A DNA stretch of 64,000 nucleotides from a virus: IMG/VR virus record IMGVR_UViG_3300035682_000005. One strand, written 5' to 3'. Positions 1-64,000 of the stretch are shown here, one piece after another (positions within the stretch are counted from its first letter, which is position 1; every line of letters begins with the position of its first letter). The notes beneath the pieces are model-generated. The model made no database searches, had not been told where the DNA came from, and was given only the letters and a program-made list of their open reading frames with translations. The position numbers were made by a program, and so were the translations under genes.

Positions 1-66
1 AAGGAAGATACGACCACATCCACACAAGAATTGGCTTGTGTTGCAGGTTCGTGTGAACTTACATAA
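1..66 (+). CDS. nrdJ: ribonucleotide reductase, C-terminal fragment (probably class II)
   Basis: Frame 1 reads KEDTTTSTQELACVAGSCELT*; the ELAC-xxx-CE redox tail is typical of class II RNRs; TAA overlaps the next ATG. Confidence 0.65.
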   Translation, partial: KEDTTTSTQELACVAGSCELT

Positions 67-299
67 TGGGAAAGAAAGCAAAAAAAAGTTGTGTATGCCA
101 TGAATGTGAAGTTGAATTTGATATAGTCATCACCAGCAGCCCCGCCGGCCGCCATACTCCACAGATTTGTCCTTTCTGTGGAGATAGCGTTGACATTAAA
201 GATGACCGACCATTTCTCAAAGACTTTGATGAGTATGATGAGTTTGATGATGATGGGTATTACACTGAAGATGAAGACGATCTTGATGATGAAGATTAG
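66..299 (+). CDS. small zinc-ribbon protein with acidic tail
   Basis: CHEC...CPFCG; D/E-rich C-terminus. Confidence 0.7.
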   Translation: MGKKAKKSCVCHECEVEFDIVITSSPAGRHTPQICPFCGDSVDIKDDRPFLKDFDEYDEFDDDGYYTEDEDDLDDED

Positions 300-301
300 T
301 C

Positions 302-862
302 ATGTCACCAGTCACAATAGGAATAGATTACTCGATGTCATCGCCTGCTATTGCCGTTCACACAGGTGATGTTTGGTCTTTTGATTCATGCCAGTTCTAT
401 TTTCTAACGTCTGTAAAAAAGTTTGAGATTAAGACGCCTCGTGTTGAATCGATGCTATACAAGAATTGGCAATCAAACGAAGAGCGATTTGATTACATCT
501 CTTCTTGGTCGTTGAACATCATTAAAAAACATCCAGATGCAAGCGTGTTCATAGAAGATTATGCATTTGCAGCCAAAGGTGTTGTGTTTCACATTGGTGA
601 GTGTGCCGGCACATTAAAACACAAGCTTTGGCTAAACAAGTTTCAATATAAAACATTTTCTCCACCATCTGTCAAAAAGTTTGCATCTGGCAAAGGTAAC
701 GCAAACAAGATTGCCATGCATGATGCATTCATAAACGAGACTGCATTTAACATCACCGCAACCCTCGATTGTAAAGTTGGAGATAGTCCTGCAAGTGATG
801 TTATCGATGCGTACTATGTTGCCAAATATGGCTTCAGCAGCCTCTCTACGAAAAACTCGTAG
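302..862 (+). CDS. RuvC-like Holliday junction resolvase
   Basis: IGIDYS; FIEDY; PPSVKKFASGKGNANK; SDVIDAY acidic motifs. Confidence 0.8.
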   Translation: MSPVTIGIDYSMSSPAIAVHTGDVWSFDSCQFYFLTSVKKFEIKTPRVESMLYKNWQSNEERFDYISSWSLNIIKKHPDASVFIEDYAFAAKGVVFHIGECAGTLKHKLWLNKFQYKTFSPPSVKKFASGKGNANKIAMHDAFINETAFNITATLDCKVGDSPASDVIDAYYVAKYGFSSLSTKNS

Positions 863-1075
863 TCGCATTCTAGGATCGTTTTTAAGCAAAAATAGTCATA
901 AGACGATACTTTACTCATCTTTTTAGAAATCGCCGTTCCTATTGCATTTTCGTTTTCTAACTAGTTGATTTTATTAAGCGAAAAAAAGCGATTTTTTCGT
1001 TGTTCTGTTCTCTTTTTAGTGTTACTCTCTCAGTGTTCAAAACCGTTTCTTTCCAAATTAAATAGAGCTACAACA

Positions 1076-2185
1076 ATGAGAGCAAAATCCAGATACGCTG
1101 TTACTGAGGAAGAGCCACGTTTAAAGCCTGTCGAAACAGAGAGCATCGAATCACAACTTAGTAAGATGCTGACTTGGTACAATTACAATCGCAACAATGA
1201 AGATGCAAAAAAGTATTTTGTAGAATTCTTAAGGCAGTCTGGAGAACCATCAGACACACTCACAAAGATTGAAGAGTGCTCAACGCTTCCTTTGTCGTGT
1301 ACGATTGGATGGTTGTGTCGCATTAAACTTGTCAACATTGATGCTATGCCCAAAACGTATAGTGAAAAAATTGAACGAGAGAAGATGCGAGTGCTTCAAG
1401 TTGTTCTTGCAAAGAAAACTGTTGAAGAAAAGCCTCAAGCTGAGAAAAAACCAAGCGTTCAAGATCATCTTGAGAATCAATTGCGAGAGCTGTTGAGTGA
1501 TCTTGCACTAAAGATCGATGAGTTTGTTGAGACTCGTTGTAAGTCTGCATTCAATCCATATGAATGGCTTAAATCATTTAATGTTAAGCATCAACATGCA
1601 AAAGGTATAGCTGAATATTTTGAAAAGAATCTTTTGTCTGAATTGCGTGATGCTGAATCTGGAGCATGTGAGCAGTTAGTTGAAGCATATTCGTTTTTGA
1701 AAAAAGCTGAACTTAAAAAGTTTATCACATTTGTTGAGTCTATTGTCGAAGAGTCTCGCAAGTGGAGTGATGTTGCAAAACAGATCTCACTCAACAACAG
1801 AGCACCGCGAGCAAAGAAGCCAAAGTCGCCACTGAAACAAGTTGCAAAATTAAAGTATCAAAAAGATCATGAAGGACTTAAGAGTATTCCACCAACACAG
1901 ATTTGTGGAGCAACACAACTTTGGGTCTACAACACAAAGTACAGAACACTTGGCGTATACATTTGCAATAACGCACATGGATTCTCAGTCAAAGGATGTT
2001 CAATCTTAAACTACGATGCAACTGAATCAGTAGCAAAGACTTTGAGAAAACCAGAAGAAATTCTTCCAAAAGTTTTCGAGTCTGGAAAAGTTGCACTCAA
2101 AAAGATTCTTCCAAATGTTCGTTCTAAGGAAAAGAAATTGACTGGACGAATTAATGAAGATACAATACTCCTTAAAGTTGTGTAA
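1076..2185 (+). CDS. conserved T4-like phage hypothetical protein
   Basis: Long ORF; ATG at 1076 more plausible than TTG at 965; C-terminal LWVYNTKYR...KTLRKP...GRINEDTILL. Confidence 0.7.
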   Translation: MRAKSRYAVTEEEPRLKPVETESIESQLSKMLTWYNYNRNNEDAKKYFVEFLRQSGEPSDTLTKIEECSTLPLSCTIGWLCRIKLVNIDAMPKTYSEKIEREKMRVLQVVLAKKTVEEKPQAEKKPSVQDHLENQLRELLSDLALKIDEFVETRCKSAFNPYEWLKSFNVKHQHAKGIAEYFEKNLLSELRDAESGACEQLVEAYSFLKKAELKKFITFVESIVEESRKWSDVAKQISLNNRAPRAKKPKSPLKQVAKLKYQKDHEGLKSIPPTQICGATQLWVYNTKYRTLGVYICNNAHGFSVKGCSILNYDATESVAKTLRKPEEILPKVFESGKVALKKILPNVRSKEKKLTGRINEDTILLKVV

Positions 2186-2186
2186 T

Positions 2187-3581
2187 ATGAATACGATATT
2201 TTTTGACCTTGAAACTACTGACTTAAACACTGTTGGACAAATACTCAACTATGCCTTTGTAGAAGTTGATGCCAACTGGAACATCAAGTCCATGTTGTGT
2301 GATAAGATTACGATCTCTCGCACACAATTGCCGTCGCCTGGTGCCATCTTAGCAACTCGCACTGATATCTTTGAACACATAGCAGAAGCTAAAGATCCAG
2401 AACATATTGCACTAGCAAAAATTCAGAAATACATTTCTGACATAGTAGAGTGGCAAGAAACTCGTCTTGTGGGATTTAACTCAAATAAATTCGACGTGCC
2501 GTATTTGCGAACAAGCATGATAAGAAACGGATTGAATCCATACTTTGGAGGATCAATTAAGTATGGTGATGTTCTTCATGTTGTTCGTAGACTTGCATGT
2601 GACAACGCAGAATTTTGTAGCAAGCTGCAACGAAGAGAAGATGGCCGCTTAATTTTTCGTCTTGAGTCTGTAACAAAATCTCTTGGTCTTCTTGATCCAT
2701 CAGAGATTCAAGCACACGAATCATTGTCTGATGTAATGCTTACAATCAAGCTCGCAAAATATCTTGCAGAAAACTACGATATCGACGTTAGATCATACAG
2801 TTCGTATGAGATTAACAACAATAGATTTGATGTTGTTAAAGTTTTTCCATACACAGACCAGAATGGACAAAAAGTCTCTGATGAATATTGCTACTTTACG
2901 GTACTTGAGCAGAACAAAACACAATCGTTGTTGATCAATCTTAAAAAGTTTGAAAACGGCGCATACAAAGATGCTGTTTCATGGTACAACAAAAACACAT
3001 CAGCACTCTATGTTCAAGAGTATTTGAAAAATGCTGATTTGCGCGACCGCGCTAACGTAGCTCGCGGCGCATTGTCTGATATCAACTTGCAGAATTTCTG
3101 GCCATCAAAAAATTGTGATGTTGAGCAGTTCATCTTTATGATGCCAATAAACCAGATATCTGCACTATATGATGCTGTCTGGCGTCGTGACTTGTATTTA
3201 ATTAAAGAGACTCAAAGTAAGTATGCAAGCCAGTTGTATTTGCGATTCTTGTGCAACACTGCCGATCTTGACCAAGTTGAGCCTCAACTAAAAGATTATG
3301 CCCTGTATCGCTACGGCGGAAAACTGAAAACTGATAAAGAAAATTTTGATGTTCAATATCAACCTGGAGTCTATAGTGAAAGTTTTCATCCAACGTATAA
3401 CGAATTGATTGTGCAAATTGATGAACTTGCAAAAATTCCAGAGAATCAACACATCATGTCTCAGTTAAAAAAGTTTTATGAATCTAGCGCCATTAGTGCT
3501 GTCGCTAGAAAGGAACTTCTAGCCATCAACAGGAGCAAAGATGCCGTACAAGAAAACAATTCATGTGCTCATAGACAATAA
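2187..3581 (+). CDS. DEDDh 3'-5' exonuclease, exonuclease I (SbcB)-like N-terminus
   Basis: FFDLETT (ExoI), GFNSNKFD (ExoII), FRLE, AHESLSDV (ExoIII). Confidence 0.8.
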   Translation: MNTIFFDLETTDLNTVGQILNYAFVEVDANWNIKSMLCDKITISRTQLPSPGAILATRTDIFEHIAEAKDPEHIALAKIQKYISDIVEWQETRLVGFNSNKFDVPYLRTSMIRNGLNPYFGGSIKYGDVLHVVRRLACDNAEFCSKLQRREDGRLIFRLESVTKSLGLLDPSEIQAHESLSDVMLTIKLAKYLAENYDIDVRSYSSYEINNNRFDVVKVFPYTDQNGQKVSDEYCYFTVLEQNKTQSLLINLKKFENGAYKDAVSWYNKNTSALYVQEYLKNADLRDRANVARGALSDINLQNFWPSKNCDVEQFIFMMPINQISALYDAVWRRDLYLIKETQSKYASQLYLRFLCNTADLDQVEPQLKDYALYRYGGKLKTDKENFDVQYQPGVYSESFHPTYNELIVQIDELAKIPENQHIMSQLKKFYESSAISAVARKELLAINRSKDAVQENNSCAHRQ

Positions 3582-3619
3582 CCATGCAGCTACAATAACA
3601 GTGGATATTAAAGACAATT

Positions 3620-3961
3620 ATGCAACAGAGATTGGTACAACCAGCAAAATTGGTGACGAGCTTGATAAGTTCCTCACTGAGCTTATTAAGAAGAATTCTG
3701 ACAAGATCAACCTCCAATGAGATGCCACAGAGAAGAATCAATCTTCTTAAGCAAGTTGATTTTTTGATCGACACTCTTTCAATGTCAAAACTTGATATTC
3801 TATACATGGAGAATTTAAAGATGCCACTTGCGCCAGATGAGCGCATTTACTTTACACAACAGATTGACCGAATCAATAGCGCACTAAAGATACTTCTTTG
3901 GATGCGACACAACATAGAAACAAATCAAAAATTTTGGAAGAAATTTTTACATTGGGGGTAA
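3620..3961 (+). CDS. hypothetical protein
   Basis: ORF tiles with neighbours. Confidence 0.5.
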   Translation: MQQRLVQPAKLVTSLISSSLSLLRRILTRSTSNEMPQRRINLLKQVDFLIDTLSMSKLDILYMENLKMPLAPDERIYFTQQIDRINSALKILLWMRHNIETNQKFWKKFLHWG

Positions 3962-3964
3962 CTT

Positions 3965-4198
3965 ATGGGATTCATCATTACGGGTATCATTGTTGCATTT
4001 GCATTCTTTCTTGGTCGCACCTTAGCTAGAGTTGAAAATGCAATGACGTTCAAAGATCAACTTTTGTTGTTTGTCACGATCATAATCAAAGTTGATCAGT
4101 TGCTTTCATTTTCTGGTAAAAGCATTAAAGATTTGAGTGCTCGTGAAGTCATCGAAAAAGTTCAACAACAATTGGATCTAATGAACAATGGCAAGTAA
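3965..4198 (+). CDS. small membrane protein
   Basis: Hydrophobic N-terminus. Confidence 0.55.
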   Translation: MGFIITGIIVAFAFFLGRTLARVENAMTFKDQLLLFVTIIIKVDQLLSFSGKSIKDLSAREVIEKVQQQLDLMNNGK

Positions 4199-4316
4199 CG
4201 CGCTTGGTATAGTTGTCACGATTATTGCATGTGCAATTCCATTTTACGCCATCGGCTATCGATTTGGCTACGAACGCGCCATTAGTGACATGAAAAAGAT
4301 TCGTTTTAGGAAGTAA
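4188..4316 (+). CDS. 42-aa membrane protein (not in ORF track)
   Basis: MASNALGIVVTIIACAIPFYAIGYRFGYERAISDMKKIRFRK*; fills gap between neighbours. Confidence 0.5.
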   Translation: MASNALGIVVTIIACAIPFYAIGYRFGYERAISDMKKIRFRK

Positions 4317-4321
4317 CTTAT

Positions 4322-4573
4322 ATGGATATACTCATCATCGCAGTTGTTGCAGTGTTTAATTTTTTTCTTGGCTCCTGTGTTGCTTATGTCGTAAGTCTGC
4401 AACACCAGAGAAAGAAAGAAGACGTTGAAGAGAAAGAAATTTATTGTCATGGGTTTGAAGACGGCATATATTATACTATAGACGAATACAATCCTGAGAT
4501 GTTTAGAAAAGAGATTGCTGAAGCTCGTTACAAAGAATACAAAGCTATTAAGTATGGTCCAGAGAGGCATTAA
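4322..4573 (+). CDS. small membrane-anchored protein
   Basis: N-terminal TM helix. Confidence 0.55.
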   Translation: MDILIIAVVAVFNFFLGSCVAYVVSLQHQRKKEDVEEKEIYCHGFEDGIYYTIDEYNPEMFRKEIAEARYKEYKAIKYGPERH

Positions 4574-4579
4574 ACTGAT

Positions 4580-5770
4580 ATGAGCACAGAACACATTGAA
4601 CAAGAGACGACACAACAGAAGCCTTGGCAAAAAGGTTTTAGTCTAGCACACATTAACGCAATTAAAGATAATTTTGCATGTTACAACAAGTTTGCATTCT
4701 CTCCGTTTGCGCAGTGGAATGGACCAAAGATCGCAGACTCTCTTTCTAAACAAAGATTAGTTCCTATAAACGGCGCTGGATATATTGACACTCACGTTGC
4801 AAAGACGAGCACAAACATTGTCATGTACTACGATGTCATCATTGGAAAGAAACTCAGGGGAGACAGAATCATTAATGCTATTGGTGTTGTTGATGGCGGC
4901 TCAACCAAGATTATGATTGATGCAATCAAAGAATTGGCATCAAAGGACACAACACAATCGACTTGGGCATACATTTGGGAAGAAGATGAATCACAACGCA
5001 ACGTCATTGAGAAAGCGGGCTTTAAAAAAGTTGGTATTAAAGTTACTACGTTCTCTGAGATCTACGGTGTGTACTTCAAAGATGCAGTTGACGCAACAAC
5101 AGCACGAAAGCATCCATATGTTGATCCAGCAGAACAACTTTCACTCGTTAAATTAAAGACGCCTGAACTCACAAAGTTGTGCGACAAGATTGCAAAGAAA
5201 CTTGATGCACTTGATGTTGAGTATGCAAATCACTACTCAAAGCACAACAAAGGACGTGCATGGTCTGCAATCTCACTCAGAGGGTTTTCACAAGACCCAT
5301 CCTTTATCTCTAAGCCAGTGTGCATGGGCGAAGCGTGGAACAAAGAACATGCTAATGAGTCATATGCTCTTCAAGATACAGAAATGCGAGCAGTGTTTCC
5401 TGAAGTTGAAGAAGTTGTAAAACTACTTGGACTTGGAACTCAAGAGCGCATTCGATTTATGAGACTTGCTCCAGGTGGAGGTGAACTCACTCGACACACA
5501 GATCAAGTTGAGCCTGATGCTGGTGTTACTGATGGCACGTTGATGCGCATTCACTTGCCAATCAAGACAAACCCAAAAGTAGACTTCACGGTATGGGATT
5601 ACAGAGGACAAGAGCGCACAGTAAACATGACAAAGGGAGAGCTGTGGTATCTTGACATACGCAAGCCACACAGAGCTATAAATGGTGGTAATGAAGAGCG
5701 CATACACCTTGTAATTGATATCGGAGCTACAAATGAGCTTAAATCTCTCCTCCCAGACGAAGTTGAATAG
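4580..5770 (+). CDS. GNAT-like N-terminal domain fused to aspartyl/asparaginyl beta-hydroxylase-type 2OG-Fe(II) dioxygenase
   Basis: RLAPGGGELTRHTD (HxD), RIHLPIKTNP, KPHRAINGGNEERIHLVID; N-half ends in GNAT-like IWEED...IEKAGFKKVG. Confidence 0.75.
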   Translation: MSTEHIEQETTQQKPWQKGFSLAHINAIKDNFACYNKFAFSPFAQWNGPKIADSLSKQRLVPINGAGYIDTHVAKTSTNIVMYYDVIIGKKLRGDRIINAIGVVDGGSTKIMIDAIKELASKDTTQSTWAYIWEEDESQRNVIEKAGFKKVGIKVTTFSEIYGVYFKDAVDATTARKHPYVDPAEQLSLVKLKTPELTKLCDKIAKKLDALDVEYANHYSKHNKGRAWSAISLRGFSQDPSFISKPVCMGEAWNKEHANESYALQDTEMRAVFPEVEEVVKLLGLGTQERIRFMRLAPGGGELTRHTDQVEPDAGVTDGTLMRIHLPIKTNPKVDFTVWDYRGQERTVNMTKGELWYLDIRKPHRAINGGNEERIHLVIDIGATNELKSLLPDEVE

Positions 5771-6209
5771 AGCGACAATAGATCAGCTAGATGAGATCTT
5801 TAGTCACTTCTATAATTGCCGCGAGTGGTTTCCTCACATACGAAAAGATTATGTTGAGCGAAACATATTTGCAGGCAACGTCATTTACGAAGATGGGGTC
5901 ATAATCATTTTCAATCAATACAAGCGTAGACAGCGTATTGGTAATGTTGAAGCCCAGCGAGGCGATTTCATACTTCATCAGATATTGAATCCATATAGAA
6001 ATGTAGACAAGCGTATTGATGCGTCTGAAGTCATGAAACGATTCTGTGCCGAATGTGCAGCCAATGTGTATCTGTCAGTTCGTGAAGAAAATGAACGTGC
6101 ATGCCACTTCTATTTGAAAAATGGATTTGAGCAATCGGGCAGGATCGCATGGTCAAATGGAACTCTTCCTGGATTGGTTTTTATCCATAGAGCCAAGCCA
6201 CAAAAATAA
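5715..6209 (+). CDS. GNAT-family acetyltransferase
   Basis: LSVREENERACHFYLKNGF motif; start may be ATG 5733. Confidence 0.75.
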   Translation: MISELQMSLNLSSQTKLNRATIDQLDEIFSHFYNCREWFPHIRKDYVERNIFAGNVIYEDGVIIIFNQYKRRQRIGNVEAQRGDFILHQILNPYRNVDKRIDASEVMKRFCAECAANVYLSVREENERACHFYLKNGFEQSGRIAWSNGTLPGLVFIHRAKPQK

Positions 6210-6276
6210 AATGTTTACACACTGATTCAAATGTAGTAATATTGTTATTATCGATATTGACACAGTAGGAGGCCTT

Positions 6277-7164
6277 ATCATATTAATTGACTTCAACCAA
6301 ACTCTGATTTCAAACCTGATGTCTCAGATTAGTTCTAACCCAACTTCTCAACTTTCTGAAGATATGATTCGCCATATGGTGCTTTCTTCTATTCTTTCAT
6401 ACAAGAAGAAGTTTGCTGACAAGTATGGTGAGATGGTGTTTTGTGCTGATGACAGACGATACTGGCGCCGTGATGCATTCCCATACTACAAAGCCAATCG
6501 CAAGAAAGCCCGTGATGCATCAAAGCATGACTGGAATCTCATCTTTACAACACTCAACAAGATTCGTGATGAGATCAAAGAAAAGTTTCCATACAAAGTA
6601 ATTCAAGTTGATGGTGCTGAAGCTGACGATATTATTGGCACAATGGTGCGCTACACTCAGACACACAAACTTTCGACAAACACTCTTGACCCCCAACCAG
6701 AAGATGTTCTTATCCTATCGGGTGATAAAGATTTTGTTCAGCTACAGAAGTTCTCAAATGTGAAACAGTTTTCGCCCATGATGAAGAAGTTTCTTACAAC
6801 TGATAATGCACAAAAAGTTTTGCTTGAGCACATTATCACTGGCGATTCAGGCGATGGTGTTCCAAATTTCTTGTCGAGTGATTCTGTTTTTGTGACCGAC
6901 GGTGCTCGACAGAAACCAATACGAAAAGACAAGCTCGCAGAATGGGTTGCCCTTGGAGACCCTGAAAAGTTTTGTGATGATTTGATGTTAAGAAACTTCA
7001 AAAGAAATCAGATGTTGATTGACTTGGATCAAACGCCTGTGGAAATCCAACAGAAAATTGTTGAATCTTATCAAAAAGGTCCATCAGGTGACAGGCGAAA
7101 TTTACTAAATTACTTTGTAGAAAATAGGCTTAAATACTTATTAGAAAGTATTTCTGAGTTTTGA
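6277..7164 (+). CDS. rnh: T4-type RNase H (5'-3' exonuclease); probable non-AUG start
   Basis: IILIDFNQ N-terminus; WRRDAFPYYKANR; EADDIIG; SGDKDF; GDSGDGVPN. Confidence 0.92.
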   Translation: MILIDFNQTLISNLMSQISSNPTSQLSEDMIRHMVLSSILSYKKKFADKYGEMVFCADDRRYWRRDAFPYYKANRKKARDASKHDWNLIFTTLNKIRDEIKEKFPYKVIQVDGAEADDIIGTMVRYTQTHKLSTNTLDPQPEDVLILSGDKDFVQLQKFSNVKQFSPMMKKFLTTDNAQKVLLEHIITGDSGDGVPNFLSSDSVFVTDGARQKPIRKDKLAEWVALGDPEKFCDDLMLRNFKRNQMLIDLDQTPVEIQQKIVESYQKGPSGDRRNLLNYFVENRLKYLLESISEF

Positions 7165-7173
7165 GGAAACAGT

Positions 7174-7686
7174 ATGTCGTCATTGAGTATTGCTGAGATT
7201 GTTGGAAAGTTGAAGTCTGCAAAGACAAAGACTGAAAGAATCGAAATCTTAAAAAACAATGATTGTGCCGCACTTCGTGGCATTATCAGAATGAATTTTG
7301 ATGAGTCGCTTGTACTAGCACTACCTAATGGTAGACCACCGTTCAAGCAAGCAATTGTACCTGACGGTTTTGGAAAGACGACATTAAAATCATCTGCTAA
7401 AGGATGGTATGTTTTTATTGAATCATTATCACCAAATATCAAGCAGAGCAAACGCGAGCTGATGTTTATACAATTGTTAGAGAGTTTGGACAAAAGCGAA
7501 TCTGAAATACTTGTACAAGCTAAAGAACGAAACCTCGACCTTGGCTTGACTAAGAAAGCAATTAACGAGGTGTTTCCTGGGCTAATAAAGTCTGAAGGTA
7601 GTAAAGATGGCAGCAAAAAAGAGTCCTCCAAAGGCGTTACCAGCACCAGCACCAACACAGCCAGCACCCCTAAGGGCGCTAGTTAA
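7174..7686 (+). CDS. conserved T4-like hypothetical protein following rnh
   Basis: LPNGRPPFK, KRELMFIQLLESL. Confidence 0.7.
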   Translation: MSSLSIAEIVGKLKSAKTKTERIEILKNNDCAALRGIIRMNFDESLVLALPNGRPPFKQAIVPDGFGKTTLKSSAKGWYVFIESLSPNIKQSKRELMFIQLLESLDKSESEILVQAKERNLDLGLTKKAINEVFPGLIKSEGSKDGSKKESSKGVTSTSTNTASTPKGAS

Positions 7687-7885
7687 GGTGTATGAAGTCT
7701 TGCTGACTTTTGATACGAACAAGACAAACGAGCAGATCGACGAAGAAACAAATCAATTAATTGAAAAGATCAATGCGTTGTTAGCCACCCACATTAAAGA
7801 TTCTCTTCCACAAATCTTCAAAGATAAGCAGAAGAAGACTAAGATTGCTATTGTTCCAATAAAACCAGAAGATTTGGAAGACTAA
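7607..7885 (+). CDS. hypothetical protein
   Basis: ORF with Pro-rich N-terminus. Confidence 0.5.
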   Translation: MAAKKSPPKALPAPAPTQPAPLRALVKVYEVLLTFDTNKTNEQIDEETNQLIEKINALLATHIKDSLPQIFKDKQKKTKIAIVPIKPEDLED

Positions 7886-7910
7886 TCACGACCAATTCAA
7901 TCAACAATAC

Positions 7911-7951
7911 GCACCAAATTGTCTAAATAAAAGTTTAGGCAAAACGGTGTT
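7911..7951 (+). promoter_or_regulatory. late promoter (CTAAATA) within RBS-sequestering hairpin
   Basis: CTAAATA 7923-7929; TTGTCTAAA/TTTAGGCAA and GCACC/GGTGT arms. Confidence 0.55.
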
Positions 7952-8620
7952 ATGCTGAAACTCATTTCTATAATCTTCAAAATCACTCGCTATACGATCT
8001 CCGTGGCGTTTTATACACTTGCTACGTTGGTGCTTATAGGTCTTATACTTAATCCATCAGTTGCGCTCAACTCAGGGGCTTCTGTCACTGTGACGGCAAC
8101 TGACAGGGCAATGATACATGAGTTGTTTCCCAACTCTTCGTGGAATGATGTTGAGCCTTGCGGACTTCATTTTGATGAGCAAAAAGAATTCAGCACCGCA
8201 TTGCAGTGTGTAAACACAAACGTGTGGCCTGAATCACCAATTGTAAAAGAAGAATTTACACATATTCCACGGTGTTTTGTGGTAAAAGCAAAATCACCTG
8301 ACGTATACACTAGCCCAAAAGCTGGTTTTAATTTCTGGCCTATATTTGACGTTACGCCACAGGGTATTGCAGCAGGTGCTGTTGTGGGTGTTTATCAGCC
8401 GGAAACTCGCACAGTGTTCATTGTAGAGAACGTAGATGCACCTATGGTGTATCGACACGAGTTGCAACATTACTTCTTACACATTCATAACCCAGAAACA
8501 GGCGGCGGGGGTCACTTTCAAGAGATTTGGAAGAAGTGTGAAGCTCCGTATTATACACCGTCGGAGAAAGTAACAAAGAATTTACCAACTCCGACAGCTA
8601 CGGAAACTCCAAGTAACTAA
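7952..8620 (+). CDS. membrane-anchored HExxH putative zinc peptidase
   Basis: N-terminal TM; VGVY...RHELQH. Confidence 0.55.
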   Translation: MLKLISIIFKITRYTISVAFYTLATLVLIGLILNPSVALNSGASVTVTATDRAMIHELFPNSSWNDVEPCGLHFDEQKEFSTALQCVNTNVWPESPIVKEEFTHIPRCFVVKAKSPDVYTSPKAGFNFWPIFDVTPQGIAAGAVVGVYQPETRTVFIVENVDAPMVYRHELQHYFLHIHNPETGGGGHFQEIWKKCEAPYYTPSEKVTKNLPTPTATETPSN

Positions 8621-8627
8621 TTGAACG

Positions 8628-8783
8628 TTACTTTGCTTTTGGTTTACGTGTAGACTTTTTAGTTGTCTTTTTGGATATTTCTGCTGGTGCAGCTGGAAGT
8701 GGTCCTGCCTTACATGCCTTTTTCAATCCAAGTTTGAAGAGAATGCGACAAACCAAACACGTAACTTTCTTTTTAATACTCAT
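8628..8783 (-). CDS. 51-aa basic protein (not in ORF track)
   Basis: MSIKKKVTCLVCRILFKLG...KPKAK*; preceded by AAGGGTG SD and CTAAATA on - strand. Confidence 0.55.
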   Translation of the reverse strand: MSIKKKVTCLVCRILFKLGLKKACKAGPLPAAPAEISKKTTKKSTRKPKAK

Positions 8784-8860
8784 ATTGTACACCCTTAAAA
8801 ATAGTTGTTAATTATTTAGGGCCGACTTTTTCCTTTTGTTTCAATTTGGATATTTGTCGC

Positions 8861-8889
8861 TTTACATGAAAGCTGTTCTATAGTATGAT
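8861..8889 (+). promoter_or_regulatory. sigma70-type promoter (leaderless)
   Basis: TTTACA-17-TATGAT, ATG 6 nt downstream. Confidence 0.6.
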
Positions 8890-8895
8890 AGTTGT

Positions 8896-9471
8896 ATGAA
8901 CATATTCTTTCTTGATGAAAATCCCCATCTTGCAGCCCAGTACCACTTAGACAAGCACGTAGTAAAAATGGTCTTAGAGTCTGCACAACTTCTATGCACT
9001 GCACACAGGCTTCTTGACGGCATCGAAACTAAACAATCCAAAACTACTCGCTCTGGTAAAATTCGCAATGTCAAACGTTATGTGCTTGCTAATCCACTTA
9101 ACAATGAACTTATGTACAGTGTGACACATATTAATCATCCGTGCACTATATGGTGTTGCGATAACATAAATAACTATATGTGGTTGTATGAACTATTCGT
9201 GGCGCTGTGTAATGAGTACACGTTTCGCTACGGCAAAAAACACAAGACCGATCTAATGTTGCGTGACATTCTCAAGTCGCCACCAATCAGCATTTCTCAT
9301 GCGCCATTCACTACACCCGCACAAGCAATGCCTGATCAATACAAGCATTCTAATCCTGTTATTGCATATCAGCAATATTACATGGGACCAAAAGCTGTGT
9401 TTGCAAAATGGACCAAACGTCCAGTCCCATCGTGGTTTACACCGGAGCAAGATTACCATGCCAATGTATGA
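8896..9471 (+). CDS. pyrimidine dimer DNA glycosylase (DenV family)
   Basis: MNIFFLD...DKHVVKMVLESAQLLCTAH; HINHPCTIW; EYTFRYGKKH. Confidence 0.8.
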   Translation: MNIFFLDENPHLAAQYHLDKHVVKMVLESAQLLCTAHRLLDGIETKQSKTTRSGKIRNVKRYVLANPLNNELMYSVTHINHPCTIWCCDNINNYMWLYELFVALCNEYTFRYGKKHKTDLMLRDILKSPPISISHAPFTTPAQAMPDQYKHSNPVIAYQQYYMGPKAVFAKWTKRPVPSWFTPEQDYHANV

Positions 9472-9718
9472 TTACAAATGCTCAGAGTGTAAACACACTT
9501 TTGACAAGATACTAAAAATTGCAGATATAAACGCTCCTGAAAATGAGCCTTGCCCTCATTGTGGCAAAACAAATTGCATAAGTATATCAGTAGGAGCTCC
9601 GGCTTTGATGAGTCCTTTCAGAGTAGAAGGTTTAAAAAAACCTTCGGGACAATTCAGAGAAAGAGTTCAACAGATAAAGAAGGGATTGCCTAAAAAGACT
9701 ACACTCAAGGATTACTAA
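9458..9718 (+). CDS. FmdB-family zinc-ribbon protein
   Basis: MPMYDYKCSECKHTF...CPHCG; true start is the internal ATG 9458. Confidence 0.8.
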   Translation: MPMYDYKCSECKHTFDKILKIADINAPENEPCPHCGKTNCISISVGAPALMSPFRVEGLKKPSGQFRERVQQIKKGLPKKTTLKDY

Positions 9719-9720
9719 AA

Positions 9721-18386: not shown

Positions 18387-20944
18387 GCATTAACGGCTTC
18401 AACGTAAGACTTGCGCCTGCTATCAGTGCCTGTATCTGTGTTAGGCTGACCATCACTTGAACTACTCATGTTGATTGTTGGACCTGGACCAGCTACAGGC
18501 ATTATAGTAGGCGTTTGTGGTGCTGCCTGAGCCAATGCAGTGCTTCTTGATCCATCCGCAACTGTTTGTTGATTTGTCGTCATTTGAGGAACACTAACTG
18601 CCGCTTGCATTATTGGTACATTTGGTGCAATGTTTTGCGGCTCTATTATTCCTTCTGGTGATATTTTGCCGGAATCAATATCTTGCTTTAGTTGCTCTGC
18701 AAGCCCAGCTCGTCTTATATTTTCTTGTGTGCCAGCTGCGTGTCCAGTTGCCTTAGATACTTGATTTACATTACTGTAATCAAATTTGCTTTGTCTGTCT
18801 GCATAATACTGTGCTTGTATTTTTGCTGCGATTGCTGGATCATTCGCAAGATCTGGGTTGCTTACCAAATCAACACCTAGCTTTTCGCTCATATCTGTAT
18901 AATTGTTTTTTCCAGTTAGTTGAACAAGACCTCTGCCTCGATATTTGTATCCCTCATCACCGGCGTTGCCCATTCTTCCGCCATAAATTAAATTGCCCAC
19001 AGCTTCTGGACCTTGATCAACGATTGCTTGTGCTTCTTCTAAAGATCTAACACGAACATTATTTCCACTGCCGGGACCAAATAATCGCATTAAAGTTGTT
19101 GCTGAGTAATTTAAATTTTCACTCTGTGGTTTAAAACCAGACTCGGCTTGAAGGTTTGCTAATATGTTTGCTTGTTGAGTTGGGTCTGTAATTCCTTTAG
19201 CCTGCAACTCTTTCAATGCAAGATTTTTCATATCTTCAGTGCTTTTTGTTCCCCCACTTGGAATTGCTGGTGTTGTCGGCTTGCCCATCATATTTCTCGT
19301 GGCAGTTGAGGCCTTGCGTCCCATTCTGTTTGATAGACTCGCATTTTTTTGTGTTGTGGTATTATCTCTTTGAAATATACCACTTCGTGTTTGTGTGCCA
19401 CCTTGTGTACTTGCTGTTCCTCCAGTAGCTATCGCAGCAATTGCATCTAATGCTTTTAGTGGAAACAATAAGCCAAGACCCTTACCATCTGCACCCAAAA
19501 GATCTTTAATGTCTCTGTTTTTAGTTAAAGATGCTAGTGGCATCACAGATGCTTTTGCGTTTAGTGTGCCTGCTGGAGCTGGTGTTATGCCAGAAGCACC
19601 TGCACCGGTCGGACCATCAAACATACCAGCATCTTTTGCTGCCAGTGCAGCATCAATACCAACACTTCCGGCAGTACCCAAACCAGGTAGTGTTGATGCG
19701 GCACCTGATGCGAGTTCTAGGCCAGCACCTTTGAAGTCACCCGATAGTGCTCTTTGTATTGCAAAAATTCCACCTGCGCCAAGACCTAGAAGGGGTATTT
19801 TTTTTAGCAAAGATTTTCCACCCATCTTTGCAACACCACCAAGTGCTTTACCAGCTATACCACCTTTAAGTATACTTCCGATACCGCCGACTGCCTTGCC
19901 AGCACCCCTAAAGACACCTCTTGCTAATTTTCCAGCTCCTTTTGCAGCTGCACCTATACCCAGCATATCAAGAGCAGTGTCTACTATTCCGCCGCCTGAT
20001 TGGTTGCTTGACTCACCTGGTGAGCCTTGTACATCTTGATTAGACCTATCTCTTGTCAATTTGAGTGGATTGTTTCTTGATGCTTCCCGTGTGGCTTCAA
20101 GATCATCTAGTTTTCTATCTTTTGCTTGAGTTTTTTGCCAACTATTGTATTTGTTCAGTTCGCGCAATTCGTTTAAAAGCTCAGTGGTAACAACATCTTT
20201 CATCGCCGCAATGTTTTGTGCCATGTCTTGCATGTATTCCATGCCAGCGCCGCTTGCTTGTGTTGTATATGCTGGTGCCGTATTGTCATGAACATACTCA
20301 ACACCAGACATTTTTGTTGTTGGTCGAGTAAAGAAGTTTTTGCCACCTTTGCTTCCACCTTTGCCCTTGCCTGGCTTAACATTATTTTCTTTTTCAAGTT
20401 CTCTTGCATACATTTGCTCAGAGTCTTTGCGAAGCACCTCGTTTCTTGATCGTAGTGTTTGTGCTCTTTTTTGTTTTTGTTCTTTGATTTTTCGAGCAGC
20501 GAATGTGCCTGTACTCAACATTGCTTTAAATAATGGAAATTCATCAAGTGCCGAGTCTAATGCATTGACAATGTTTGATGACGCGCCATCAAGAAGTTTT
20601 GAAATATCGGCAAACTTTTTGTTATACTGATCTTTGTGGCCGCGTACCGCACTTTGAACTTTTGTGTACGCCGCAAATACCTTTTTTTGTTCTCTAGGTT
20701 CAAGAGATGCTTTGAGTAAATATTCTCTAAGTTGATCTAGTCTAACGAGTCGTGTTTTTAATCCATCAAGTGTGTCAGCATCGGCGCCAGATGCAATATC
20801 ATAAAGCATTTCCATTGCTTTCAAGCCAGTGTTGCTGTGCGGCTTGTACTTCACGCGAAGATCTGTCATCAACCCGGCGTATGGCTCTTGTGACTTGGTA
20901 GATTGCTCTTTGATTTGTTTTTTGAGTTTGTCGCTAAGTTTCAT
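18383..20944 (-). CDS. tape-measure/baseplate-hub-like protein with C-terminal GH19 (lysozyme/chitinase-like) domain
   Basis: Helical N-terminus; G/A-rich KKIPLLGL segment; AESGF..ENLNYS, IYGGRMGN, GYKYRGRGLVQLTGKNNY; follows gp26/gp51. Confidence 0.75.
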   Translation of the reverse strand: MKLSDKLKKQIKEQSTKSQEPYAGLMTDLRVKYKPHSNTGLKAMEMLYDIASGADADTLDGLKTRLVRLDQLREYLLKASLEPREQKKVFAAYTKVQSAVRGHKDQYNKKFADISKLLDGASSNIVNALDSALDEFPLFKAMLSTGTFAARKIKEQKQKRAQTLRSRNEVLRKDSEQMYARELEKENNVKPGKGKGGSKGGKNFFTRPTTKMSGVEYVHDNTAPAYTTQASGAGMEYMQDMAQNIAAMKDVVTTELLNELRELNKYNSWQKTQAKDRKLDDLEATREASRNNPLKLTRDRSNQDVQGSPGESSNQSGGGIVDTALDMLGIGAAAKGAGKLARGVFRGAGKAVGGIGSILKGGIAGKALGGVAKMGGKSLLKKIPLLGLGAGGIFAIQRALSGDFKGAGLELASGAASTLPGLGTAGSVGIDAALAAKDAGMFDGPTGAGASGITPAPAGTLNAKASVMPLASLTKNRDIKDLLGADGKGLGLLFPLKALDAIAAIATGGTASTQGGTQTRSGIFQRDNTTTQKNASLSNRMGRKASTATRNMMGKPTTPAIPSGGTKSTEDMKNLALKELQAKGITDPTQQANILANLQAESGFKPQSENLNYSATTLMRLFGPGSGNNVRVRSLEEAQAIVDQGPEAVGNLIYGGRMGNAGDEGYKYRGRGLVQLTGKNNYTDMSEKLGVDLVSNPDLANDPAIAAKIQAQYYADRQSKFDYSNVNQVSKATGHAAGTQENIRRAGLAEQLKQDIDSGKISPEGIIEPQNIAPNVPIMQAAVSVPQMTTNQQTVADGSRSTALAQAAPQTPTIMPVAGPGPTINMSSSSDGQPNTDTGTDSRRKSYVEAVNA

Positions 20945-20985
20945 TCAAGTTGTGTCCGTACCAAGTCAAGTTTGGATATACAACT

Positions 20986-21153
20986 CTATTTATTCTGATC
21001 CTGTAGCTCTTTTAAGAATGACGCAAGCATTTCCACATACACATCAAGCTCATATGGAATGAGTGATTCCAATTCTGTAAGTGAGTATTTGTGGTGCTGA
21101 ACCATGCTGAATAGCGTCTGATAGTAGATCGCTAGACTTGTATGACCCAGCAT
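20986..21153 (-). CDS. gp51: baseplate hub assembly protein gp51-like
   Basis: YYQTLFSMVQHHKYSLTELESLIPYE. Confidence 0.85.
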   Translation of the reverse strand: MLGHTSLAIYYQTLFSMVQHHKYSLTELESLIPYELDVYVEMLASFLKELQDQNK

Positions 21154-21884
21154 TATGCGAAAAAATCTTCTAATCCAGAAAGCAAGTAGTCTTGCTGAAA
21201 CGAACACTCAGAACACTTGATACTGATCTTTTGTTCAAGTTTTGGCATGTTTGCTAAGAAAATCTCGATAGCTTTAAACTGATCGCCACTGAGGTTTTCT
21301 AAGAACTCAATACCTTCTTGCGTTGATACATCTTTTGCAGATGTGATTGTGTCAACATCATACACAAAATCGACACAAGCCCAAATAAGTTTGAAAATGT
21401 TTGTAAGATCGTTTTTTGTTTTTGCAGCTTGAAGAAGTGCAAAATGTTTAGCTGTTGGATATTTGAGTTGAAGACCAACAGTATCAGTAATCTTTACTTT
21501 CTTCTCAGCACCTTCAAGGTGTTCTACCTTTGCATCTTTCAAGTTGACTTGAACTTCACGATGATTTGAGCATTCAGGGCACGTGGTGTTCTGCACAGGC
21601 AAGAAACGAATCGTTGTTGTGTCACCAATACTCAAGATGCGTAGTTGAAGAATAAGATACTCGAAATCGAAGATCTCAAGTTTATCAACATCAATTCCTG
21701 GCGTCACAATGCAGTTTGAGACAATCTGTTTTGTTGCATTGGCAACATCATCAGATTCGCCGCTCTCCATGGCAGTAAGAAGAATTTTTTCCTCTTTGAC
21801 TAAGAATGGACGTACAGTGATTGCCTTTTGTGTTGAGGGAATAATTACAGTATGCGTAGGTACATCAATCTTTGGTAAGCCCAT
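21153..21884 (-). CDS. gp26: baseplate hub subunit gp26
   Basis: LPKIDVP; RPFLVKEEKILL; DFEYLILQLR; MPKL; LSGLEDFF. Confidence 0.9.
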   Translation of the reverse strand: MGLPKIDVPTHTVIIPSTQKAITVRPFLVKEEKILLTAMESGESDDVANATKQIVSNCIVTPGIDVDKLEIFDFEYLILQLRILSIGDTTTIRFLPVQNTTCPECSNHREVQVNLKDAKVEHLEGAEKKVKITDTVGLQLKYPTAKHFALLQAAKTKNDLTNIFKLIWACVDFVYDVDTITSAKDVSTQEGIEFLENLSGDQFKAIEIFLANMPKLEQKISIKCSECSFQQDYLLSGLEDFFA

Positions 21885-21926
21885 TGTTCACTCCACGAAT
21901 TAAAAATGCTCGTGTAAGTATATATG

Positions 21927-22595
21927 CTACCCAAAAGGCTTGAGGTTTGGGTTATTTGGCATAGCAAAATCAAGAACAGATTTCCATTTGCTGTATGCGA
22001 ATTGTACGGTGAGTTTCAAGTATTCTGTATCTCCATAGCTTAACTCTTGTGCTTGAATGGAAATTGGATATGCTTCTTGAAGCACATACTTAGAATTTTT
22101 TTCACCAACATTTGGTTGTGTGTTGTTGGAGATTTTTTGAATGATAATGCTGCCCACATAGTTTTCATAAAACTCCATGTATTGTGAGCCTGGTGAGATG
22201 ATGGTTTGTTGCCACACATCGAAAAACGTACGCTCTACCATAGAGTTTGTGCAAATGAATGTTGCGGTAAAATCTTCGTATAACACACCATATGGCATTT
22301 TTCGTACAGTACCAAAGATTCTGTGCTCAGTTGATAGCAATTGTCTGCCTGGTATTGATATAGACTCAGCAAGCATTGAAACTTGGCTTGCTTTATTTTT
22401 TAAGAACCCAGTTTTGAAAAGATCCCCGGCAGTGTTTGATATTGCACCCAGTAAATCGCCGCCAAGTCCTTGTTCAATTGCCGATGAGATATTCAAAAAA
22501 GCAGCTGGCGGTACAATGTTTAGAACATACTGACACCCTAATGCAGGGCCACCAGATTTATTGATTATCTCTTTAATTGCGTTTACGTTTGCCAT
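21927..22595 (-). CDS. tail-tube initiator/tail-tube-fold protein (gp54/gp19-like)
   Basis: SIPGRQL; RKMPYG; FFDVWQ; EAYPISI; LTVQFAY. Confidence 0.75.
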   Translation of the reverse strand: MANVNAIKEIINKSGGPALGCQYVLNIVPPAAFLNISSAIEQGLGGDLLGAISNTAGDLFKTGFLKNKASQVSMLAESISIPGRQLLSTEHRIFGTVRKMPYGVLYEDFTATFICTNSMVERTFFDVWQQTIISPGSQYMEFYENYVGSIIIQKISNNTQPNVGEKNSKYVLQEAYPISIQAQELSYGDTEYLKLTVQFAYSKWKSVLDFAMPNNPNLKPFG

Positions 22596-23205
22596 TTCTG
22601 TTTTCCTCTATGATTCGCCTCGATATGTTCCAGACTCTTCTCTTAGCCACTTTTACAAATCGTTCTGTTGGTAAAAACAGAGCAAGTTCCCACTCATCTG
22701 GTGTAAGAGTGTACAACATGTTTCCTATTTGAGATCGTTTGTATGACCGCAAACATGCCTGGTAGTGAACAAGTTTGTTTGACAGTTTTAACATCGAGTA
22801 CGTTATATTTATTCTGATAACACCAGCTACACTCGTTCTTTGATATGCTTCTAACTTGCTCATGAAATCCGCTCTATCACCAGGTGATAAGTAATGAAAA
22901 TTCAGTCCTATGAATCCACCAGGTATCAACTTGATCACAAGTACAAGTGGAAACACATCATAATACTTCAGCTGGGCTTTTGTTGCAGGGTTGTACTTGA
23001 ATGTGATAATGTTGCCTGGTATGGGCTTGTTTGGGTAATTTGCTTTATCAAAGAACTTTTCTGGGTCTGTCTCGGTTGTGCCAAAGACATCTTTTATTTT
23101 TCGTTTGTACCAATTGAGAGAACGCAAGCTCATTTCAGCGAACTTCTCATTTTTTATAGAGAGTTCAACCATATCGTTAAAGTAAGTTCTTGGCTTGGTT
23201 TTCAT
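22573..23205 (-). CDS. gp2: DNA end protector gp2
   Basis: YYDVFPLV; GFIGLNFHYL; WELALFLPTERF. Confidence 0.9.
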   Translation of the reverse strand: MKTKPRTYFNDMVELSIKNEKFAEMSLRSLNWYKRKIKDVFGTTETDPEKFFDKANYPNKPIPGNIITFKYNPATKAQLKYYDVFPLVLVIKLIPGGFIGLNFHYLSPGDRADFMSKLEAYQRTSVAGVIRINITYSMLKLSNKLVHYQACLRSYKRSQIGNMLYTLTPDEWELALFLPTERFVKVAKRRVWNISRRIIEENRNGKRKRN

Positions 23206-23217
23206 TAAAGGTATTTA

Positions 23218-23673
23218 TTAGCTTCCAAGAATTTTTATACCCAGTGTTGCAAGACTTTTCTCAGTCCATACTTGAAACGACGCGCCTTGTGCCTTTGCAG
23301 CATGAGATGCCGCTTTCCATTTTGCTTGATTCTTGACGTATTGATACACTTCGGTGATGTATCGTTTCTTTGATGTGCGAGTTGTTTTTTTGGATTGTTC
23401 AGGGGGTCGTGTGTATTTGTCAGGTTTCAACTCAATCCACAAATGCTTGCCGTCTTTGAACGTAGCTGTGAAATCAATAAAGTATCTGTGCCACGATCCG
23501 TCGGTGGGGCATAAATATGGAATGACTACTTCTTCAGATGACCACGAGACAACACTTGGGTTACTATCACACCACATCATGACAGAAAATTCCCATGATG
23601 AGCGATAGTAGATGTTTTTATCATCACCTAAATACTTCGATGGGTTTTTCAATTTAAACTGACCTTGGTGCAT
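23218..23673 (-). CDS. gp4: head completion protein gp4
   Basis: KNPSKYLGD; YRSSWE; WSSEEVVIPY; HRYFIDF; ELKP; NQAKWKAA. Confidence 0.93.
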   Translation of the reverse strand: MHQGQFKLKNPSKYLGDDKNIYYRSSWEFSVMMWCDSNPSVVSWSSEEVVIPYLCPTDGSWHRYFIDFTATFKDGKHLWIELKPDKYTRPPEQSKKTTRTSKKRYITEVYQYVKNQAKWKAASHAAKAQGASFQVWTEKSLATLGIKILGS

Positions 23674-24621
23674 ATGGCTGGCTTTTTAGACCTTGTAAAA
23701 AAATTAAAGGGATCTTCTGTTATTGACGAACTTGCGTCAGCAGCTGGTGTGCCCTCATCACTTGTCAATCTATTTAACTCAGGTCCAGATGTGAATACAT
23801 TTATGCCTGAGAATCCAACTCGTGATGGTCAATCTGGTGAAAATGACGACAGGTCATATACAGACGGAAGCTCAATTTATTATCCACACGATCTTTTTGA
23901 GAATCAAACATCAGCTTACATATATTTTATGGTGCGTGACTCTCAGGCATCAAACTCTACCATGTATTCATCTGGCACTACAGCCACCGCAGGAAACACC
24001 GGCGCGGCAAGTTTGTTTAAACGCTTGGCGTTGTATATGCCGCCGTCAGTCAAAGTGAATTATGGCACTAAATGGGAAGAAGTTAGTTTGGCAGTAAGCA
24101 GAAACTTGGACATGGTAAAAAATATTGGGTCCGGCGGCACCGCCACGGAAGCAGCCATCATTGCGGGTATGGCGGCTGATAAGGCGATGGGTACTCAAGC
24201 ATTTCAAAATGAGGCTGAATTTCGTTCAAAAGGTATTCTTGATCCTCAAGCAGCATTACTCTTCAAAGGTGTGGAGTTTAGAGAGTTTCAATTTGATTTT
24301 CAACTTCTTGCTAGAACAAAAGAAGAAAGTGAAAACATTCGCAAAATCATCAAAACATTTAAGTGGGCAATGCATCCAGCAAAAGGTGGTGGAGTTACAT
24401 GGCAATACCCATGTTTTTTTGAAGTATATCTTCTGACACCAACACGCAAGTACATGTTTAACATTATGAATTCTGCGCTCATCAGAATGGACGTTGACTA
24501 TGGAGGCTCAGGCATTCCAGCATTCTTTAGAGAGAATGGTGCGCCCGTAGACATTCGATTGTCACTTACGTTCAAGGAACTTCAAGTATTGACGAAGGAA
24601 ATGATTCTTAAAGATTACTAA
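23674..24621 (+). CDS. gp48: baseplate tail-tube cap gp48
   Basis: LYMPP; LLFKGVEFREFQFDF; IIKTFKWAMHP; LTFKELQVLTKE. Confidence 0.85.
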   Translation: MAGFLDLVKKLKGSSVIDELASAAGVPSSLVNLFNSGPDVNTFMPENPTRDGQSGENDDRSYTDGSSIYYPHDLFENQTSAYIYFMVRDSQASNSTMYSSGTTATAGNTGAASLFKRLALYMPPSVKVNYGTKWEEVSLAVSRNLDMVKNIGSGGTATEAAIIAGMAADKAMGTQAFQNEAEFRSKGILDPQAALLFKGVEFREFQFDFQLLARTKEESENIRKIIKTFKWAMHPAKGGGVTWQYPCFFEVYLLTPTRKYMFNIMNSALIRMDVDYGGSGIPAFFRENGAPVDIRLSLTFKELQVLTKEMILKDY

Positions 24622-24623
24622 TT

Positions 24624-25154
24624 ATGAAACACTTTCATTACTTTCCTCAAGTAGAATACGGCGCCGAGACCGCAGTCAACATTATGGTCAGAGGCAAGAT
24701 CAGAGATGCAATCTTGCAGCGCACAGCATTGTACTATAAGTACACTATTACACCAGGTGAACGACCAGACATTATTGCGGCAAAGTATTACGACAACCCA
24801 CGACACACTTGGGCTCTTTTTTACGCAAACAACATGTTTCATCCAATACATGACTGGCCTATGGATGATGCAGTGTTCACAAAGTATCTTGAGACAAAAT
24901 ATGGTGTTTCATACCCACGTGGCGCCCTCGCATTTCCACACCACTATGAATTGCTAGATACGGCAACAAATAAGCGATTGATTATTGACGAAGCTACATA
25001 CACGTTGTATAAAACAGACACAACTCGGAAAGTAAGATCTGTTAGTGTGTATCAACACGAAGTCGAAATGAATGATAACAAAAGAAATATCGTGATTCTT
25101 GACAAGTCATACATACTAGACTTGACAAACGAGTTGAGCAAACTTTTCAAGTAA
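24624..25154 (+). CDS. gp53: baseplate wedge gp53
   Basis: FHYFP; GERPDIIAAKYY; DWPM; HHYE; NDNKRNI. Confidence 0.9.
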   Translation: MKHFHYFPQVEYGAETAVNIMVRGKIRDAILQRTALYYKYTITPGERPDIIAAKYYDNPRHTWALFYANNMFHPIHDWPMDDAVFTKYLETKYGVSYPRGALAFPHHYELLDTATNKRLIIDEATYTLYKTDTTRKVRSVSVYQHEVEMNDNKRNIVILDKSYILDLTNELSKLFK

Positions 25155-25160
25155 TTCGCT

Positions 25161-26642
25161 ATGGCAACATTTCCACATGAGTATCAGTATAATCTCAAAG
25201 ATCTGACACTTATATCACACACTGGTAAAGAGATTAGTCTGTACCCTCAGTTTGTTGAGTTTACGTTTGAAGAAACCATTTTTGGTACAACACTACATGG
25301 AACAATATTTGTTGTAGAGTCTATTGATTTGCCTACAATGCTTCCCATGATTGGTGAAGAAAAGATCAGAATCTCATTCACGCGACTTGACGAGAACACT
25401 GGTGATGAGCTTAATCCAATTAGTTTTGAGATGCCCATATACTCACTGTATGGTAAAAAGCAAGATGGAAAATCAGGCAAACGTCAAACATACAATCTTG
25501 CATACTGCTCAAATGCAGTTTACAAAAATTTGAACGCCGTAGTTTCAAAATCGTTCAAGAGCATGCCATATAGCGACATTGTGAAAAACATCTATGAGAC
25601 GTATTTGCAAGAAGATGGCAAACCTATAGAAGTTGAGCCAACAAAAAGCGCAATGAACTATGTTGTGCAGAACCAACGACCAATTAAAGCTATCAAAACA
25701 ATCTGCAAACGATCAACTTCAAACGAAGGTAACGGCTCGTTTTACGTGTTTTTTGAAGATCGAGACAAGTTCAATTTTGTCACAATGAGAAAATTAATAA
25801 AGCAAGATCCAATACGAACATTCTATCAAGGCACAAAAAACATGCCCACGCCTGGTGAAGGCCCCCTTGCTCGTGCGTTTAAGAATCTGTCGCAAGACAT
25901 GTACAATGCATCGACAGTAAAAGAAGAAAGTGGCTTTGATATACTGTCTTCTGCAATGAAAGGTGAGGGTGCATCGAGTATTTTAACGGTCGATCCAATT
26001 CGCAGAAACTTTTCATTCAAAACGTTTGACTTGCGTGGGCAACCACAAGAGCAATCAAACACTCAGACTGGAGAACAATCACCTGCACAATTAATTATTG
26101 ACGGTATAACAAAATTGATTGGTTCGCCTGCACCACTTGAATTCATAACAGGCTCAGACTTTGCGTCTATTGTTGGTGAAGCCGCATCAAAGTCATTTAC
26201 AAACAACAACAAGATGTTTGTGAACCCTCGAACTAATCTTAAAGTTGTCATTGGTGATTCTGGGCAAGATACTCAAGAGTACATATCACAAAAAGATCCC
26301 TCAGTTAGACCATACGCACCAGAAGAGTTCTTAAATCAACGTGAGGCAGAGAAGGCTAGCTTTTTGAAGCATGTTATATCAGCATCGTTACCTGGTGATC
26401 CAACAATCAAAGTTGGCTCCGTCGTGAAGTTTGACATACCAGAAAAGACTGGTCGTATTAGTGATCAGAATCCAGAAGAATTGGATAAGTATCTTCAAGG
26501 CAACTACATTGTAGTGAGTGTTGCACACATTGTAACAAAAGATAGTTACAAAATGAATGTGGAACTTATGAAAAACTCTCCAGAGAACGATATCAATCCA
26601 CGCGACTTGTTTAATGAGTATGGAATTCGCACTGACGAATAA
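25161..26642 (+). CDS. baseplate hub protein (gp27-like)
   Basis: LPMIGEEKI; YVFFE; PGDPTIKVG; GNYIVVSVAH; position after gp53. Confidence 0.65.
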   Translation: MATFPHEYQYNLKDLTLISHTGKEISLYPQFVEFTFEETIFGTTLHGTIFVVESIDLPTMLPMIGEEKIRISFTRLDENTGDELNPISFEMPIYSLYGKKQDGKSGKRQTYNLAYCSNAVYKNLNAVVSKSFKSMPYSDIVKNIYETYLQEDGKPIEVEPTKSAMNYVVQNQRPIKAIKTICKRSTSNEGNGSFYVFFEDRDKFNFVTMRKLIKQDPIRTFYQGTKNMPTPGEGPLARAFKNLSQDMYNASTVKEESGFDILSSAMKGEGASSILTVDPIRRNFSFKTFDLRGQPQEQSNTQTGEQSPAQLIIDGITKLIGSPAPLEFITGSDFASIVGEAASKSFTNNNKMFVNPRTNLKVVIGDSGQDTQEYISQKDPSVRPYAPEEFLNQREAEKASFLKHVISASLPGDPTIKVGSVVKFDIPEKTGRISDQNPEELDKYLQGNYIVVSVAHIVTKDSYKMNVELMKNSPENDINPRDLFNEYGIRTDE

Positions 26643-26742
26643 TACTTCCATCCATTCTTGGCAATTCAGTTGAATTATTTACTAGACTGTTCTTCAGCCT
26701 GTGTTATACTGTACTCATCCTTATTTAAGGGGAATTGTAAAA

Positions 26743-26925
26743 GTGACTAATAAGAAAGTGTCTGATCACAAAGACAATAAAAAAACTAAAGATGTTTCCG
26801 AAGAGTTGAAACGAAAAAAAGCTCTCAAGAAACTTCAACAAGAAGATGAAGAGGAGAACTACTTTTCTGAGCTACTAGAAGACGTTGATGATGACGTATA
26901 TCAAATGCTCAAGAAATTGAAGTAA
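26743..26925 (+). CDS. small charged hypothetical protein
   Basis: GTG after AAGGGG. Confidence 0.5.
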   Translation: MTNKKVSDHKDNKKTKDVSEELKRKKALKKLQQEDEEENYFSELLEDVDDDVYQMLKKLK

Positions 26926-26931
26926 TTTATT

Positions 26932-27351
26932 ATGAATCGTAAATTGTATTACCTTGCTTCACCATATACACACAAAGATCCTGTTATTAAGAAGCATCGC
27001 GCAGACGCCGTAACAGAAACCGCCGTTGATCTATTACACCATGGCATATTTGTATTTGCACCTATCTCATATAACGAGCCGTGGGAAAAATATAATCTTC
27101 CTGGAGATTGGAACTTTTGGTGCGAATTTGATAAAACATTTGTAGAGCGTTGCGACGGTGGCATCATTGTGTTAATGCTTGATGGATGGGATAAGAGCGT
27201 CGGCGTTACAGCCGAGATTGATTTTGCAAAATCTTGCGGACTTCCCATATACTATGCGACACAAGATCAGATCAAAAATGGAGACCTGAGTTTCTTGATG
27301 CCCGAATCATCGAAACAGCGCGGATTGTTCTGTGCGTATTCTAAACTATAG
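26932..27351 (+). CDS. DUF1937 / nucleoside 2-deoxyribosyltransferase-fold protein
   Basis: YYLASPYT; FAPI; D..FVERCD; GWDKSVGVTAEI. Confidence 0.75.
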   Translation: MNRKLYYLASPYTHKDPVIKKHRADAVTETAVDLLHHGIFVFAPISYNEPWEKYNLPGDWNFWCEFDKTFVERCDGGIIVLMLDGWDKSVGVTAEIDFAKSCGLPIYYATQDQIKNGDLSFLMPESSKQRGLFCAYSKL

Positions 27352-27359
27352 GATGAATT

Positions 27360-27647
27360 ATGCCATACATTAAACAAGACCACAGAAAGCAACTAGAATC
27401 GTCGCTCAGTGATTTGGCACAAAACATTGCAGAAACCGCAGGCAACGATATTTCAGTTTTACCTGGTTTGTTGAACTACACTATAACATGTCTTGTTAAA
27501 CGGTGCTACGCAGCATTCAAAACAAAGATGTCATATGCAGATCACAATGCAGTGGTGGGAATGCTCGATTGTGCAAAGATGGAGTTTTATCGCAGAGCAA
27601 CAGCACCATATGAAGATGAAAAGGTGATAGAAAATGGTGATGTGTAA
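27360..27647 (+). CDS. conserved phage hypothetical protein
   Basis: MPYIK...GLLNY...GMLDCAKMEFYRR..APYED.K..ENGDV. Confidence 0.7.
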   Translation: MPYIKQDHRKQLESSLSDLAQNIAETAGNDISVLPGLLNYTITCLVKRCYAAFKTKMSYADHNAVVGMLDCAKMEFYRRATAPYEDEKVIENGDV

Positions 27648-27761
27648 CGGTGATACTTTTGTTGGTGTTGCTTACACAGGCTGAGCAGACAAGTCTGTTC
27701 AGAGGTAATGAAGAATTTGGTATATTGTTTACTACATTTAGAAAATTGTGGGAGATTGAAA

Positions 27762-27995
27762 ATGAGTGCGACTGTTGTAGATCCAATAGCTGTAAAAATT
27801 GCACAAAAATTAAGCGTCATTCGTACGGCCGAACGAGAAAAGGTTGTATCACAAAACAAACTAGAGTCTTTGCTTGAAGAAGTTGATGTTGAAAAAGAGC
27901 GCCTAAATAGGCTTGATTCAATCATCACATCGACAAAATATCAGATAACACACTGTATAAACGATTCGCAAGAATTGTCTGTTGTTGGAGAATAA
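27762..27995 (+). CDS. coiled-coil hypothetical protein
   Basis: ATG after GGGAG. Confidence 0.5.
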   Translation: MSATVVDPIAVKIAQKLSVIRTAEREKVVSQNKLESLLEEVDVEKERLNRLDSIITSTKYQITHCINDSQELSVVGE

Positions 27996-27996
27996 T

Positions 27997-28224
27997 ATGG
28001 TCAAGAAATTTCTTATGGGGTTTATTATAGGGGCAACAATCACTAGCACGTTTTGTGGTTGTGCTACGAAAGTTAAAGGTGGCGCAGGCGTCGTATCGCA
28101 GCAAGTGGTTGCTTGTGTTGATCCAGAGCAGTGCAAAAAGACCATGGCTAAAGATTGTAAAAAAGGTGGCACTATTCACAAAATAGCACCTGCAATTGCT
28201 GTACAATATTCGTGCAATCCTTAA
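27997..28224 (+). CDS. putative lipoprotein
   Basis: GGAG SD; signal peptide with CGC lipobox-like site. Confidence 0.55.
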   Translation: MVKKFLMGFIIGATITSTFCGCATKVKGGAGVVSQQVVACVDPEQCKKTMAKDCKKGGTIHKIAPAIAVQYSCNP

Positions 28225-28226
28225 TC

Positions 28227-28760
28227 ATGTCCATGTTGAAACGAGCAAAAGCTATCTTACAAAAGCTAACAGCTCGAAAAGAGTTGCAAAAACCTTTTTT
28301 GCCTAAAAATAAGATGCTTGTACTTCGACCCGACGGTAGTTGGATTTTAAACGACAGTCAAGCGCCGCCGCCTGTGCAGCCTGCAATACCAAACCCAAGT
28401 CCGTGGCATTCTTATGGACCCCTTGATCCAGTTGTTCAAGATATCGATAGAGTGCCCGACTTGCATCCAGAATCAAAAGACTTAAATAAGAAACTGAATG
28501 AATGCATGGCAGCGAACGTCATCACATCATGCTCGCATTCAGTTGATTACAACAACATTTACACACTTGTTGTTGAGTTGCCAAGTTCTGGTGAGACCGT
28601 TATCGACACGAATCAGATCAATGCATTTATTAAAGCAATGCAGTTGAGATATGATTTGAAACTTGCGAGAAAAGAGCGTTGTGTTAGTTCTGTATCAAAC
28701 ATAGTATTTAACACGTTGGTGTTTGAGTATGACATGAGATCGAACTTGTTTAAGAAGTAA
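28227..28760 (+). CDS. hypothetical protein; C-half may be a divergent member of the paralogue family
   Basis: LNKKLNECMAANVI...LVVELP...INAFIKAMQLRY. Confidence 0.45.
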   Translation: MSMLKRAKAILQKLTARKELQKPFLPKNKMLVLRPDGSWILNDSQAPPPVQPAIPNPSPWHSYGPLDPVVQDIDRVPDLHPESKDLNKKLNECMAANVITSCSHSVDYNNIYTLVVELPSSGETVIDTNQINAFIKAMQLRYDLKLARKERCVSSVSNIVFNTLVFEYDMRSNLFKK

Positions 28761-28761
28761 T

Positions 28762-28974
28762 ATGACCATGGCAAAAATTTACGATTACACTCGTTTTAAA
28801 ATTTTGCGAGAAATTAAAGACCTTGAAAATTTTGTTCGACTCAAGTACGAACAAGCTAAGAAGAATGAGTTTATGTGGTTTGATCATTACACTGTCACTA
28901 ATGCTCGTTCACGCGTTGACGAATTAAAAAAAGAACTTGAGGCACTGAATGATTCATCAATTTCTGAAGAATAA
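28762..28974 (+). CDS. hypothetical protein
   Basis: ORF tiling. Confidence 0.5.
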   Translation: MTMAKIYDYTRFKILREIKDLENFVRLKYEQAKKNEFMWFDHYTVTNARSRVDELKKELEALNDSSISEE

Positions 28975-29233
28975 AACGATTAAAAAATTGCTTGTCGAGT
29001 TGAATCGCGCTAAAAAACACGGGCACATTGTTTTCATTACGGATATTACAGACATAAAAATTCCTGGAGGTTGCTCAGAAGTGGTCGGAATAGAAATCAT
29101 TTTTACAGACAAAATCACAGACGATCAAGTGTGTAAGATTAGAAAGTATATTGAAGCCAACTACAAGTTTAAAGTTGATACGTCACTGATGGAACTTGGA
29201 AGAATACCAAGAATATTGCTCGTTATGTACTAA
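28949..29233 (+). CDS. paralogue family member 1
   Basis: TIKKLLVELNRAKKHGHI...IEIIFTD...KIRKYIEANY. Confidence 0.65.
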   Translation: MIHQFLKNKTIKKLLVELNRAKKHGHIVFITDITDIKIPGGCSEVVGIEIIFTDKITDDQVCKIRKYIEANYKFKVDTSLMELGRIPRILLVMY

Positions 29234-29270
29234 TATATACTTGTGAGAATATGACAAACGTGTGATTCTT

Positions 29271-29627
29271 ATGCAGAGTAATTCAACAATAGACAAACAA
29301 AAAGCTATTCTTGAAGAATTCATGAAAGCGCAACACAATGGTTTCATTCTTACCATCGACATTGAACTAAAAGAAAAGTCTGGCAAAATCATTTACGATC
29401 CAGATGCTGCTATGTATCGCAACAATGAATGGGAAGATCGCTCCGCAATAACAAGTGATCAATATGTACAAGATTTAAACAACGTTCCAGAGTACAAAAC
29501 GCTATACATACGATTTACTGAAGGTGTTAATAGTGAAGCAATTTTTAAAATTAAAGAGTACGTTGCACAGAAGTATCAATGTCAATGTGCAGTATACGAC
29601 AGACGCATAACTGTTTTTGACTTTTGA
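29271..29627 (+). CDS. paralogue family member 2
   Basis: ILEEFMKAQHNGFI...LYIRFTE...KIKEYVAQKY. Confidence 0.65.
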   Translation: MQSNSTIDKQKAILEEFMKAQHNGFILTIDIELKEKSGKIIYDPDAAMYRNNEWEDRSAITSDQYVQDLNNVPEYKTLYIRFTEGVNSEAIFKIKEYVAQKYQCQCAVYDRRITVFDF

Positions 29628-29642
29628 TTACTGAGATTTATT

Positions 29643-30920
29643 ATGACAATATTTCACGACAGAGTAAGCAAGCACATTCTAGTAGACCATTTTGATGTTG
29701 TGTACGACATCAACAAAAGTTTTGGTAATTTCATAGTTGATAAAAACACAGGCCGTCAATTGCTTGATGCATTCAGTTTTATAGCAAGCAATCCTATTGG
29801 ACACAATCACCCAAAGATGTTTGATCCAATATTTGAGTCGCGTCTACTGAGAGTTGCACGAACCAACCCATCAAACTCAGATATCCTTACTGAAGAGTAT
29901 GTTGAGTTTATTGAAACGTTTTTTAATGTAGCAGTGCCAAGCTATTTTAAAGACTCATTTTTCATTGCTGGCGGCAGCCTTGCGGTAGAAAATGCATTGA
30001 AAGCCGCATTTGACTGGAAATATCGCAAGCTCAAAGAACGAGGCATTGTAGCCAATCCAGATGACTTGAAGGTATTACACTTCAAAAATTCGTTTCATGG
30101 CAGATCTGGTTATACACTTTCAGTGACAAACACCGCAGATACCCGAAAGTATGATCTTTTTCCAAAGTTTCCTAACTGGCCACGACTCGAAGCTCCATAC
30201 ACACACGAATTGATTGGCGTGGAAGAGCAAGCAAAACGCGACACGGAATTTTTGCAGTATGCAGACGATGTTGTGACTAAGCTGGGACACAGCGTTGCGG
30301 CAATCTTGATTGAACCAATTCAAGGTGAAGGTGGAGACAACCATTTCACAAAACAATTTCATCAAGGGTTGAGAAAACTTGCCGATGATAAAGAGATGAT
30401 TTTGATATACGATGAAGTGCAAACTGGCGTGGGGCTGACTGGCAAAATGTGGGCACATCAACACTATGATGTAAAGCCAGATATTATTTCATTTGGAAAA
30501 AAAATGCAGGTGTGTGGCATTCTCAGTGGTGACAGAATTCGAGAAGTGAAAAACAATGTGTTTGAAGAAAAATCGCGCATCAACTCAACATGGGGTGGCA
30601 ATCTCACAGACTTTGTTCGTGCACAGAGATATCTTGAGATCATTCATGAAGATAATCTTGTTGATAATGCATCAATCGTTGGTGAATATCTGCTGGCTGG
30701 ATTGAAAAATCTTGGAGTGATGAACGCTCGTGGAAAAGGACTGATGTGTGCATTTGACATGCCAACTCCACAAGACCGTGATGCTCTTGTGAAAAGGTGC
30801 TACGACAATGGATTGTTTTTGCTTGGATGTGGAACAGTTTCAGTGCGAGTGCGTCCATCGTTGACGTTCTCCAAATCCAATGTTGATCAACTTTTGGATA
30901 TTGTCAAAAAGTCGTTATAA
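29643..30920 (+). CDS. lat: L-lysine 6-aminotransferase (class III PLP aminotransferase)
   Basis: SKHILVD; PSNSDI; GSLAVENALKAAFDWK; FHGRSGYTLSVTNT; EPIQGEGGDNH; DEVQTG; FGKK; SRINSTWGGNL. Confidence 0.88.
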   Translation: MTIFHDRVSKHILVDHFDVVYDINKSFGNFIVDKNTGRQLLDAFSFIASNPIGHNHPKMFDPIFESRLLRVARTNPSNSDILTEEYVEFIETFFNVAVPSYFKDSFFIAGGSLAVENALKAAFDWKYRKLKERGIVANPDDLKVLHFKNSFHGRSGYTLSVTNTADTRKYDLFPKFPNWPRLEAPYTHELIGVEEQAKRDTEFLQYADDVVTKLGHSVAAILIEPIQGEGGDNHFTKQFHQGLRKLADDKEMILIYDEVQTGVGLTGKMWAHQHYDVKPDIISFGKKMQVCGILSGDRIREVKNNVFEEKSRINSTWGGNLTDFVRAQRYLEIIHEDNLVDNASIVGEYLLAGLKNLGVMNARGKGLMCAFDMPTPQDRDALVKRCYDNGLFLLGCGTVSVRVRPSLTFSKSNVDQLLDIVKKSL

Positions 30921-30957
30921 AATTGACATTGGATTTCCTGGTTGATATATTTGTTAA

Positions 30958-32223
30958 ATGATAATTCGTCAATGTATCCAAGTTCTTGCAATTTTTATCA
31001 TTTCTTTAATCGCAGTAAATTCAAGCACAGCAGAACAAACAATACAGCGAATAGAGCCACGAGTCATTCGCACACACGTCCGTACGTACGGAACAGTCAC
31101 AATTCGCCTTACTCACGAAAAGTTATTTGCAGTTGATACAAGCGCAAACTTTTATCAAGGCGAAATTAAACTTCGATCTGGTTTATTTCCCGTTGCTGCA
31201 TCAGAAATCAATGGAGAGATGAGACTTACATTCAATGGTAGAATTACAGGATCGCGAAAAAGCAGACAGAGAACAATTACAATCAAGTCTCGCAACAATT
31301 TCAACACAGTTCGTGTTAGCTCAATGCCACGGAGTGCTAACCCAGAAAAAGCGTGTGCGACAGAAAGTCATGATCATAGCAACACAGTCCATGCAAGTGC
31401 AGTCGATCAAGACGCAGCAAAAATCAAAGTCATCACGATTAGCACGACTGCCGATGTTGAATGGGTATCACGATTTGGTTCCAGTTCAAATGCAGAAATT
31501 GCAAGCATTATTAATACAGCCGAAGCACTGTATGAAAGACAACTTGGCATTCGTTTTCAGATAGTATCTCAAAGTTTACAAACAGACAGCACACCTGAGT
31601 TGGATCCATCTTTAATTCTTAAAACATTTCAATCAACAGAGCCAGTCAAAGCGAATGTAAACTATCTTTTTACTGGCAAAGATATGTCCGGTGCCACCAT
31701 TGGAATAGCATACGTTGGATCAATCTGCTACGCGCCAGCATATGCATACGGTGTCGTGCAGTTTTACAACACACTCACATCAAGCGTGTTTGCTCATGAG
31801 TTGGGACACAATCTTGGCGCGCGACATGACTTCTCAAATTATGGAAGTCTTATGTATCCGTCAATTTCGCCTGGCACACCATACTTTTCATTAACCAGTC
31901 TTAATGAGATCAACACATTTTTGTCATACTTTAGTTCGTGTCTGGCAGTTGAAGAAGTGCCGGCGCAAAACACACCGGCAAAAATTAAAATTCAGACATC
32001 CAAACGCACTGCTACTGTTACTATTCTTGATACAAAAAACCAACCTATTGCTAATGAGCCAGTGACCTTTATTACAAAAGGACTTACACGCTCAGGCAAA
32101 ACAAACTCGCGCGGCAAAGCAAGCATCATTTTCTTTAATAAACGAGGCACGAAGATCCGATTGACTGTTAGATCGGATAACAATTTGGGGTTGCGAAAAA
32201 CAATTACCTTCAAAATCAAATAA
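30958..32223 (+). CDS. secreted metzincin (M12/reprolysin-like) protease
   Basis: Signal peptide; IGIAYVGSIC; AHELGHNLGARH; Met-turn LMYP. Confidence 0.85.
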   Translation: MIIRQCIQVLAIFIISLIAVNSSTAEQTIQRIEPRVIRTHVRTYGTVTIRLTHEKLFAVDTSANFYQGEIKLRSGLFPVAASEINGEMRLTFNGRITGSRKSRQRTITIKSRNNFNTVRVSSMPRSANPEKACATESHDHSNTVHASAVDQDAAKIKVITISTTADVEWVSRFGSSSNAEIASIINTAEALYERQLGIRFQIVSQSLQTDSTPELDPSLILKTFQSTEPVKANVNYLFTGKDMSGATIGIAYVGSICYAPAYAYGVVQFYNTLTSSVFAHELGHNLGARHDFSNYGSLMYPSISPGTPYFSLTSLNEINTFLSYFSSCLAVEEVPAQNTPAKIKIQTSKRTATVTILDTKNQPIANEPVTFITKGLTRSGKTNSRGKASIIFFNKRGTKIRLTVRSDNNLGLRKTITFKIK

Positions 32224-32256
32224 ATAAATGAAACCAGTTTTATCAAGAGATCGCAC

Positions 32257-32511
32257 GTGAACACTAATTCAAACCTAGTCATGATCGACATATCAACTCA
32301 GTTTCGTCGTGCTCAAGATTTAAACATGTTGATTGATTTTACTGAAACAGACTCTATGATCATGGCCACATTTAGTGACAGAACTCAAAATTTCATTATC
32401 GATGCAGTTGTAAAACACCTCACCATAAAATACGGCACTCACGTGTTTGTTGCTAGAAATTCCTTGAATCCAAAAGTTGTTGAAGTTTGGTACAGGGAAT
32501 CTGCAACATGA
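32257..32511 (+). CDS. paralogue family member 3
   Basis: ISTQFRRAQDLNML...MATFSDRT...VKHLTIKY. Confidence 0.65.
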   Translation: MNTNSNLVMIDISTQFRRAQDLNMLIDFTETDSMIMATFSDRTQNFIIDAVVKHLTIKYGTHVFVARNSLNPKVVEVWYRESAT

Positions 32512-32732
32512 AGCCGGTCTCGGCATTGATAGAAGAATTGCGAGCAGCGTCATATAAAAATGTGATCGCATCATTTCTACACATGCGGCACCACAGTATG
32601 ATTCGTGTGCGTTTTATACAAACACATGACTATCAAGAGAAACAACTTGAAGTCATGCAATACATATTTAAAACGTACGTGGATGTGAAAGATGTAACAA
32701 CGCTTGGACCTTTCATGTACATTGATCTATGA
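32508..32732 (+). CDS. paralogue family member 4
   Basis: PVSALIEELRAASYKNVI...RVRF...MQYIFKTY. Confidence 0.65.
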   Translation: MKPVSALIEELRAASYKNVIASFLHMRHHSMIRVRFIQTHDYQEKQLEVMQYIFKTYVDVKDVTTLGPFMYIDL

Positions 32733-32986
32733 GTTTGCCTACGTTTGATGATATGCGAGATGATTTGAATCGTGCGTATGAGCGCGAAGCAATCGCATAT
32801 TTTCATATTGGCAAAGTGCCAGGAGTAACATCATTCATTTCAGAAATTTTTTATGCGGATGACCAGTTTGATGTATACATTGCCATTAAAAACACCTATT
32901 TGGCAAAAGAAGATGATTTGAAACAGTACATGCGACAAAAATATGGACACATAATTCGTTTGCTCGTTGTAGAGCAACACACATAA
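32729..32986 (+). CDS. paralogue family member 5
   Basis: TFDDMRDDLNRAYEREAI...LKQYMRQKY. Confidence 0.6.
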   Translation: MSLPTFDDMRDDLNRAYEREAIAYFHIGKVPGVTSFISEIFYADDQFDVYIAIKNTYLAKEDDLKQYMRQKYGHIIRLLVVEQHT

Positions 32987-32998
32987 CGCGGATTAATT

Positions 32999-33262
32999 GT
33001 GAAAAAAACCATATACGAATTACGAGATCAGTTAATCGACGCAGAAGTGCATTTTGAAGTTCTGCACGTGTATGGAGATCACATTGTGATAGTTCTTGCA
33101 TATAATTTACTGAATGCAGACCGAAAGAAGCGAGAGTTGAAAGAGTACATAGAAAAAACGTTTGTCGCAGTCCTGCATGTGGATGTTTTTACTCAATACA
33201 TGGTTATTTGGCACGATTATGAAATTGTGTCACCGCAACATACAAAAAAGAAACGCCCGTGA
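32999..33262 (+). CDS. paralogue family member 6
   Basis: TIYELRDQLIDA...LKEYIEKTF. Confidence 0.6.
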   Translation: MKKTIYELRDQLIDAEVHFEVLHVYGDHIVIVLAYNLLNADRKKRELKEYIEKTFVAVLHVDVFTQYMVIWHDYEIVSPQHTKKKRP

Positions 33263-33552
33263 AGATGCAAAAGACGTTAGACGATTTGTATGAAGAAATT
33301 GAGGTTGCAAAGCAACACAGTATGCTCAATTCTGTTCACTATTTCAACTACGATCCATTGTCAAACACCTCGTCGTTGCCAAATGTACAGCGACTTGATG
33401 TTCTTTCTATAGAATTTAAGCACACATGTGACACCAACAAAGTTAAAGAAGTATACGAACACATACGAAACACCTATTGGAAAGTTGTTTATGACGTTCG
33501 TTTGGTAACATACAACAGAATTCATATTTACACGGTCAGTAAGGTTGTATGA
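33259..33552 (+). CDS. paralogue family member 7
   Basis: TLDDLYEEIEVAKQHSML...SIEF...YEHIRNTY. Confidence 0.65.
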   Translation: MKMQKTLDDLYEEIEVAKQHSMLNSVHYFNYDPLSNTSSLPNVQRLDVLSIEFKHTCDTNKVKEVYEHIRNTYWKVVYDVRLVTYNRIHIYTVSKVV

Positions 33553-33824
33553 GCACAATAGATGAATTGGAAACAATTTTTATGGAGGCAGTTCTAAACA
33601 ATCTTCTTGACGATGTTGTTTTAGACAAGAACTACATACAAGTGCACTTTAAACATACAACACATGTTGATGTTACCGTTAGAAAAATTACTGAGCATAT
33701 ACGAAAAAATTTTCCGCAGGTGAAGTATTTTAACACCAATAAACAAACTTGGATAATGGAAATTTATCATTACAAAAACCTTGATAAAGAAAGACTTTCC
33801 CAGGCAGTGGAAGAAAAACTATGA
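33549..33824 (+). CDS. paralogue family member 8
   Basis: TIDELETIFMEAVLNNLL...QVHF...TEHIRKNF. Confidence 0.65.
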   Translation: MSTIDELETIFMEAVLNNLLDDVVLDKNYIQVHFKHTTHVDVTVRKITEHIRKNFPQVKYFNTNKQTWIMEIYHYKNLDKERLSQAVEEKL

Positions 33825-34054
33825 AATCAATCGATCACCTTGAATTTGAACTGACACAAGCTAAAGAACATAACTTGATTGAGAGTTTTGAACACATTCA
33901 AAATCGAGATTGCATTCTCGTAAAGTTGAAAGAAAACACAAATGAGAAAACGTGTCAACAATTGAAGATGTACATACGTGATACATATAAAGAGGTCATG
34001 TACGTGACCCTTACTCCATATGAACGCGCATTGTACATCAGATATGTCATCTAA
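33821..34054 (+). CDS. paralogue family member 9
   Basis: SIDHLEFELTQAKEHNLI...VKLKENT...KMYIRDTY. Confidence 0.7.
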   Translation: MKSIDHLEFELTQAKEHNLIESFEHIQNRDCILVKLKENTNEKTCQQLKMYIRDTYKEVMYVTLTPYERALYIRYVI

Positions 34055-34334
34055 CAAAAAAACAATTTCGGAGTTAAAACACGAATTAAAAGTTGCTCAT
34101 GAGCAAGGACTTTTGGAGTATGTAATAGATATACGAGCAATCAAAACCGGACGTTACGGCATCATTTACAGCGATCCATATTTGTCCGTAAGATTCTTGT
34201 CAAATACAAGCGACAAAATCAAAAGTAAATTGATGTACTACATCCACAAAAATTATGAGCACGTAAAATCAATCAAGATGAGTAGCACATGTGATGTCAT
34301 CGAAGTGTATTATGACGAATCTCAAATCGATTAA
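34044..34334 (+). CDS. paralogue family member 10
   Basis: TISELKHELKVAHEQGLL...SVRFLSNT...MYYIHKNY. Confidence 0.7.
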   Translation: MSSNKKTISELKHELKVAHEQGLLEYVIDIRAIKTGRYGIIYSDPYLSVRFLSNTSDKIKSKLMYYIHKNYEHVKSIKMSSTCDVIEVYYDESQID

Positions 34335-34575
34335 ACAACTAAAAAATGATTTGCAACGGGCATTGAACGCAAATGCTATTCGCGACTACAGCCGTTTTGG
34401 CAATTCAAACTCAGTTTATCGACCATACATCGTAATTTCATTACACCGACACACTCCCATGAACATAAAACAAAGATTGGTAGAGCACATATATACATCT
34501 TACGAGAATATCCATTTCGTTGAATTGGTAAATCAAAACACCTGCATTTGTGTAGATTATGAGCGAGATGAGTAA
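34312..34575 (+). CDS. paralogue family member 11
   Basis: SIKQLKNDLQRALNANAI...HRHTP...VEHIYTSY. Confidence 0.7.
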   Translation: MTNLKSIKQLKNDLQRALNANAIRDYSRFGNSNSVYRPYIVISLHRHTPMNIKQRLVEHIYTSYENIHFVELVNQNTCICVDYERDE

Positions 34576-34822
34576 GATGAGCAACATCAGTAAACTCATC
34601 AAACAATTTTGTCAAGCTCATGAGCAAAACTTGTGTGCAGTACATTACAACACAGAGGATTATTCCTGTGGTGTGTTGGTGATTGATGTTCCGGTGCAAA
34701 GAAGTGTGGTAATTCCTGAACTTGTGCAACATGTAAAGAATACATATCCACAAGTAAATAGGGTGAACACATACGCATTTTTAGATTTTGTAAGAATAGG
34801 ATTTTGGTATGACAACCATTAG
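34559..34822 (+). CDS. paralogue family member 12
   Basis: NISKLIKQFCQAHEQNL...VQHVKNTY. Confidence 0.65.
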   Translation: MSEMSKMSNISKLIKQFCQAHEQNLCAVHYNTEDYSCGVLVIDVPVQRSVVIPELVQHVKNTYPQVNRVNTYAFLDFVRIGFWYDNH

Positions 34823-35198
34823 TGTAGAAGACACAATACGCAGCATCGTTTACGTTCACGATTTAGCAGCTATGGGGCTTGATGCAAAGCTGCCGCTGTC
34901 TATGAAAGATTTTGAACTGACACAAGATGTTGTAGACGCTCACATTCCCACACATGAAGAACGCGCAGCGATGATTGCATATCAATCGTGTTACTTTGCA
35001 TATCTTGCGCAAAATAAGAATGGCACATACGAAGAGTTTCGTCAAAACGTAAACCCAAATGCTGTTGAAACAGTCACACAAAACATTCTCTCAAAAATTC
35101 CAGAAACCGTAAAACTTGACGATCTTAAAGAAATTCATAGGGTGCAATTTTTGAACCTAACTCGTGTTGATAAAGACCGTCAGATTAGTGAAGACTAA
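34809..35198 (+). CDS. hypothetical protein (not in the family)
   Basis: Tiles between paralogues. Confidence 0.55.
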   Translation: MTTISVEDTIRSIVYVHDLAAMGLDAKLPLSMKDFELTQDVVDAHIPTHEERAAMIAYQSCYFAYLAQNKNGTYEEFRQNVNPNAVETVTQNILSKIPETVKLDDLKEIHRVQFLNLTRVDKDRQISED

Positions 35199-35476
35199 TG
35201 AATCATAAAAAACCAGTCAAAGAGTTAAAGCGTCAACTAAAACTGGCATACGAATCAAAATTGATTGAAATCTATCTTGTTCATGAAGATAGTCAGATTG
35301 ATATATTTCCACAAGACGCCTACGACTCACACATCGTGTTTACGTTTACCGAAGATACGCCAATGGAAACGCGTCGCAAACTTATTACATACATAGAAAG
35401 TGCGTTTGAATCTGTCATGGTGTCATCAAAAGCAGGAATGAAAATCATATGGATTGATTACATATGGGCTCAATAG
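35198..35476 (+). CDS. paralogue family member 13
   Basis: PVKELKRQLKLAYESKLI...FTFTEDTP...ITYIESAF. Confidence 0.7.
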   Translation: MNHKKPVKELKRQLKLAYESKLIEIYLVHEDSQIDIFPQDAYDSHIVFTFTEDTPMETRRKLITYIESAFESVMVSSKAGMKIIWIDYIWAQ

Positions 35477-35739
35477 ATTTTTTGCGAAAACAACTAGAAA
35501 TAGCACACAACAAAAAAACGATACGCAGTTTCTTAATATCGTCTATTTCTTTTCCAGTCATCATTGAAGGTGAGCATCGCACCACTTGTGCAAGCATAAC
35601 GTTTTTTGCAGACACACCATTGAATGTTCGACAACAAGTTGCAGAATATATTGACAGCACGTATCCAGATCTTGTCACGACATTATACCACACAACAGAC
35701 ACCGTTCTGTTCATCGACTTTAGAGATAAAACCAGATGA
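35464..35739 (+). CDS. paralogue family member 14
   Basis: SIDFLRKQLEIAHNKKTI...ITFFADTP...AEYIDSTY. Confidence 0.7.
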   Translation: MGSIDFLRKQLEIAHNKKTIRSFLISSISFPVIIEGEHRTTCASITFFADTPLNVRQQVAEYIDSTYPDLVTTLYHTTDTVLFIDFRDKTR

Positions 35740-36095
35740 CAGACAGATTAAAACAATTGCATGAGCTAAAGCAAAAACTGCAAGAAGCATATGAAAAGAA
35801 GCTGGTGTTCTCAGTGTCATTTGACCATTTGGATATGATGCCAGATACCGACGACCATCAGAACTATCACACAGCGTCAAGACTGTATCATAGAATTATA
35901 CTTCACGAAAACACACCAGGCAATGTTGCACACGAATTGTCAAATCACATTTCATCCACATACAATGTTAAATCGTTTGTCATTCACGACAGTGTTCCTC
36001 TAATACAAAACAGATATGCAGAGCCAATACGTGTATTGACGTTTCGCACATATATACTTTTCATTTACATAGACTTATGCGGCGTAACTCTATAA
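35736..36095 (+). CDS. paralogue family member 15
   Basis: LHELKQKLQEAYEKKLV...ILHENTP...SNHISSTY. Confidence 0.7.
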   Translation: MTDRLKQLHELKQKLQEAYEKKLVFSVSFDHLDMMPDTDDHQNYHTASRLYHRIILHENTPGNVAHELSNHISSTYNVKSFVIHDSVPLIQNRYAEPIRVLTFRTYILFIYIDLCGVTL

Positions 36096-36355
36096 ACATA
36101 TTGATGCAGCAGCTATCGGAAGCTAAACGGAAGAACTTGATCGTTGAGTTTGCCGCATACAACACATGTGAGATCAACTCATATATCATAGTGACTTTCA
36201 AAGCAGATACAAATAACAAAACGAAACACAAACTAGTAAAACACATCAAACAAAATTACGACGATGTTATTGCAACACACTTTAGCACCACTAACGAAAG
36301 GTTGTACATTGAGTATGACGACTGGGAAATCTTGCCAAAGTACATTGCGTTTTAG
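36077..36355 (+). CDS. paralogue family member 16
   Basis: SINILMQQLSEAKRKNLI...VTFKADT...VKHIKQNY. Confidence 0.7.
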   Translation: MRRNSINILMQQLSEAKRKNLIVEFAAYNTCEINSYIIVTFKADTNNKTKHKLVKHIKQNYDDVIATHFSTTNERLYIEYDDWEILPKYIAF

Positions 36356-36402
36356 CAAATTCGTCTGTTGACCCTCTACATGCGTGGTGTTAAGTTTGTT
36401 AA

Positions 36403-36660
36403 ATGCAAGACAGGTCATCAGTTCAAAAACACAAAGCACTTCAAGTTGCAATACTCATGTCAAAATGTAGCGTTGCTCGAATCAGTATCATCAATCTGAT
36501 TCAATCTGCATATGGTGATTTGGATAATCTTAACATTGAGATTCTTATTCATCGATTAGAGCAGCTTGCGCACAAAGAACATCCTCGTTTGTTTGTGGAC
36601 ATAAACTATTACACGTTATGTCTAAAAATAGAAGTGCAATATGTTTTGTACTCGATGTAA
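36403..36660 (+). CDS. hypothetical protein
   Basis: ORF after TTGACC...TAAGTT. Confidence 0.4.
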   Translation: MQDRSSVQKHKALQVAILMSKCSVARISIINLIQSAYGDLDNLNIEILIHRLEQLAHKEHPRLFVDINYYTLCLKIEVQYVLYSM

Positions 36661-36733
36661 ATATACAACCACCCAAAATTTTGTGCTAAATTGTTTTAGT
36701 ACAACAAACGCATTCGTGTTATTATTGACCACA

Positions 36734-37003
36734 ATGAAATCAGTAAATCGACTCATTGCAGAATTTTTACATGCCAAAAAAGCCGGTCTGGTTCTTAATG
36801 TTGTAAAAGATGAAAATTACTCCGACCACAACCCATATTTGACCATCATATTCAGATATGGTGTGTTAAATGATGTTGTTCGTAACCAATTGTTCCGACA
36901 TATTGAACATGCGTATACTGGTGTGTATGCCGAATCGGCACCACATGCCCCATCCATGATTTTTGTGTATTATGTGCCGGGGCGAGTGAAAATTGCAGCA
37001 TAA
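36734..37003 (+). CDS. paralogue family member 17
   Basis: SVNRLIAEFLHAKKAGLV...TIIF...FRHIEHAY. Confidence 0.7.
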   Translation: MKSVNRLIAEFLHAKKAGLVLNVVKDENYSDHNPYLTIIFRYGVLNDVVRNQLFRHIEHAYTGVYAESAPHAPSMIFVYYVPGRVKIAA

Positions 37004-37041
37004 TGATTGACACACAATCATCTGTGTGATACAACATCTGC

Positions 37042-37254
37042 ATGAATGTGTTCAGTGCAGATTTCATACAAAAGTGTCTTGATGACGTTAAACTTCTTAA
37101 AGAGAAAAAACGCAAACTTGAATTGGATCTAAAATTCTACGAACAAGAGTTGCGGTTTGCGCAAAAACGTTTAGAAGATTACTCAGACAGAATTTTGGGC
37201 ATTGAATGTGCGCTACACTCATCAATTAAACAACTGATGGATCAATCTTCTTGA
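37042..37254 (+). CDS. coiled-coil hypothetical protein (leaderless)
   Basis: TTGACA-17-TACAAC 6 nt before ATG. Confidence 0.55.
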   Translation: MNVFSADFIQKCLDDVKLLKEKKRKLELDLKFYEQELRFAQKRLEDYSDRILGIECALHSSIKQLMDQSS

Positions 37255-38284
37255 GGTTGTCTTTGTAGTATTGACCAAGCATTCTCATTGCAGTTTGAAC
37301 ATCTTTTACATCAGACAACTTTTGAAGCTCTTTGAGTTGATCAACAAACCAACTAATAATTTCTCGCGATTCAATGATAGACATTGCAGCAAGACCTTCT
37401 ACTCGTCTGTTGCTAACATAGATGCCGTTTGTGCCATACGTTGCGTAGCTACCCCATGTAGTGCGATAGAGTAGAACGTGTGAATCTTTGCCCTCAACTT
37501 TTGGCAGAGGTATCTTAACGAACGTGTCGAAAAACTTTGCGCCAAGCTCACGCTGAAACGCAGCAAGCGCATCTTTCTTTGAGAACTTGCCTCGTGCTTT
37601 TACATCTTTCTTTTTTGCAAGTTTTGCAGTTGGGAAAATCTTTTCAGGGTTTCTGAGTGCTTCGTAGTCGCCTTCTTTTGAGTATCGAGATTGTGTGAGT
37701 TTGATTGTGCGGCGGTCGTGATATATTGCTGGATACACATAGACAGCAATCTCATTTTGATCACCAGCAGCAAGACCAGTGTTTTGTCGTTCTGATGAGT
37801 TGATGCTAATGCTTAGTGAGATGACTGTCGTTTTATCACGATTCTCAAATTGCAATCGTATTGACGCATGAGCACTGAATGATCCACTTGTCCTATCTTC
37901 AACGTCCATTGTGGCAGTGAATGTTTCACCAAAGATCTTTTCAAAGTGTTCTTTGAACGCATCGACCTTGACAGCTCGCTTTACATTTTCGAGTGCAGCA
38001 CGAACAAACGCAGCATCTTTTTCTTGAACTTTTTTCCACCAATTTTTGTCTATAGTTGCGCCAGCGATACGACCCGTGACGCCTTTGAGTCTATCATATG
38101 CAGCATTGATCTTCTTCATCGACTCAAGATCACCACCCTTGTCTGGGTGATTCGCAACGGCAGCTTTTTTATACGCAACTTTCAGACCATCGGCTGTTAA
38201 GTCGGCGGAGTCAAGGCTCAAGATGCGAAGTGCATCAGCAACACTCAAAGTGCTCTCAGTTAAGTAGTCGCGAAACTTTTTCAT
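37226..38284 (-). CDS. J-domain (DnaJ-like) protein with capsid-targeting-like leader
   Basis: ALRILSL...KVAYKKAAVANHPDKGG...MKKINAAYDRL; MKKFRDYLTES; CTAAATA at 38292-38298 (-). Confidence 0.8.
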   Translation of the reverse strand: MKKFRDYLTESTLSVADALRILSLDSADLTADGLKVAYKKAAVANHPDKGGDLESMKKINAAYDRLKGVTGRIAGATIDKNWWKKVQEKDAAFVRAALENVKRAVKVDAFKEHFEKIFGETFTATMDVEDRTSGSFSAHASIRLQFENRDKTTVISLSISINSSERQNTGLAAGDQNEIAVYVYPAIYHDRRTIKLTQSRYSKEGDYEALRNPEKIFPTAKLAKKKDVKARGKFSKKDALAAFQRELGAKFFDTFVKIPLPKVEGKDSHVLLYRTTWGSYATYGTNGIYVSNRRVEGLAAMSIIESREIISWFVDQLKELQKLSDVKDVQTAMRMLGQYYKDNLKKIDPSVV

Positions 38285-38415
38285 ACACACATATTTAGCA
38301 TACGCTCAATATAACTACAATCATGCTGATGATCACGATCATATTGTGTATCCAAATTGGATGAATTAAATACTTTGTATAAAATATGTACTATGATAGA
38401 CTTGTGTATTCCCAC

Positions 38416-38697
38416 ATGAAGACCACAGAAGACCTACTATTGCAGCTAAAGAAAGCACACACCAAAGGTCTGATCGACAGTGCGATATATTCTCGTCACC
38501 ACAAGAATGGATTTATAGCGATTCGAGTTGTGTTTCCAAAAACAATCACATCTGCAACCATTCTCAGACTACGAAAATTTGTAGAGCACACATACCAAGA
38601 CACCGAAGTGTCTTTAACAATTATTGATGATGACGAGAGTGTGGATATAAATGAAACCAAAGTTCAAATGATCATACAAGCACCGAGACGTATATGA
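38416..38697 (+). CDS. paralogue family member 18
   Basis: TTEDLLLQLKKAHTKGLI...RVVF...RKFVEHTY. Confidence 0.7.
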   Translation: MKTTEDLLLQLKKAHTKGLIDSAIYSRHHKNGFIAIRVVFPKTITSATILRLRKFVEHTYQDTEVSLTIIDDDESVDINETKVQMIIQAPRRI

Positions 38698-38954
38698 AGC
38701 CGATACAAAACTTGTATAAAGAACTATGCAGCGCAGATGATCAGAACTTGATTCATGCTCGCATTGTTCAGTTTCCAAGAATCGAGATTGTGTTTCGTAA
38801 GAACACTCCGTTCGACACTGTAGCAAAAATCAAAGAGTATGTTGATAAGACATATCCAATACATAACTTACATATTGGCGAATACATCTCGCCAAGTCAC
38901 AAGAGACATTTAACACTCTACATGGAAGTGAAGCAATTCTATCAAGGCGCATGA
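38694..38954 (+). CDS. paralogue family member 19
   Basis: PIQNLYKELCSADDQNLI...EIVFRKNTP...KEYVDKTY. Confidence 0.7.
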   Translation: MKPIQNLYKELCSADDQNLIHARIVQFPRIEIVFRKNTPFDTVAKIKEYVDKTYPIHNLHIGEYISPSHKRHLTLYMEVKQFYQGA

Positions 38955-39217
38955 TAAAAACAGATCGAAAGCCAGTAGAATTGTTTATTGAACAACTCAA
39001 CATAGCATATGAGCGCAATCTTATTTTGTCACTCAGTTACAATTATCCACATGTTGCGGTAACCTTTCACAAAGAGACTGAAGCACACATTGTTGATCGT
39101 ATTGTTGATGTTGCACGAAAAAATTATCAGTCAATCCAAAAAATTCGTGTCGAGTGTCACCGACATCACTCATCGAGACACTATCACTACTCAATATATC
39201 TCGTGCTTGATAAATAA
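38951..39217 (+). CDS. paralogue family member 20
   Basis: PVELFIEQLNIAYERNLI...AVTFHKET...VDVARKNY. Confidence 0.7.
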   Translation: MIKTDRKPVELFIEQLNIAYERNLILSLSYNYPHVAVTFHKETEAHIVDRIVDVARKNYQSIQKIRVECHRHHSSRHYHYSIYLVLDK

Positions 39218-39223
39218 TGATAT

Positions 39224-40105
39224 ATGACAGTCAAACCTTTCAAAGAATTTTTGGTAGAAAAGCTCATCGATGTTGATAAAAAAGACATCGACATGATTTT
39301 TGCGCCTTTGAAAAAACTATACAAAGATCTGCAAACAGTGTGGAAAAATCATGGCAAACTGCCTGCGGAAGAAGTAGAGAAACAATTCAGAGAAGTCATG
39401 TCACGACATACAAAAGGTGACCAGCACAGAGTTGTCAAAACTTTCTACACAACACAACTTGATTCAGAAACAGCAAAAGCAGCAAATAAGATTAATCCAG
39501 TTCGCATCGATGTGTATAATGTGTTGCCAGAGGGTGGCAGTAATTCATACAACATGATGACAAAACGCATCATGATTGGATTACCAAATAGTGTCTGGGA
39601 AGCTATGGCACTTCGCTTACGACACATTCCACAATATCAGATTGCTATGTTGTCACACGAAACATCAGACATTCGTTTACTAACAACAATTCGCCATGAG
39701 TTGACACATTGGCTTGATGATTCTTTACACAATCAATTCTTACACAAAAAGTTTTCTCGTTTTGCAGATGATCGTGAAAAGATTGTAAGGGCCGATGCAG
39801 ACATGAAAACAACGCAAGATGCAATCGGCGCATCATTCAAAAAGCATGTTACAAAAGGTGAAGATGACATTTACCTTACATCAATAGAAATTACACCATT
39901 TGTAAATCAAATTGCCGAACTCAAACGCAGAATTGGCGACAAAAGATATGAGCGCCTTACATGGGCAGACATGATGACACATATGCCGTCACTCGATGGT
40001 CTCAATCGCAGACATGGCGCAAAGTTCCGCAAGCTAATGTTCTCTCGCATGGCTCGTGAAGGACTTCTTACAAAAAATCTCAGAAAACAGGTTGATGTGT
40101 ACTAA
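39224..40105 (+). CDS. HExxH putative zinc peptidase with capsid-targeting-like leader
   Basis: TIRHELTHWLD, later YLTSIE; KPFKEFLVE; ATAAATA at 39210. Confidence 0.6.
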   Translation: MTVKPFKEFLVEKLIDVDKKDIDMIFAPLKKLYKDLQTVWKNHGKLPAEEVEKQFREVMSRHTKGDQHRVVKTFYTTQLDSETAKAANKINPVRIDVYNVLPEGGSNSYNMMTKRIMIGLPNSVWEAMALRLRHIPQYQIAMLSHETSDIRLLTTIRHELTHWLDDSLHNQFLHKKFSRFADDREKIVRADADMKTTQDAIGASFKKHVTKGEDDIYLTSIEITPFVNQIAELKRRIGDKRYERLTWADMMTHMPSLDGLNRRHGAKFRKLMFSRMAREGLLTKNLRKQVDVY

Positions 40106-40111
40106 CATAAT

Positions 40112-40675
40112 ATGAAAATTTTTGATTGGCTCGCATTTCGCACAACAAAACGATATAACATTCTCAAGATACGAGACTTGTCACCAAACTATTGGGACAA
40201 AGATACAATACTACTCTACGCCGTCATGCAAATAGTTGTAGATTTTGTTGAAGTTGAATGTGCATTCATGGAGCTTGATACACCACAGATAACATTTTGG
40301 CAAAGAATTAACATGAAATTGCCGTGGTGGTTGCGAAGTGATGAGGCGTATCGCAATCGTGAAAGTGGATTAAAACACTTAACGTTGTTAGAAGACATGT
40401 ACCAAGATATGCTAATAAATCCCAGTGACGCACCAAAAGCAATTCGTGAAGTGTATTTGTGGTGGAAAAATGTTCGACCATTTCGACAAGATCCGGGCGA
40501 CGAAAGTGGTTTCAATGCGTACGTGCTAGAGTGTAAAAATGCAAACAAAAAAGAAGATAAAAAGCACACACTCAAATTACTAAAAAAAACAGTACGAATC
40601 GAACAACACCGTGAGAAAGAGGATACTGAAATGCTCAACAAAGTCATTAAATATCGTGGATTTATGTGGACATAA
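40112..40675 (+). CDS. conserved phage hypothetical protein
   Basis: WDKD..LL..FVEVE; EVYLWWKNVRP; EDTEML..IKYR..MWT. Confidence 0.65.
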   Translation: MKIFDWLAFRTTKRYNILKIRDLSPNYWDKDTILLYAVMQIVVDFVEVECAFMELDTPQITFWQRINMKLPWWLRSDEAYRNRESGLKHLTLLEDMYQDMLINPSDAPKAIREVYLWWKNVRPFRQDPGDESGFNAYVLECKNANKKEDKKHTLKLLKKTVRIEQHREKEDTEMLNKVIKYRGFMWT

Positions 40676-40777
40676 CTCCAACTTACAATATAAGTTATTG
40701 AAATTGTGTGCAGTTTTATGCTTGACATTCTTATTGGATATTGATACTATTATAAGACTGACGGAAAGATATTTTAT

Positions 40778-40852
40778 CGGGGCGTAGCTCAGCCCGGCTA
40801 GAGCGCCTGTTTTGGGAACAGGAGGTCGCAAGTTCAAATCTTGTCGCCCCGA
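40778..40852 (+). tRNA. tRNA-Pro (TGG), CCA not encoded
   Basis: CGGGGCG/CGCCCCG acceptor; CCTGT-TTTGGGA-ACAGG; TTCAAAT; TTGACA-17-TACTAT upstream. Confidence 0.93.
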
Positions 40853-40883
40853 ATCTTTTGACCGGTTGGTTAAATAGGAAATT

Positions 40884-41897
40884 ATGACAAAAAAACGAAT
40901 TGGTTTTGCTTGTAAATGGATTGACTCACCTGAACAAGTAAATGGAATTAAACCCAACGATTCGGCAAAAATATACAGCACACAAACAACTACGGTAGCT
41001 TGGATGAACCGTCAAACACAATCGGCGGCATATGACCGATTGTGGAGTATTATGCAGCACAACATTAGAAGTATGCAATTATTAGTTGCGCGTGTTGCTG
41101 ATTTAGATCCAATGTTGCGCATGGTGCGTCTTAGCAGCGAAGCTCTTCCGTTATATTCACACAATGATTTTTGTGTTTTTTATAAACAAAAAGATGTGCA
41201 AGAATATATGATTAAAGAATTTGCAACACTTGGTGATTTAGCTCGCAGCCGAGATGTGCGAGTGAGTTTTCATCCAGGTCAATTTACAGTTTTAGCCAGT
41301 GACAAACCTATCACTGTTGACAATAGTATTCGAGAGTTTGAATGCCATGTTGATATGGCTCGAATGATGGGTTTTGCAAAACAATTTCAAGATTTTAAAA
41401 TCAACGTACATATTGCTGGTCGTCTTGGACCGGATGGCATTATAGCCGTGTTACCAAGATTGAGTGAGGGTGCTAAAAAAACCATTACAATTGAAAATGA
41501 AGAAATGACCTACGGTCTTGATGATTGTCTTAAATTAGTTGAACACACCCCTATAGTTTTGGACCTACATCATCACTGGGTCAAAACTGGCGAATACATA
41601 CAGCCCGATGATTCAAGAATTCAAAAAGTTTTAGATAGCTGGCGTGGCGTGCGACCTGTATTGCATTATAGTCAAAGTCGAGAAGATGTGCTTGTTGAAC
41701 ATAACAAAGATCGTATGCCAGATCGCAAATTGTTGTTAGAAACAGGATTTAACAAACCAAAACTGCGCACACATTCCGATTTTTTTTGGAACAATGCTGT
41801 AAACAAGTATGCTGTTTCTTTTCTTAATAATTTTGACATTATGTGTGAAAGTAAAGCAAAAAACCTTGCAAGTATGCAGCTTTTAACTCATTTATAA
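40884..41897 (+). CDS. uvsE: UV-damage endonuclease
   Basis: RIGFACK; MVRLSS; SFHPGQF; NVHI; TIENEE; DLHHHW; HYSQSRE; HSD; MCESKAK. Confidence 0.92.
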   Translation: MTKKRIGFACKWIDSPEQVNGIKPNDSAKIYSTQTTTVAWMNRQTQSAAYDRLWSIMQHNIRSMQLLVARVADLDPMLRMVRLSSEALPLYSHNDFCVFYKQKDVQEYMIKEFATLGDLARSRDVRVSFHPGQFTVLASDKPITVDNSIREFECHVDMARMMGFAKQFQDFKINVHIAGRLGPDGIIAVLPRLSEGAKKTITIENEEMTYGLDDCLKLVEHTPIVLDLHHHWVKTGEYIQPDDSRIQKVLDSWRGVRPVLHYSQSREDVLVEHNKDRMPDRKLLLETGFNKPKLRTHSDFFWNNAVNKYAVSFLNNFDIMCESKAKNLASMQLLTHL

Positions 41898-41943
41898 TTT
41901 ATGCAATGTTGGGTATAAATCCAATGCCCCATAAATACACTCA

Positions 41944-43137
41944 ATGAAGTTATCGAAACGTGCGCAGTCAACATCAGTTTCGCCGATACGCAACCTTGTT
42001 CGACCAAAGAACACGATATCTCGCGTTTACGGGCTGAACATTGGGCAGCCCGACTTAGCATCACCTCAAGAATTCTTTGATGGACTGCATACGTTTACAT
42101 CGCCAGTGCTTGCGTACGATGCAGCATCTGGCAACAAGTCACTTCTTGACGAATGGTCTGCAACACTCAACACACAGTATTCACTCAATGTAACGCCACA
42201 GCAATTGCTCATCACCTCTGGCTCAAGTGAAGCACTCACGCTCATGTTCAATACATGTTGTGATGTTGATGATGAAATTATTGTGTTTTCACCATCGTAT
42301 GCAAATTATGCTGGTTTCGCCACAATTACTGGCGCAAAACTTATTGCAGTTGAATGTTCGCTTGCAGATAACTTTCATTTGCCACACGATGTAGAAACTC
42401 AACTCGACACAATCATCACAAAGCGAACAAAAGCTCTTCTTATTTGCAACCCCAACAATCCATCTGGCACAGTCTATACACACAACGAGATGTGCACTCT
42501 TATCAAAGTGTGTGAAAAGCACGATATCGTGTTGATTGTTGATGAGGTGTACAGAGAATTTGTGTTTGATGATAGAAAACCATCGTGTGTGTTTGAACTT
42601 GCGCCAGAAAACAAGCACATTGTCGTTGTTGATAGCATTTCAAAACGGTATAGCTTGTGTGGCGCTCGCATTGGCTGTGTTCTTACATGGAACACTGAAA
42701 TACTTGACGCAGCAACAAACTTTGCAAGCACACGAGTATCAGCACCAACAATTGAACAAGTTGCAGCAGCACACATGCTTAAACACATCAGTGATAGCTA
42801 CTTACTTGATGCTGTACAAGAGTATGAACAGAGACGAAATGTTTTAGTCGCAGGGCTCAAAGAGATTCCAGACGTAGAGTTTCAAACACCAGAAGGTGGA
42901 TTTTACGTGCTCGCAAAACTGCCAGTAGAGAACTCAGCAGACTTTGCACGTTTCATGTTGCAAGAGTTTTCACTGAATGATGAAACTGTTTTTGTGTCGC
43001 CAGCGCACTCGTTCTTCTTCCACTCAACGCAGCACACTGATTATGTACGAATTGCGTTTGTGTTATCGTGTGATGATTTACAGCAAGCAGCAAAGATCAT
43101 CAAGAAAGCACTTGAAGCGTATTGCTATCGAACGTAA
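41944..43137 (+). CDS. class I/II PLP-dependent aminotransferase (aspartate aminotransferase-like)
   Basis: LNIGQPD; TSGSSEA; CNPNNPSG; DEVYREF; DSISKRYSLCGARIG; PEGGFY; VRIAF. Confidence 0.9.
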   Translation: MKLSKRAQSTSVSPIRNLVRPKNTISRVYGLNIGQPDLASPQEFFDGLHTFTSPVLAYDAASGNKSLLDEWSATLNTQYSLNVTPQQLLITSGSSEALTLMFNTCCDVDDEIIVFSPSYANYAGFATITGAKLIAVECSLADNFHLPHDVETQLDTIITKRTKALLICNPNNPSGTVYTHNEMCTLIKVCEKHDIVLIVDEVYREFVFDDRKPSCVFELAPENKHIVVVDSISKRYSLCGARIGCVLTWNTEILDAATNFASTRVSAPTIEQVAAAHMLKHISDSYLLDAVQEYEQRRNVLVAGLKEIPDVEFQTPEGGFYVLAKLPVENSADFARFMLQEFSLNDETVFVSPAHSFFFHSTQHTDYVRIAFVLSCDDLQQAAKIIKKALEAYCYRT

Positions 43138-43394
43138 ATTGTAAAGACTTTGCCTTTCTTTGAGCCAACGAGATCAATTGCAGTTCCGTTCTCGATTGTT
43201 TTGCCAGCCAAGTAACGTCGATTTTTGTAAATCTTTGCGACAGTGAAACGCTCTTTCTTGCGAGAGATGAGAACGTCGCCAACTTGAAAGTGTTTTTGAT
43301 GATATGCGTGTGCAATCGTTGGCTGATCGAAACGACCAGAGATAACAATCTCACGACCTGATGATGATTCTGAAAGTGTTGTATCGTCGCTCAT
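43125..43394 (-). CDS. hypothetical protein
   Basis: Convergent ORF filling gap. Confidence 0.5.
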   Translation of the reverse strand: MSDDTTLSESSSGREIVISGRFDQPTIAHAYHQKHFQVGDVLISRKKERFTVAKIYKNRRYLAGKTIENGTAIDLVGSKKGKVFTIYVR

Positions 43395-43510
43395 ATAATC
43401 TTATATAGCACACTCAACAGCTTGACTGCAACACGAAACGTATGATAAGAATCATAAAACACACACTTTTTGGATTGTGAGAATATCCACGAATCCAACA
43501 AAATTGACTA

Positions 43511-43540
43511 TTGACAGAAAACTCCAGAATCGTGTATACT
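43511..43540 (+). promoter_or_regulatory. sigma70 promoter
   Basis: TTGACA-18-TATACT. Confidence 0.75.
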
Positions 43541-43547
43541 GATTCGT

Positions 43548-43847
43548 ATGAAGACAATCGAACACATCGCTCGACAGCTTACAGCAGCAACAGAACAGAA
43601 CCTTATCAAGTCGTGGAACGCTCGACTCGTCACAGACTCAAACATTCTATACTACACGAAGCCGCAAGACCTCGTGCGCAACGGCAGTAAAAAGCCAGCA
43701 GACTACGACCTCTCGATTTGGTTTCACAAGACACCGCCATCACGAACTATTCAAGCTCTCGTGAATCTCTTACACGACAAGTATGGATGCACGTTGATTA
43801 CAATGCCAGCAGATGATATGCTTAGAATGAAAGTGACACAGAGATAA
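43548..43847 (+). CDS. paralogue family member 21
   Basis: TIEHIARQLTAATEQNLI...SIWFHKTP...VNLLHDKY. Confidence 0.7.
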   Translation: MKTIEHIARQLTAATEQNLIKSWNARLVTDSNILYYTKPQDLVRNGSKKPADYDLSIWFHKTPPSRTIQALVNLLHDKYGCTLITMPADDMLRMKVTQR

Positions 43848-43858
43848 ATAGTAGCACT

Positions 43859-44182
43859 ATGATAGACATGAAACTTTTCAAGCAGCATCTCGCATCAACA
43901 GCTCGTAAACAGCTCAACGAAGCGCCACGCTATAAGTTGTACCACGATACGATTGCATCAGCATTTCAAACAGCACTTGGAGACGTTCGCAAACAGGGCT
44001 ACGATGTTTCAGACGATGAAGAGTTTAACAAGATTACAACAGCACGAAAGCCATACGCTGGTCAGCACTCAGACTACCACATCGAGCTAACAAAGCAAGG
44101 CAAAGCTCAAAAGAAAATGCTCCACATTCAGATTTACAAGATGGAATCAGGCAAGTACGAACTCAACTTTTACGTTGCATAA
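43859..44182 (+). CDS. late conserved phage hypothetical protein
   Basis: ATAAATA 43844; YH.T..SA...LHIQIY....KYELNFY. Confidence 0.65.
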   Translation: MIDMKLFKQHLASTARKQLNEAPRYKLYHDTIASAFQTALGDVRKQGYDVSDDEEFNKITTARKPYAGQHSDYHIELTKQGKAQKKMLHIQIYKMESGKYELNFYVA

Positions 44183-44185
44183 CTT

Positions 44186-44425
44186 GTGATAGACACACTC
44201 ATACAACAGTTCACAGAAGCAGCATCACGCAATCTCGTGAAACAAGTTGAAGTGTATCCACGCGAGCCACAGAAAGGTGCAATCCAAATTGTGTTTGTTA
44301 CATTCTATGAAACAACACCAGCAGAAACACGACAAGCACTCATAGAAGCAATCAAGACAAAGTATCACTGCACTGTAAAGCTCGTATCGCAGCACGTTAT
44401 ACTAGCATTTCCAGATCACACATAA
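44186..44425 (+). CDS. paralogue family member 22
   Basis: IDTLIQQFTEAASRNLV...VTFYETTP...IEAIKTKY. Confidence 0.7.
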   Translation: MIDTLIQQFTEAASRNLVKQVEVYPREPQKGAIQIVFVTFYETTPAETRQALIEAIKTKYHCTVKLVSQHVILAFPDHT

Positions 44426-44492
44426 ATTTTGTTTCTTGCTGGATAATCAAATATATTGACAGACCCATCCGCTGTGTGCTAGAGTATATTAT

Positions 44493-44744
44493 ATGCTCGA
44501 TTCACTTATTGAACAATTGTCCGTTGCGCAACAACAGCAGCTTGTTCAGTATGCAATCCACAAACGACGAATCGTTACAAACAATCACACACTAAAAACG
44601 CACGATTCATTTGTTATTAAATTCACTGCAACAACAGAACAACACACAATAGATGCGATTATTAGTGTTCTTGCACAAAAGTACAACGCAGCAGTCTACG
44701 TTATGCAATCAGATCTTATTGTTGCAACCATTCAAGAACAATAA
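44493..44744 (+). CDS. paralogue family member 23
   Basis: LDSLIEQLSVAQQQQLV...IKFTATT...ISVLAQKY; own promoter TTGACA-18-TAGAGT. Confidence 0.7.
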   Translation: MLDSLIEQLSVAQQQQLVQYAIHKRRIVTNNHTLKTHDSFVIKFTATTEQHTIDAIISVLAQKYNAAVYVMQSDLIVATIQEQ

Positions 44745-44755
44745 CACCGCCTTGT

Positions 44756-45049
44756 ATGGACGCTGACATCAACAAAATCTTTGCACAACTTAAACTTGCA
44801 GAAAAGCACCAACTTGTTGAGCACTGGAGTCACAACTTTGATTACAATAACCGTCAAACGACATTTAATATTGTTTTGTTAGAGTCCACGAATGATGCTC
44901 AAATCCAAAAATTAAAAGACATTCTTACCTACAAGTACGGCGCACAAATCAAAAATGACAACTACTTTCGCGCACTCAAATACTTTGGCGACAAAGCCAC
45001 GAGCGCAATGCATTCAAAACGAATCATCGCGTTCACTGTATGGGGATAA
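44756..45049 (+). CDS. paralogue family member 24
   Basis: INKIFAQLKLAEKHQLV...IVLLEST...KDILTYKY. Confidence 0.7.
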   Translation: MDADINKIFAQLKLAEKHQLVEHWSHNFDYNNRQTTFNIVLLESTNDAQIQKLKDILTYKYGAQIKNDNYFRALKYFGDKATSAMHSKRIIAFTVWG

Positions 45050-45164
45050 CAAAGCACCACTATGATTGTGATGCTAACGTAAGACAGCGAGCACAATACT
45101 ATCCATATTTCAATCGCACACTCTCAAAGAAAGAGATACAAGAATTGCAGAAAGCAAAACCACA

Positions 45165-45410
45165 ATGATCAGCTTCCAACTACTCAAAGAACTCAAACAC
45201 GCAGAAGACGAACAGTTTCTCAGATACCTTGTGAGCAGTGACGACCACGTCTACATCAGATTTTCAAACAAGAGCACAACCCTCGACCAGATACACAAAG
45301 TGCAGCAGCACATCGAAGCAGCATATGACTATAGAACAGAAGTCATAGAAGGCATTACAGGTCCAGTCATGTGGGTTTATCCAGAACAACCTCTCAAGAA
45401 GAACACATGA
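45165..45410 (+). CDS. paralogue family member 25
   Basis: LLKELKHAEDEQFL...YIRF...QQHIEAAY. Confidence 0.65.
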   Translation: MISFQLLKELKHAEDEQFLRYLVSSDDHVYIRFSNKSTTLDQIHKVQQHIEAAYDYRTEVIEGITGPVMWVYPEQPLKKNT

Positions 45411-45697
45411 TCAATCCAAAATTAAAAGCAGAACTCGATAACGCACAAGAGAACAGCAAGCTCACGTATACACTGACGCCCCATGCCACGAGAGTTGGTG
45501 TAGTATTCAGATTCCCACATACACAGAGACAGAAAGTACGAGACGTGCAGAATCATATAGAATCAAAGTACAAGTACAGAACAGCCATCGCTGGCTATGG
45601 GTACAATATAGCACTCATTATATTCTTAGACAGAACAGAACAAGAGCAGCAAACGAGAAATTTCAGTTCCAAAGCAGCTATAAAAACAGATACTTAG
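45407..45697 (+). CDS. paralogue family member 26
   Basis: LKAELDNAQENSKL...GVVF...QNHIESKY. Confidence 0.65.
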   Translation: MINPKLKAELDNAQENSKLTYTLTPHATRVGVVFRFPHTQRQKVRDVQNHIESKYKYRTAIAGYGYNIALIIFLDRTEQEQQTRNFSSKAAIKTDT

Positions 45698-46450
45698 CTA
45701 GGGTAAAATAAACCTATTGAGGGTATCCTACAGAGAGCTACATACTGAGACGAATACAGCATTAGGATACCGTATATTAAAAAAAGTCGTTTTAATGACC
45801 TTTTAGGCCTTCCAATATGGATATAGAGAAGCAAGTGGAATCCCTGGTAATTGCCGCCGACCGCAAATCCTTAGGCCTGCCAAATTCCGTGGCGGCGCCA
45901 AATAATTCAGAAAATCCAAAAAAGATTTTGGAATCCACTTTACAAAAATACGCGCCTGTGTTCCCATTACGGTGTGCCTCTCTTGCCTGGGAGTATGCCT
46001 ATCACTCTTACACACAGAAGCATACAGAAGTTTCCAAAAATGTGCAACCTGTTTCCTTTCAGATGTTTCAATACAGGTGCACCACCAATTTTGAAAATCA
46101 TAAGCTATATGTACAGGCTCTTGAATATGTTTCTACCTTTCTGCCTGAAACAGTTTCTTTGGCGTATGTGGGGCTGGATGGGTCTGGCGCCGGAACTGTA
46201 AAATCAATAGGCTAAGAATGTATGAAAATTCATTCAGGCTGGTGAATTAGCTTTAAGTTAGTTAAAGCCTGACGGAGTATGGGTCCGGGTGGGGAATAGT
46301 CAGGAATGGCAGGTTGATCGTGGATTCAAATAGTTATAAGTTATTGAATTCTAGTGAATATCCAAAATAATTGGGACTTAGGTGGTAAGTAGCTGAAGCG
46401 TCGAAACGGATGTGTTTTGGATTCGAGTTCGGTTGTGCTATACTAGTAGT

Positions 46451-46705
46451 ATGAAAACAGAACAAAACAAGTTAGTCACTGTAGAAGATTGTATTGAGAT
46501 ATTCGATACAATGACCGCGGGGCTTGGTGCCATTGTGGGGGTTGCGGTGTGTGTTAGTAACATCTTTGAACAGCATGAACGGATGGACCTGTATTGTCTC
46601 CGTAAGTTGTTTGATGCAAAGGTGGAACAGCTCCGCGCAAGTATGCCGCTCTCTATTTCAGAAGAGATGGCGATTGAAGAGTTTCGTGGTCGCATAGGTG
46701 CTTAG
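46451..46705 (+). CDS. early hypothetical protein (leaderless)
   Basis: TGcTATACT 6 nt before ATG 46451. Confidence 0.55.
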   Translation: MKTEQNKLVTVEDCIEIFDTMTAGLGAIVGVAVCVSNIFEQHERMDLYCLRKLFDAKVEQLRASMPLSISEEMAIEEFRGRIGA

Positions 46706-46706
46706 T

Positions 46707-46925
46707 ATGGAACGCAAAGATAAGAAGTCTATTACACTGTATGACTTTCTCACTGATGATGAGATTAAGCAGGCGCAGCAATTAAAGAAAGCTAAAGACA
46801 TTTGTTGTGTGATTATCAAGCCAAACATTGCTCGTATCAACAAGCAGTTAGGTCAGGAAAACGATGAAATGTACCTTGCGTATGTGGTCGAGTATGTTGT
46901 AAGCATAGTGAACAGTAATAAGTAA
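46707..46925 (+). CDS. hypothetical protein
   Basis: IIKPNIARIN..LGQEND..YLAY. Confidence 0.6.
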   Translation: MERKDKKSITLYDFLTDDEIKQAQQLKKAKDICCVIIKPNIARINKQLGQENDEMYLAYVVEYVVSIVNSNK

Positions 46926-46966
46926 GGTTGTTGCTAAGGTTGTAAAAGGTTCTAAATAGGAGTCAT

Positions 46967-47209
46967 ATGAAATCATTCAAGCAATATTGTTGCGAATCAG
47001 AATCAGCCCCCTCTTATGTTGTTGTTCGTAACAACAGGGTTGAGCTACGCAAGATGGACATAGGGTCCCCAGTTGCTACGTTTGGAACTGGTGCTACAAC
47101 AGCCGTAATCAATGGCAATCAAGTGATCGTTACCTTCCGCAATGGTAAGATCGCTATCTATAAAGTCAACGCACAGGGAACTGGCGTTTCTGGACCTTAT
47201 ACACGTTAA
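46967..47209 (+). CDS. late small beta-rich protein with capsid-targeting-like leader
   Basis: CTAAATA 46952, AGGAG SD, MKSFKQYCCES. Confidence 0.6.
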   Translation: MKSFKQYCCESESAPSYVVVRNNRVELRKMDIGSPVATFGTGATTAVINGNQVIVTFRNGKIAIYKVNAQGTGVSGPYTR

Positions 47210-47304
47210 ATCCAAAATTACCTATTGACTATTCCTTGCCAATACTGGCGATAAAAGGAATAGTGATTGACAGCCACATCCACACCATGCTATACTTGAC
47301 TTAT

Positions 47305-47523
47305 ATGAATAAACTTCCAAATTTATTAAATCGCCAAGAAGTAATCGACTACGTATGCAAAGGCGACAAAATCTCCCTCAAAGTGATGATCAGTGGTATT
47401 GGTGATGTGTCAGAACGTTACCCAGACCCAATCTTATTTGCGAAAGCATGTACTAAGAGAGGAGACTCAGTAACAGTGTTGCCGCCTGTTGCTGATGAAA
47501 ATGATTTGTCAGTTAATGTTTAA
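47305..47523 (+). CDS. early hypothetical protein
   Basis: TTGACA-18-TATACT 8 nt upstream. Confidence 0.55.
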   Translation: MNKLPNLLNRQEVIDYVCKGDKISLKVMISGIGDVSERYPDPILFAKACTKRGDSVTVLPPVADENDLSVNV

Positions 47524-47534
47524 TTGTTAATGTA

Positions 47535-47816
47535 ATGGAGATGAAAATGGTAGCCTTTAATACAACTACAGCAGGACTTTGGGGACGTAATCCAGCAGTG
47601 CGTCAATCACTTGTACAGAGTATTGTTGATGCACATGGTCTTGTAGTCACACGTAAGCAGATTCTCGCTCACGCCACAGCAGCCGGAAAAGGAACAGCTG
47701 ACGTTCGCTGGTTGTTCAATAACAAGCTATTCAGAGCCGGTCGTGGTCAGTACACCCTTGCACCACTTGTTGATTCAAGCGCAGTCAACACATCGACAGA
47801 AGCCAGTGCAGCATAA
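47535..47816 (+). CDS. hypothetical protein, possible winged-helix-like
   Basis: VTRKQI...WL....RAGRGQY; GGAG before ATG 47547. Confidence 0.55.
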   Translation: MEMKMVAFNTTTAGLWGRNPAVRQSLVQSIVDAHGLVVTRKQILAHATAAGKGTADVRWLFNNKLFRAGRGQYTLAPLVDSSAVNTSTEASAA

Positions 47817-47977
47817 TGGATCGTATATAATGCGCTGATGGATCTGAAGGCGCGTATCGAGTGCCTTCCATTCATCACCTCGGTGGGGACCCTTGCATCG
47901 AGTTTGACTAAAAAGTTGTGCATGTCACCTCAGCATGTATGACACAAGGGTCTTTTCTATTGATCATATCATATATT

Positions 47978-48214
47978 ATGCAAGAATACCAAAGCTATTA
48001 TATACGCAGAGCAGGAGACGGTTCTGATACGATGTTGATATACTTTGAGGGGTTATGCATTGGTTATATCTCGCCTTGTTATATTGACGATTTGTACACA
48101 GTGCAACCAAGTTGGGACACATACAAAGGACACTTTAGAACGTTTGAAAAGGCGTGCTATGAATTGGTATCTCATTATTGGTCCCAACGTGGTCATGCTG
48201 TGCTCGAATGTTAG
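47978..48214 (+). CDS. hypothetical protein
   Basis: ORF only. Confidence 0.4.
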   Translation: MQEYQSYYIRRAGDGSDTMLIYFEGLCIGYISPCYIDDLYTVQPSWDTYKGHFRTFEKACYELVSHYWSQRGHAVLEC

Positions 48215-48252
48215 TTTCACACATCAAGTGGCACAGGTGAGTGTTAAAACTA

Positions 48253-48543
48253 TTATTGCACACCCGCTACCTTGAAGTCAATAAAGTCGTATGAATATGA
48301 ATCAACATCGCGATGTTTCTTGATTTGTGTGATATAGTAGCGACCAATACGAGCGACATATGGTACATCTAATTCTTCTGCAACTCCTACCATACCTTGC
48401 AATCCTTGTTTCAGTTCATCGAGTCGTTTCTTTAATTGTCGAGCTTCCCTCTCAATGCGCTGGCGCTCAACATCAAGCGCCAAGAACTCAGACGCAAGAG
48501 ACTCAACCAAAACCTTTGCTTGCTTCTTGTTTAACTTCGACAT
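48253..48543 (-). CDS. coiled-coil hypothetical protein
   Basis: GAGG SD on - strand. Confidence 0.6.
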   Translation of the reverse strand: MSKLNKKQAKVLVESLASEFLALDVERQRIEREARQLKKRLDELKQGLQGMVGVAEELDVPYVARIGRYYITQIKKHRDVDSYSYDFIDFKVAGVQ

Positions 48544-48615
48544 AACAACCTCACATAAACATTAAAGACATTGTGGCGCCCTCATCAATGCGAGGGCGCA
48601 CAATCGATAAACATG

Positions 48616-49083
48616 TTACCCCTTGATCACAATTTCGTGTGGGTATCGAGAGAGCAAGTTTGTTTGCTCAAGATACTTGCCCAATTGTTGATCAGTGAGC
48701 TTGCCAACCCCAGGCGAGCCAGCTGTAATAAGTTTCTTCAAGGCTTCTTTACCTTTTGAACTGCGCAAGAACTTAAAGAATATCTCATACGCATCTTTTC
48801 GTGTAAGAGAAAACTGTGGTCGAATCCACTCACGCTGCCATCGTCTATGAAGTGCAGCACTACGAGCTTTCCCTACAGGCGCGGCTGTTGTTGTTGGGGC
48901 TGACATTTCAATAGAACCATCAGTGTCCCATCCCTCTTCTGGGAGCATGTAAACACTCTTGCGATTCTTTGACCCCTTAGGGCGACCACGCTGTGATTTT
49001 CTTTGAGCTGGTTGAGCTTGGTGAGTATCATCATGTAACACACTTGAATTCTCATCAACAAAGTTTACATCATCAATTTTCAT
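48616..49083 (-). CDS. AT-hook-containing protein
   Basis: RGRPKGSKNRK; GGAG SD. Confidence 0.65.
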   Translation of the reverse strand: MKIDDVNFVDENSSVLHDDTHQAQPAQRKSQRGRPKGSKNRKSVYMLPEEGWDTDGSIEMSAPTTTAAPVGKARSAALHRRWQREWIRPQFSLTRKDAYEIFFKFLRSSKGKEALKKLITAGSPGVGKLTDQQLGKYLEQTNLLSRYPHEIVIKG

Positions 49084-49610
49084 AGTATCTCCGTTTCACA
49101 TTGTCGAGCTTGATTGCTCTTCATATTTCTAGTTTCGACTATCCATGGAGATTACTCAAGCACAAACCTTTAAAAAAGTGGAATAATTGTTATTGAGATG
49201 ATGCGAGACATTCTTATGGAACGCATTTGTTTTTATCACACGATATACGCTTGCCTATAAGAATACGAGATAAAACACTTACACAGACACAGTACCGTAC
49301 AGTAGAACTCGCCTACGTTCGTTCTACGCTGTTATACGTGATGTAAGTTTCTCGCATGATCGTAAACAGATATTCGTTGACACATTAGTACAGTATGCTA
49401 CACTTCATAGCAAAACCTCTTAGAAGGAGACTGTTACGCATGGTTTACATCATATACCTTACTGAATCAGCTATTGGGCACGTCTATACTGAGCTAGAAC
49501 ACGTCCTACAGTTTCTAAAGAGGGGCAAGCGACACCATAGAATAGAGATATGGCGCGACGGTGAGAGACGCGGAGTGCACTGGTAAACGACACAACGTGT
49601 CGCCTGGCGA

Positions 49611-49651
49611 CCCCTAGTAGGTTCTCGTAGAGCTTACTAGGGGATTTTTTT
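49611..49651 (+). terminator. intrinsic terminator
   Basis: CCCCTAGTAGGTTCT-CGT-AGAGCTTACTAGGGG followed by a T-run. Confidence 0.75.
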
Positions 49652-49727
49652 ACCCTGCTAAGTATCTGTTTTTTCTGGCATGGAATAATTGTTGCACATC
49701 TCCAAAAAGGTGTGCTATAATGTTCTT

Positions 49728-50006
49728 ATGTTAAAACAACAGCTAGTAGGAAAACGAGTTAAGGGATCCTTCGCAGGGTTCGCCTATACAGGCACGATTA
49801 TAGAGACGCAAGAATCAGACGGACATTTCAATCATGTGATTAAACTTGATGAGAGCATGATTCTTACCACAAGGCAGTTAGACTACCCACAAAGGTATTG
49901 GGGATATAAGGCACAGCTGTTTCAGGGGCTAAACTATTGCACTGAGAATGCTGAAAGAGTCGCGGGTACTCCCGATGAAACTCGAATGACTATGATCCTT
50001 TTGTAA
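49728..50006 (+). CDS. early hypothetical protein (leaderless)
   Basis: TTGCAC-18-TATAAT, ATG 6 nt downstream. Confidence 0.6.
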   Translation: MLKQQLVGKRVKGSFAGFAYTGTIIETQESDGHFNHVIKLDESMILTTRQLDYPQRYWGYKAQLFQGLNYCTENAERVAGTPDETRMTMILL

Positions 50007-50118
50007 GTAGTTGATTCCAGTATGATCCTAAAGATATTCATATGTTACATCTTCATAAAAACCCTTATATTTGCGCCACTTACGTTTCTTGCAATTATGG
50101 TAAATCTGGAAGAATAGG

Positions 50119-50148
50119 TTGACAACCACTTGGATAGTGTGCTATACT
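50119..50148 (+). promoter_or_regulatory. sigma70 promoter of the operon containing the hammerhead and tRNA-Asp
   Basis: TTGACA-18-TATACT with TG extension. Confidence 0.75.
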
Positions 50149-50180
50149 AAGCCTATAGAGAATAAGAAAAGGTAAACAGT

Positions 50181-50480
50181 ATGCAAGTTCAGAAAAGTCT
50201 CCAAGCAAAGATTAGAAAGTTCGGAAGCAAGCAATTGCAAGAGGTCTCAGTTGATGACAAGCGAGTTCTTGTTTCGTATACAACTCCGGTTGCAGTTAGA
50301 ATGGGAACAGAGTTGTTTGTTACTACGCAAAAATTCAGTGTAACAACCTCTAAGCACATCACACACTACATTGGCGACCTTATCAAGAAGGGAGAAAAGT
50401 TCGATGTTGTCCGAGTTGACCACGATGCAATCAAAAAGATCGTCCGTGAGACGTGTGGACTTGCGGTACCTTGGTCTTAA
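50181..50480 (+). CDS. conserved early phage protein
   Basis: LVSYTTPVA...KFSVTTSKHI. Confidence 0.7.
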   Translation: MQVQKSLQAKIRKFGSKQLQEVSVDDKRVLVSYTTPVAVRMGTELFVTTQKFSVTTSKHITHYIGDLIKKGEKFDVVRVDHDAIKKIVRETCGLAVPWS

Positions 50481-50511
50481 TAATTTTAATTGATGTGAAG
50501 AAGAGGTTTTT

Positions 50512-50694
50512 ATGAGTCACGAAAGCATTGAAAACATTATCGACAAAATCAACGAAGTAACCGACACGATTACCTTCCTTACCGCCGAGCTAGAAAATTG
50601 CTCCCTGTGGGGGAAGTACGATGAAGCCGACGAACTTTATGGAGAGCTTGTTGACGCTCGCCACGAATTAACGAAACTCGAAGGGATGCTGTAA
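50512..50694 (+). CDS. hypothetical protein
   Basis: GAGG SD. Confidence 0.6.
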   Translation: MSHESIENIIDKINEVTDTITFLTAELENCSLWGKYDEADELYGELVDARHELTKLEGML

Positions 50695-50695
50695 C

Positions 50696-50893
50696 ATGTT
50701 AAACTCAAAAGAAACAAAAGATCGCCTTGCTCAACTTGCCAGCTACCGCGCCTTGCTTATGGATAAGTTGCAAGCCGACTACCTTAGCCCACAAGAGCTG
50801 TTTAGTATTCAAGACTCGCTGATGATGATCGACACGGCGACGAAACAACTTACTGAATACTTGGAGCAGTTACAGAAGCCTATCTCATACTAG
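50696..50893 (+). CDS. hypothetical protein
   Basis: ORF tiling. Confidence 0.55.
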   Translation: MLNSKETKDRLAQLASYRALLMDKLQADYLSPQELFSIQDSLMMIDTATKQLTEYLEQLQKPISY

Positions 50894-50899
50894 AATAGT

Positions 50900-50966
50900 T
50901 CGCACCTGACGAGTCCGTATAAGGACGAAACGCCAGGGGTTTTTACCTTCCCCTGGCGTAGTGTGA
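50900..50966 (+). ncRNA. type I hammerhead ribozyme
   Basis: Stem I TCGCAC/GTGTGA; CTGACGA; stem II GTCC-GTATAA-GGAC; GAAA; 9-bp stem III CGCCAGGGG/CCCCTGGCG; GUA cleavage after 50960. Confidence 0.93.
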
Positions 50967-50979
50967 TAAATAAAAATAT

Positions 50980-51055
50980 GGAATCGTAGTTCAGTGGTTA
51001 GAACGCTCCCCTGTCACGGGAGAGGTCGTGGGTTCGAGTCCCATCGGTTCCGCCA
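50980..51055 (+). tRNA. tRNA-Asp (GTC)
   Basis: GGAATCG/CGGTTCC; CTCCC-CTGTCAC-GGGAG; TTCGAGT; encoded CCA. Confidence 0.95.
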
Positions 51056-51075
51056 TATTATGCAAAAAGGTTGTT

Positions 51076-51507
51076 ATGAAATATTTGCGTGAAGTCAGAG
51101 TGAAATACGGAAAGAAGATTCCACTGGTCGCGGCGATACGATCACCCCAACAGATTGCAGACTTCATACGAAAGAAAGTTCTTACAACTAACGCCAAAGA
51201 ACATCTTGTCCTTATTTGCCTTGATGGCAATCACGATGTTATAGCATACAATCTACTAGGCATCGGCACGGCCACATCATGCACGTTCCATCCACGCGAA
51301 GTGTTTCAGCCAGCTATCGTGGCAGGCGCCGTCTCAATTATTCTTGCACACAACCACCCATCAAACAACCTTGAGCCAAGCAAGGAAGATTTACAAGTCA
51401 CAAAGATTGCAAAGGAAGGAGCTAAACTCCTAGGCATCAAATTGCTAGACCACATCATCATAACAGACACCGGACATTATTCACTACACGAAGCTGGTAA
51501 CATATAG
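51076..51507 (+). CDS. radC: RadC-like JAB/MPN-domain protein
   Basis: KEH; HPREVF; AHNHPS...PSKED; LLDHII. Confidence 0.88.
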   Translation: MKYLREVRVKYGKKIPLVAAIRSPQQIADFIRKKVLTTNAKEHLVLICLDGNHDVIAYNLLGIGTATSCTFHPREVFQPAIVAGAVSIILAHNHPSNNLEPSKEDLQVTKIAKEGAKLLGIKLLDHIIITDTGHYSLHEAGNI

Positions 51508-51647
51508 ATCTACGAGAATTGCGTATCCGAGGCATATGTAAGTATCTAATATGGCTATGTAAAATAATTTGGAGTTATCACTTAAGCCCTTTATTTTACG
51601 TTGGATTGGAGCTTCGTTATATCGCCAAATTGTGATATAATAGTCCT

Positions 51648-51836
51648 ATGATGAAGCAAAAGATGTCACAAAAACAAATTGATAAAATTTTAGAGATGAG
51701 TTTAGAACAGCTCCTTTACTTAAGTCGGATGTTTCGAGAGTTTGATGTAAACACTCTTTTTGCTGAATGTGTTGTGTGTGAGATTCAACGCAGACTGAAA
51801 ACACACCGTTCCGAAGAGTGTGTAGCAAGTAATTAA
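51648..51836 (+). CDS. early hypothetical protein (leaderless)
   Basis: TGaTATAAT 6 nt before ATG. Confidence 0.55.
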   Translation: MMKQKMSQKQIDKILEMSLEQLLYLSRMFREFDVNTLFAECVVCEIQRRLKTHRSEECVASN

Positions 51837-51849
51837 CAAAGGTGATACT

Positions 51850-52056
51850 ATGAGACAAGCAAGCGAAACAGCCAAAAACAAGTTTATCCAAATCATCGAA
51901 GATACTGGTGTTGAGTTGACTCCGCAAGTAGTCCTTATGTGCATTGAACACGCTCGGCAAATGATGCTCTCTGGAGATGTATGTGTCGAAGCCTTCTATG
52001 AAGCAAAGAAGATCTTGATCGACCGTTGTGTAATGACTAGCGAAACAATTAACTAA
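51850..52056 (+). CDS. hypothetical protein
   Basis: AAGG SD. Confidence 0.55.
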   Translation: MRQASETAKNKFIQIIEDTGVELTPQVVLMCIEHARQMMLSGDVCVEAFYEAKKILIDRCVMTSETIN

Positions 52057-52203
52057 AAGGTATCAATATGAAATACAAAGGACAAACTCAAGACCTTTAC
52101 CTAGCTTATGTGAATGATTACCTCACGGTAGCCCGATGTGCCGCCGACCACGAGATTAGCCAATACAGCATGTTGCGAATTATCAAACTTTGGAGAAAAT
52201 AGT

Positions 52204-52365
52204 ATGATCTATGAAGAAGCAAAGAAGATCGTGGGCAACCAACCCACATGGGCTCTTAAAAACATGGTCAAAGCCTTGCAGATGTTTGGTGGCTATATGA
52301 ATACGCCAGAAGAGAACCTTCGACTTCAGGCAGCAAAAATTGTACTTAAAGGTAAAAGAAAATAA
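52204..52365 (+). CDS. hypothetical protein
   Basis: GGAG SD; [24 protein letters not shown]. Confidence 0.6.
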
Positions 52366-52366
52366 T

Positions 52367-52552
52367 ATGAGACACCTTCCATCAGAAATTGCATCCGTCA
52401 AAGCACGTATTGCGCAGATTAAAAAGACACAGAAGAAACTTGCGCCAGATGAGGTTGATTACTACACAAACCGCCTTGAGCTTGAGAGCCTAACAGAAGA
52501 CCTAAAAGAACTTCAACAGCTCGACATGATTACAGAAGAGCTCCATGCATAA
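52367..52552 (+). CDS. coiled-coil hypothetical protein
   Basis: ORF tiling. Confidence 0.5.
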   Translation: MRHLPSEIASVKARIAQIKKTQKKLAPDEVDYYTNRLELESLTEDLKELQQLDMITEELHA

Positions 52553-52680
52553 CGTGAGCAAAACGGATGATTGTGTTACACTCAGTGTGTTACCTTAGAG
52601 AAGCATTCGACATGGCACTTGATGTGCTATTAGCCGAAGGTATTGACGGAATTATTGAAGAGCTTGATGAGGACTAAACA

Positions 52681-52908
52681 ATGGACGTATGGAATTTAGA
52701 GAACCACAAAATCGAAGGAACCTACCACGGAGTGCCTTTCTGTGGAACAGTTGTGTTAAGCCGTGTGTGCTACGGGTCGCAACCAGCCATAGAACACACT
52801 ATTCTCCTTGAACGACCAATCACAGTAAACAACACGCCACGAACGCTTATCACAGTAAAGACATCAGACTCGTCAGATGTTGCAGAGTACGCCGTTACCG
52901 ACTTTTAA
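52681..52908 (+). CDS. hypothetical protein
   Basis: GAGGA SD; WNLE..I.G.Y....G.V..SRV.YG...HT. Confidence 0.6.
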   Translation: MDVWNLENHKIEGTYHGVPFCGTVVLSRVCYGSQPAIEHTILLERPITVNNTPRTLITVKTSDSSDVAEYAVTDF

Positions 52909-52922
52909 TAAAAGGACCCAAG

Positions 52923-53243
52923 ATGTTCAATGACACAAAAGATGATATTGTAACCAGGTACGCTGATGTTATTAAAGACAGACCAACAGTGTATGGCAAG
53001 ATTATGACCATTCATGTGTATCCAGAAGAAGAAAGCTCCGTTCCGGGAAACTTTGAAGTAGACCTGACCCTTGACAGTGGAGAACTCCTTGAAGCAAGTG
53101 TCCCTGCCGCAATGATTAGAACGTTACAGGAAAGAGCATTTGAGCCAGCTATTTTTGTAATAAATTCAGTTTCCAAGAATGACAAACATTTTGATTGCCA
53201 AGCAATCCTGTTTGGAGCTAAAACACAAACATGGGCAGCCTAA
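52923..53243 (+). CDS. hypothetical protein
   Basis: AAGGA SD. Confidence 0.6.
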   Translation: MFNDTKDDIVTRYADVIKDRPTVYGKIMTIHVYPEEESSVPGNFEVDLTLDSGELLEASVPAAMIRTLQERAFEPAIFVINSVSKNDKHFDCQAILFGAKTQTWAA

Positions 53244-53246
53244 GAT

Positions 53247-53438
53247 ATGATACCATTTGACAAAATCGCCGACGAAATCGAGGTACTAGAACAGACCATT
53301 CAAGACTTAGAAAACGCCTTTCCTAAAGTCATGGTGCCGTCAGTGCGTAGCAGCCTTTATGCAAAGATTGAAGAGATTAAAGACAGTATACAGATACTCC
53401 GCGAGAACCTCCAAGAAGAAAGCAGCTTAACTACATAA
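53247..53438 (+). CDS. hypothetical protein
   Basis: ORF tiling. Confidence 0.55.
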   Translation: MIPFDKIADEIEVLEQTIQDLENAFPKVMVPSVRSSLYAKIEEIKDSIQILRENLQEESSLTT

Positions 53439-53446
53439 CAACATAC

Positions 53447-53519
53447 GTCTCCTTCGTCTAGTGGCCTAGGACACCCGCCTTTCACGCAGGTAACACGGGT
53501 TCGAGTCCCGTAGGAGACA
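53447..53519 (+). tRNA. tRNA-Glu (TTC); C-A mismatch in anticodon stem, no CCA
   Basis: GTCTCCT/AGGAGAC; CCCGC-CTTTCAC-GCAGG; ACGGG-TTCGAGT-CCCGT. Confidence 0.88.
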
Positions 53520-53533
53520 CACCCTAACCCCCT

Positions 53534-53758
53534 ATGATAACACAGCACCAAAAGACCCGCCTTGACGAACTTACCCTTAAGTACAAATACTCCTTTTACA
53601 TCCACGGCTCTATAACAAGCGCATACAATACAATACGCCTTGCCGCATTTGTTAGCCTTAAGAAGCCAACAGAATACGAATCGTTTCAAGTAGATGATGA
53701 TAGATCCCTTATCTTTTACAACACAGAGACAAAACGCACTTTCATGTGCATAGAGTAA
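53534..53758 (+). CDS. hypothetical protein
   Basis: ORF only. Confidence 0.45.
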   Translation: MITQHQKTRLDELTLKYKYSFYIHGSITSAYNTIRLAAFVSLKKPTEYESFQVDDDRSLIFYNTETKRTFMCIE

Positions 53759-53865
53759 GCACATAACCCCCATCATACCCCTTGGACCAAGTTACCTGTT
53801 GTAACAGCCATTCTTGGTCCAAGTCAATACATATACCTGTATACATTAAACGCAGGTATATCATC

Positions 53866-54138
53866 ATGTCCATCCACAAAGATTTCAAAAAGAACCTAAT
53901 CAGTAAAGAGAAAGGTTCACACAAACAACGCGCCACAAGAACTCTTAGATCATTAGAGATATTTGTAACAGCATCAAAGAACCTTCTTGACGAGTGGTCT
54001 GACCTACTAGACGAAACAAGCAACCTTGATTATGGTGCAGAGAACTATCCCAAAGATTGGGACTCATTTGATATAGAGATAGAGCATATACGAAAATGGG
54101 CGAATTCTTTTAAAGACCAATTACGGAAGGTTAAGTAG
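53866..54138 (+). CDS. hypothetical protein
   Basis: ATG after hairpin containing AGG. Confidence 0.55.
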   Translation: MSIHKDFKKNLISKEKGSHKQRATRTLRSLEIFVTASKNLLDEWSDLLDETSNLDYGAENYPKDWDSFDIEIEHIRKWANSFKDQLRKVK

Positions 54139-54250
54139 ATCGGCAGTTGTTTTGTATTATGTGTTTTATAACCACCGGCGGTACGAACAAAGACTGATAT
54201 CGTAACTAGAACGCACGACTAACTTTCCATGGTCCAAAGTTGCATCTCAC

Positions 54251-54316
54251 AAATTTGATAGCTTGATCTATGAAATTTGATAGCTTGATCTATGAAATTT
54301 GATAGCTTGATCTATC
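54251..54316. repeat. 22-bp tandem repeat x3
   Basis: AAATTTGATAGCTTGATCTATG at 54251, 54273 and 54295 (last base C). Confidence 0.95.
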
Positions 54317-54420
54317 AAAATCGTTTCCGTACAGTATCTCAAAAAATCCAACAAATCCAAAAATTGCTTCCAGACTTTTTTTGCTTGACTCCATTAAAAC
54401 AATTGTTGTATACTTACTAT

Positions 54421-54639
54421 ATGACAAGCAAAACACACATTACATCCAACAAAGCAAAGTGCCTGCGGTGTCTCGAAACAATTGAGAGTAAGCACCGACG
54501 TGACTTTGTTCAGTGTCAGTGTGGCGCTATCTTTGTTGATGGTGGTAAAGATTACCTCCGTCGAGGTGGAATTATTGAAGCCATAGAAGAGTTGAGTACA
54601 TTTGCAGAAAACACAAAACAGGACACACAACCAGTATGA
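54421..54639 (+). CDS. small zinc-binding phage protein (leaderless)
   Basis: KCLRCLETIESKHRRDFVQCQCGAIFVDGGKDYLRR; TTGACT-18-TATACT 6 nt upstream. Confidence 0.75.
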   Translation: MTSKTHITSNKAKCLRCLETIESKHRRDFVQCQCGAIFVDGGKDYLRRGGIIEAIEELSTFAENTKQDTQPV

Positions 54640-54923
54640 GTACAGACAGAAAAGCACTCTTTCAACAAGTTGCAGTAGCTATGCTTAAGACGCGGTCAGA
54701 TGTCGTCATTCGTGCTACTGCACAAGGCACCGCAGTATGTGTATGTCCGTTGTTTCTTAAAGATGTTGCAATTGTTGCAGAAGCTATACAGCATAGTTCA
54801 GAAGCATTCAGCACAAACGTTCGCACAAAGACAAAAGAACACGTTGAAGCAATTGTCGAAAACCATAGAGAACTGTTATCAAAGTTGATAGACAGACCTG
54901 TTACAGAAGATCAAACTAAGTAA
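54636..54923 (+). CDS. hypothetical protein
   Basis: ATGA overlap. Confidence 0.5.
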   Translation: MSTDRKALFQQVAVAMLKTRSDVVIRATAQGTAVCVCPLFLKDVAIVAEAIQHSSEAFSTNVRTKTKEHVEAIVENHRELLSKLIDRPVTEDQTK

Positions 54924-55374
54924 CAGTCGCTCACACACAAACACGCTAGATTGAACACATAGAGAAACAGTATAGCATCCAACTTATGGAGGTATAGTCA
55001 GTTATGTTTCAAGATCCCGGTAGCACATTTTTGATCCTTGTTGTGTTGTTTATTGCACAACTTATTGCAGTTGTGTTGGTCCACGATTTAGTGGGTACTG
55101 ATGATGATGATATTGGATAGATAGTAAAAAAGAAATGGGCTAGAAAAGGATATAGAAAGGGATATTTCATATGCACATGATACTTATTGAAGCTGGCAGT
55201 CTTGCTCTTACGTTTGTTTTAACGATTGTGGTGATTGCTATTACAGCGATTGGATGTAGATAGATTTTGGATTGACTAGCGATACTAGCAAAGCGAGATC
55301 AGTTTGGAAAAATAATAATATAAGCGGAGAAAAGCAAGACAACGGATTTTATATCTGTTAGACTGTTTAGCATT

Positions 55375-55656
55375 ATGATGATGAATGTAAACTACGATTA
55401 TTCTAAGCCAGCAACGATGAGTGACTTTGAGCTTGTTGCACACTATCAACGTGTATTAGAAGAGCTTGCGTCGGTTGCAACAACGATCTCGCATGTTCGT
55501 GGCGATGATATGTTGAGCGTATCAGTAATGGGCGTACCGTGTCACATGGATGCGCGACAGCTCAAACAACACATCTCGATGCAGTTAAATTTCTTTGAAC
55601 GTATGATTGAAGAAGCGCAAGCACGTATCGTCAGAAGTGAGGGCAAAGTTGGATAA
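55375..55656 (+). CDS. hypothetical protein
   Basis: ORF only. Confidence 0.5.
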   Translation: MMMNVNYDYSKPATMSDFELVAHYQRVLEELASVATTISHVRGDDMLSVSVMGVPCHMDARQLKQHISMQLNFFERMIEEAQARIVRSEGKVG

Positions 55657-56419
55657 AAACACTACAAACAATAAACCAACATTAACATACTACGCACGTA
55701 TGGTACATAGAATTAAAGCACGACCAGTTTTGCCAATGAGTGCAGACGCAACACAGCCAGCAGATGTAGTCAGTAGCAGCACACAGTCAACAACAGGTGT
55801 TGGCACAAATTCAACAATTGTTGATCCTTCACTTGATCCAGATCCTGCGGCAGCAAGCAATGTACAAAAAGCAACATCAACTGGCAGCACCGGCGGGTTT
55901 GGTTTTGTGCCAAGTGGAACTCCAAGTATACCACCACAAAGCAGTGCAACACCAACACAACAGAACATATCAAGTTCGTCTAGTGGCTCAGCAGCACATC
56001 AACTACTTCAAGGGTTTTATGCCCAATCATACTTAAGTCAGTATGCAGAAAAGAATTCGTTTGATACGTTAGCGCAAGTGACAAAGCCAACAGAGCCTAA
56101 GGTTGAGTGGTCAGATGAGCGCGGCGCGATCTTTACACTCAAAGCATCAAAGATGGAATACAATCGCGACATATTTCACGAGGACACGTACAAACAGGCA
56201 GCACAGAGATTCTTTAAAAAGATTGAATCAGATTTGCGATATACATTCAAAGACTCTACAGAGTTTTCGATTCGATTGATTGAGTACAACGATTATCCAG
56301 ACAGAGAGTTTGTGATTACTCGCGACGCAGAGATTCGCCACAACTACGAAACAGATACATGGCACTGGTGGTTTCTTGATGAACTACATTTGCTTGTTAA
56401 GAAAATGGACAAGAAATAA
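55607..56419 (+). CDS. hypothetical protein with S/T/P-rich low-complexity N-half
   Basis: Start uncertain (ATG 55700 or 55736 plausible). Confidence 0.55.
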   Translation: MKKRKHVSSEVRAKLDKNTTNNKPTLTYYARMVHRIKARPVLPMSADATQPADVVSSSTQSTTGVGTNSTIVDPSLDPDPAAASNVQKATSTGSTGGFGFVPSGTPSIPPQSSATPTQQNISSSSSGSAAHQLLQGFYAQSYLSQYAEKNSFDTLAQVTKPTEPKVEWSDERGAIFTLKASKMEYNRDIFHEDTYKQAAQRFFKKIESDLRYTFKDSTEFSIRLIEYNDYPDREFVITRDAEIRHNYETDTWHWWFLDELHLLVKKMDKK

Positions 56420-56527
56420 TGCTACGCCTATATAAGTATGTGCGACAAGCATATAGAAATGTTGAAATGAAAGAAACATTTAAAATGTATAGAGAGATGT
56501 TTAAGCAATTGAATAGATAATGCATGA

Positions 56528-56604
56528 GCCACCTTAGCTCAGTTGGTAGTAGCGACGGTTTTGTAAACCGTAGGTCAGGGGTTCAAATCCCTTAGGTGGC
56601 TCCA
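56528..56604 (+). tRNA. tRNA-Thr (TGT)
   Basis: GCCACCT/AGGTGGC; ACGGT-TTTGTAA-ACCGT; TTCAAAT; CCA. Confidence 0.93.
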
Positions 56605-56623
56605 CTTTTTTATTATTAGCACT

Positions 56624-56965
56624 ATGATGTACCCACTATACGAACTTGAACAACTTGAAAAGTGGCTTGAAATGAAGATTCAAACGCTCGAAGCATCTGG
56701 TGGTAATCCACTCGAATATAGCGAAGTGAATCTTACAAAGTCAATTTTGAAATTTGTTAAGTTCATGGCATCGCAGCAACGCAACGAACAACTTGATTAT
56801 AGCGTAGCATCATATCAGTATGGTATCGGCATGCAACAACACGCGCCAGCTGTTCGTTATGGTAGCAACACCACAGCGCCAATAGCCACCACACTACAAC
56901 AATCTTCACATGTATGTGATGCGTGTAAAAATATTGATTCAAAACCGTCTACAACGAATGAGTAA
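56624..56965 (+). CDS. hypothetical protein
   Basis: ORF only. Confidence 0.5.
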   Translation: MMYPLYELEQLEKWLEMKIQTLEASGGNPLEYSEVNLTKSILKFVKFMASQQRNEQLDYSVASYQYGIGMQQHAPAVRYGSNTTAPIATTLQQSSHVCDACKNIDSKPSTTNE

Positions 56966-56966
56966 T

Positions 56967-57353
56967 ATGAAAATTACACCAAGCCATAACCTCATTGAGA
57001 ATATTAGGTCAGCAATACGAACGTCAAAAGAACGTCTTGATGAAAACAAACAACAGCGCAAAGCATTGATCACAAAGATCAGTAAACAGAAATTTGAAAT
57101 TCGCACTCGCGAGTCACACATTTCAACACTTGAAGAAGCTAAGTTTTATGATCGTCCAGTTCGTTCAGAGTTAGTTGATCTTGCGCGCCATGATCTCAAG
57201 CGTGAAGTAAAAGTTCTTGAAGACTTGCGACAACATCTTCTTGTTGCAGAAACGTTTCATGCGGTTGAAATTGCAGGGTTTCGAGCACTGCATAAAAGAC
57301 TTGATGTGTTTAATGTTCCATTTGATCCAGTACGAAAAGCAGCAAAGAACTAA
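56967..57353 (+). CDS. coiled-coil hypothetical protein
   Basis: ORF tiling. Confidence 0.55.
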   Translation: MKITPSHNLIENIRSAIRTSKERLDENKQQRKALITKISKQKFEIRTRESHISTLEEAKFYDRPVRSELVDLARHDLKREVKVLEDLRQHLLVAETFHAVEIAGFRALHKRLDVFNVPFDPVRKAAKN

Positions 57354-57533
57354 TATGAAAAATATTTTACTTGCTATGATTTCATATATTGCGTTTGGTC
57401 TTGGTTCACTACCGGATGGCTTGCCAGCAACTGAAGGTGGCATGTTGTTTATTAGCATGTTTGACCATGAGCCAAAGATTGAGCGTCGAATTCAACCAAA
57501 TAGTGTGTACTTATTTTCTGTGGAGTTTTAATT

Positions 57534-57815
57534 ATGGTAGATATTGACCTTAAAAAGATTCTTGGTGAATACTCCCTTGAAGAAGATGACTTCGGTTTCT
57601 CAGCTGTTAGTGAAGAAGAGCATAACAGAGTTGTTACAGACTCAGAACAAACTGTTGAGAACTACAAAGAAAAGCTGGTAGAACTTGAAAAACTCATTGT
57701 TCCATTTTTGATTAAGTTACTCAAGACTGCGGACAAGGAGTATATTTACTGGCCTGGCAGAAAGCCAGTAATTGAGTCCCAGATACAGAAGATTGTTAAA
57801 TTGACTAGAAGTTAA
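57534..57815 (+). CDS. conserved T4-like hypothetical protein
   Basis: GGAG SD; DDFGFSAVSE...PFL.KL...KEYIYWP.R. Confidence 0.7.
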   Translation: MVDIDLKKILGEYSLEEDDFGFSAVSEEEHNRVVTDSEQTVENYKEKLVELEKLIVPFLIKLLKTADKEYIYWPGRKPVIESQIQKIVKLTRS

Positions 57816-57817
57816 GA

Positions 57818-58045
57818 GTGATTATGGCAGCTAAACGAAAAGATGAAACTGACGTAGAAAACACAGTGACTCCAGAAATGAATGCTCTTATTGAAGAGAT
57901 TACAGGTCTTGTAAAACTTCGTCACACACTTACGTATGGAACAGCTACAGGCGCTCGCACAAGTGCAGAGAGCGTCATGAGTCGATCCATAAATGGAAGA
58001 GTTACAGATCTTGCAAAATTGATTTTAAAAAACTTTGACACGTAA
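57818..58045 (+). CDS. hypothetical protein
   Basis: ORF tiling. Confidence 0.5.
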   Translation: MIMAAKRKDETDVENTVTPEMNALIEEITGLVKLRHTLTYGTATGARTSAESVMSRSINGRVTDLAKLILKNFDT

Positions 58046-58070
58046 TTAAAAACGTGTCATTTTATAATGT

Positions 58071-58460
58071 ATGAGCGCACTAACTGATCTTGCAACATTA
58101 TTACCAACACTAAAAACTCAGCTAGAACAAAAAGCTGTGAGAGATGCCAATGCACGTTCTGTTTTTGCATCGACACTCGCATCAGCAAAGTCACAAGATG
58201 GTGCAGATGCATCAAGTTTGCCAACAGTCGATCCATCAAAAAAAGATCTTGACCCGGCACTACTTGCTTCTGTTCTTGATAAAGTGCTTACAGCACTTCA
58301 AGATCTTCAAGCATCATCATTTTCGTTGCAAGCAGTTGGTCCTCCAGCATCATTAGCTGCACCCGGATCTCCTGGTCAGTATTGTGCAGACGCGGCGACT
58401 GGCAAGTTTTATTTGTGTGTTGCATCAAACCAATGGGTTGCTTTAAATATGGTTGCATAA
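58071..58460 (+). CDS. hypothetical protein with tail-fibre-like C-terminal motif
   Basis: PPAS..APG.PGQ...D....FYLCVASNQW. Confidence 0.55.
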   Translation: MSALTDLATLLPTLKTQLEQKAVRDANARSVFASTLASAKSQDGADASSLPTVDPSKKDLDPALLASVLDKVLTALQDLQASSFSLQAVGPPASLAAPGSPGQYCADAATGKFYLCVASNQWVALNMVA

Positions 58461-58465
58461 TTGTT

Positions 58466-58648
58466 ATGATTAAACAAATTAACTACAAAATTATTGACGC
58501 AGACAACGTGCAATTACACATTACATTTACAGATGGTTCACAAACGTGTTTTGCTCTTAACAAAAATGATGTAAATACATTTGTGTTTAAACTTGATGCT
58601 GTGTTTAATGAATTACTCGAAGTTGGAGAACAGGCATGTCAGCAGTAA
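58466..58648 (+). CDS. hypothetical protein
   Basis: ORF tiling. Confidence 0.45.
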   Translation: MIKQINYKIIDADNVQLHITFTDGSQTCFALNKNDVNTFVFKLDAVFNELLEVGEQACQQ

Positions 58649-58848
58649 ACAGAAAAACACACAATGCGTATCGACTTTCAGTTGTGGAACTCACTGATGA
58701 TGAGTTAAGAAAGGAGATATGGCTTCTTGATGAGCACATTAAATACTTACAACGTGAGGATGATCAACGTGCGCATGATGTAATTGAACTGTTACACGTT
58801 GCAATTGACGAAAAGGATCGGCGAGCAATCAACAAAGGATACATGTAA
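58636..58848 (+). CDS. hypothetical protein
   Basis: GGAG SD. Confidence 0.55.
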   Translation: MSAVNRKTHNAYRLSVVELTDDELRKEIWLLDEHIKYLQREDDQRAHDVIELLHVAIDEKDRRAINKGYM

Positions 58849-58849
58849 T

Positions 58850-59071
58850 ATGTCAGACACATTAACAATACTTTCTCGTCACATCTTTGAGGGTGTTGTT
58901 TCCACATTTGGAAAGATGCGCGTTAAAGTGGCTCTTTGGATACTTCCAAAAGATGTGTCTAACTTCGCTAATCTTATAATATCCAAAATGGCATGTGACA
59001 TCCAAAAAATGGATTCTGAAAAAAGAAACAAAATCTCCGCGATCCGTATTGACTTTGAGTTTAGGATTTGA
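58850..59071 (+). CDS. hypothetical protein
   Basis: AAGGA SD. Confidence 0.5.
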   Translation: MSDTLTILSRHIFEGVVSTFGKMRVKVALWILPKDVSNFANLIISKMACDIQKMDSEKRNKISAIRIDFEFRI

Positions 59072-59083
59072 TATTATTAAAGC

Positions 59084-59719
59084 ATGGGTTGTGACATTCA
59101 TGCGCATATTGAATTTTTCTCTAAGACTGAGCATAAGACTACCAGCAATTGTTTTGTTCGTTGTTTTTCTGGTGAGCTATCTTTTGGCAGAGACTACATT
59201 CTTTTCGGTCTCATGGCAGGAGTTCGTCACAGTGTTCCACCAATCATAAAACCTAAAGGTATTCCTACTACGCCAACCTTGTCGTACGAAGTTACAGATG
59301 CATACTATTTAAATGTTATATCTGATGAAGCGCCACGTGCCCCTACAAACTCAATTCGTGAATCACTTGCTAAAGAGTATGTGTCAGAAGCATATTCAAT
59401 ATACGTTGATGATTCAAAACTGAGAATCACGAATCCTAATTTTCACACACCAACTTGGCTTACACTGGATGAACTTCTGATAATTCGCAAGATGTATTTG
59501 TTAGAGACCGTTGAATTTTGGGCAAACATATCAAAACAAAAGAAAATTGACATGCTCAATTTTATCAAAAGCACTGGCGCGCGCGAGTTGATGAAGTATT
59601 CGTTTCCAGATTATGAAAACAGCGTACTCTATGCAGCAGTCGGCACAATGATGTCGCTTGAGCGTGTCAGTGAAAATGCAGATACGGAAACTCGATTGGT
59701 TTGTTGGTTCGATTCTTAA
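59084..59719 (+). CDS. conserved phage hypothetical protein
   Basis: MGCDIH...RDY.LFG.MAGVR...KGIP...H..TWLT..EL...RLV.WFD. Confidence 0.75.
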   Translation: MGCDIHAHIEFFSKTEHKTTSNCFVRCFSGELSFGRDYILFGLMAGVRHSVPPIIKPKGIPTTPTLSYEVTDAYYLNVISDEAPRAPTNSIRESLAKEYVSEAYSIYVDDSKLRITNPNFHTPTWLTLDELLIIRKMYLLETVEFWANISKQKKIDMLNFIKSTGARELMKYSFPDYENSVLYAAVGTMMSLERVSENADTETRLVCWFDS

Positions 59720-59739
59720 TTTAATTGGAGAAATATATT

Positions 59740-60042
59740 ATGATAAAGTACACGAGTGCATTAGTAAAAGAAGCAAAGAATTTATTTCCAGATTCTACAG
59801 GTCTCCACAAAATGATGCAGATGGGCGATGCAAAAGCACTTGACTTTGTTTACTCAAAGTTGGGGTTAACAGTTGATGAGGATGATATCGTTCGTGCGTT
59901 TCGCAACAAGAAAGAAATACGACTTCTTGAAATGGCTAAGAAAGCAAAAGCAATTCGAGACTTTTATCAAAAAATGTTTGTACACATTGACTCTCAAGAA
60001 ATGAAAGTTGCAGATAAACTTGGATATCAAGATTGTATCTAA
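59740..60042 (+). CDS. hypothetical protein
   Basis: GGAG SD. Confidence 0.55.
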   Translation: MIKYTSALVKEAKNLFPDSTGLHKMMQMGDAKALDFVYSKLGLTVDEDDIVRAFRNKKEIRLLEMAKKAKAIRDFYQKMFVHIDSQEMKVADKLGYQDCI

Positions 60043-60045
60043 TAT

Positions 60046-60453
60046 ATGAATGAGCAGAACACAAAGCACATTATTGATGCATGCCCGTCTCTATTTGAAA
60101 CGGTTAATGGGGAGTTAAATTTTTATTTTGAATGTGGCGACGGCTGGGCAGATTTGCTTGTAGAGTTGTGTCAAAAGATACAAAGTCGTCTAAACATCCT
60201 TCATAAGGATCTTGCCAAAGATATTGTGGCATTACAAGTAAAAGAAAAATATGGTACGTTGCGATTTTATGTGTCGTATCATGATGAACTAATTGAGCTG
60301 TGTATTGCCGACGCAGAAAAGAAATCTGCCTGCACTTGCGAACAATGTGGCAAGCCAGGCAAACTTAGAGGACAGGCTTGGTTGTACACAGCATGTGATG
60401 AGCACACACGAAAAGAAGATTTGAATGTGGATGATCTTTCAGAGCTACCATAG
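60046..60453 (+). CDS. conserved phage hypothetical protein
   Basis: FECGDGW...QVKEKYGTLRFY...CEQCGKPG...W..TAC. Confidence 0.75.
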   Translation: MNEQNTKHIIDACPSLFETVNGELNFYFECGDGWADLLVELCQKIQSRLNILHKDLAKDIVALQVKEKYGTLRFYVSYHDELIELCIADAEKKSACTCEQCGKPGKLRGQAWLYTACDEHTRKEDLNVDDLSELP

Positions 60454-60460
60454 GATCTGC

Positions 60461-60468
60461 TATAAATA
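60461..60468 (+). promoter_or_regulatory. T4-type late promoter
   Basis: Exact TATAAATA upstream of gp5. Confidence 0.75.
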
Positions 60469-60494
60469 CACAAGAGATGTGATTTGCAGATTAT

Positions 60495-63263
60495 ATGGAC
60501 TCAACATTTTTAGGAAAAGACGGCTTCATTTGGTGGAAAGGTGTGGTAGAAGATCGAAAAGATCCTATCATGCTTGGTCGCGTTCGTGTGCGCATCTTTG
60601 GTTGGCACTCAGAAGATAGACAACAAATACCCACAGAAGAATTGCCGTGGGCGATGCCAAGTGTTCCATTTGATACTGGTCGCAACCCCGTTGGTCTCAA
60701 AGAAGGAGATTGGGTATGGGGCTTTTTCATGGATGGTTCTGAAGCACAGCGACCAATCGTCGTTGGGTCAATACCAGGCATCGATGAAAAGCCTGCCACA
60801 CCTGAGCTTGGCTTCGGTGATCCAACTCCACCTGAACAAGTTACACCTGATAGTTGTCCGCGTCCACCTGATCTGAACACGGCAGAGCTTGACGAGAAAA
60901 CAGAAGGCAGTAACGCAGAAAAAACAGAAGACACACCTAGTGGACGTTTTTTTAATCCAGACAAGTTGCCTGGTAGCAATGTTGCGTTTGGTGAGTTGAT
61001 CAAGTTTTACGATCCTGCAAACTATAAGTTTGATCTTAATAAAGACGGATCATACGATGCAAACGATTCGTCGCTCATTATCAAAGCAGCAACAAACATT
61101 TTTGGTCAATCTGTTTTTGGTGGAGCAGCACAACTACTAGGCGTCGCAGCAAACGTTATATCTAAGTTTCTTGATGCAGCTGGCAATGTAAAAATTACTC
61201 CTGAAGAGTTGACGCCACCAACACAGTCTCCATACCCTCTGCAAGACAGGCTTATGGAGCCAACTACAAGCAGGCTCGCCCGTAATGAGAAGATTGATCA
61301 AACTATTGTTGGCTTAAAGAAAGGTCAACTTGCAACAGGCACAACAGCAGGATTTGAAGATGGTGGCGTTGGTCTACAAGCTACAGTTGCGCCACAACCA
61401 TTTGATGAGCCTGAAACACCATATGATGCTAAGTATCCATTTAATCACGTATACGAGAGTGAAGCTGGCCATGTTGTTGAGATAGACGATACGCCTGGCG
61501 CAGAACGACTTCATTGGTATCATCGCTCTGGCACATTTAGAGAAATTCATCCAGATGGTACACAGGTCACAAAAGTCAAAAAGAATGATTACAACTTTGT
61601 AATCAAAGACTTTTATAGTGCCGCAGGTGGCAGCATGAACTTTCATGCAACTGAAGCACTTAGACTAAAAGCAGATCAATCAATTACATTAAATGCGGGC
61701 TCTACACTCAACACTCAAGTTGGTGAAGACCTTAACACTGTAGTAGATGGTGATGGTAACACACGAGTTAAAGGTGGCACATATACAATCATTGATGAAG
61801 ACACATGGAAGCACGTATTAGGTGATTCATTCTTTTGTGTTAAGAATGGTGAACTTCACATTAAAGCAAAGAAGAAAATTGTCATCGACTCAGATGCAAC
61901 AATTGAACTTAAATCAAAGCAACACATAAAACTCTCTGCGCCAATTACTACTATGCAAGGTCATGGTGGTGGTCTCACATCAGTCAACATGGTGTCTGTT
62001 GATATCAAATCAATTTTCTTGATGGCACACACCGCAATGGTCGCAGCTGTAGTAGAGCCAGTAGATCCATTATTGTTCTTGCCACCTATTGCTACGCCGC
62101 GAGGCATTGAAGAAAACAAAGCTGGTGATGATAGCTGGTATAAAGAGTCACCAGAAGATGCGTCAAAGAAGTTTGGGTTCTTGCTTCCTAACTCTGGACC
62201 TGGTGCTGTATGGAAGCCAATATCAGACAGTGATAAGAAACTTGTAACACTTGCGCCACATGGTAATGCAGCTGAACATAAGTTCTATGAAGCTATTCCT
62301 ACAGGTGAGCTTGAAGCAGTGCGCATTGCATATCAACACGAAGATGGTAACCAAACATTCTGGGACACAGTTAGACCTATTCATGAAAAGGGCAAAGACA
62401 TCACAGACATGTTTGGCACGCCTCGCAGAGACACGTTCTTAGATGGTAGAACGATGTATAGGTGGCCTAAGCCTGGTAAGGCATATCCAAAACAACTCAT
62501 CTGGGAGATTGGCGGTATTGAGAACTTGATTCTTGACAGCGCAATCAGACACCAAAACCTTGACGGATTGTTTAACGAAGATGATGCGCAGTTAGATTTT
62601 GACGTAATGACAGCTGGACCTGAAGTTGGTAGTGAAGAAGATGGCACAGCATCGCCTAAGTTTGGTTACTTATTACCAAATGGTAAAAACGGCGACGTAT
62701 GGAAACCACTCTCAGAGAGTGACGGGAACTTAGTCACACTCAGTGCTTTAGGTGGCAATCATGAACTATACGAAGCACTCGACACTGGCGAAAAAGAAGT
62801 TGTTCAGATGAAGTACCTCAACATTAGTGGCACAGTAACTCAGTGGACGATTACTCGACCTGTTTTCAAGATGGGTGCTGTTATTGACAGACCTCGAATG
62901 AACACCATGTTTCTCGATGGTGCTAGGCATCTCTGTAGGTGGAACAAGCCTGGAGCAGCATATCCAAAAAACATGTTTTGGGTTGTCAAAGATGGATCTG
63001 GCGCAACCAAGATTGTAAGTTTTATTGCAGATCCAGCATCCAGACACCAATGTTCACCTCCGTTTCCAAATGGATTCAATGAGAAAGTTATTAAGAATGA
63101 CGCAGCAACAGCCAATTTTGGAACAGCAACTGGTAGCATTACGGCGTCTACAATAACAGAAGACGACAGAGCAAACGAGAGAACATCTAAGAATAATAAA
63201 CGCAATAGCGTTCGTCCTAGCGACTCTCCTGCGCCGCTACCGGGCACTTCGAGAAAGGCATAG
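60495..63263 (+). CDS. gp5: baseplate central spike gp5 (no lysozyme domain; C-terminal duplicated domain)
   Basis: WWKGVVEDRKDP.MLGRVRVR; LPWA; WVWGFFMDG; KYPFNHV.ESEAGH..EIDDTPGAERLH..HRSGTF.EI. Confidence 0.9.
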   Translation: MDSTFLGKDGFIWWKGVVEDRKDPIMLGRVRVRIFGWHSEDRQQIPTEELPWAMPSVPFDTGRNPVGLKEGDWVWGFFMDGSEAQRPIVVGSIPGIDEKPATPELGFGDPTPPEQVTPDSCPRPPDLNTAELDEKTEGSNAEKTEDTPSGRFFNPDKLPGSNVAFGELIKFYDPANYKFDLNKDGSYDANDSSLIIKAATNIFGQSVFGGAAQLLGVAANVISKFLDAAGNVKITPEELTPPTQSPYPLQDRLMEPTTSRLARNEKIDQTIVGLKKGQLATGTTAGFEDGGVGLQATVAPQPFDEPETPYDAKYPFNHVYESEAGHVVEIDDTPGAERLHWYHRSGTFREIHPDGTQVTKVKKNDYNFVIKDFYSAAGGSMNFHATEALRLKADQSITLNAGSTLNTQVGEDLNTVVDGDGNTRVKGGTYTIIDEDTWKHVLGDSFFCVKNGELHIKAKKKIVIDSDATIELKSKQHIKLSAPITTMQGHGGGLTSVNMVSVDIKSIFLMAHTAMVAAVVEPVDPLLFLPPIATPRGIEENKAGDDSWYKESPEDASKKFGFLLPNSGPGAVWKPISDSDKKLVTLAPHGNAAEHKFYEAIPTGELEAVRIAYQHEDGNQTFWDTVRPIHEKGKDITDMFGTPRRDTFLDGRTMYRWPKPGKAYPKQLIWEIGGIENLILDSAIRHQNLDGLFNEDDAQLDFDVMTAGPEVGSEEDGTASPKFGYLLPNGKNGDVWKPLSESDGNLVTLSALGGNHELYEALDTGEKEVVQMKYLNISGTVTQWTITRPVFKMGAVIDRPRMNTMFLDGARHLCRWNKPGAAYPKNMFWVVKDGSGATKIVSFIADPASRHQCSPPFPNGFNEKVIKNDAATANFGTATGSITASTITEDDRANERTSKNNKRNSVRPSDSPAPLPGTSRKA

Positions 63264-63345
63264 AGGTATCCAACAATAAGCCAAGATTGCTCAAAGCACT
63301 TCAAAATAGTGCAATAAATAAAACGTATTGTTTTGTTGCAACCTC

Positions 63346-63738
63346 ATGGATCAGACAACTAAGAAAATTTCAGATTTGGATTTCGACTTTGTAGCACATC
63401 CTGTTTCAGGGGACATTGTTCCATTGAAAGATGGTGATGCTGTCAAGAGGGCGATCAAAAACCTCATGTTTACTGGATACTATGAGCGCATGTTTCAGCC
63501 AAGTCTTGGCGCCAACTTGAAACAGTTATTGTTTGAGCCAATAACGCCAATGACTGAAATGAGTATTCGCATCCTGATCTCAGATGTTATTCACGCGTTT
63601 GAGCCACGGGCGAAGATTATCAAACTTGATGTAAGAGTATCGCCAGATGAGAATGGATATAACGTGTATTTGATATTTGCTATAGATCAAATTTCAGAAG
63701 TTGTAACAGTAGACTTCTTCTTAGAAAGGCTAAGATAG
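63346..63738 (+). CDS. gp25: baseplate wedge gp25
   Basis: SDLDFDF..HP; AVKRAIKNL; ERMFQP..G; FEPR; FLERLR. Confidence 0.92.
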   Translation: MDQTTKKISDLDFDFVAHPVSGDIVPLKDGDAVKRAIKNLMFTGYYERMFQPSLGANLKQLLFEPITPMTEMSIRILISDVIHAFEPRAKIIKLDVRVSPDENGYNVYLIFAIDQISEVVTVDFFLERLR

Positions 63739-63739
63739 T

Positions 63740-64000
63740 ATGACACATGTAAAGTATGACAAGTTAGATTTTGATACCATCAAGTCAAACTTAAAACAAT
63801 TTCTCAAAAGTCAAGAACAGTTCAAAGACTACAACTTTGACGGCTCGTCATTATCAATCCTACTAGACGTTCTTGCATACAACACAGCATACAACGGCTT
63901 TTACTTGAATATGCTTTCCAGTGAAATGTTCTTAGATTCAGCCTCGATGCGTGAAAGTATCATATCAAGAGCAAAACATTTGGGCTACGTTCCACGCAGT
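63740..64000 (+). CDS. gp6: baseplate wedge gp6 (5' part, runs off window)
   Basis: LDFDTIKSNLKQFLKSQEQFKDYNFDGS.LSILLDVLAYNT...EMFLDSA..R.S.IS.AKHLGYVPRS. Confidence 0.92.
   Translation, partial: MTHVKYDKLDFDTIKSNLKQFLKSQEQFKDYNFDGSSLSILLDVLAYNTAYNGFYLNMLSSEMFLDSASMRESIISRAKHLGYVPRS

What the first reader, a model, noticed from the sequence alone, without database searches (positions are those of the whole stretch)
28949..45697. About 26-member expansion of one unknown small protein family in tandem arrays
Seen: 26 ORFs of ~75-120 aa, in clusters at 28.9-29.6, 32.3-37.0, 38.4-39.2 and 43.5-45.7 kb, share one pattern despite very low identity. It runs: N-terminal helix [ST/P]-[IV]-x-x-L-x-x-[EQ]-[LF]-x-x-A-x-x-x-x-L-[IV]; a strand; a length-variable insert; a strand h-x-h-x-F-x-x-x-T-(P); a second helix ending [HY]-I-x-x-x-Y; two C-terminal strands. 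Many are coupled by ATGA overlaps (32508, 32729, 33549, 33821, 35736, 38694, 38951, 45407), and two have their own sigma70 promoters. Inference: a conserved alpha/beta scaffold with hypervariable surface, amplified by repeated duplication, suggests an early-expressed repertoire of inhibitors or decoys against a variable host target (e.g. anti-defence). I recognise no family for it. This is the strongest candidate for an undescribed system here.
Basis: partly seen in the sequence, partly recalled or inferred. Interest (0 to 1): 0.88.

Follow-up and report, generated by a model that had tools for sequence, protein, structure and literature searches.

The report
Twenty-six-paralog small-protein family in phage
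An uncultured T4-like phage carries 26 very divergent copies of one small, uncharacterised protein that is old and conserved in related phages, so it looks like a stable set of specialised binding proteins whose targets are unknown.

Summary
In leave-one-out tests each gene is recovered at E <= 3e-5, and the best non-member scores E >= 0.025. AlphaFold models of a central and of the most divergent member share one alpha-beta-beta-alpha-beta-beta core, with the variable insert between strands 1 and 2. This is a circularly permuted ferredoxin-like sandwich, a common arrangement.

No Pfam, PHROGs, NCBIfam, PDB-sequence or cultured-phage match exists. Relatives (158 clusters at 50% identity) are all small proteins; every contig I fetched came from metagenomes or IMG/VR, and those long enough to judge belong to one clade of T4-like phages with 9 to 26 or more syntenic copies each.

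The arms-race reading is not supported. In a tree, 24 of 26 copies are sister to genes of other phages and none to another window copy. Orthologues have dN/dS of 0.03-0.28, like neighbouring enzymes, and the insert has 0.11.

Conserved sigma-70-like promoters fit early expression. A role as a host-takeover or anti-defence binder set is plausible but untested. Another reader of this scan noted the same stretch as a "gene accordion"; my tests contradict that word.

The parts
28949..29233 (+). family member 1 (94 aa)
   Evidence: leave-one-out HMM E 9.6e-10; orthologues at 76-78% identity in L001 and L003
29262..29627 (+). family member 2 (121 aa, about 40-aa insert between strands 1 and 2)
   Evidence: leave-one-out E 4.4e-6; AF2 pLDDT 80 with the family core and a low-confidence insert
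32257..32511 (+). family member 3 (84 aa)
   Evidence: leave-one-out E 1.6e-6; 93% orthologue in L002
32508..32732 (+). family member 4 (74 aa from the ATGA-coupled start; the ORF opens at 32487)
   Evidence: leave-one-out E 5.4e-12; ATGA overlap
32729..32986 (+). family member 5 (85 aa)
   Evidence: leave-one-out E 2.7e-5, the weakest member; ATGA overlap; orthologues at 79-87%
32999..33262 (+). family member 6 (87 aa)
   Evidence: leave-one-out E 2.7e-7
33259..33552 (+). family member 7 (97 aa, GTGA overlap)
   Evidence: leave-one-out E 2.6e-10; 94% orthologue in L002, dN/dS 0.03
33549..33824 (+). family member 8 (91 aa)
   Evidence: leave-one-out E 6.5e-10; ATGA overlap
33821..34054 (+). 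family member 9 (77 aa, closest to the family consensus)
   Evidence: leave-one-out E 7.8e-18; orthologues at 40-92% in many metagenomic phages
34020..34334 (+). family member 10 (104 aa; the true start may lie further in)
   Evidence: leave-one-out E 2.5e-16
34291..34575 (+). family member 11 (94 aa; the true start may lie further in)
   Evidence: leave-one-out E 1.2e-15
34559..34822 (+). family member 12 (87 aa)
   Evidence: leave-one-out E 4.7e-10
35198..35476 (+). family member 13 (92 aa)
   Evidence: leave-one-out E 5.2e-15
35464..35739 (+). family member 14 (91 aa)
   Evidence: leave-one-out E 1.6e-12
35736..36095 (+). family member 15 (119 aa, extra loop before strand 3)
   Evidence: leave-one-out E 2.3e-9; ATGA overlap
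36077..36355 (+). family member 16 (92 aa, the modelled member)
   Evidence: AF2 pLDDT 89.8, H6-18 E22-28 E35-41 H47-60 E64-70 E75-80; leave-one-out E 2.3e-17
36734..37003 (+). family member 17 (89 aa from the internal ATG; the ORF opens at 36641)
   Evidence: leave-one-out E 8e-9; the 89-aa orthologue in L003 supports the short form
38416..38697 (+). family member 18 (93 aa; the ORF opens at 38386)
   Evidence: leave-one-out E 6e-10
38694..38954 (+). family member 19 (86 aa)
   Evidence: leave-one-out E 1.6e-12; ATGA overlap
38951..39217 (+). family member 20 (88 aa)
   Evidence: leave-one-out E 1.2e-11; ATGA overlap
43548..43847 (+). family member 21 (99 aa, long insert)
   Evidence: leave-one-out E 8e-11; promoter-like site ends 7 nt upstream
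44186..44425 (+). family member 22 (79 aa)
   Evidence: leave-one-out E 5.1e-11
44493..44744 (+). family member 23 (83 aa)
   Evidence: leave-one-out E 1.2e-10; promoter-like site ends 7 nt upstream and is conserved in L002 and L001
44756..45049 (+). family member 24 (97 aa)
   Evidence: leave-one-out E 2.8e-9
45165..45410 (+). family member 25 (81 aa)
   Evidence: leave-one-out E 6.8e-11
45407..45697 (+). family member 26 (96 aa from the ATGA-coupled start; the ORF opens at 45371)
   Evidence: leave-one-out E 1.7e-6; ATGA overlap; 88-94% orthologues in metagenomes
30923..30951 (+). sigma-70-like promoter (TTGACA, 17 nt, TATATT with TG) ahead of the M12B protease gene and, with only a 33-nt gap after it, of the 15-gene main array
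   Evidence: conserved with the same 6-nt distance to the ATG in L001, L002 and L003
43511..43540 (+). sigma-70-like promoter ahead of member 21
   Evidence: 11 of 12 consensus matches
44456..44485 (+). sigma-70-like promoter ahead of member 23
   Evidence: conserved in L002

Best explanation
The 26 genes are an old, tandemly generated family of small (74-121 aa), soluble, single-domain proteins. They share a circularly permuted ferredoxin-like two-layer sandwich (alpha-beta-beta-alpha-beta-beta).

Shown:
- The family is real, the fold is shared, and each copy is an intact gene.
- In comparisons with L002, L003 and L001 the copies are under purifying selection and have positional orthologues across a clade of uncultured T4-like phages.
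- The only residues conserved across the whole family are core-packing ones: Ala in helix 1, Tyr at the end of helix 2, the hydrophobic stripes and a helix-capping Thr. There is no catalytic-looking motif.

Inferred:
- The genes are transcribed early by host sigma-70 RNA polymerase as tightly coupled polycistronic units.
- Each paralogue uses its own fixed surface, mainly the open face of the four-stranded sheet plus the insert between strands 1 and 2, to bind a different macromolecular target in the infected cell.
- Together they act as a repertoire of host-takeover or anti-defence modulators built on one scaffold.

The set was diversified long ago and is now maintained. Between phage lineages it changes by gain and loss of whole genes, not by rapid sequence change.
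For: - Family and fold.
- Real, constrained genes: window versus L002 orthologue dN/dS is 0.03-0.28 at dS 0.3-1.5; window versus L001 gives the same direction.
- Old duplications: 24 of 26 window copies are sister to genes of other phages and none to a window paralogue. Similarity decays with gene-order distance.
- Repertoire turnover: 9 to 24 copies lie within 15-21 kb loci of relatives, with lineage-specific presences and absences. A sister clade whose aminotransferase is 70% identical has none nearby.
- Faster protein evolution than neighbouring enzymes at depth: family orthologues are 19-60% identical where the adjacent aminotransferase is 70-74% identical.
- Paralogue-specific constrained surface: non-core strand positions are 78% identical between orthologues against 67% for non-core helix positions (one-sided Mann-Whitney p=0.005). 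The insert is 86% identical, dN/dS 0.11.
- Early-type expression: perfect TTGACA -35 boxes with extended -10 sit in intergenic gaps at 30923, 43511 and 44456. Those at 30923 and 44456 are conserved in relatives despite near-saturated synonymous divergence. No TATAAATA late box lies in the region.
- Soluble and heterogeneous: no hydrophobic 19-residue window reaches 1.6 on the Kyte-Doolittle scale; pI ranges from 5.0 to 9.8.
- Precedent: the AcrID1 anti-CRISPR family has several very divergent clustered paralogues per archaeal virus genome, expressed early (PMC11065993).
Against: - No target, partner or phenotype is known, and the host is unknown.
- Purifying selection with no sign of positive selection is not what an active arms race with variable defence proteins usually leaves.
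- The promoter sites are consensus matches only. Their count in the window is only marginally above shuffles: 9 found against 4.65 expected, and 6 of 100 shuffles reach 9.
- The strand-versus-helix contrast could simply reflect the generally slower evolution of strands.
- The fold is a common arrangement and carries no functional signal: the best Z of 8.2 is to an engineered S6 permutant, within the range the tool reports for unrelated matches.
Confidence: 0.4

Rival explanations
1. The proteins serve the phage's own processes rather than attacking the host. They could be small regulatory or adaptor modules, for example ACT/RAM-like ligand sensors or partners of the interspersed enzymes (two aminotransferases, an M12B protease). 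They could also be clients or co-factors of the DnaJ-like protein encoded inside the array region.
For: - The arrays are interleaved with metabolic genes and a J-domain gene, and this layout is conserved in relatives.
- Structural similarity to the C-terminal domains of ACT, RAM and NikR at Z 5.3-6.1.
- Purifying selection at the level of the enzymes fits housekeeping-type roles.
Against: - Strand order is permuted relative to ACT/RAM, and no ligand-binding motif is conserved.
- 26 copies far exceed the number of plausible enzyme partners.
- Copy number ranges from 9 in a 20-kb locus to 26 or more between relatives that keep the same enzymes.
- A sister clade keeps the aminotransferase without any copy nearby.
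Confidence: 0.2
2. The paralogues assemble with one another into hetero-oligomers, forming a structural or scaffold assembly inside the cell or the virion. The ATGA overlaps would then serve stoichiometric co-production.
For: - Eight ATGA and one GTGA overlaps give tight translational coupling.
- Two-layer sandwiches with an open sheet face often pair edge-to-edge or face-to-face (own knowledge; PilO/GspM-type domains are among the structural matches).
Against: - No T4-type late promoter lies in the region, and none of the 26 has the capsid-targeting-like leader seen on other genes of this genome.
- Copy number varies widely between relatives, which is unexpected for a fixed assembly.
- Charge is very heterogeneous.
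Confidence: 0.1
3. They are RNA- or DNA-binding modulators, for example of translation or mRNA stability in a host that does not use Shine-Dalgarno sequences.
For: - Ferredoxin-like and S6-like folds often bind RNA; the best structural match is an S6 permutant.
- The genome lacks Shine-Dalgarno motifs and may use leaderless mRNAs.
Against: - Net charge runs from -4 to +6, about half of the members are acidic or neutral, and no basic patch is conserved.
- The S6 match is to an engineered permutant and carries no sequence similarity (8% identity).
Confidence: 0.1
4. This is a recent 'gene accordion': copies amplified lately under an arms race, with positive selection on the insert and the surface. 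This is the reading of the first reader and of another reader of the same stretch.
For: The copies are arranged in tandem and paralogues share very low identity.
Against: - No window copy is sister to another window copy; 24 of 26 pair with genes of other phages.
- Orthologues are 46-94% identical with dN/dS of 0.03-0.28.
- The insert has dN/dS 0.11.
- No pseudogene remnants were found.
Confidence: 0.05

Closest known systems
AcrID1 anti-CRISPR family of Rudiviridae (SIRV1/2/3)
   Same: Small single-domain viral proteins. Several very divergent paralogues are clustered in one genome (26 of 35 known homologues lie in four viruses; minimum identity 7.3%). They are expressed early from a shared promoter type (PMC11065993).
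   Different: These are archaeal viruses with roughly 6-7 copies per genome rather than 26. No sequence or structural match to this family appeared in any search here. AcrID1 has a known target; this family has none.
Small early genes of T4 hyperplastic regions (host-takeover 'monkey wrenches')
   Same: Short ORFs packed head to tail with overlapping stop and start codons. They sit between core modules of a T4-like genome behind host-type promoters (own knowledge of T4; layout here).
   Different: The T4 genes are mostly unrelated to one another. Here 26 of them descend from one ancestor and keep one fold.
Circularly permuted ferredoxin-like domains (PilO, GspM/EpsM periplasmic domains; engineered S6 permutants)
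   Same: Same alpha-beta-beta-alpha-beta-beta order and two-layer sandwich. Z 8.2 (rmsd 2.5 A, 76 residues aligned) to 6i6y; Z 6.4 to PilO 2rjz; Z 5.7 to EpsM 1uv7.
   Different: Sequence identity is only 8-10%. PilO and GspM are membrane-anchored periplasmic parts of secretion and pilus machines, whereas these proteins have no hydrophobic anchor. Z values in this range are common for unrelated proteins.
ACT / RAM / NikR C-terminal small-ligand-binding domains
   Same: Two helices packed on one face of a four-stranded antiparallel sheet; Z 5.3-6.1. An ESM Atlas Lrp/AsnC ligand-binding cluster matches with TM 0.58/0.69.
   Different: The canonical order is beta-alpha-beta-beta-alpha-beta, so this family is a permutation. 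No Pfam ACT or AsnC hit, and no conserved ligand-site residues.
Multigene families of large eukaryotic DNA viruses (poxvirus Bcl-2-like proteins, ASFV MGFs)
   Same: One fold is reused for many very divergent paralogues that each hit a different host target (own knowledge, not tested here).
   Different: Different hosts, folds and genome scale. The likeness is only an analogy of evolutionary logic.

Membership tests
The new family itself (profile built from the window) | Each member is recognised by a profile built without it, well above every other ORF | tested here: met
   Leave-one-out E from 8e-18 to 2.7e-5 for all 26; best non-member E >= 0.025
The new family itself | Shared alpha-beta-beta-alpha-beta-beta core with an insert between strands 1 and 2 | tested here: met
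   AF2 models of a central member (pLDDT 89.8) and of the most divergent member (pLDDT 80). Only two of the 26 were modelled.
Any Pfam-A, PHROGs or NCBIfam family | A score above threshold, shared by several members | tested here: not met
   Pfam: no family hit by more than 1 of 26, or by more than 1 of 141 members, all below the gathering score. PHROGs: none at E<0.01. NCBIfam: one stray hit at E 0.009.
Proteins with a solved structure (by sequence) | A significant profile match to a PDB chain | tested here: not met
   The 141-sequence profile gave a best E of 0.47
ACT/RAM (ferredoxin-like ligand-binding domains) | beta-alpha-beta-beta-alpha-beta strand order | tested here: not met
   The predicted order is alpha-beta-beta-alpha-beta-beta in both models. 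This rests on predicted structures, not solved ones.
ACT/RAM | Small-molecule binding at a dimer interface | not testable with these tools
   No ligand docking or assay is available here
PilO / GspM-type domains | alpha-beta-beta repeated twice | tested here: met
   Z 6.4 (rmsd 3.3 A, 78 aligned) to 2rjz_B; Z 5.7 to 1uv7_B
PilO / GspM-type domains | N-terminal membrane anchor and a periplasmic location within a pilus or secretion operon | tested here: not met
   The highest 19-residue Kyte-Doolittle mean is 1.49, below 1.6. The gene context is a phage accessory region.
AcrID1 and other known anti-defence proteins | Sequence or fold similarity to a characterised inhibitor | tested here: inconclusive
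   None appears among the rows shown from Foldseek pdb, VIA-align wide or BFVD. Absence from these lists does not exclude a relationship, and no anti-defence HMM library was on hand.
   The only KH-named row is a BFVD hit with TM 0.39. BolA is not listed.

The most novel reading that the evidence does not exclude
A phage-encoded binder library. One minimal alpha/beta scaffold was diversified long ago into 26 or more fixed specificities, each neutralising or rewiring a different host protein, many of them defence components. The repertoire is then reshuffled between phage lineages by whole-gene gain and loss. This would be the largest single-fold counter-defence or takeover family known in a bacteriophage, and a natural analogue of engineered binder scaffolds.
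Probability: 0.3. Interest if true: 0.8.

Novelty: new variant of a known kind. Interest (0 to 1): 0.58.

Why it matters
The 26 copies occupy about 7.2 kb, roughly 5% of a contig of about 150 kb if the 150,126-bp record listed for the window's own proteins is this genome. Paralogue families of this size are rare in tailed phages.

The family has no entry in Pfam, PHROGs or NCBIfam, so it is a candidate for a new domain family. It has 158 clusters at 50% identity and a confident fold model.

The copies are old, individually conserved and differ mainly on one face. That gives a ready-made natural experiment in how one tiny scaffold acquires many specificities. It also gives a defined list of 26 or more small genes to screen for host-takeover or anti-defence activity.

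The negative result matters too. Low paralogue identity in a tandem array was read twice in this scan as an arms-race accordion, and comparison with orthologues shows that this inference is wrong here.

Tried and rejected
- Megablast of the array and tblastn of a central member against 50,697 phage records found no match. The clade has no cultured representative. The best isolate hits for the gp32-like SSB are T4-like cyanophages at 57-59% identity, and for a tail protein 23%.
- The search for related loci with family alignments failed because no stretch was conserved enough. With the DnaJ-like protein it found nothing. The neighbouring aminotransferase worked.
- ESM Atlas feature search gave no usable hit for two members.
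- Homodimer prediction for member 16 gave the verdict 'no answer' (score 0.01). It is evidence neither for nor against oligomerisation.
- An apparent 184-aa two-domain fusion (P0035) is a gene-calling artefact. It reads two adjacent genes through a TAG codon.
- The interspersed ORFs 34809-35198 and 45817-46215 are not significantly related to each other (E 0.54). These two and the other non-family ORFs tested in the region, small and larger (70-293 aa), have no Pfam family.
- The 70-aa ORF 28762-28974 is repeatedly the best non-member (E 0.025-0.29) but never significant. I do not count it.
- Weak Foldseek matches to a GyrA/ParC tower subdomain (E 0.04, TM 0.45-0.48) and to RNA polymerase subunit L/Rpb11 (Z 5.3-6.3) were judged to reflect a common arrangement.
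- Literature searches for described phage paralogue families of this kind returned nothing relevant apart from the AcrID1 precedent.

Full report
**Context**

The window is part of a large, uncultured T4-like myophage. It encodes:
- a gp32-like SSB, DNA ligase, PhoH and exonucleases;
- a baseplate tail-tube cap, a phrog_350 tail protein and a baseplate hub with lysozyme;
- four tRNAs.

The nearest cultured phages are T4-like cyanophages, at 57-59% identity for the SSB and only 23% for the tail protein. No nucleotide match exists among 50,697 phage records. The window's own proteins are listed on a contig of 150,126 bp. The finding lies in an accessory region between structural modules. That region also holds a class III aminotransferase, an M12B metalloprotease with a Big_1 domain, a DnaJ-like gene on the minus strand, UvdE, tRNA-Pro and a class I/II aminotransferase.

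Yes, completely.
- BLASTP already links many of the small ORFs at E from 1e-3 to 1e-6.
- A profile built from 8 of them recovered 14 more at E<1e-3, and the next round added 4. The search then converged on 26 of the window's 406 ORFs, with nothing else listed even at E<10.
- In leave-one-out tests every member is recovered (E from 8e-18 to 2.7e-5), against E >= 0.025 for the best outsider.
- A stop-to-stop scan shows no further copies or decayed fragments.
- Paralogues are on average 19% identical, at most 33%.

**Fold**

AlphaFold2 with the 26-paralogue alignment gives a confident model of member 16 (pLDDT 89.8, pTM 0.78). Its order is helix, strand, strand, helix, strand, strand.

Member 2 scores lowest against the profile. 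With a 141-sequence alignment it gives the same core (pLDDT 80) with a low-confidence insert of about 40 residues between strands 1 and 2.

Structure searches found no specific relative.
- Foldseek against the PDB has nothing at E <= 1e-3.
- The exhaustive aligner's best match is an engineered circular permutant of ribosomal protein S6 (Z 8.2, rmsd 2.5 A, 76 residues, 8% identity).
- This is followed by phosphatase cap domains, designed proteins, PilO/EpsM, NikR/ACT/RAM domains and RNA polymerase subunit L at Z 5-7. The tool itself states that this range is typical of unrelated matches.

The fold is therefore a circularly permuted ferredoxin-like sandwich, which is a common arrangement. In the viral model library the only clear match is an unnamed protein of an uncultured Caudovirales phage (TM 0.70/0.83, 25% identity). 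Three more rows from uncultured Caudovirales phages are weaker.

**Known families**

None matched:
- Pfam on 26 and on 141 members;
- PHROGs;
- NCBIfam;
- PDB sequences with a family profile;
- cultured phage genomes by tblastn;
- the ESM Atlas.

**Distribution**

An exhaustive profile search of 1.84 billion cluster representatives found 158 clusters at E <= 1e-3. All are proteins of 69-200 aa. The word-indexed search found 32, none with a Pfam domain or an informative name.

All the contigs I fetched belong to relatives of this phage and share its synteny: tail gene, two family members, aminotransferase, M12B protease, main array, DnaJ-like gene and so on.

| Locus | Copies found | Locus length |
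|---|---|---|
| L002 | 24 | 15 kb |
| L001 | 16 | 19 kb |
| L003/L008 | 16 | 12-18 kb |
| L021 | 15 | 20 kb |
| L009 | 13 | 21 kb |
| L010 | 13 | 18 kb |
| L012 | 10 | 18 kb |
| L022 | 9 | 20 kb |

A sister group whose aminotransferase is about 70% identical (L011, L013, L014), and more distant phages, have none near that gene. One apparent fused form was a gene-calling artefact.

**Evolutionary mode**

- Each window paralogue has a positional orthologue in related phages: 46-94% identity in L002, 56-81% in L003 and 43-84% in L001. Its best window paralogue reaches at most 33%.
- In a maximum-likelihood tree of 105 members, 24 of 26 window copies are sister to genes from other phages and none is sister to a window copy. 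The remaining two have orthologues at 63-94% identity on other metagenomic contigs.
- Window versus L002 gives dN/dS of 0.03-0.28 for the 19 family pairs that gave an estimate (synonymous divergence could not be estimated for one). This is indistinguishable from the neighbouring protease, aminotransferase, DnaJ-like and unknown genes, at 0.08-0.14.
- Pooled by structural element, the insert has dN/dS 0.11 and 86% orthologue identity. The least constrained parts are the termini, helix 2 and the loop before it, at 0.18-0.28.

So the duplications are old, each copy is kept by purifying selection, and there is no sign of a recent accordion or of positive selection on the insert.

Over longer distances the family does evolve faster than the enzymes: 19-60% identity where the aminotransferase is 70-74%. 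The gene set also differs between lineages, which fits birth-and-death turnover. Similarity between paralogues falls with distance in gene order (Spearman -0.25, none of 2000 permutations as low). This is the expected trace of local tandem duplication.

**What the sequences say about function**

- Family-wide conservation is confined to core-packing positions: an invariant Ala in helix 1, a Tyr present in 88% of copies at the end of helix 2, the hydrophobic stripes and a helix-capping Thr. A shared catalytic or ligand site is therefore unlikely.
- No member has a transmembrane-like segment.
- pI ranges from 5.0 to 9.8, which argues against a uniform DNA-mimic or nucleic-acid-binding role.
- Positions that vary between paralogues but lie on strands are better conserved between orthologues than such positions on helices: 78% against 67%, p=0.005. 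This is modest evidence that the open sheet face, together with the conserved insert, carries the paralogue-specific function.

**Expression signals**

Seven perfect TTGACA boxes with a spaced TAnnnT lie on the plus strand between 30.9 and 50.1 kb. Most have a TG-extended -10. Those at 30923, 43511 and 44456 sit in intergenic gaps ahead of family units.
- The site at 30923 heads the protease gene and, after a 33-nt gap, the 15-gene main array.
- The promoters at 30923 and 44456 are conserved in relatives despite high synonymous divergence.
- No T4-type late box lies in the region.

These are consensus matches, and their overall count is only marginally above shuffles (6 of 100 shuffles reach it). 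Early expression is therefore likely but not shown.

**Best explanation and rivals**

I think the most likely reading (about 0.4) is a repertoire of early, soluble, single-domain binding proteins, each with its own fixed target in the infected cell. That would make it a host-takeover or anti-defence set built on one scaffold, diversified long ago and now maintained.

The closest documented parallel is the AcrID1 family of archaeal rudiviruses. It has several extremely divergent paralogues clustered in each genome and is expressed early (PMC11065993).

Rivals:
- phage-internal regulatory or adaptor roles linked to the interspersed enzymes or the J-domain protein (0.2);
- a hetero-oligomeric assembly (0.1);
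- nucleic-acid binding (0.1);
- the recent arms-race accordion (0.05), which the data here contradict.

A homodimer prediction returned no verdict and is not used as evidence either way.

**Verdict**

This is a real, well-delimited, undescribed protein family with an unusual degree of paralogy for a phage. Its function is unknown.

Noticed in passing
window 30923-30958, 43511-43548, 44456-44493; L001 7662, L002 613 and 11871, L003 5035: The -10 element of three strong sigma-70-like promoters ends 6-7 nt before the ATG of the downstream gene. This geometry is conserved in related phages, which suggests leaderless early mRNAs.
   Followed up: partly
window, upstream 22-25 nt of 45 plus-strand genes (e.g. 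25161, 29643, 39224, 60495): No Shine-Dalgarno-like purine run precedes any inspected gene. The host probably initiates translation without Shine-Dalgarno pairing. The host identity is unknown.
   Followed up: partly
window 30958-32223: A reprolysin-like (M12B) zinc metalloprotease with a C-terminal Big_1 domain heads the transcription unit of the main array. It is conserved in all relatives examined. This is an unusual enzyme for a phage.
   Followed up: no
window 37226-38290 (-): A 354-aa protein with a weak J-domain (phrog_13942) is encoded on the opposite strand inside the array region. It keeps this position in L001, L002 and L003.
   Followed up: no
window 34809-35198: A 129-aa ORF unrelated to the family sits in the middle of the main array. 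It is conserved at 74-85% identity in relatives and has no Pfam family.
   Followed up: partly
window 29643-30920 and 41944-43137: The accessory region holds two different PLP aminotransferases (class III and class I/II), plus UvdE (40884-41897). UvdE is missing at this position in relatives L001 and L002.
   Followed up: partly
L002 12859-14183: The close relative L002 carries four extra family members with no close orthologue in the window. It lacks counterparts of window members 17, 21, 25 and 26, so whole genes are gained and lost at the array ends.
   Followed up: partly
window 12575-13438: This is the only ORF in the window that starts with the capsid-targeting-like leader M[KR]x[FY]xx[FY][IL]xE noted by other readers. 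None of the 26 family members has it.
   Followed up: yes

Follow-up and report, generated by a model that had tools for sequence, protein, structure and literature searches.

A Type I Hammerhead Ribozyme Conserved Upstream of a radC-Like Gene in Phages, with a Lineage-Specific tRNA-Asp Neighbour

Genomic Setting

The stretch of viral DNA analysed here (referred to as the window; 64,000 nt, IMG/VR record IMGVR_UViG_3300035682_000005) comes from a large tailed phage and encodes tail proteins, an endolysin-like protein, and a gp5-like baseplate hub. The phage is present in lake-water metagenomes, and a RadC protein 100% identical to that of the window is encoded on further contigs.

The locus lies on the + strand and is headed by a sigma-70-type promoter (TTGACA-18-TATACT, with a TG before the -10 element; 11 of 12 matches) at 50119-50148. 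This is the best promoter-like site within 49000-54000 and is conserved in the related contig L018. The promoter is followed by three small open reading frames, i.e., ORF1 (50181-50480, 99 aa, DUF8033/phrog_5643), ORF2 (50512-50694, 60 aa, without a known family), and ORF3 (50696-50893, 65 aa). ORF1 is 97% identical in the relative L086 and 86% in L018. The stop codon of ORF3 lies 6 nt ahead of a predicted type I hammerhead ribozyme (50900-50966, +), which is followed by a tRNA-Asp(GTC) gene with an encoded CCA end (50980-51055, +) and by a RadC-like JAB-domain gene (51076-51507, +; PF04002, E 2.6e-39). The original prediction had described a polycistronic unit consisting of exactly these parts, all of which are located, and no + strand terminator is predicted between the promoter and position 54000. 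Co-transcription of the promoter-distal elements with the three ORFs is probable. A second promoter-like sequence (GTTACA-16-TAGAAT, 50869-50896, 9 of 12 matches), from which transcription would start inside the ribozyme, was rejected; such sites occur at chance level (15 sites versus 10.5 expected), and this one is not conserved.

Several other elements were noted elsewhere in the window. Rfam calls a tmRNA at 11437-11836 (+; 59.3 bits, gathering threshold 47), for which there is no ARAGORN call, and a CyVA-1 RNA at 12255-12330 (+; 45.6 bits, gathering threshold 41.4). A 17-nt palindromic hairpin motif is present in two copies, TCTCACTGATGATGAGA at 46748-46764 and ACTCACTGATGATGAGT at 58689-58705 (+), with 0.05 matches expected by chance.

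Architecture of the Hammerhead

The hammerhead was identified on the basis of its sequence, its fold, and a covariance model. Stem I pairs 50900-50905 (TCGCAC) with 50961-50966 (GTGTGA) in 6 bp, including one G-U pair, and its end is open; it is this open helix that assigns the ribozyme to type I. The catalytic core CUGACGA (CTGACGA in the DNA) occupies 50906-50912 and leads into stem II (GTCC/GGAC, 50913-50916 and 50923-50926), a 4-bp helix closed by a GTATAA loop. The GAA element at 50927-50929 connects stem II to stem III, a 10-bp helix of 50930-50939 with 50950-50959 (ACGCCAGGGG and CCCCTGGCGT) and a 10-nt loop. Stem III forms an unusually long and G+C-rich hairpin. The residues required for the core (C3, U4, G5, A6, N7, G8, A9, G12, A13, and A14) are complete, with C at the free position N7, and the pairs adjacent to the core (G50961-C50905, G50913-C50926, and A50930-U50959) are all standard. 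The cleavage-site nucleotide H17, which hammerheads require not to be G, is A50960.

Folded by minimum free energy, 50898-50968 takes up precisely the hammerhead structure (-32.5 kcal/mol, z = -5.2), and 0 of 200 shuffled sequences folded as well. Thus, the complete three-stem hammerhead reported previously at this position is confirmed in all of its elements. No type II or type III hammerhead topologies were found in the window by a descriptor scan. A search by eye for a tertiary contact or pseudoknot between loop II and stem I revealed no conserved complementary partner in the flanks; for this reason, cutting at cellular Mg2+ could be slow.

Cleavage is predicted after A50960 and would leave an A/U-rich stretch of 19 nt (50961-50979) as a putative 5′-OH leader of the pre-tRNA. 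The first 6 nt of this leader constitute the 3′ strand of stem I, such that the end of stem I (50966) is separated from the tRNA by 13 nt. The tRNA 5′ end at 50980 is supported both by ARAGORN and by the Rfam tRNA model (70.1 bits), and the coordinates of cut site, leader, and tRNA agree with those proposed originally.

Statistical Support

Infernal searches with hammerhead models, put forward with the original prediction as a check, gave a divided result. At the Rfam gathering thresholds, no hammerhead is called in the window, and the scores of the two relevant families are well under those thresholds (HH9, 19.1 bits versus 52; RAGATH-1-hammerhead, 20.7 versus 56.3; both in E-value mode). A separate covariance model was trained on 25 type I hammerheads from unrelated IMG/VR contigs, with the window and its orthologues left out. 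When the whole 64-kb window was searched with this model and with filters off, 50901-50965 scored 41.2 bits (E 3.5e-9, a rough value owing to short calibration). The sole other significant match in the 64 kb is a second hammerhead (14074-14144, 33.5 bits, E 5e-7), and the remaining matches have E values of at least 0.14. The descriptor scan yields two real matches in the window and none in 30 shuffled windows.

The second hammerhead is also of type I (14073-14145, +), with a cut predicted after 14139. It ends a conserved non-coding RNA of approximately 160-230 nt (13910-14145, +), orthologues of which are found at L022:1995-2213, L013:4734-4949, and L001:8240-8470(-). This RNA has its own promoter-like ATAGTA box and a long hairpin of irregular shape, in which several pairs are compensatory, and the part upstream of the ribozyme has no match to an Rfam family. 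A convergent ORF on the - strand (14150-14887) lies directly beyond the hammerhead. In this arrangement, a small RNA would have the second hammerhead as its 3′ end.

Homologous Ribozymes Upstream of radC

Relatives of the locus were recovered by pattern scans, look-ups of RadC homologues, and the covariance model. In four phage lineages, a homologous hammerhead occupies the spacer that separates the radC-like gene from a small ORF ahead of it. The first is that of the window, with the order ribozyme, 19-nt leader, tRNA-Asp, and radC. The second (L086-L089) shares this arrangement, 19-nt leader included, with RadC 78% and ORF1-3 88-97% identical to those of the window. In the third (L018/L012/L021 and L026), the ribozyme is followed after 20 nt by the start of radC, and there is no tRNA; RadC is 80% and ORF3 43% identical. 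The fourth (L099-L101) also has no tRNA, with 17 nt between ribozyme and radC, a RadC identity of 55%, and a DUF8033 ORF in the operon. In all four lineages, the hammerhead begins 0-7 nt past the upstream stop codon, which in L099 falls within stem I.

Five distinct orthologous sequences were aligned for covariation analysis. Standard pairs occupy 99% of the pair cells in this alignment, as opposed to 31-51% in slid controls. Compensatory double changes are seen in six pairs (five in stem III and one in stem I), and the observed covariation score was reached by none of 500 shuffles. Apart from the free position N7, where C and U both occur, the core is invariant across the five sequences. The H17 residue is C in L099, and loop II, GUAUAA in the window, has the GNRA sequence GUAA in L018, L086, and L099. 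Conservation of the ribozyme is far above that of the adjacent end of ORF3. The hammerhead motif is genuine and, as judged from this comparison, under selection; its cleavage is expected from established hammerhead chemistry.

These data bear on whether the element could be a non-working relic, i.e., a stable cluster of hairpins that might, for example, stabilise the 3′ end of the upstream mRNA or offer an entry site to RNase III or RNase E. The subthreshold Rfam scores, the undetected tertiary contact, the unusual length of the G+C-rich stem III, and the competing helix predicted in the window phage (see below) would all fit such a relic. In contrast, the invariant core positions are retained throughout the four lineages, in which RadC identity falls as low as 55%, against a background of covarying stems and variable loops. 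The sole differences at the catalytic positions are those at the free N7 position of the core and a permitted A-to-C exchange at H17. The same pattern is shown by the second, paralogous hammerhead of this phage, and the E value of the independent model argues in the same direction. A relic is thus considered highly improbable.

The competing helix would form between the last codons of ORF3 (UCAUACUAG, 50885-50891) and the segment 50960-50966, where the cut site adjoins the 3′ strand of stem I. For the window sequence, it is isoenergetic with stem I (-34.1 versus -33.6 kcal/mol), and the pair probability of stem I is approximately 0.28. In L086, L018, and L099, on the other hand, this probability is 0.9-1.0, and the alternative helix is unfavoured and not conserved. 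It is competitive in the window phage only because of the G-U pair in stem I of the latter. According to these folding models, the near-isoenergetic helix, unique to the window phage, could slow folding of the ribozyme. The two helices could in principle also constitute a translation- or folding-gated switch, in which cutting is tied to the ribosomes finishing ORF3, and the closeness of the hammerhead to the preceding stop codon throughout the four lineages is what such coupling would lead one to expect. Such tight spacing is, however, normal in compact phage genomes, and with the alternative helix disfavoured in the three relatives, a switch has very little probability, slightly below that of a relic.

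Other relatives have no ribozyme at this site. A hammerhead is absent near radC in L019, L020, L090-L098, and L102-L105; in L090, L093, L096, L097, and L105, the upstream ORF abuts radC, and in P0007 a 15-nt gap alone speaks against a hammerhead. In the RadC tree, L102 is the sister of L099; it carries a consensus-like sigma-70 promoter (TTGACA-17-TATACT, L102:950-1000) in the position of the ribozyme. This pair of sequences indicates that the place of the ribozyme ahead of radC can be taken by a promoter, which fits a ribozyme that supplies an independent 5′ end.

A blastn comparison with 50,697 phage records matched the tRNA alone. Contigs of four lake-water DNA runs contained only the window phage, at low depth, and unrelated tRNAs; no alleles with or without tRNA-Asp were found in them. 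The public sequencing runs listed for the phage include no RNA run.

Probable Relocation of tRNA-Asp

The original prediction took the ribozyme to be placed for the tRNA, which the relatives do not bear out. As the same hammerhead is kept ahead of radC without a tRNA in L018/L026 and L099-L101, it is independent of tRNA-Asp, and its ancestral site, in the simplest history, is the 5′ untranslated region of radC. The tRNA, in turn, is found elsewhere in relatives. A contig of the L018 type encodes a 100% identical tRNA-Asp approximately 11 kb from the ribozyme, where it directly follows a sigma-70 promoter and precedes a tRNA-Pro by 8 nt. In the contig G001, a 99% identical tRNA-Asp belongs to a Glu-Asp-Pro-Asn cluster; this contig also carries an orthologue of the second hammerhead of the window. 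In the window, the homologous tRNA-Pro (40777-40853) is solitary behind its own promoter.

The tRNA regions of two relatives (L222, G003:C1:24544-27619; L223, G001:C1:81312-84387) were compared with positions 40777-40853 and 50980-51055 of the window. Similarity between the two types of Asp site ends precisely at nucleotide 1 of the tRNA and at its CCA end, which suggests a relocation bounded exactly by the tRNA gene. A relocation is also called for by the identical tRNA-Asp in a promoter-driven Asp-Pro cluster together with the tRNA-less ribozyme-radC order in two lineages. In the simplest history, tRNA-Asp moved into an old ribozyme-radC spacer in the ancestor of the window and L086, and the Asp-Pro cluster is old as well. 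The direction of this move rests on parsimony over few lineages because the region is mosaic, with ORF1-3 pairing the window with L086 and RadC weakly pairing L018 with L086.

Hammerhead-tRNA Adjacency in Other Phages

The frequency of hammerhead-tRNA adjacency was estimated from an unbiased sample of 94 unique type I hammerheads in IMG/VR, picked by the sequence of core and stem II alone. A tRNA abuts the hammerhead in one case (tRNA-His, at 1 nt) and lies within 300 nt in four. Among the first 17 IMG/VR loci retrieved with a stem I/core pattern, none has a tRNA within 1.5 kb. The usual placement in the sample of 94 is approximately 13 nt from the upstream stop codon and 36 nt from the next ORF (medians, which are rough and have no null model), in agreement with the prophage hammerheads of Perreault et al. 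2011 (PMC3088659). As regards the survey of adjacency suggested in the original prediction, the arrangement is shared by L086-L089 but missing from the two tRNA-less lineages and from nearly all hammerheads in the sample.

A deliberately biased pattern, in which a hammerhead core is followed by a T-loop-like motif, revealed a distinct class of fused loci. The cut site coincides with position +1 of tRNA-Tyr in eight loci (L047:5861-5907(-), L051:8394-8447, L052:6872-6925, L053:6628-6678, L065:2067-2120(-), L073:3902-3951(-), L081:4324-4377(-), and L055). In others, it falls 1 nt before tRNA-His (L061 and L159, where the extra nucleotide is possibly the G-1 residue) or tRNA-Gly (L063:10045-10097(-)). 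The same pattern also recovered a few hammerheads with leaders of 6-45 nt. In the fused class, the acceptor strand of the tRNA acts as the 3′ strand of stem I, such that these hammerheads would give the tRNA 5′ end without RNase P. A literature search, of incomplete coverage and hence not proof of novelty, returned no paper on phage hammerheads located 5′ of or fused to tRNAs, nor any on a link between hammerheads and RadC.

A further IMG/VR hammerhead family (GGCACACTGATGAGTCC..., in L028, L032, L040, L044, and L046) has a T-loop-like GGTTCRANTCC motif approximately 100 nt downstream and no ARAGORN tRNA. The downstream motif may be a tRNA-like element.

The window hammerhead stands outside the fused class, although it too is of type I and lies immediately 5′ of a same-strand phage tRNA, and some fused members share its stem II (GTCC..GGAC). 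Whereas the acceptor stem provides the 3′ strand of stem I in the fused loci, with a cut at tRNA +1 (-1 for His), the window hammerhead has a stem I of its own and a 19-nt leader.

The locus can also be considered as a dedicated module for tRNA 5′ processing, in which the ribozyme would be kept to free a pre-tRNA-Asp with a short leader for better RNase P processing or tRNA yield. Several observations are in keeping with such a module. The leader and tRNA are conserved along with the ribozyme in the sister lineage L086-L089. The leader differs between the window and L086 only by one U/C exchange in stem I, and the near-identity of the entire hammerhead-leader-tRNA block, including the 13-nt spacer, would also be compatible with selection acting on the module as a whole. 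Coupling of hammerheads to tRNA 5′ ends does occur in phages, as seen in the loci just described, and the passage of the tRNA from a promoter-proximal to a ribozyme-proximal site fits a need for a nearby 5′ end. However, the ribozyme was in place before the tRNA arrived, two lineages retain it with no tRNA there, its stem I excludes the tRNA, and only about 1% of the unbiased sample abuts a tRNA. The predicted cut misses the mature 5′ end, so that RNase P is required either way. The other three tRNAs of the window (Pro, Glu, and Thr) have no ribozyme, even though tRNA-Glu and tRNA-Thr lie inside operons. A dedicated tRNA module is accordingly regarded as unlikely.

Relation to Known Ribozymes

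The closest known counterparts are the intergenic type I hammerheads of phages and prophages (PMC3088659; Rfam clan CL00010), which have the same core, three-helix junction, and open stem I. According to Perreault et al. (2011, PMC3088659), the hammerheads of prophages flank genes and cleave polycistronic RNAs in the test tube as well as in vivo. Like these, the window hammerhead lies between genes of a polycistronic phage transcript and is present in more than one copy per genome. The likeness extends to the position directly upstream of a particular gene, which is ardA in the prophages (Perreault et al. 2011, PMC3088659) and a radC-like gene here. In contrast to the former, the window hammerhead does not reach the gathering thresholds of Rfam, the search by eye revealed neither a pseudoknot nor a loop-loop contact, and in its lineage a tRNA gene is inserted between the ribozyme and the downstream gene.

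Theta ribozymes are minimal HDV-like ribozymes located 3′ of phage tRNAs, where they cut at or near the tRNA 3′ end and replace an enzymatic step (Kienbeck et al. 2024, PMC10879173). The statement in the original prediction that they trim the 3′ trailers of phage tRNAs agrees with that work. Both theta ribozymes and the window hammerhead belong to small self-cleaving classes and lie beside a phage tRNA on the same strand, with a cut (here predicted) that shortens a tRNA flank. The window ribozyme differs in its hammerhead fold, in its position 5′ of the tRNA, in the 19 nt that it leaves for RNase P, and in its existence without a tRNA in relatives. HDV-family matches were found neither around the tRNA (E up to 10) nor in the whole window (E up to 1). 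The proposal of a 5′-side counterpart of theta ribozymes can be retained in part: the cut would give a pre-tRNA for RNase P and a structured 3′ end for the upstream RNA, but the relatives argue against a ribozyme placed there for the tRNA.

The order of ribozyme, cut site, and tRNA also resembles that of engineered hammerhead-tRNA transcripts, which serve to produce tRNAs with a defined 5′ end in vitro and are cut exactly at tRNA +1. In both, the product on the tRNA side carries a 5′-OH (here predicted). Unlike the engineered cut, the natural cut predicted in the window is not at tRNA +1.

Finally, a conserved structured RNA, the radC motif, lies upstream of radC in Proteobacteria (RF01754; Weinberg et al. 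2010, PMC2864571). It was considered as an identity for the element and rejected, as it has no Rfam match in the window; the position upstream of a radC-like gene is the sole shared feature.

Proposed Role and Significance

The locus is a new case of the known intergenic phage hammerheads, with a secondary and lineage-specific tRNA neighbour, and nothing in it is categorically new. As Perreault et al. (2011) describe for such hammerheads, its most likely role is to cut a polycistronic phage transcript and to provide a 5′ end for the downstream RNA. The hammerhead is thus probably an mRNA-processing ribozyme in a sigma-70-driven operon, the link to the tRNA being incidental or at most co-opted. 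After transcription, it would fold and cut itself after A50960. The upstream message of three ORFs would then end in a compact ribozyme with a 2′,3′-cyclic phosphate, and the downstream RNA would acquire a new 5′-OH end at G50961, near the next gene. For that gene, the new end would be the RNA-level equivalent of its own promoter. We infer that the cut would influence the stability and expression of the RNAs.

In the relatives, the downstream product would be a radC message with a 20-25-nt leader. In the window phage, it would be a pre-tRNA-Asp with a 19-nt leader followed by radC, as a by-product of the tRNA move. The mature 5′ end of tRNA-Asp would still be generated by RNase P, and the 3′ side would be trimmed by host nucleases. 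As RNase P and ordinary 3′ trimming are still needed, the ribozyme would remove no enzymatic step, which sets it apart from theta ribozymes (PMC10879173).

A more far-reaching possibility is that hammerheads are promoter substitutes in phages, that this service has been co-opted for tRNA-Asp, aiding its release and processing by RNase P, and that the window represents an intermediate toward the fused class that cuts at +1. We regard this extension as speculative and doubtful.

The lineages together offer a natural comparison set in which one homologous ribozyme is followed by radC, or by a relocated tRNA and radC, or is replaced by a promoter. This set makes it testable whether phage hammerheads provide the downstream RNA with a 5′ end of its own, and it also cautions against over-reading adjacency, since here the tRNA came to the ribozyme and not the reverse. 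A true hammerhead-tRNA fusion, which would bypass RNase P, exists in other phages and is a separate arrangement worth its own study.
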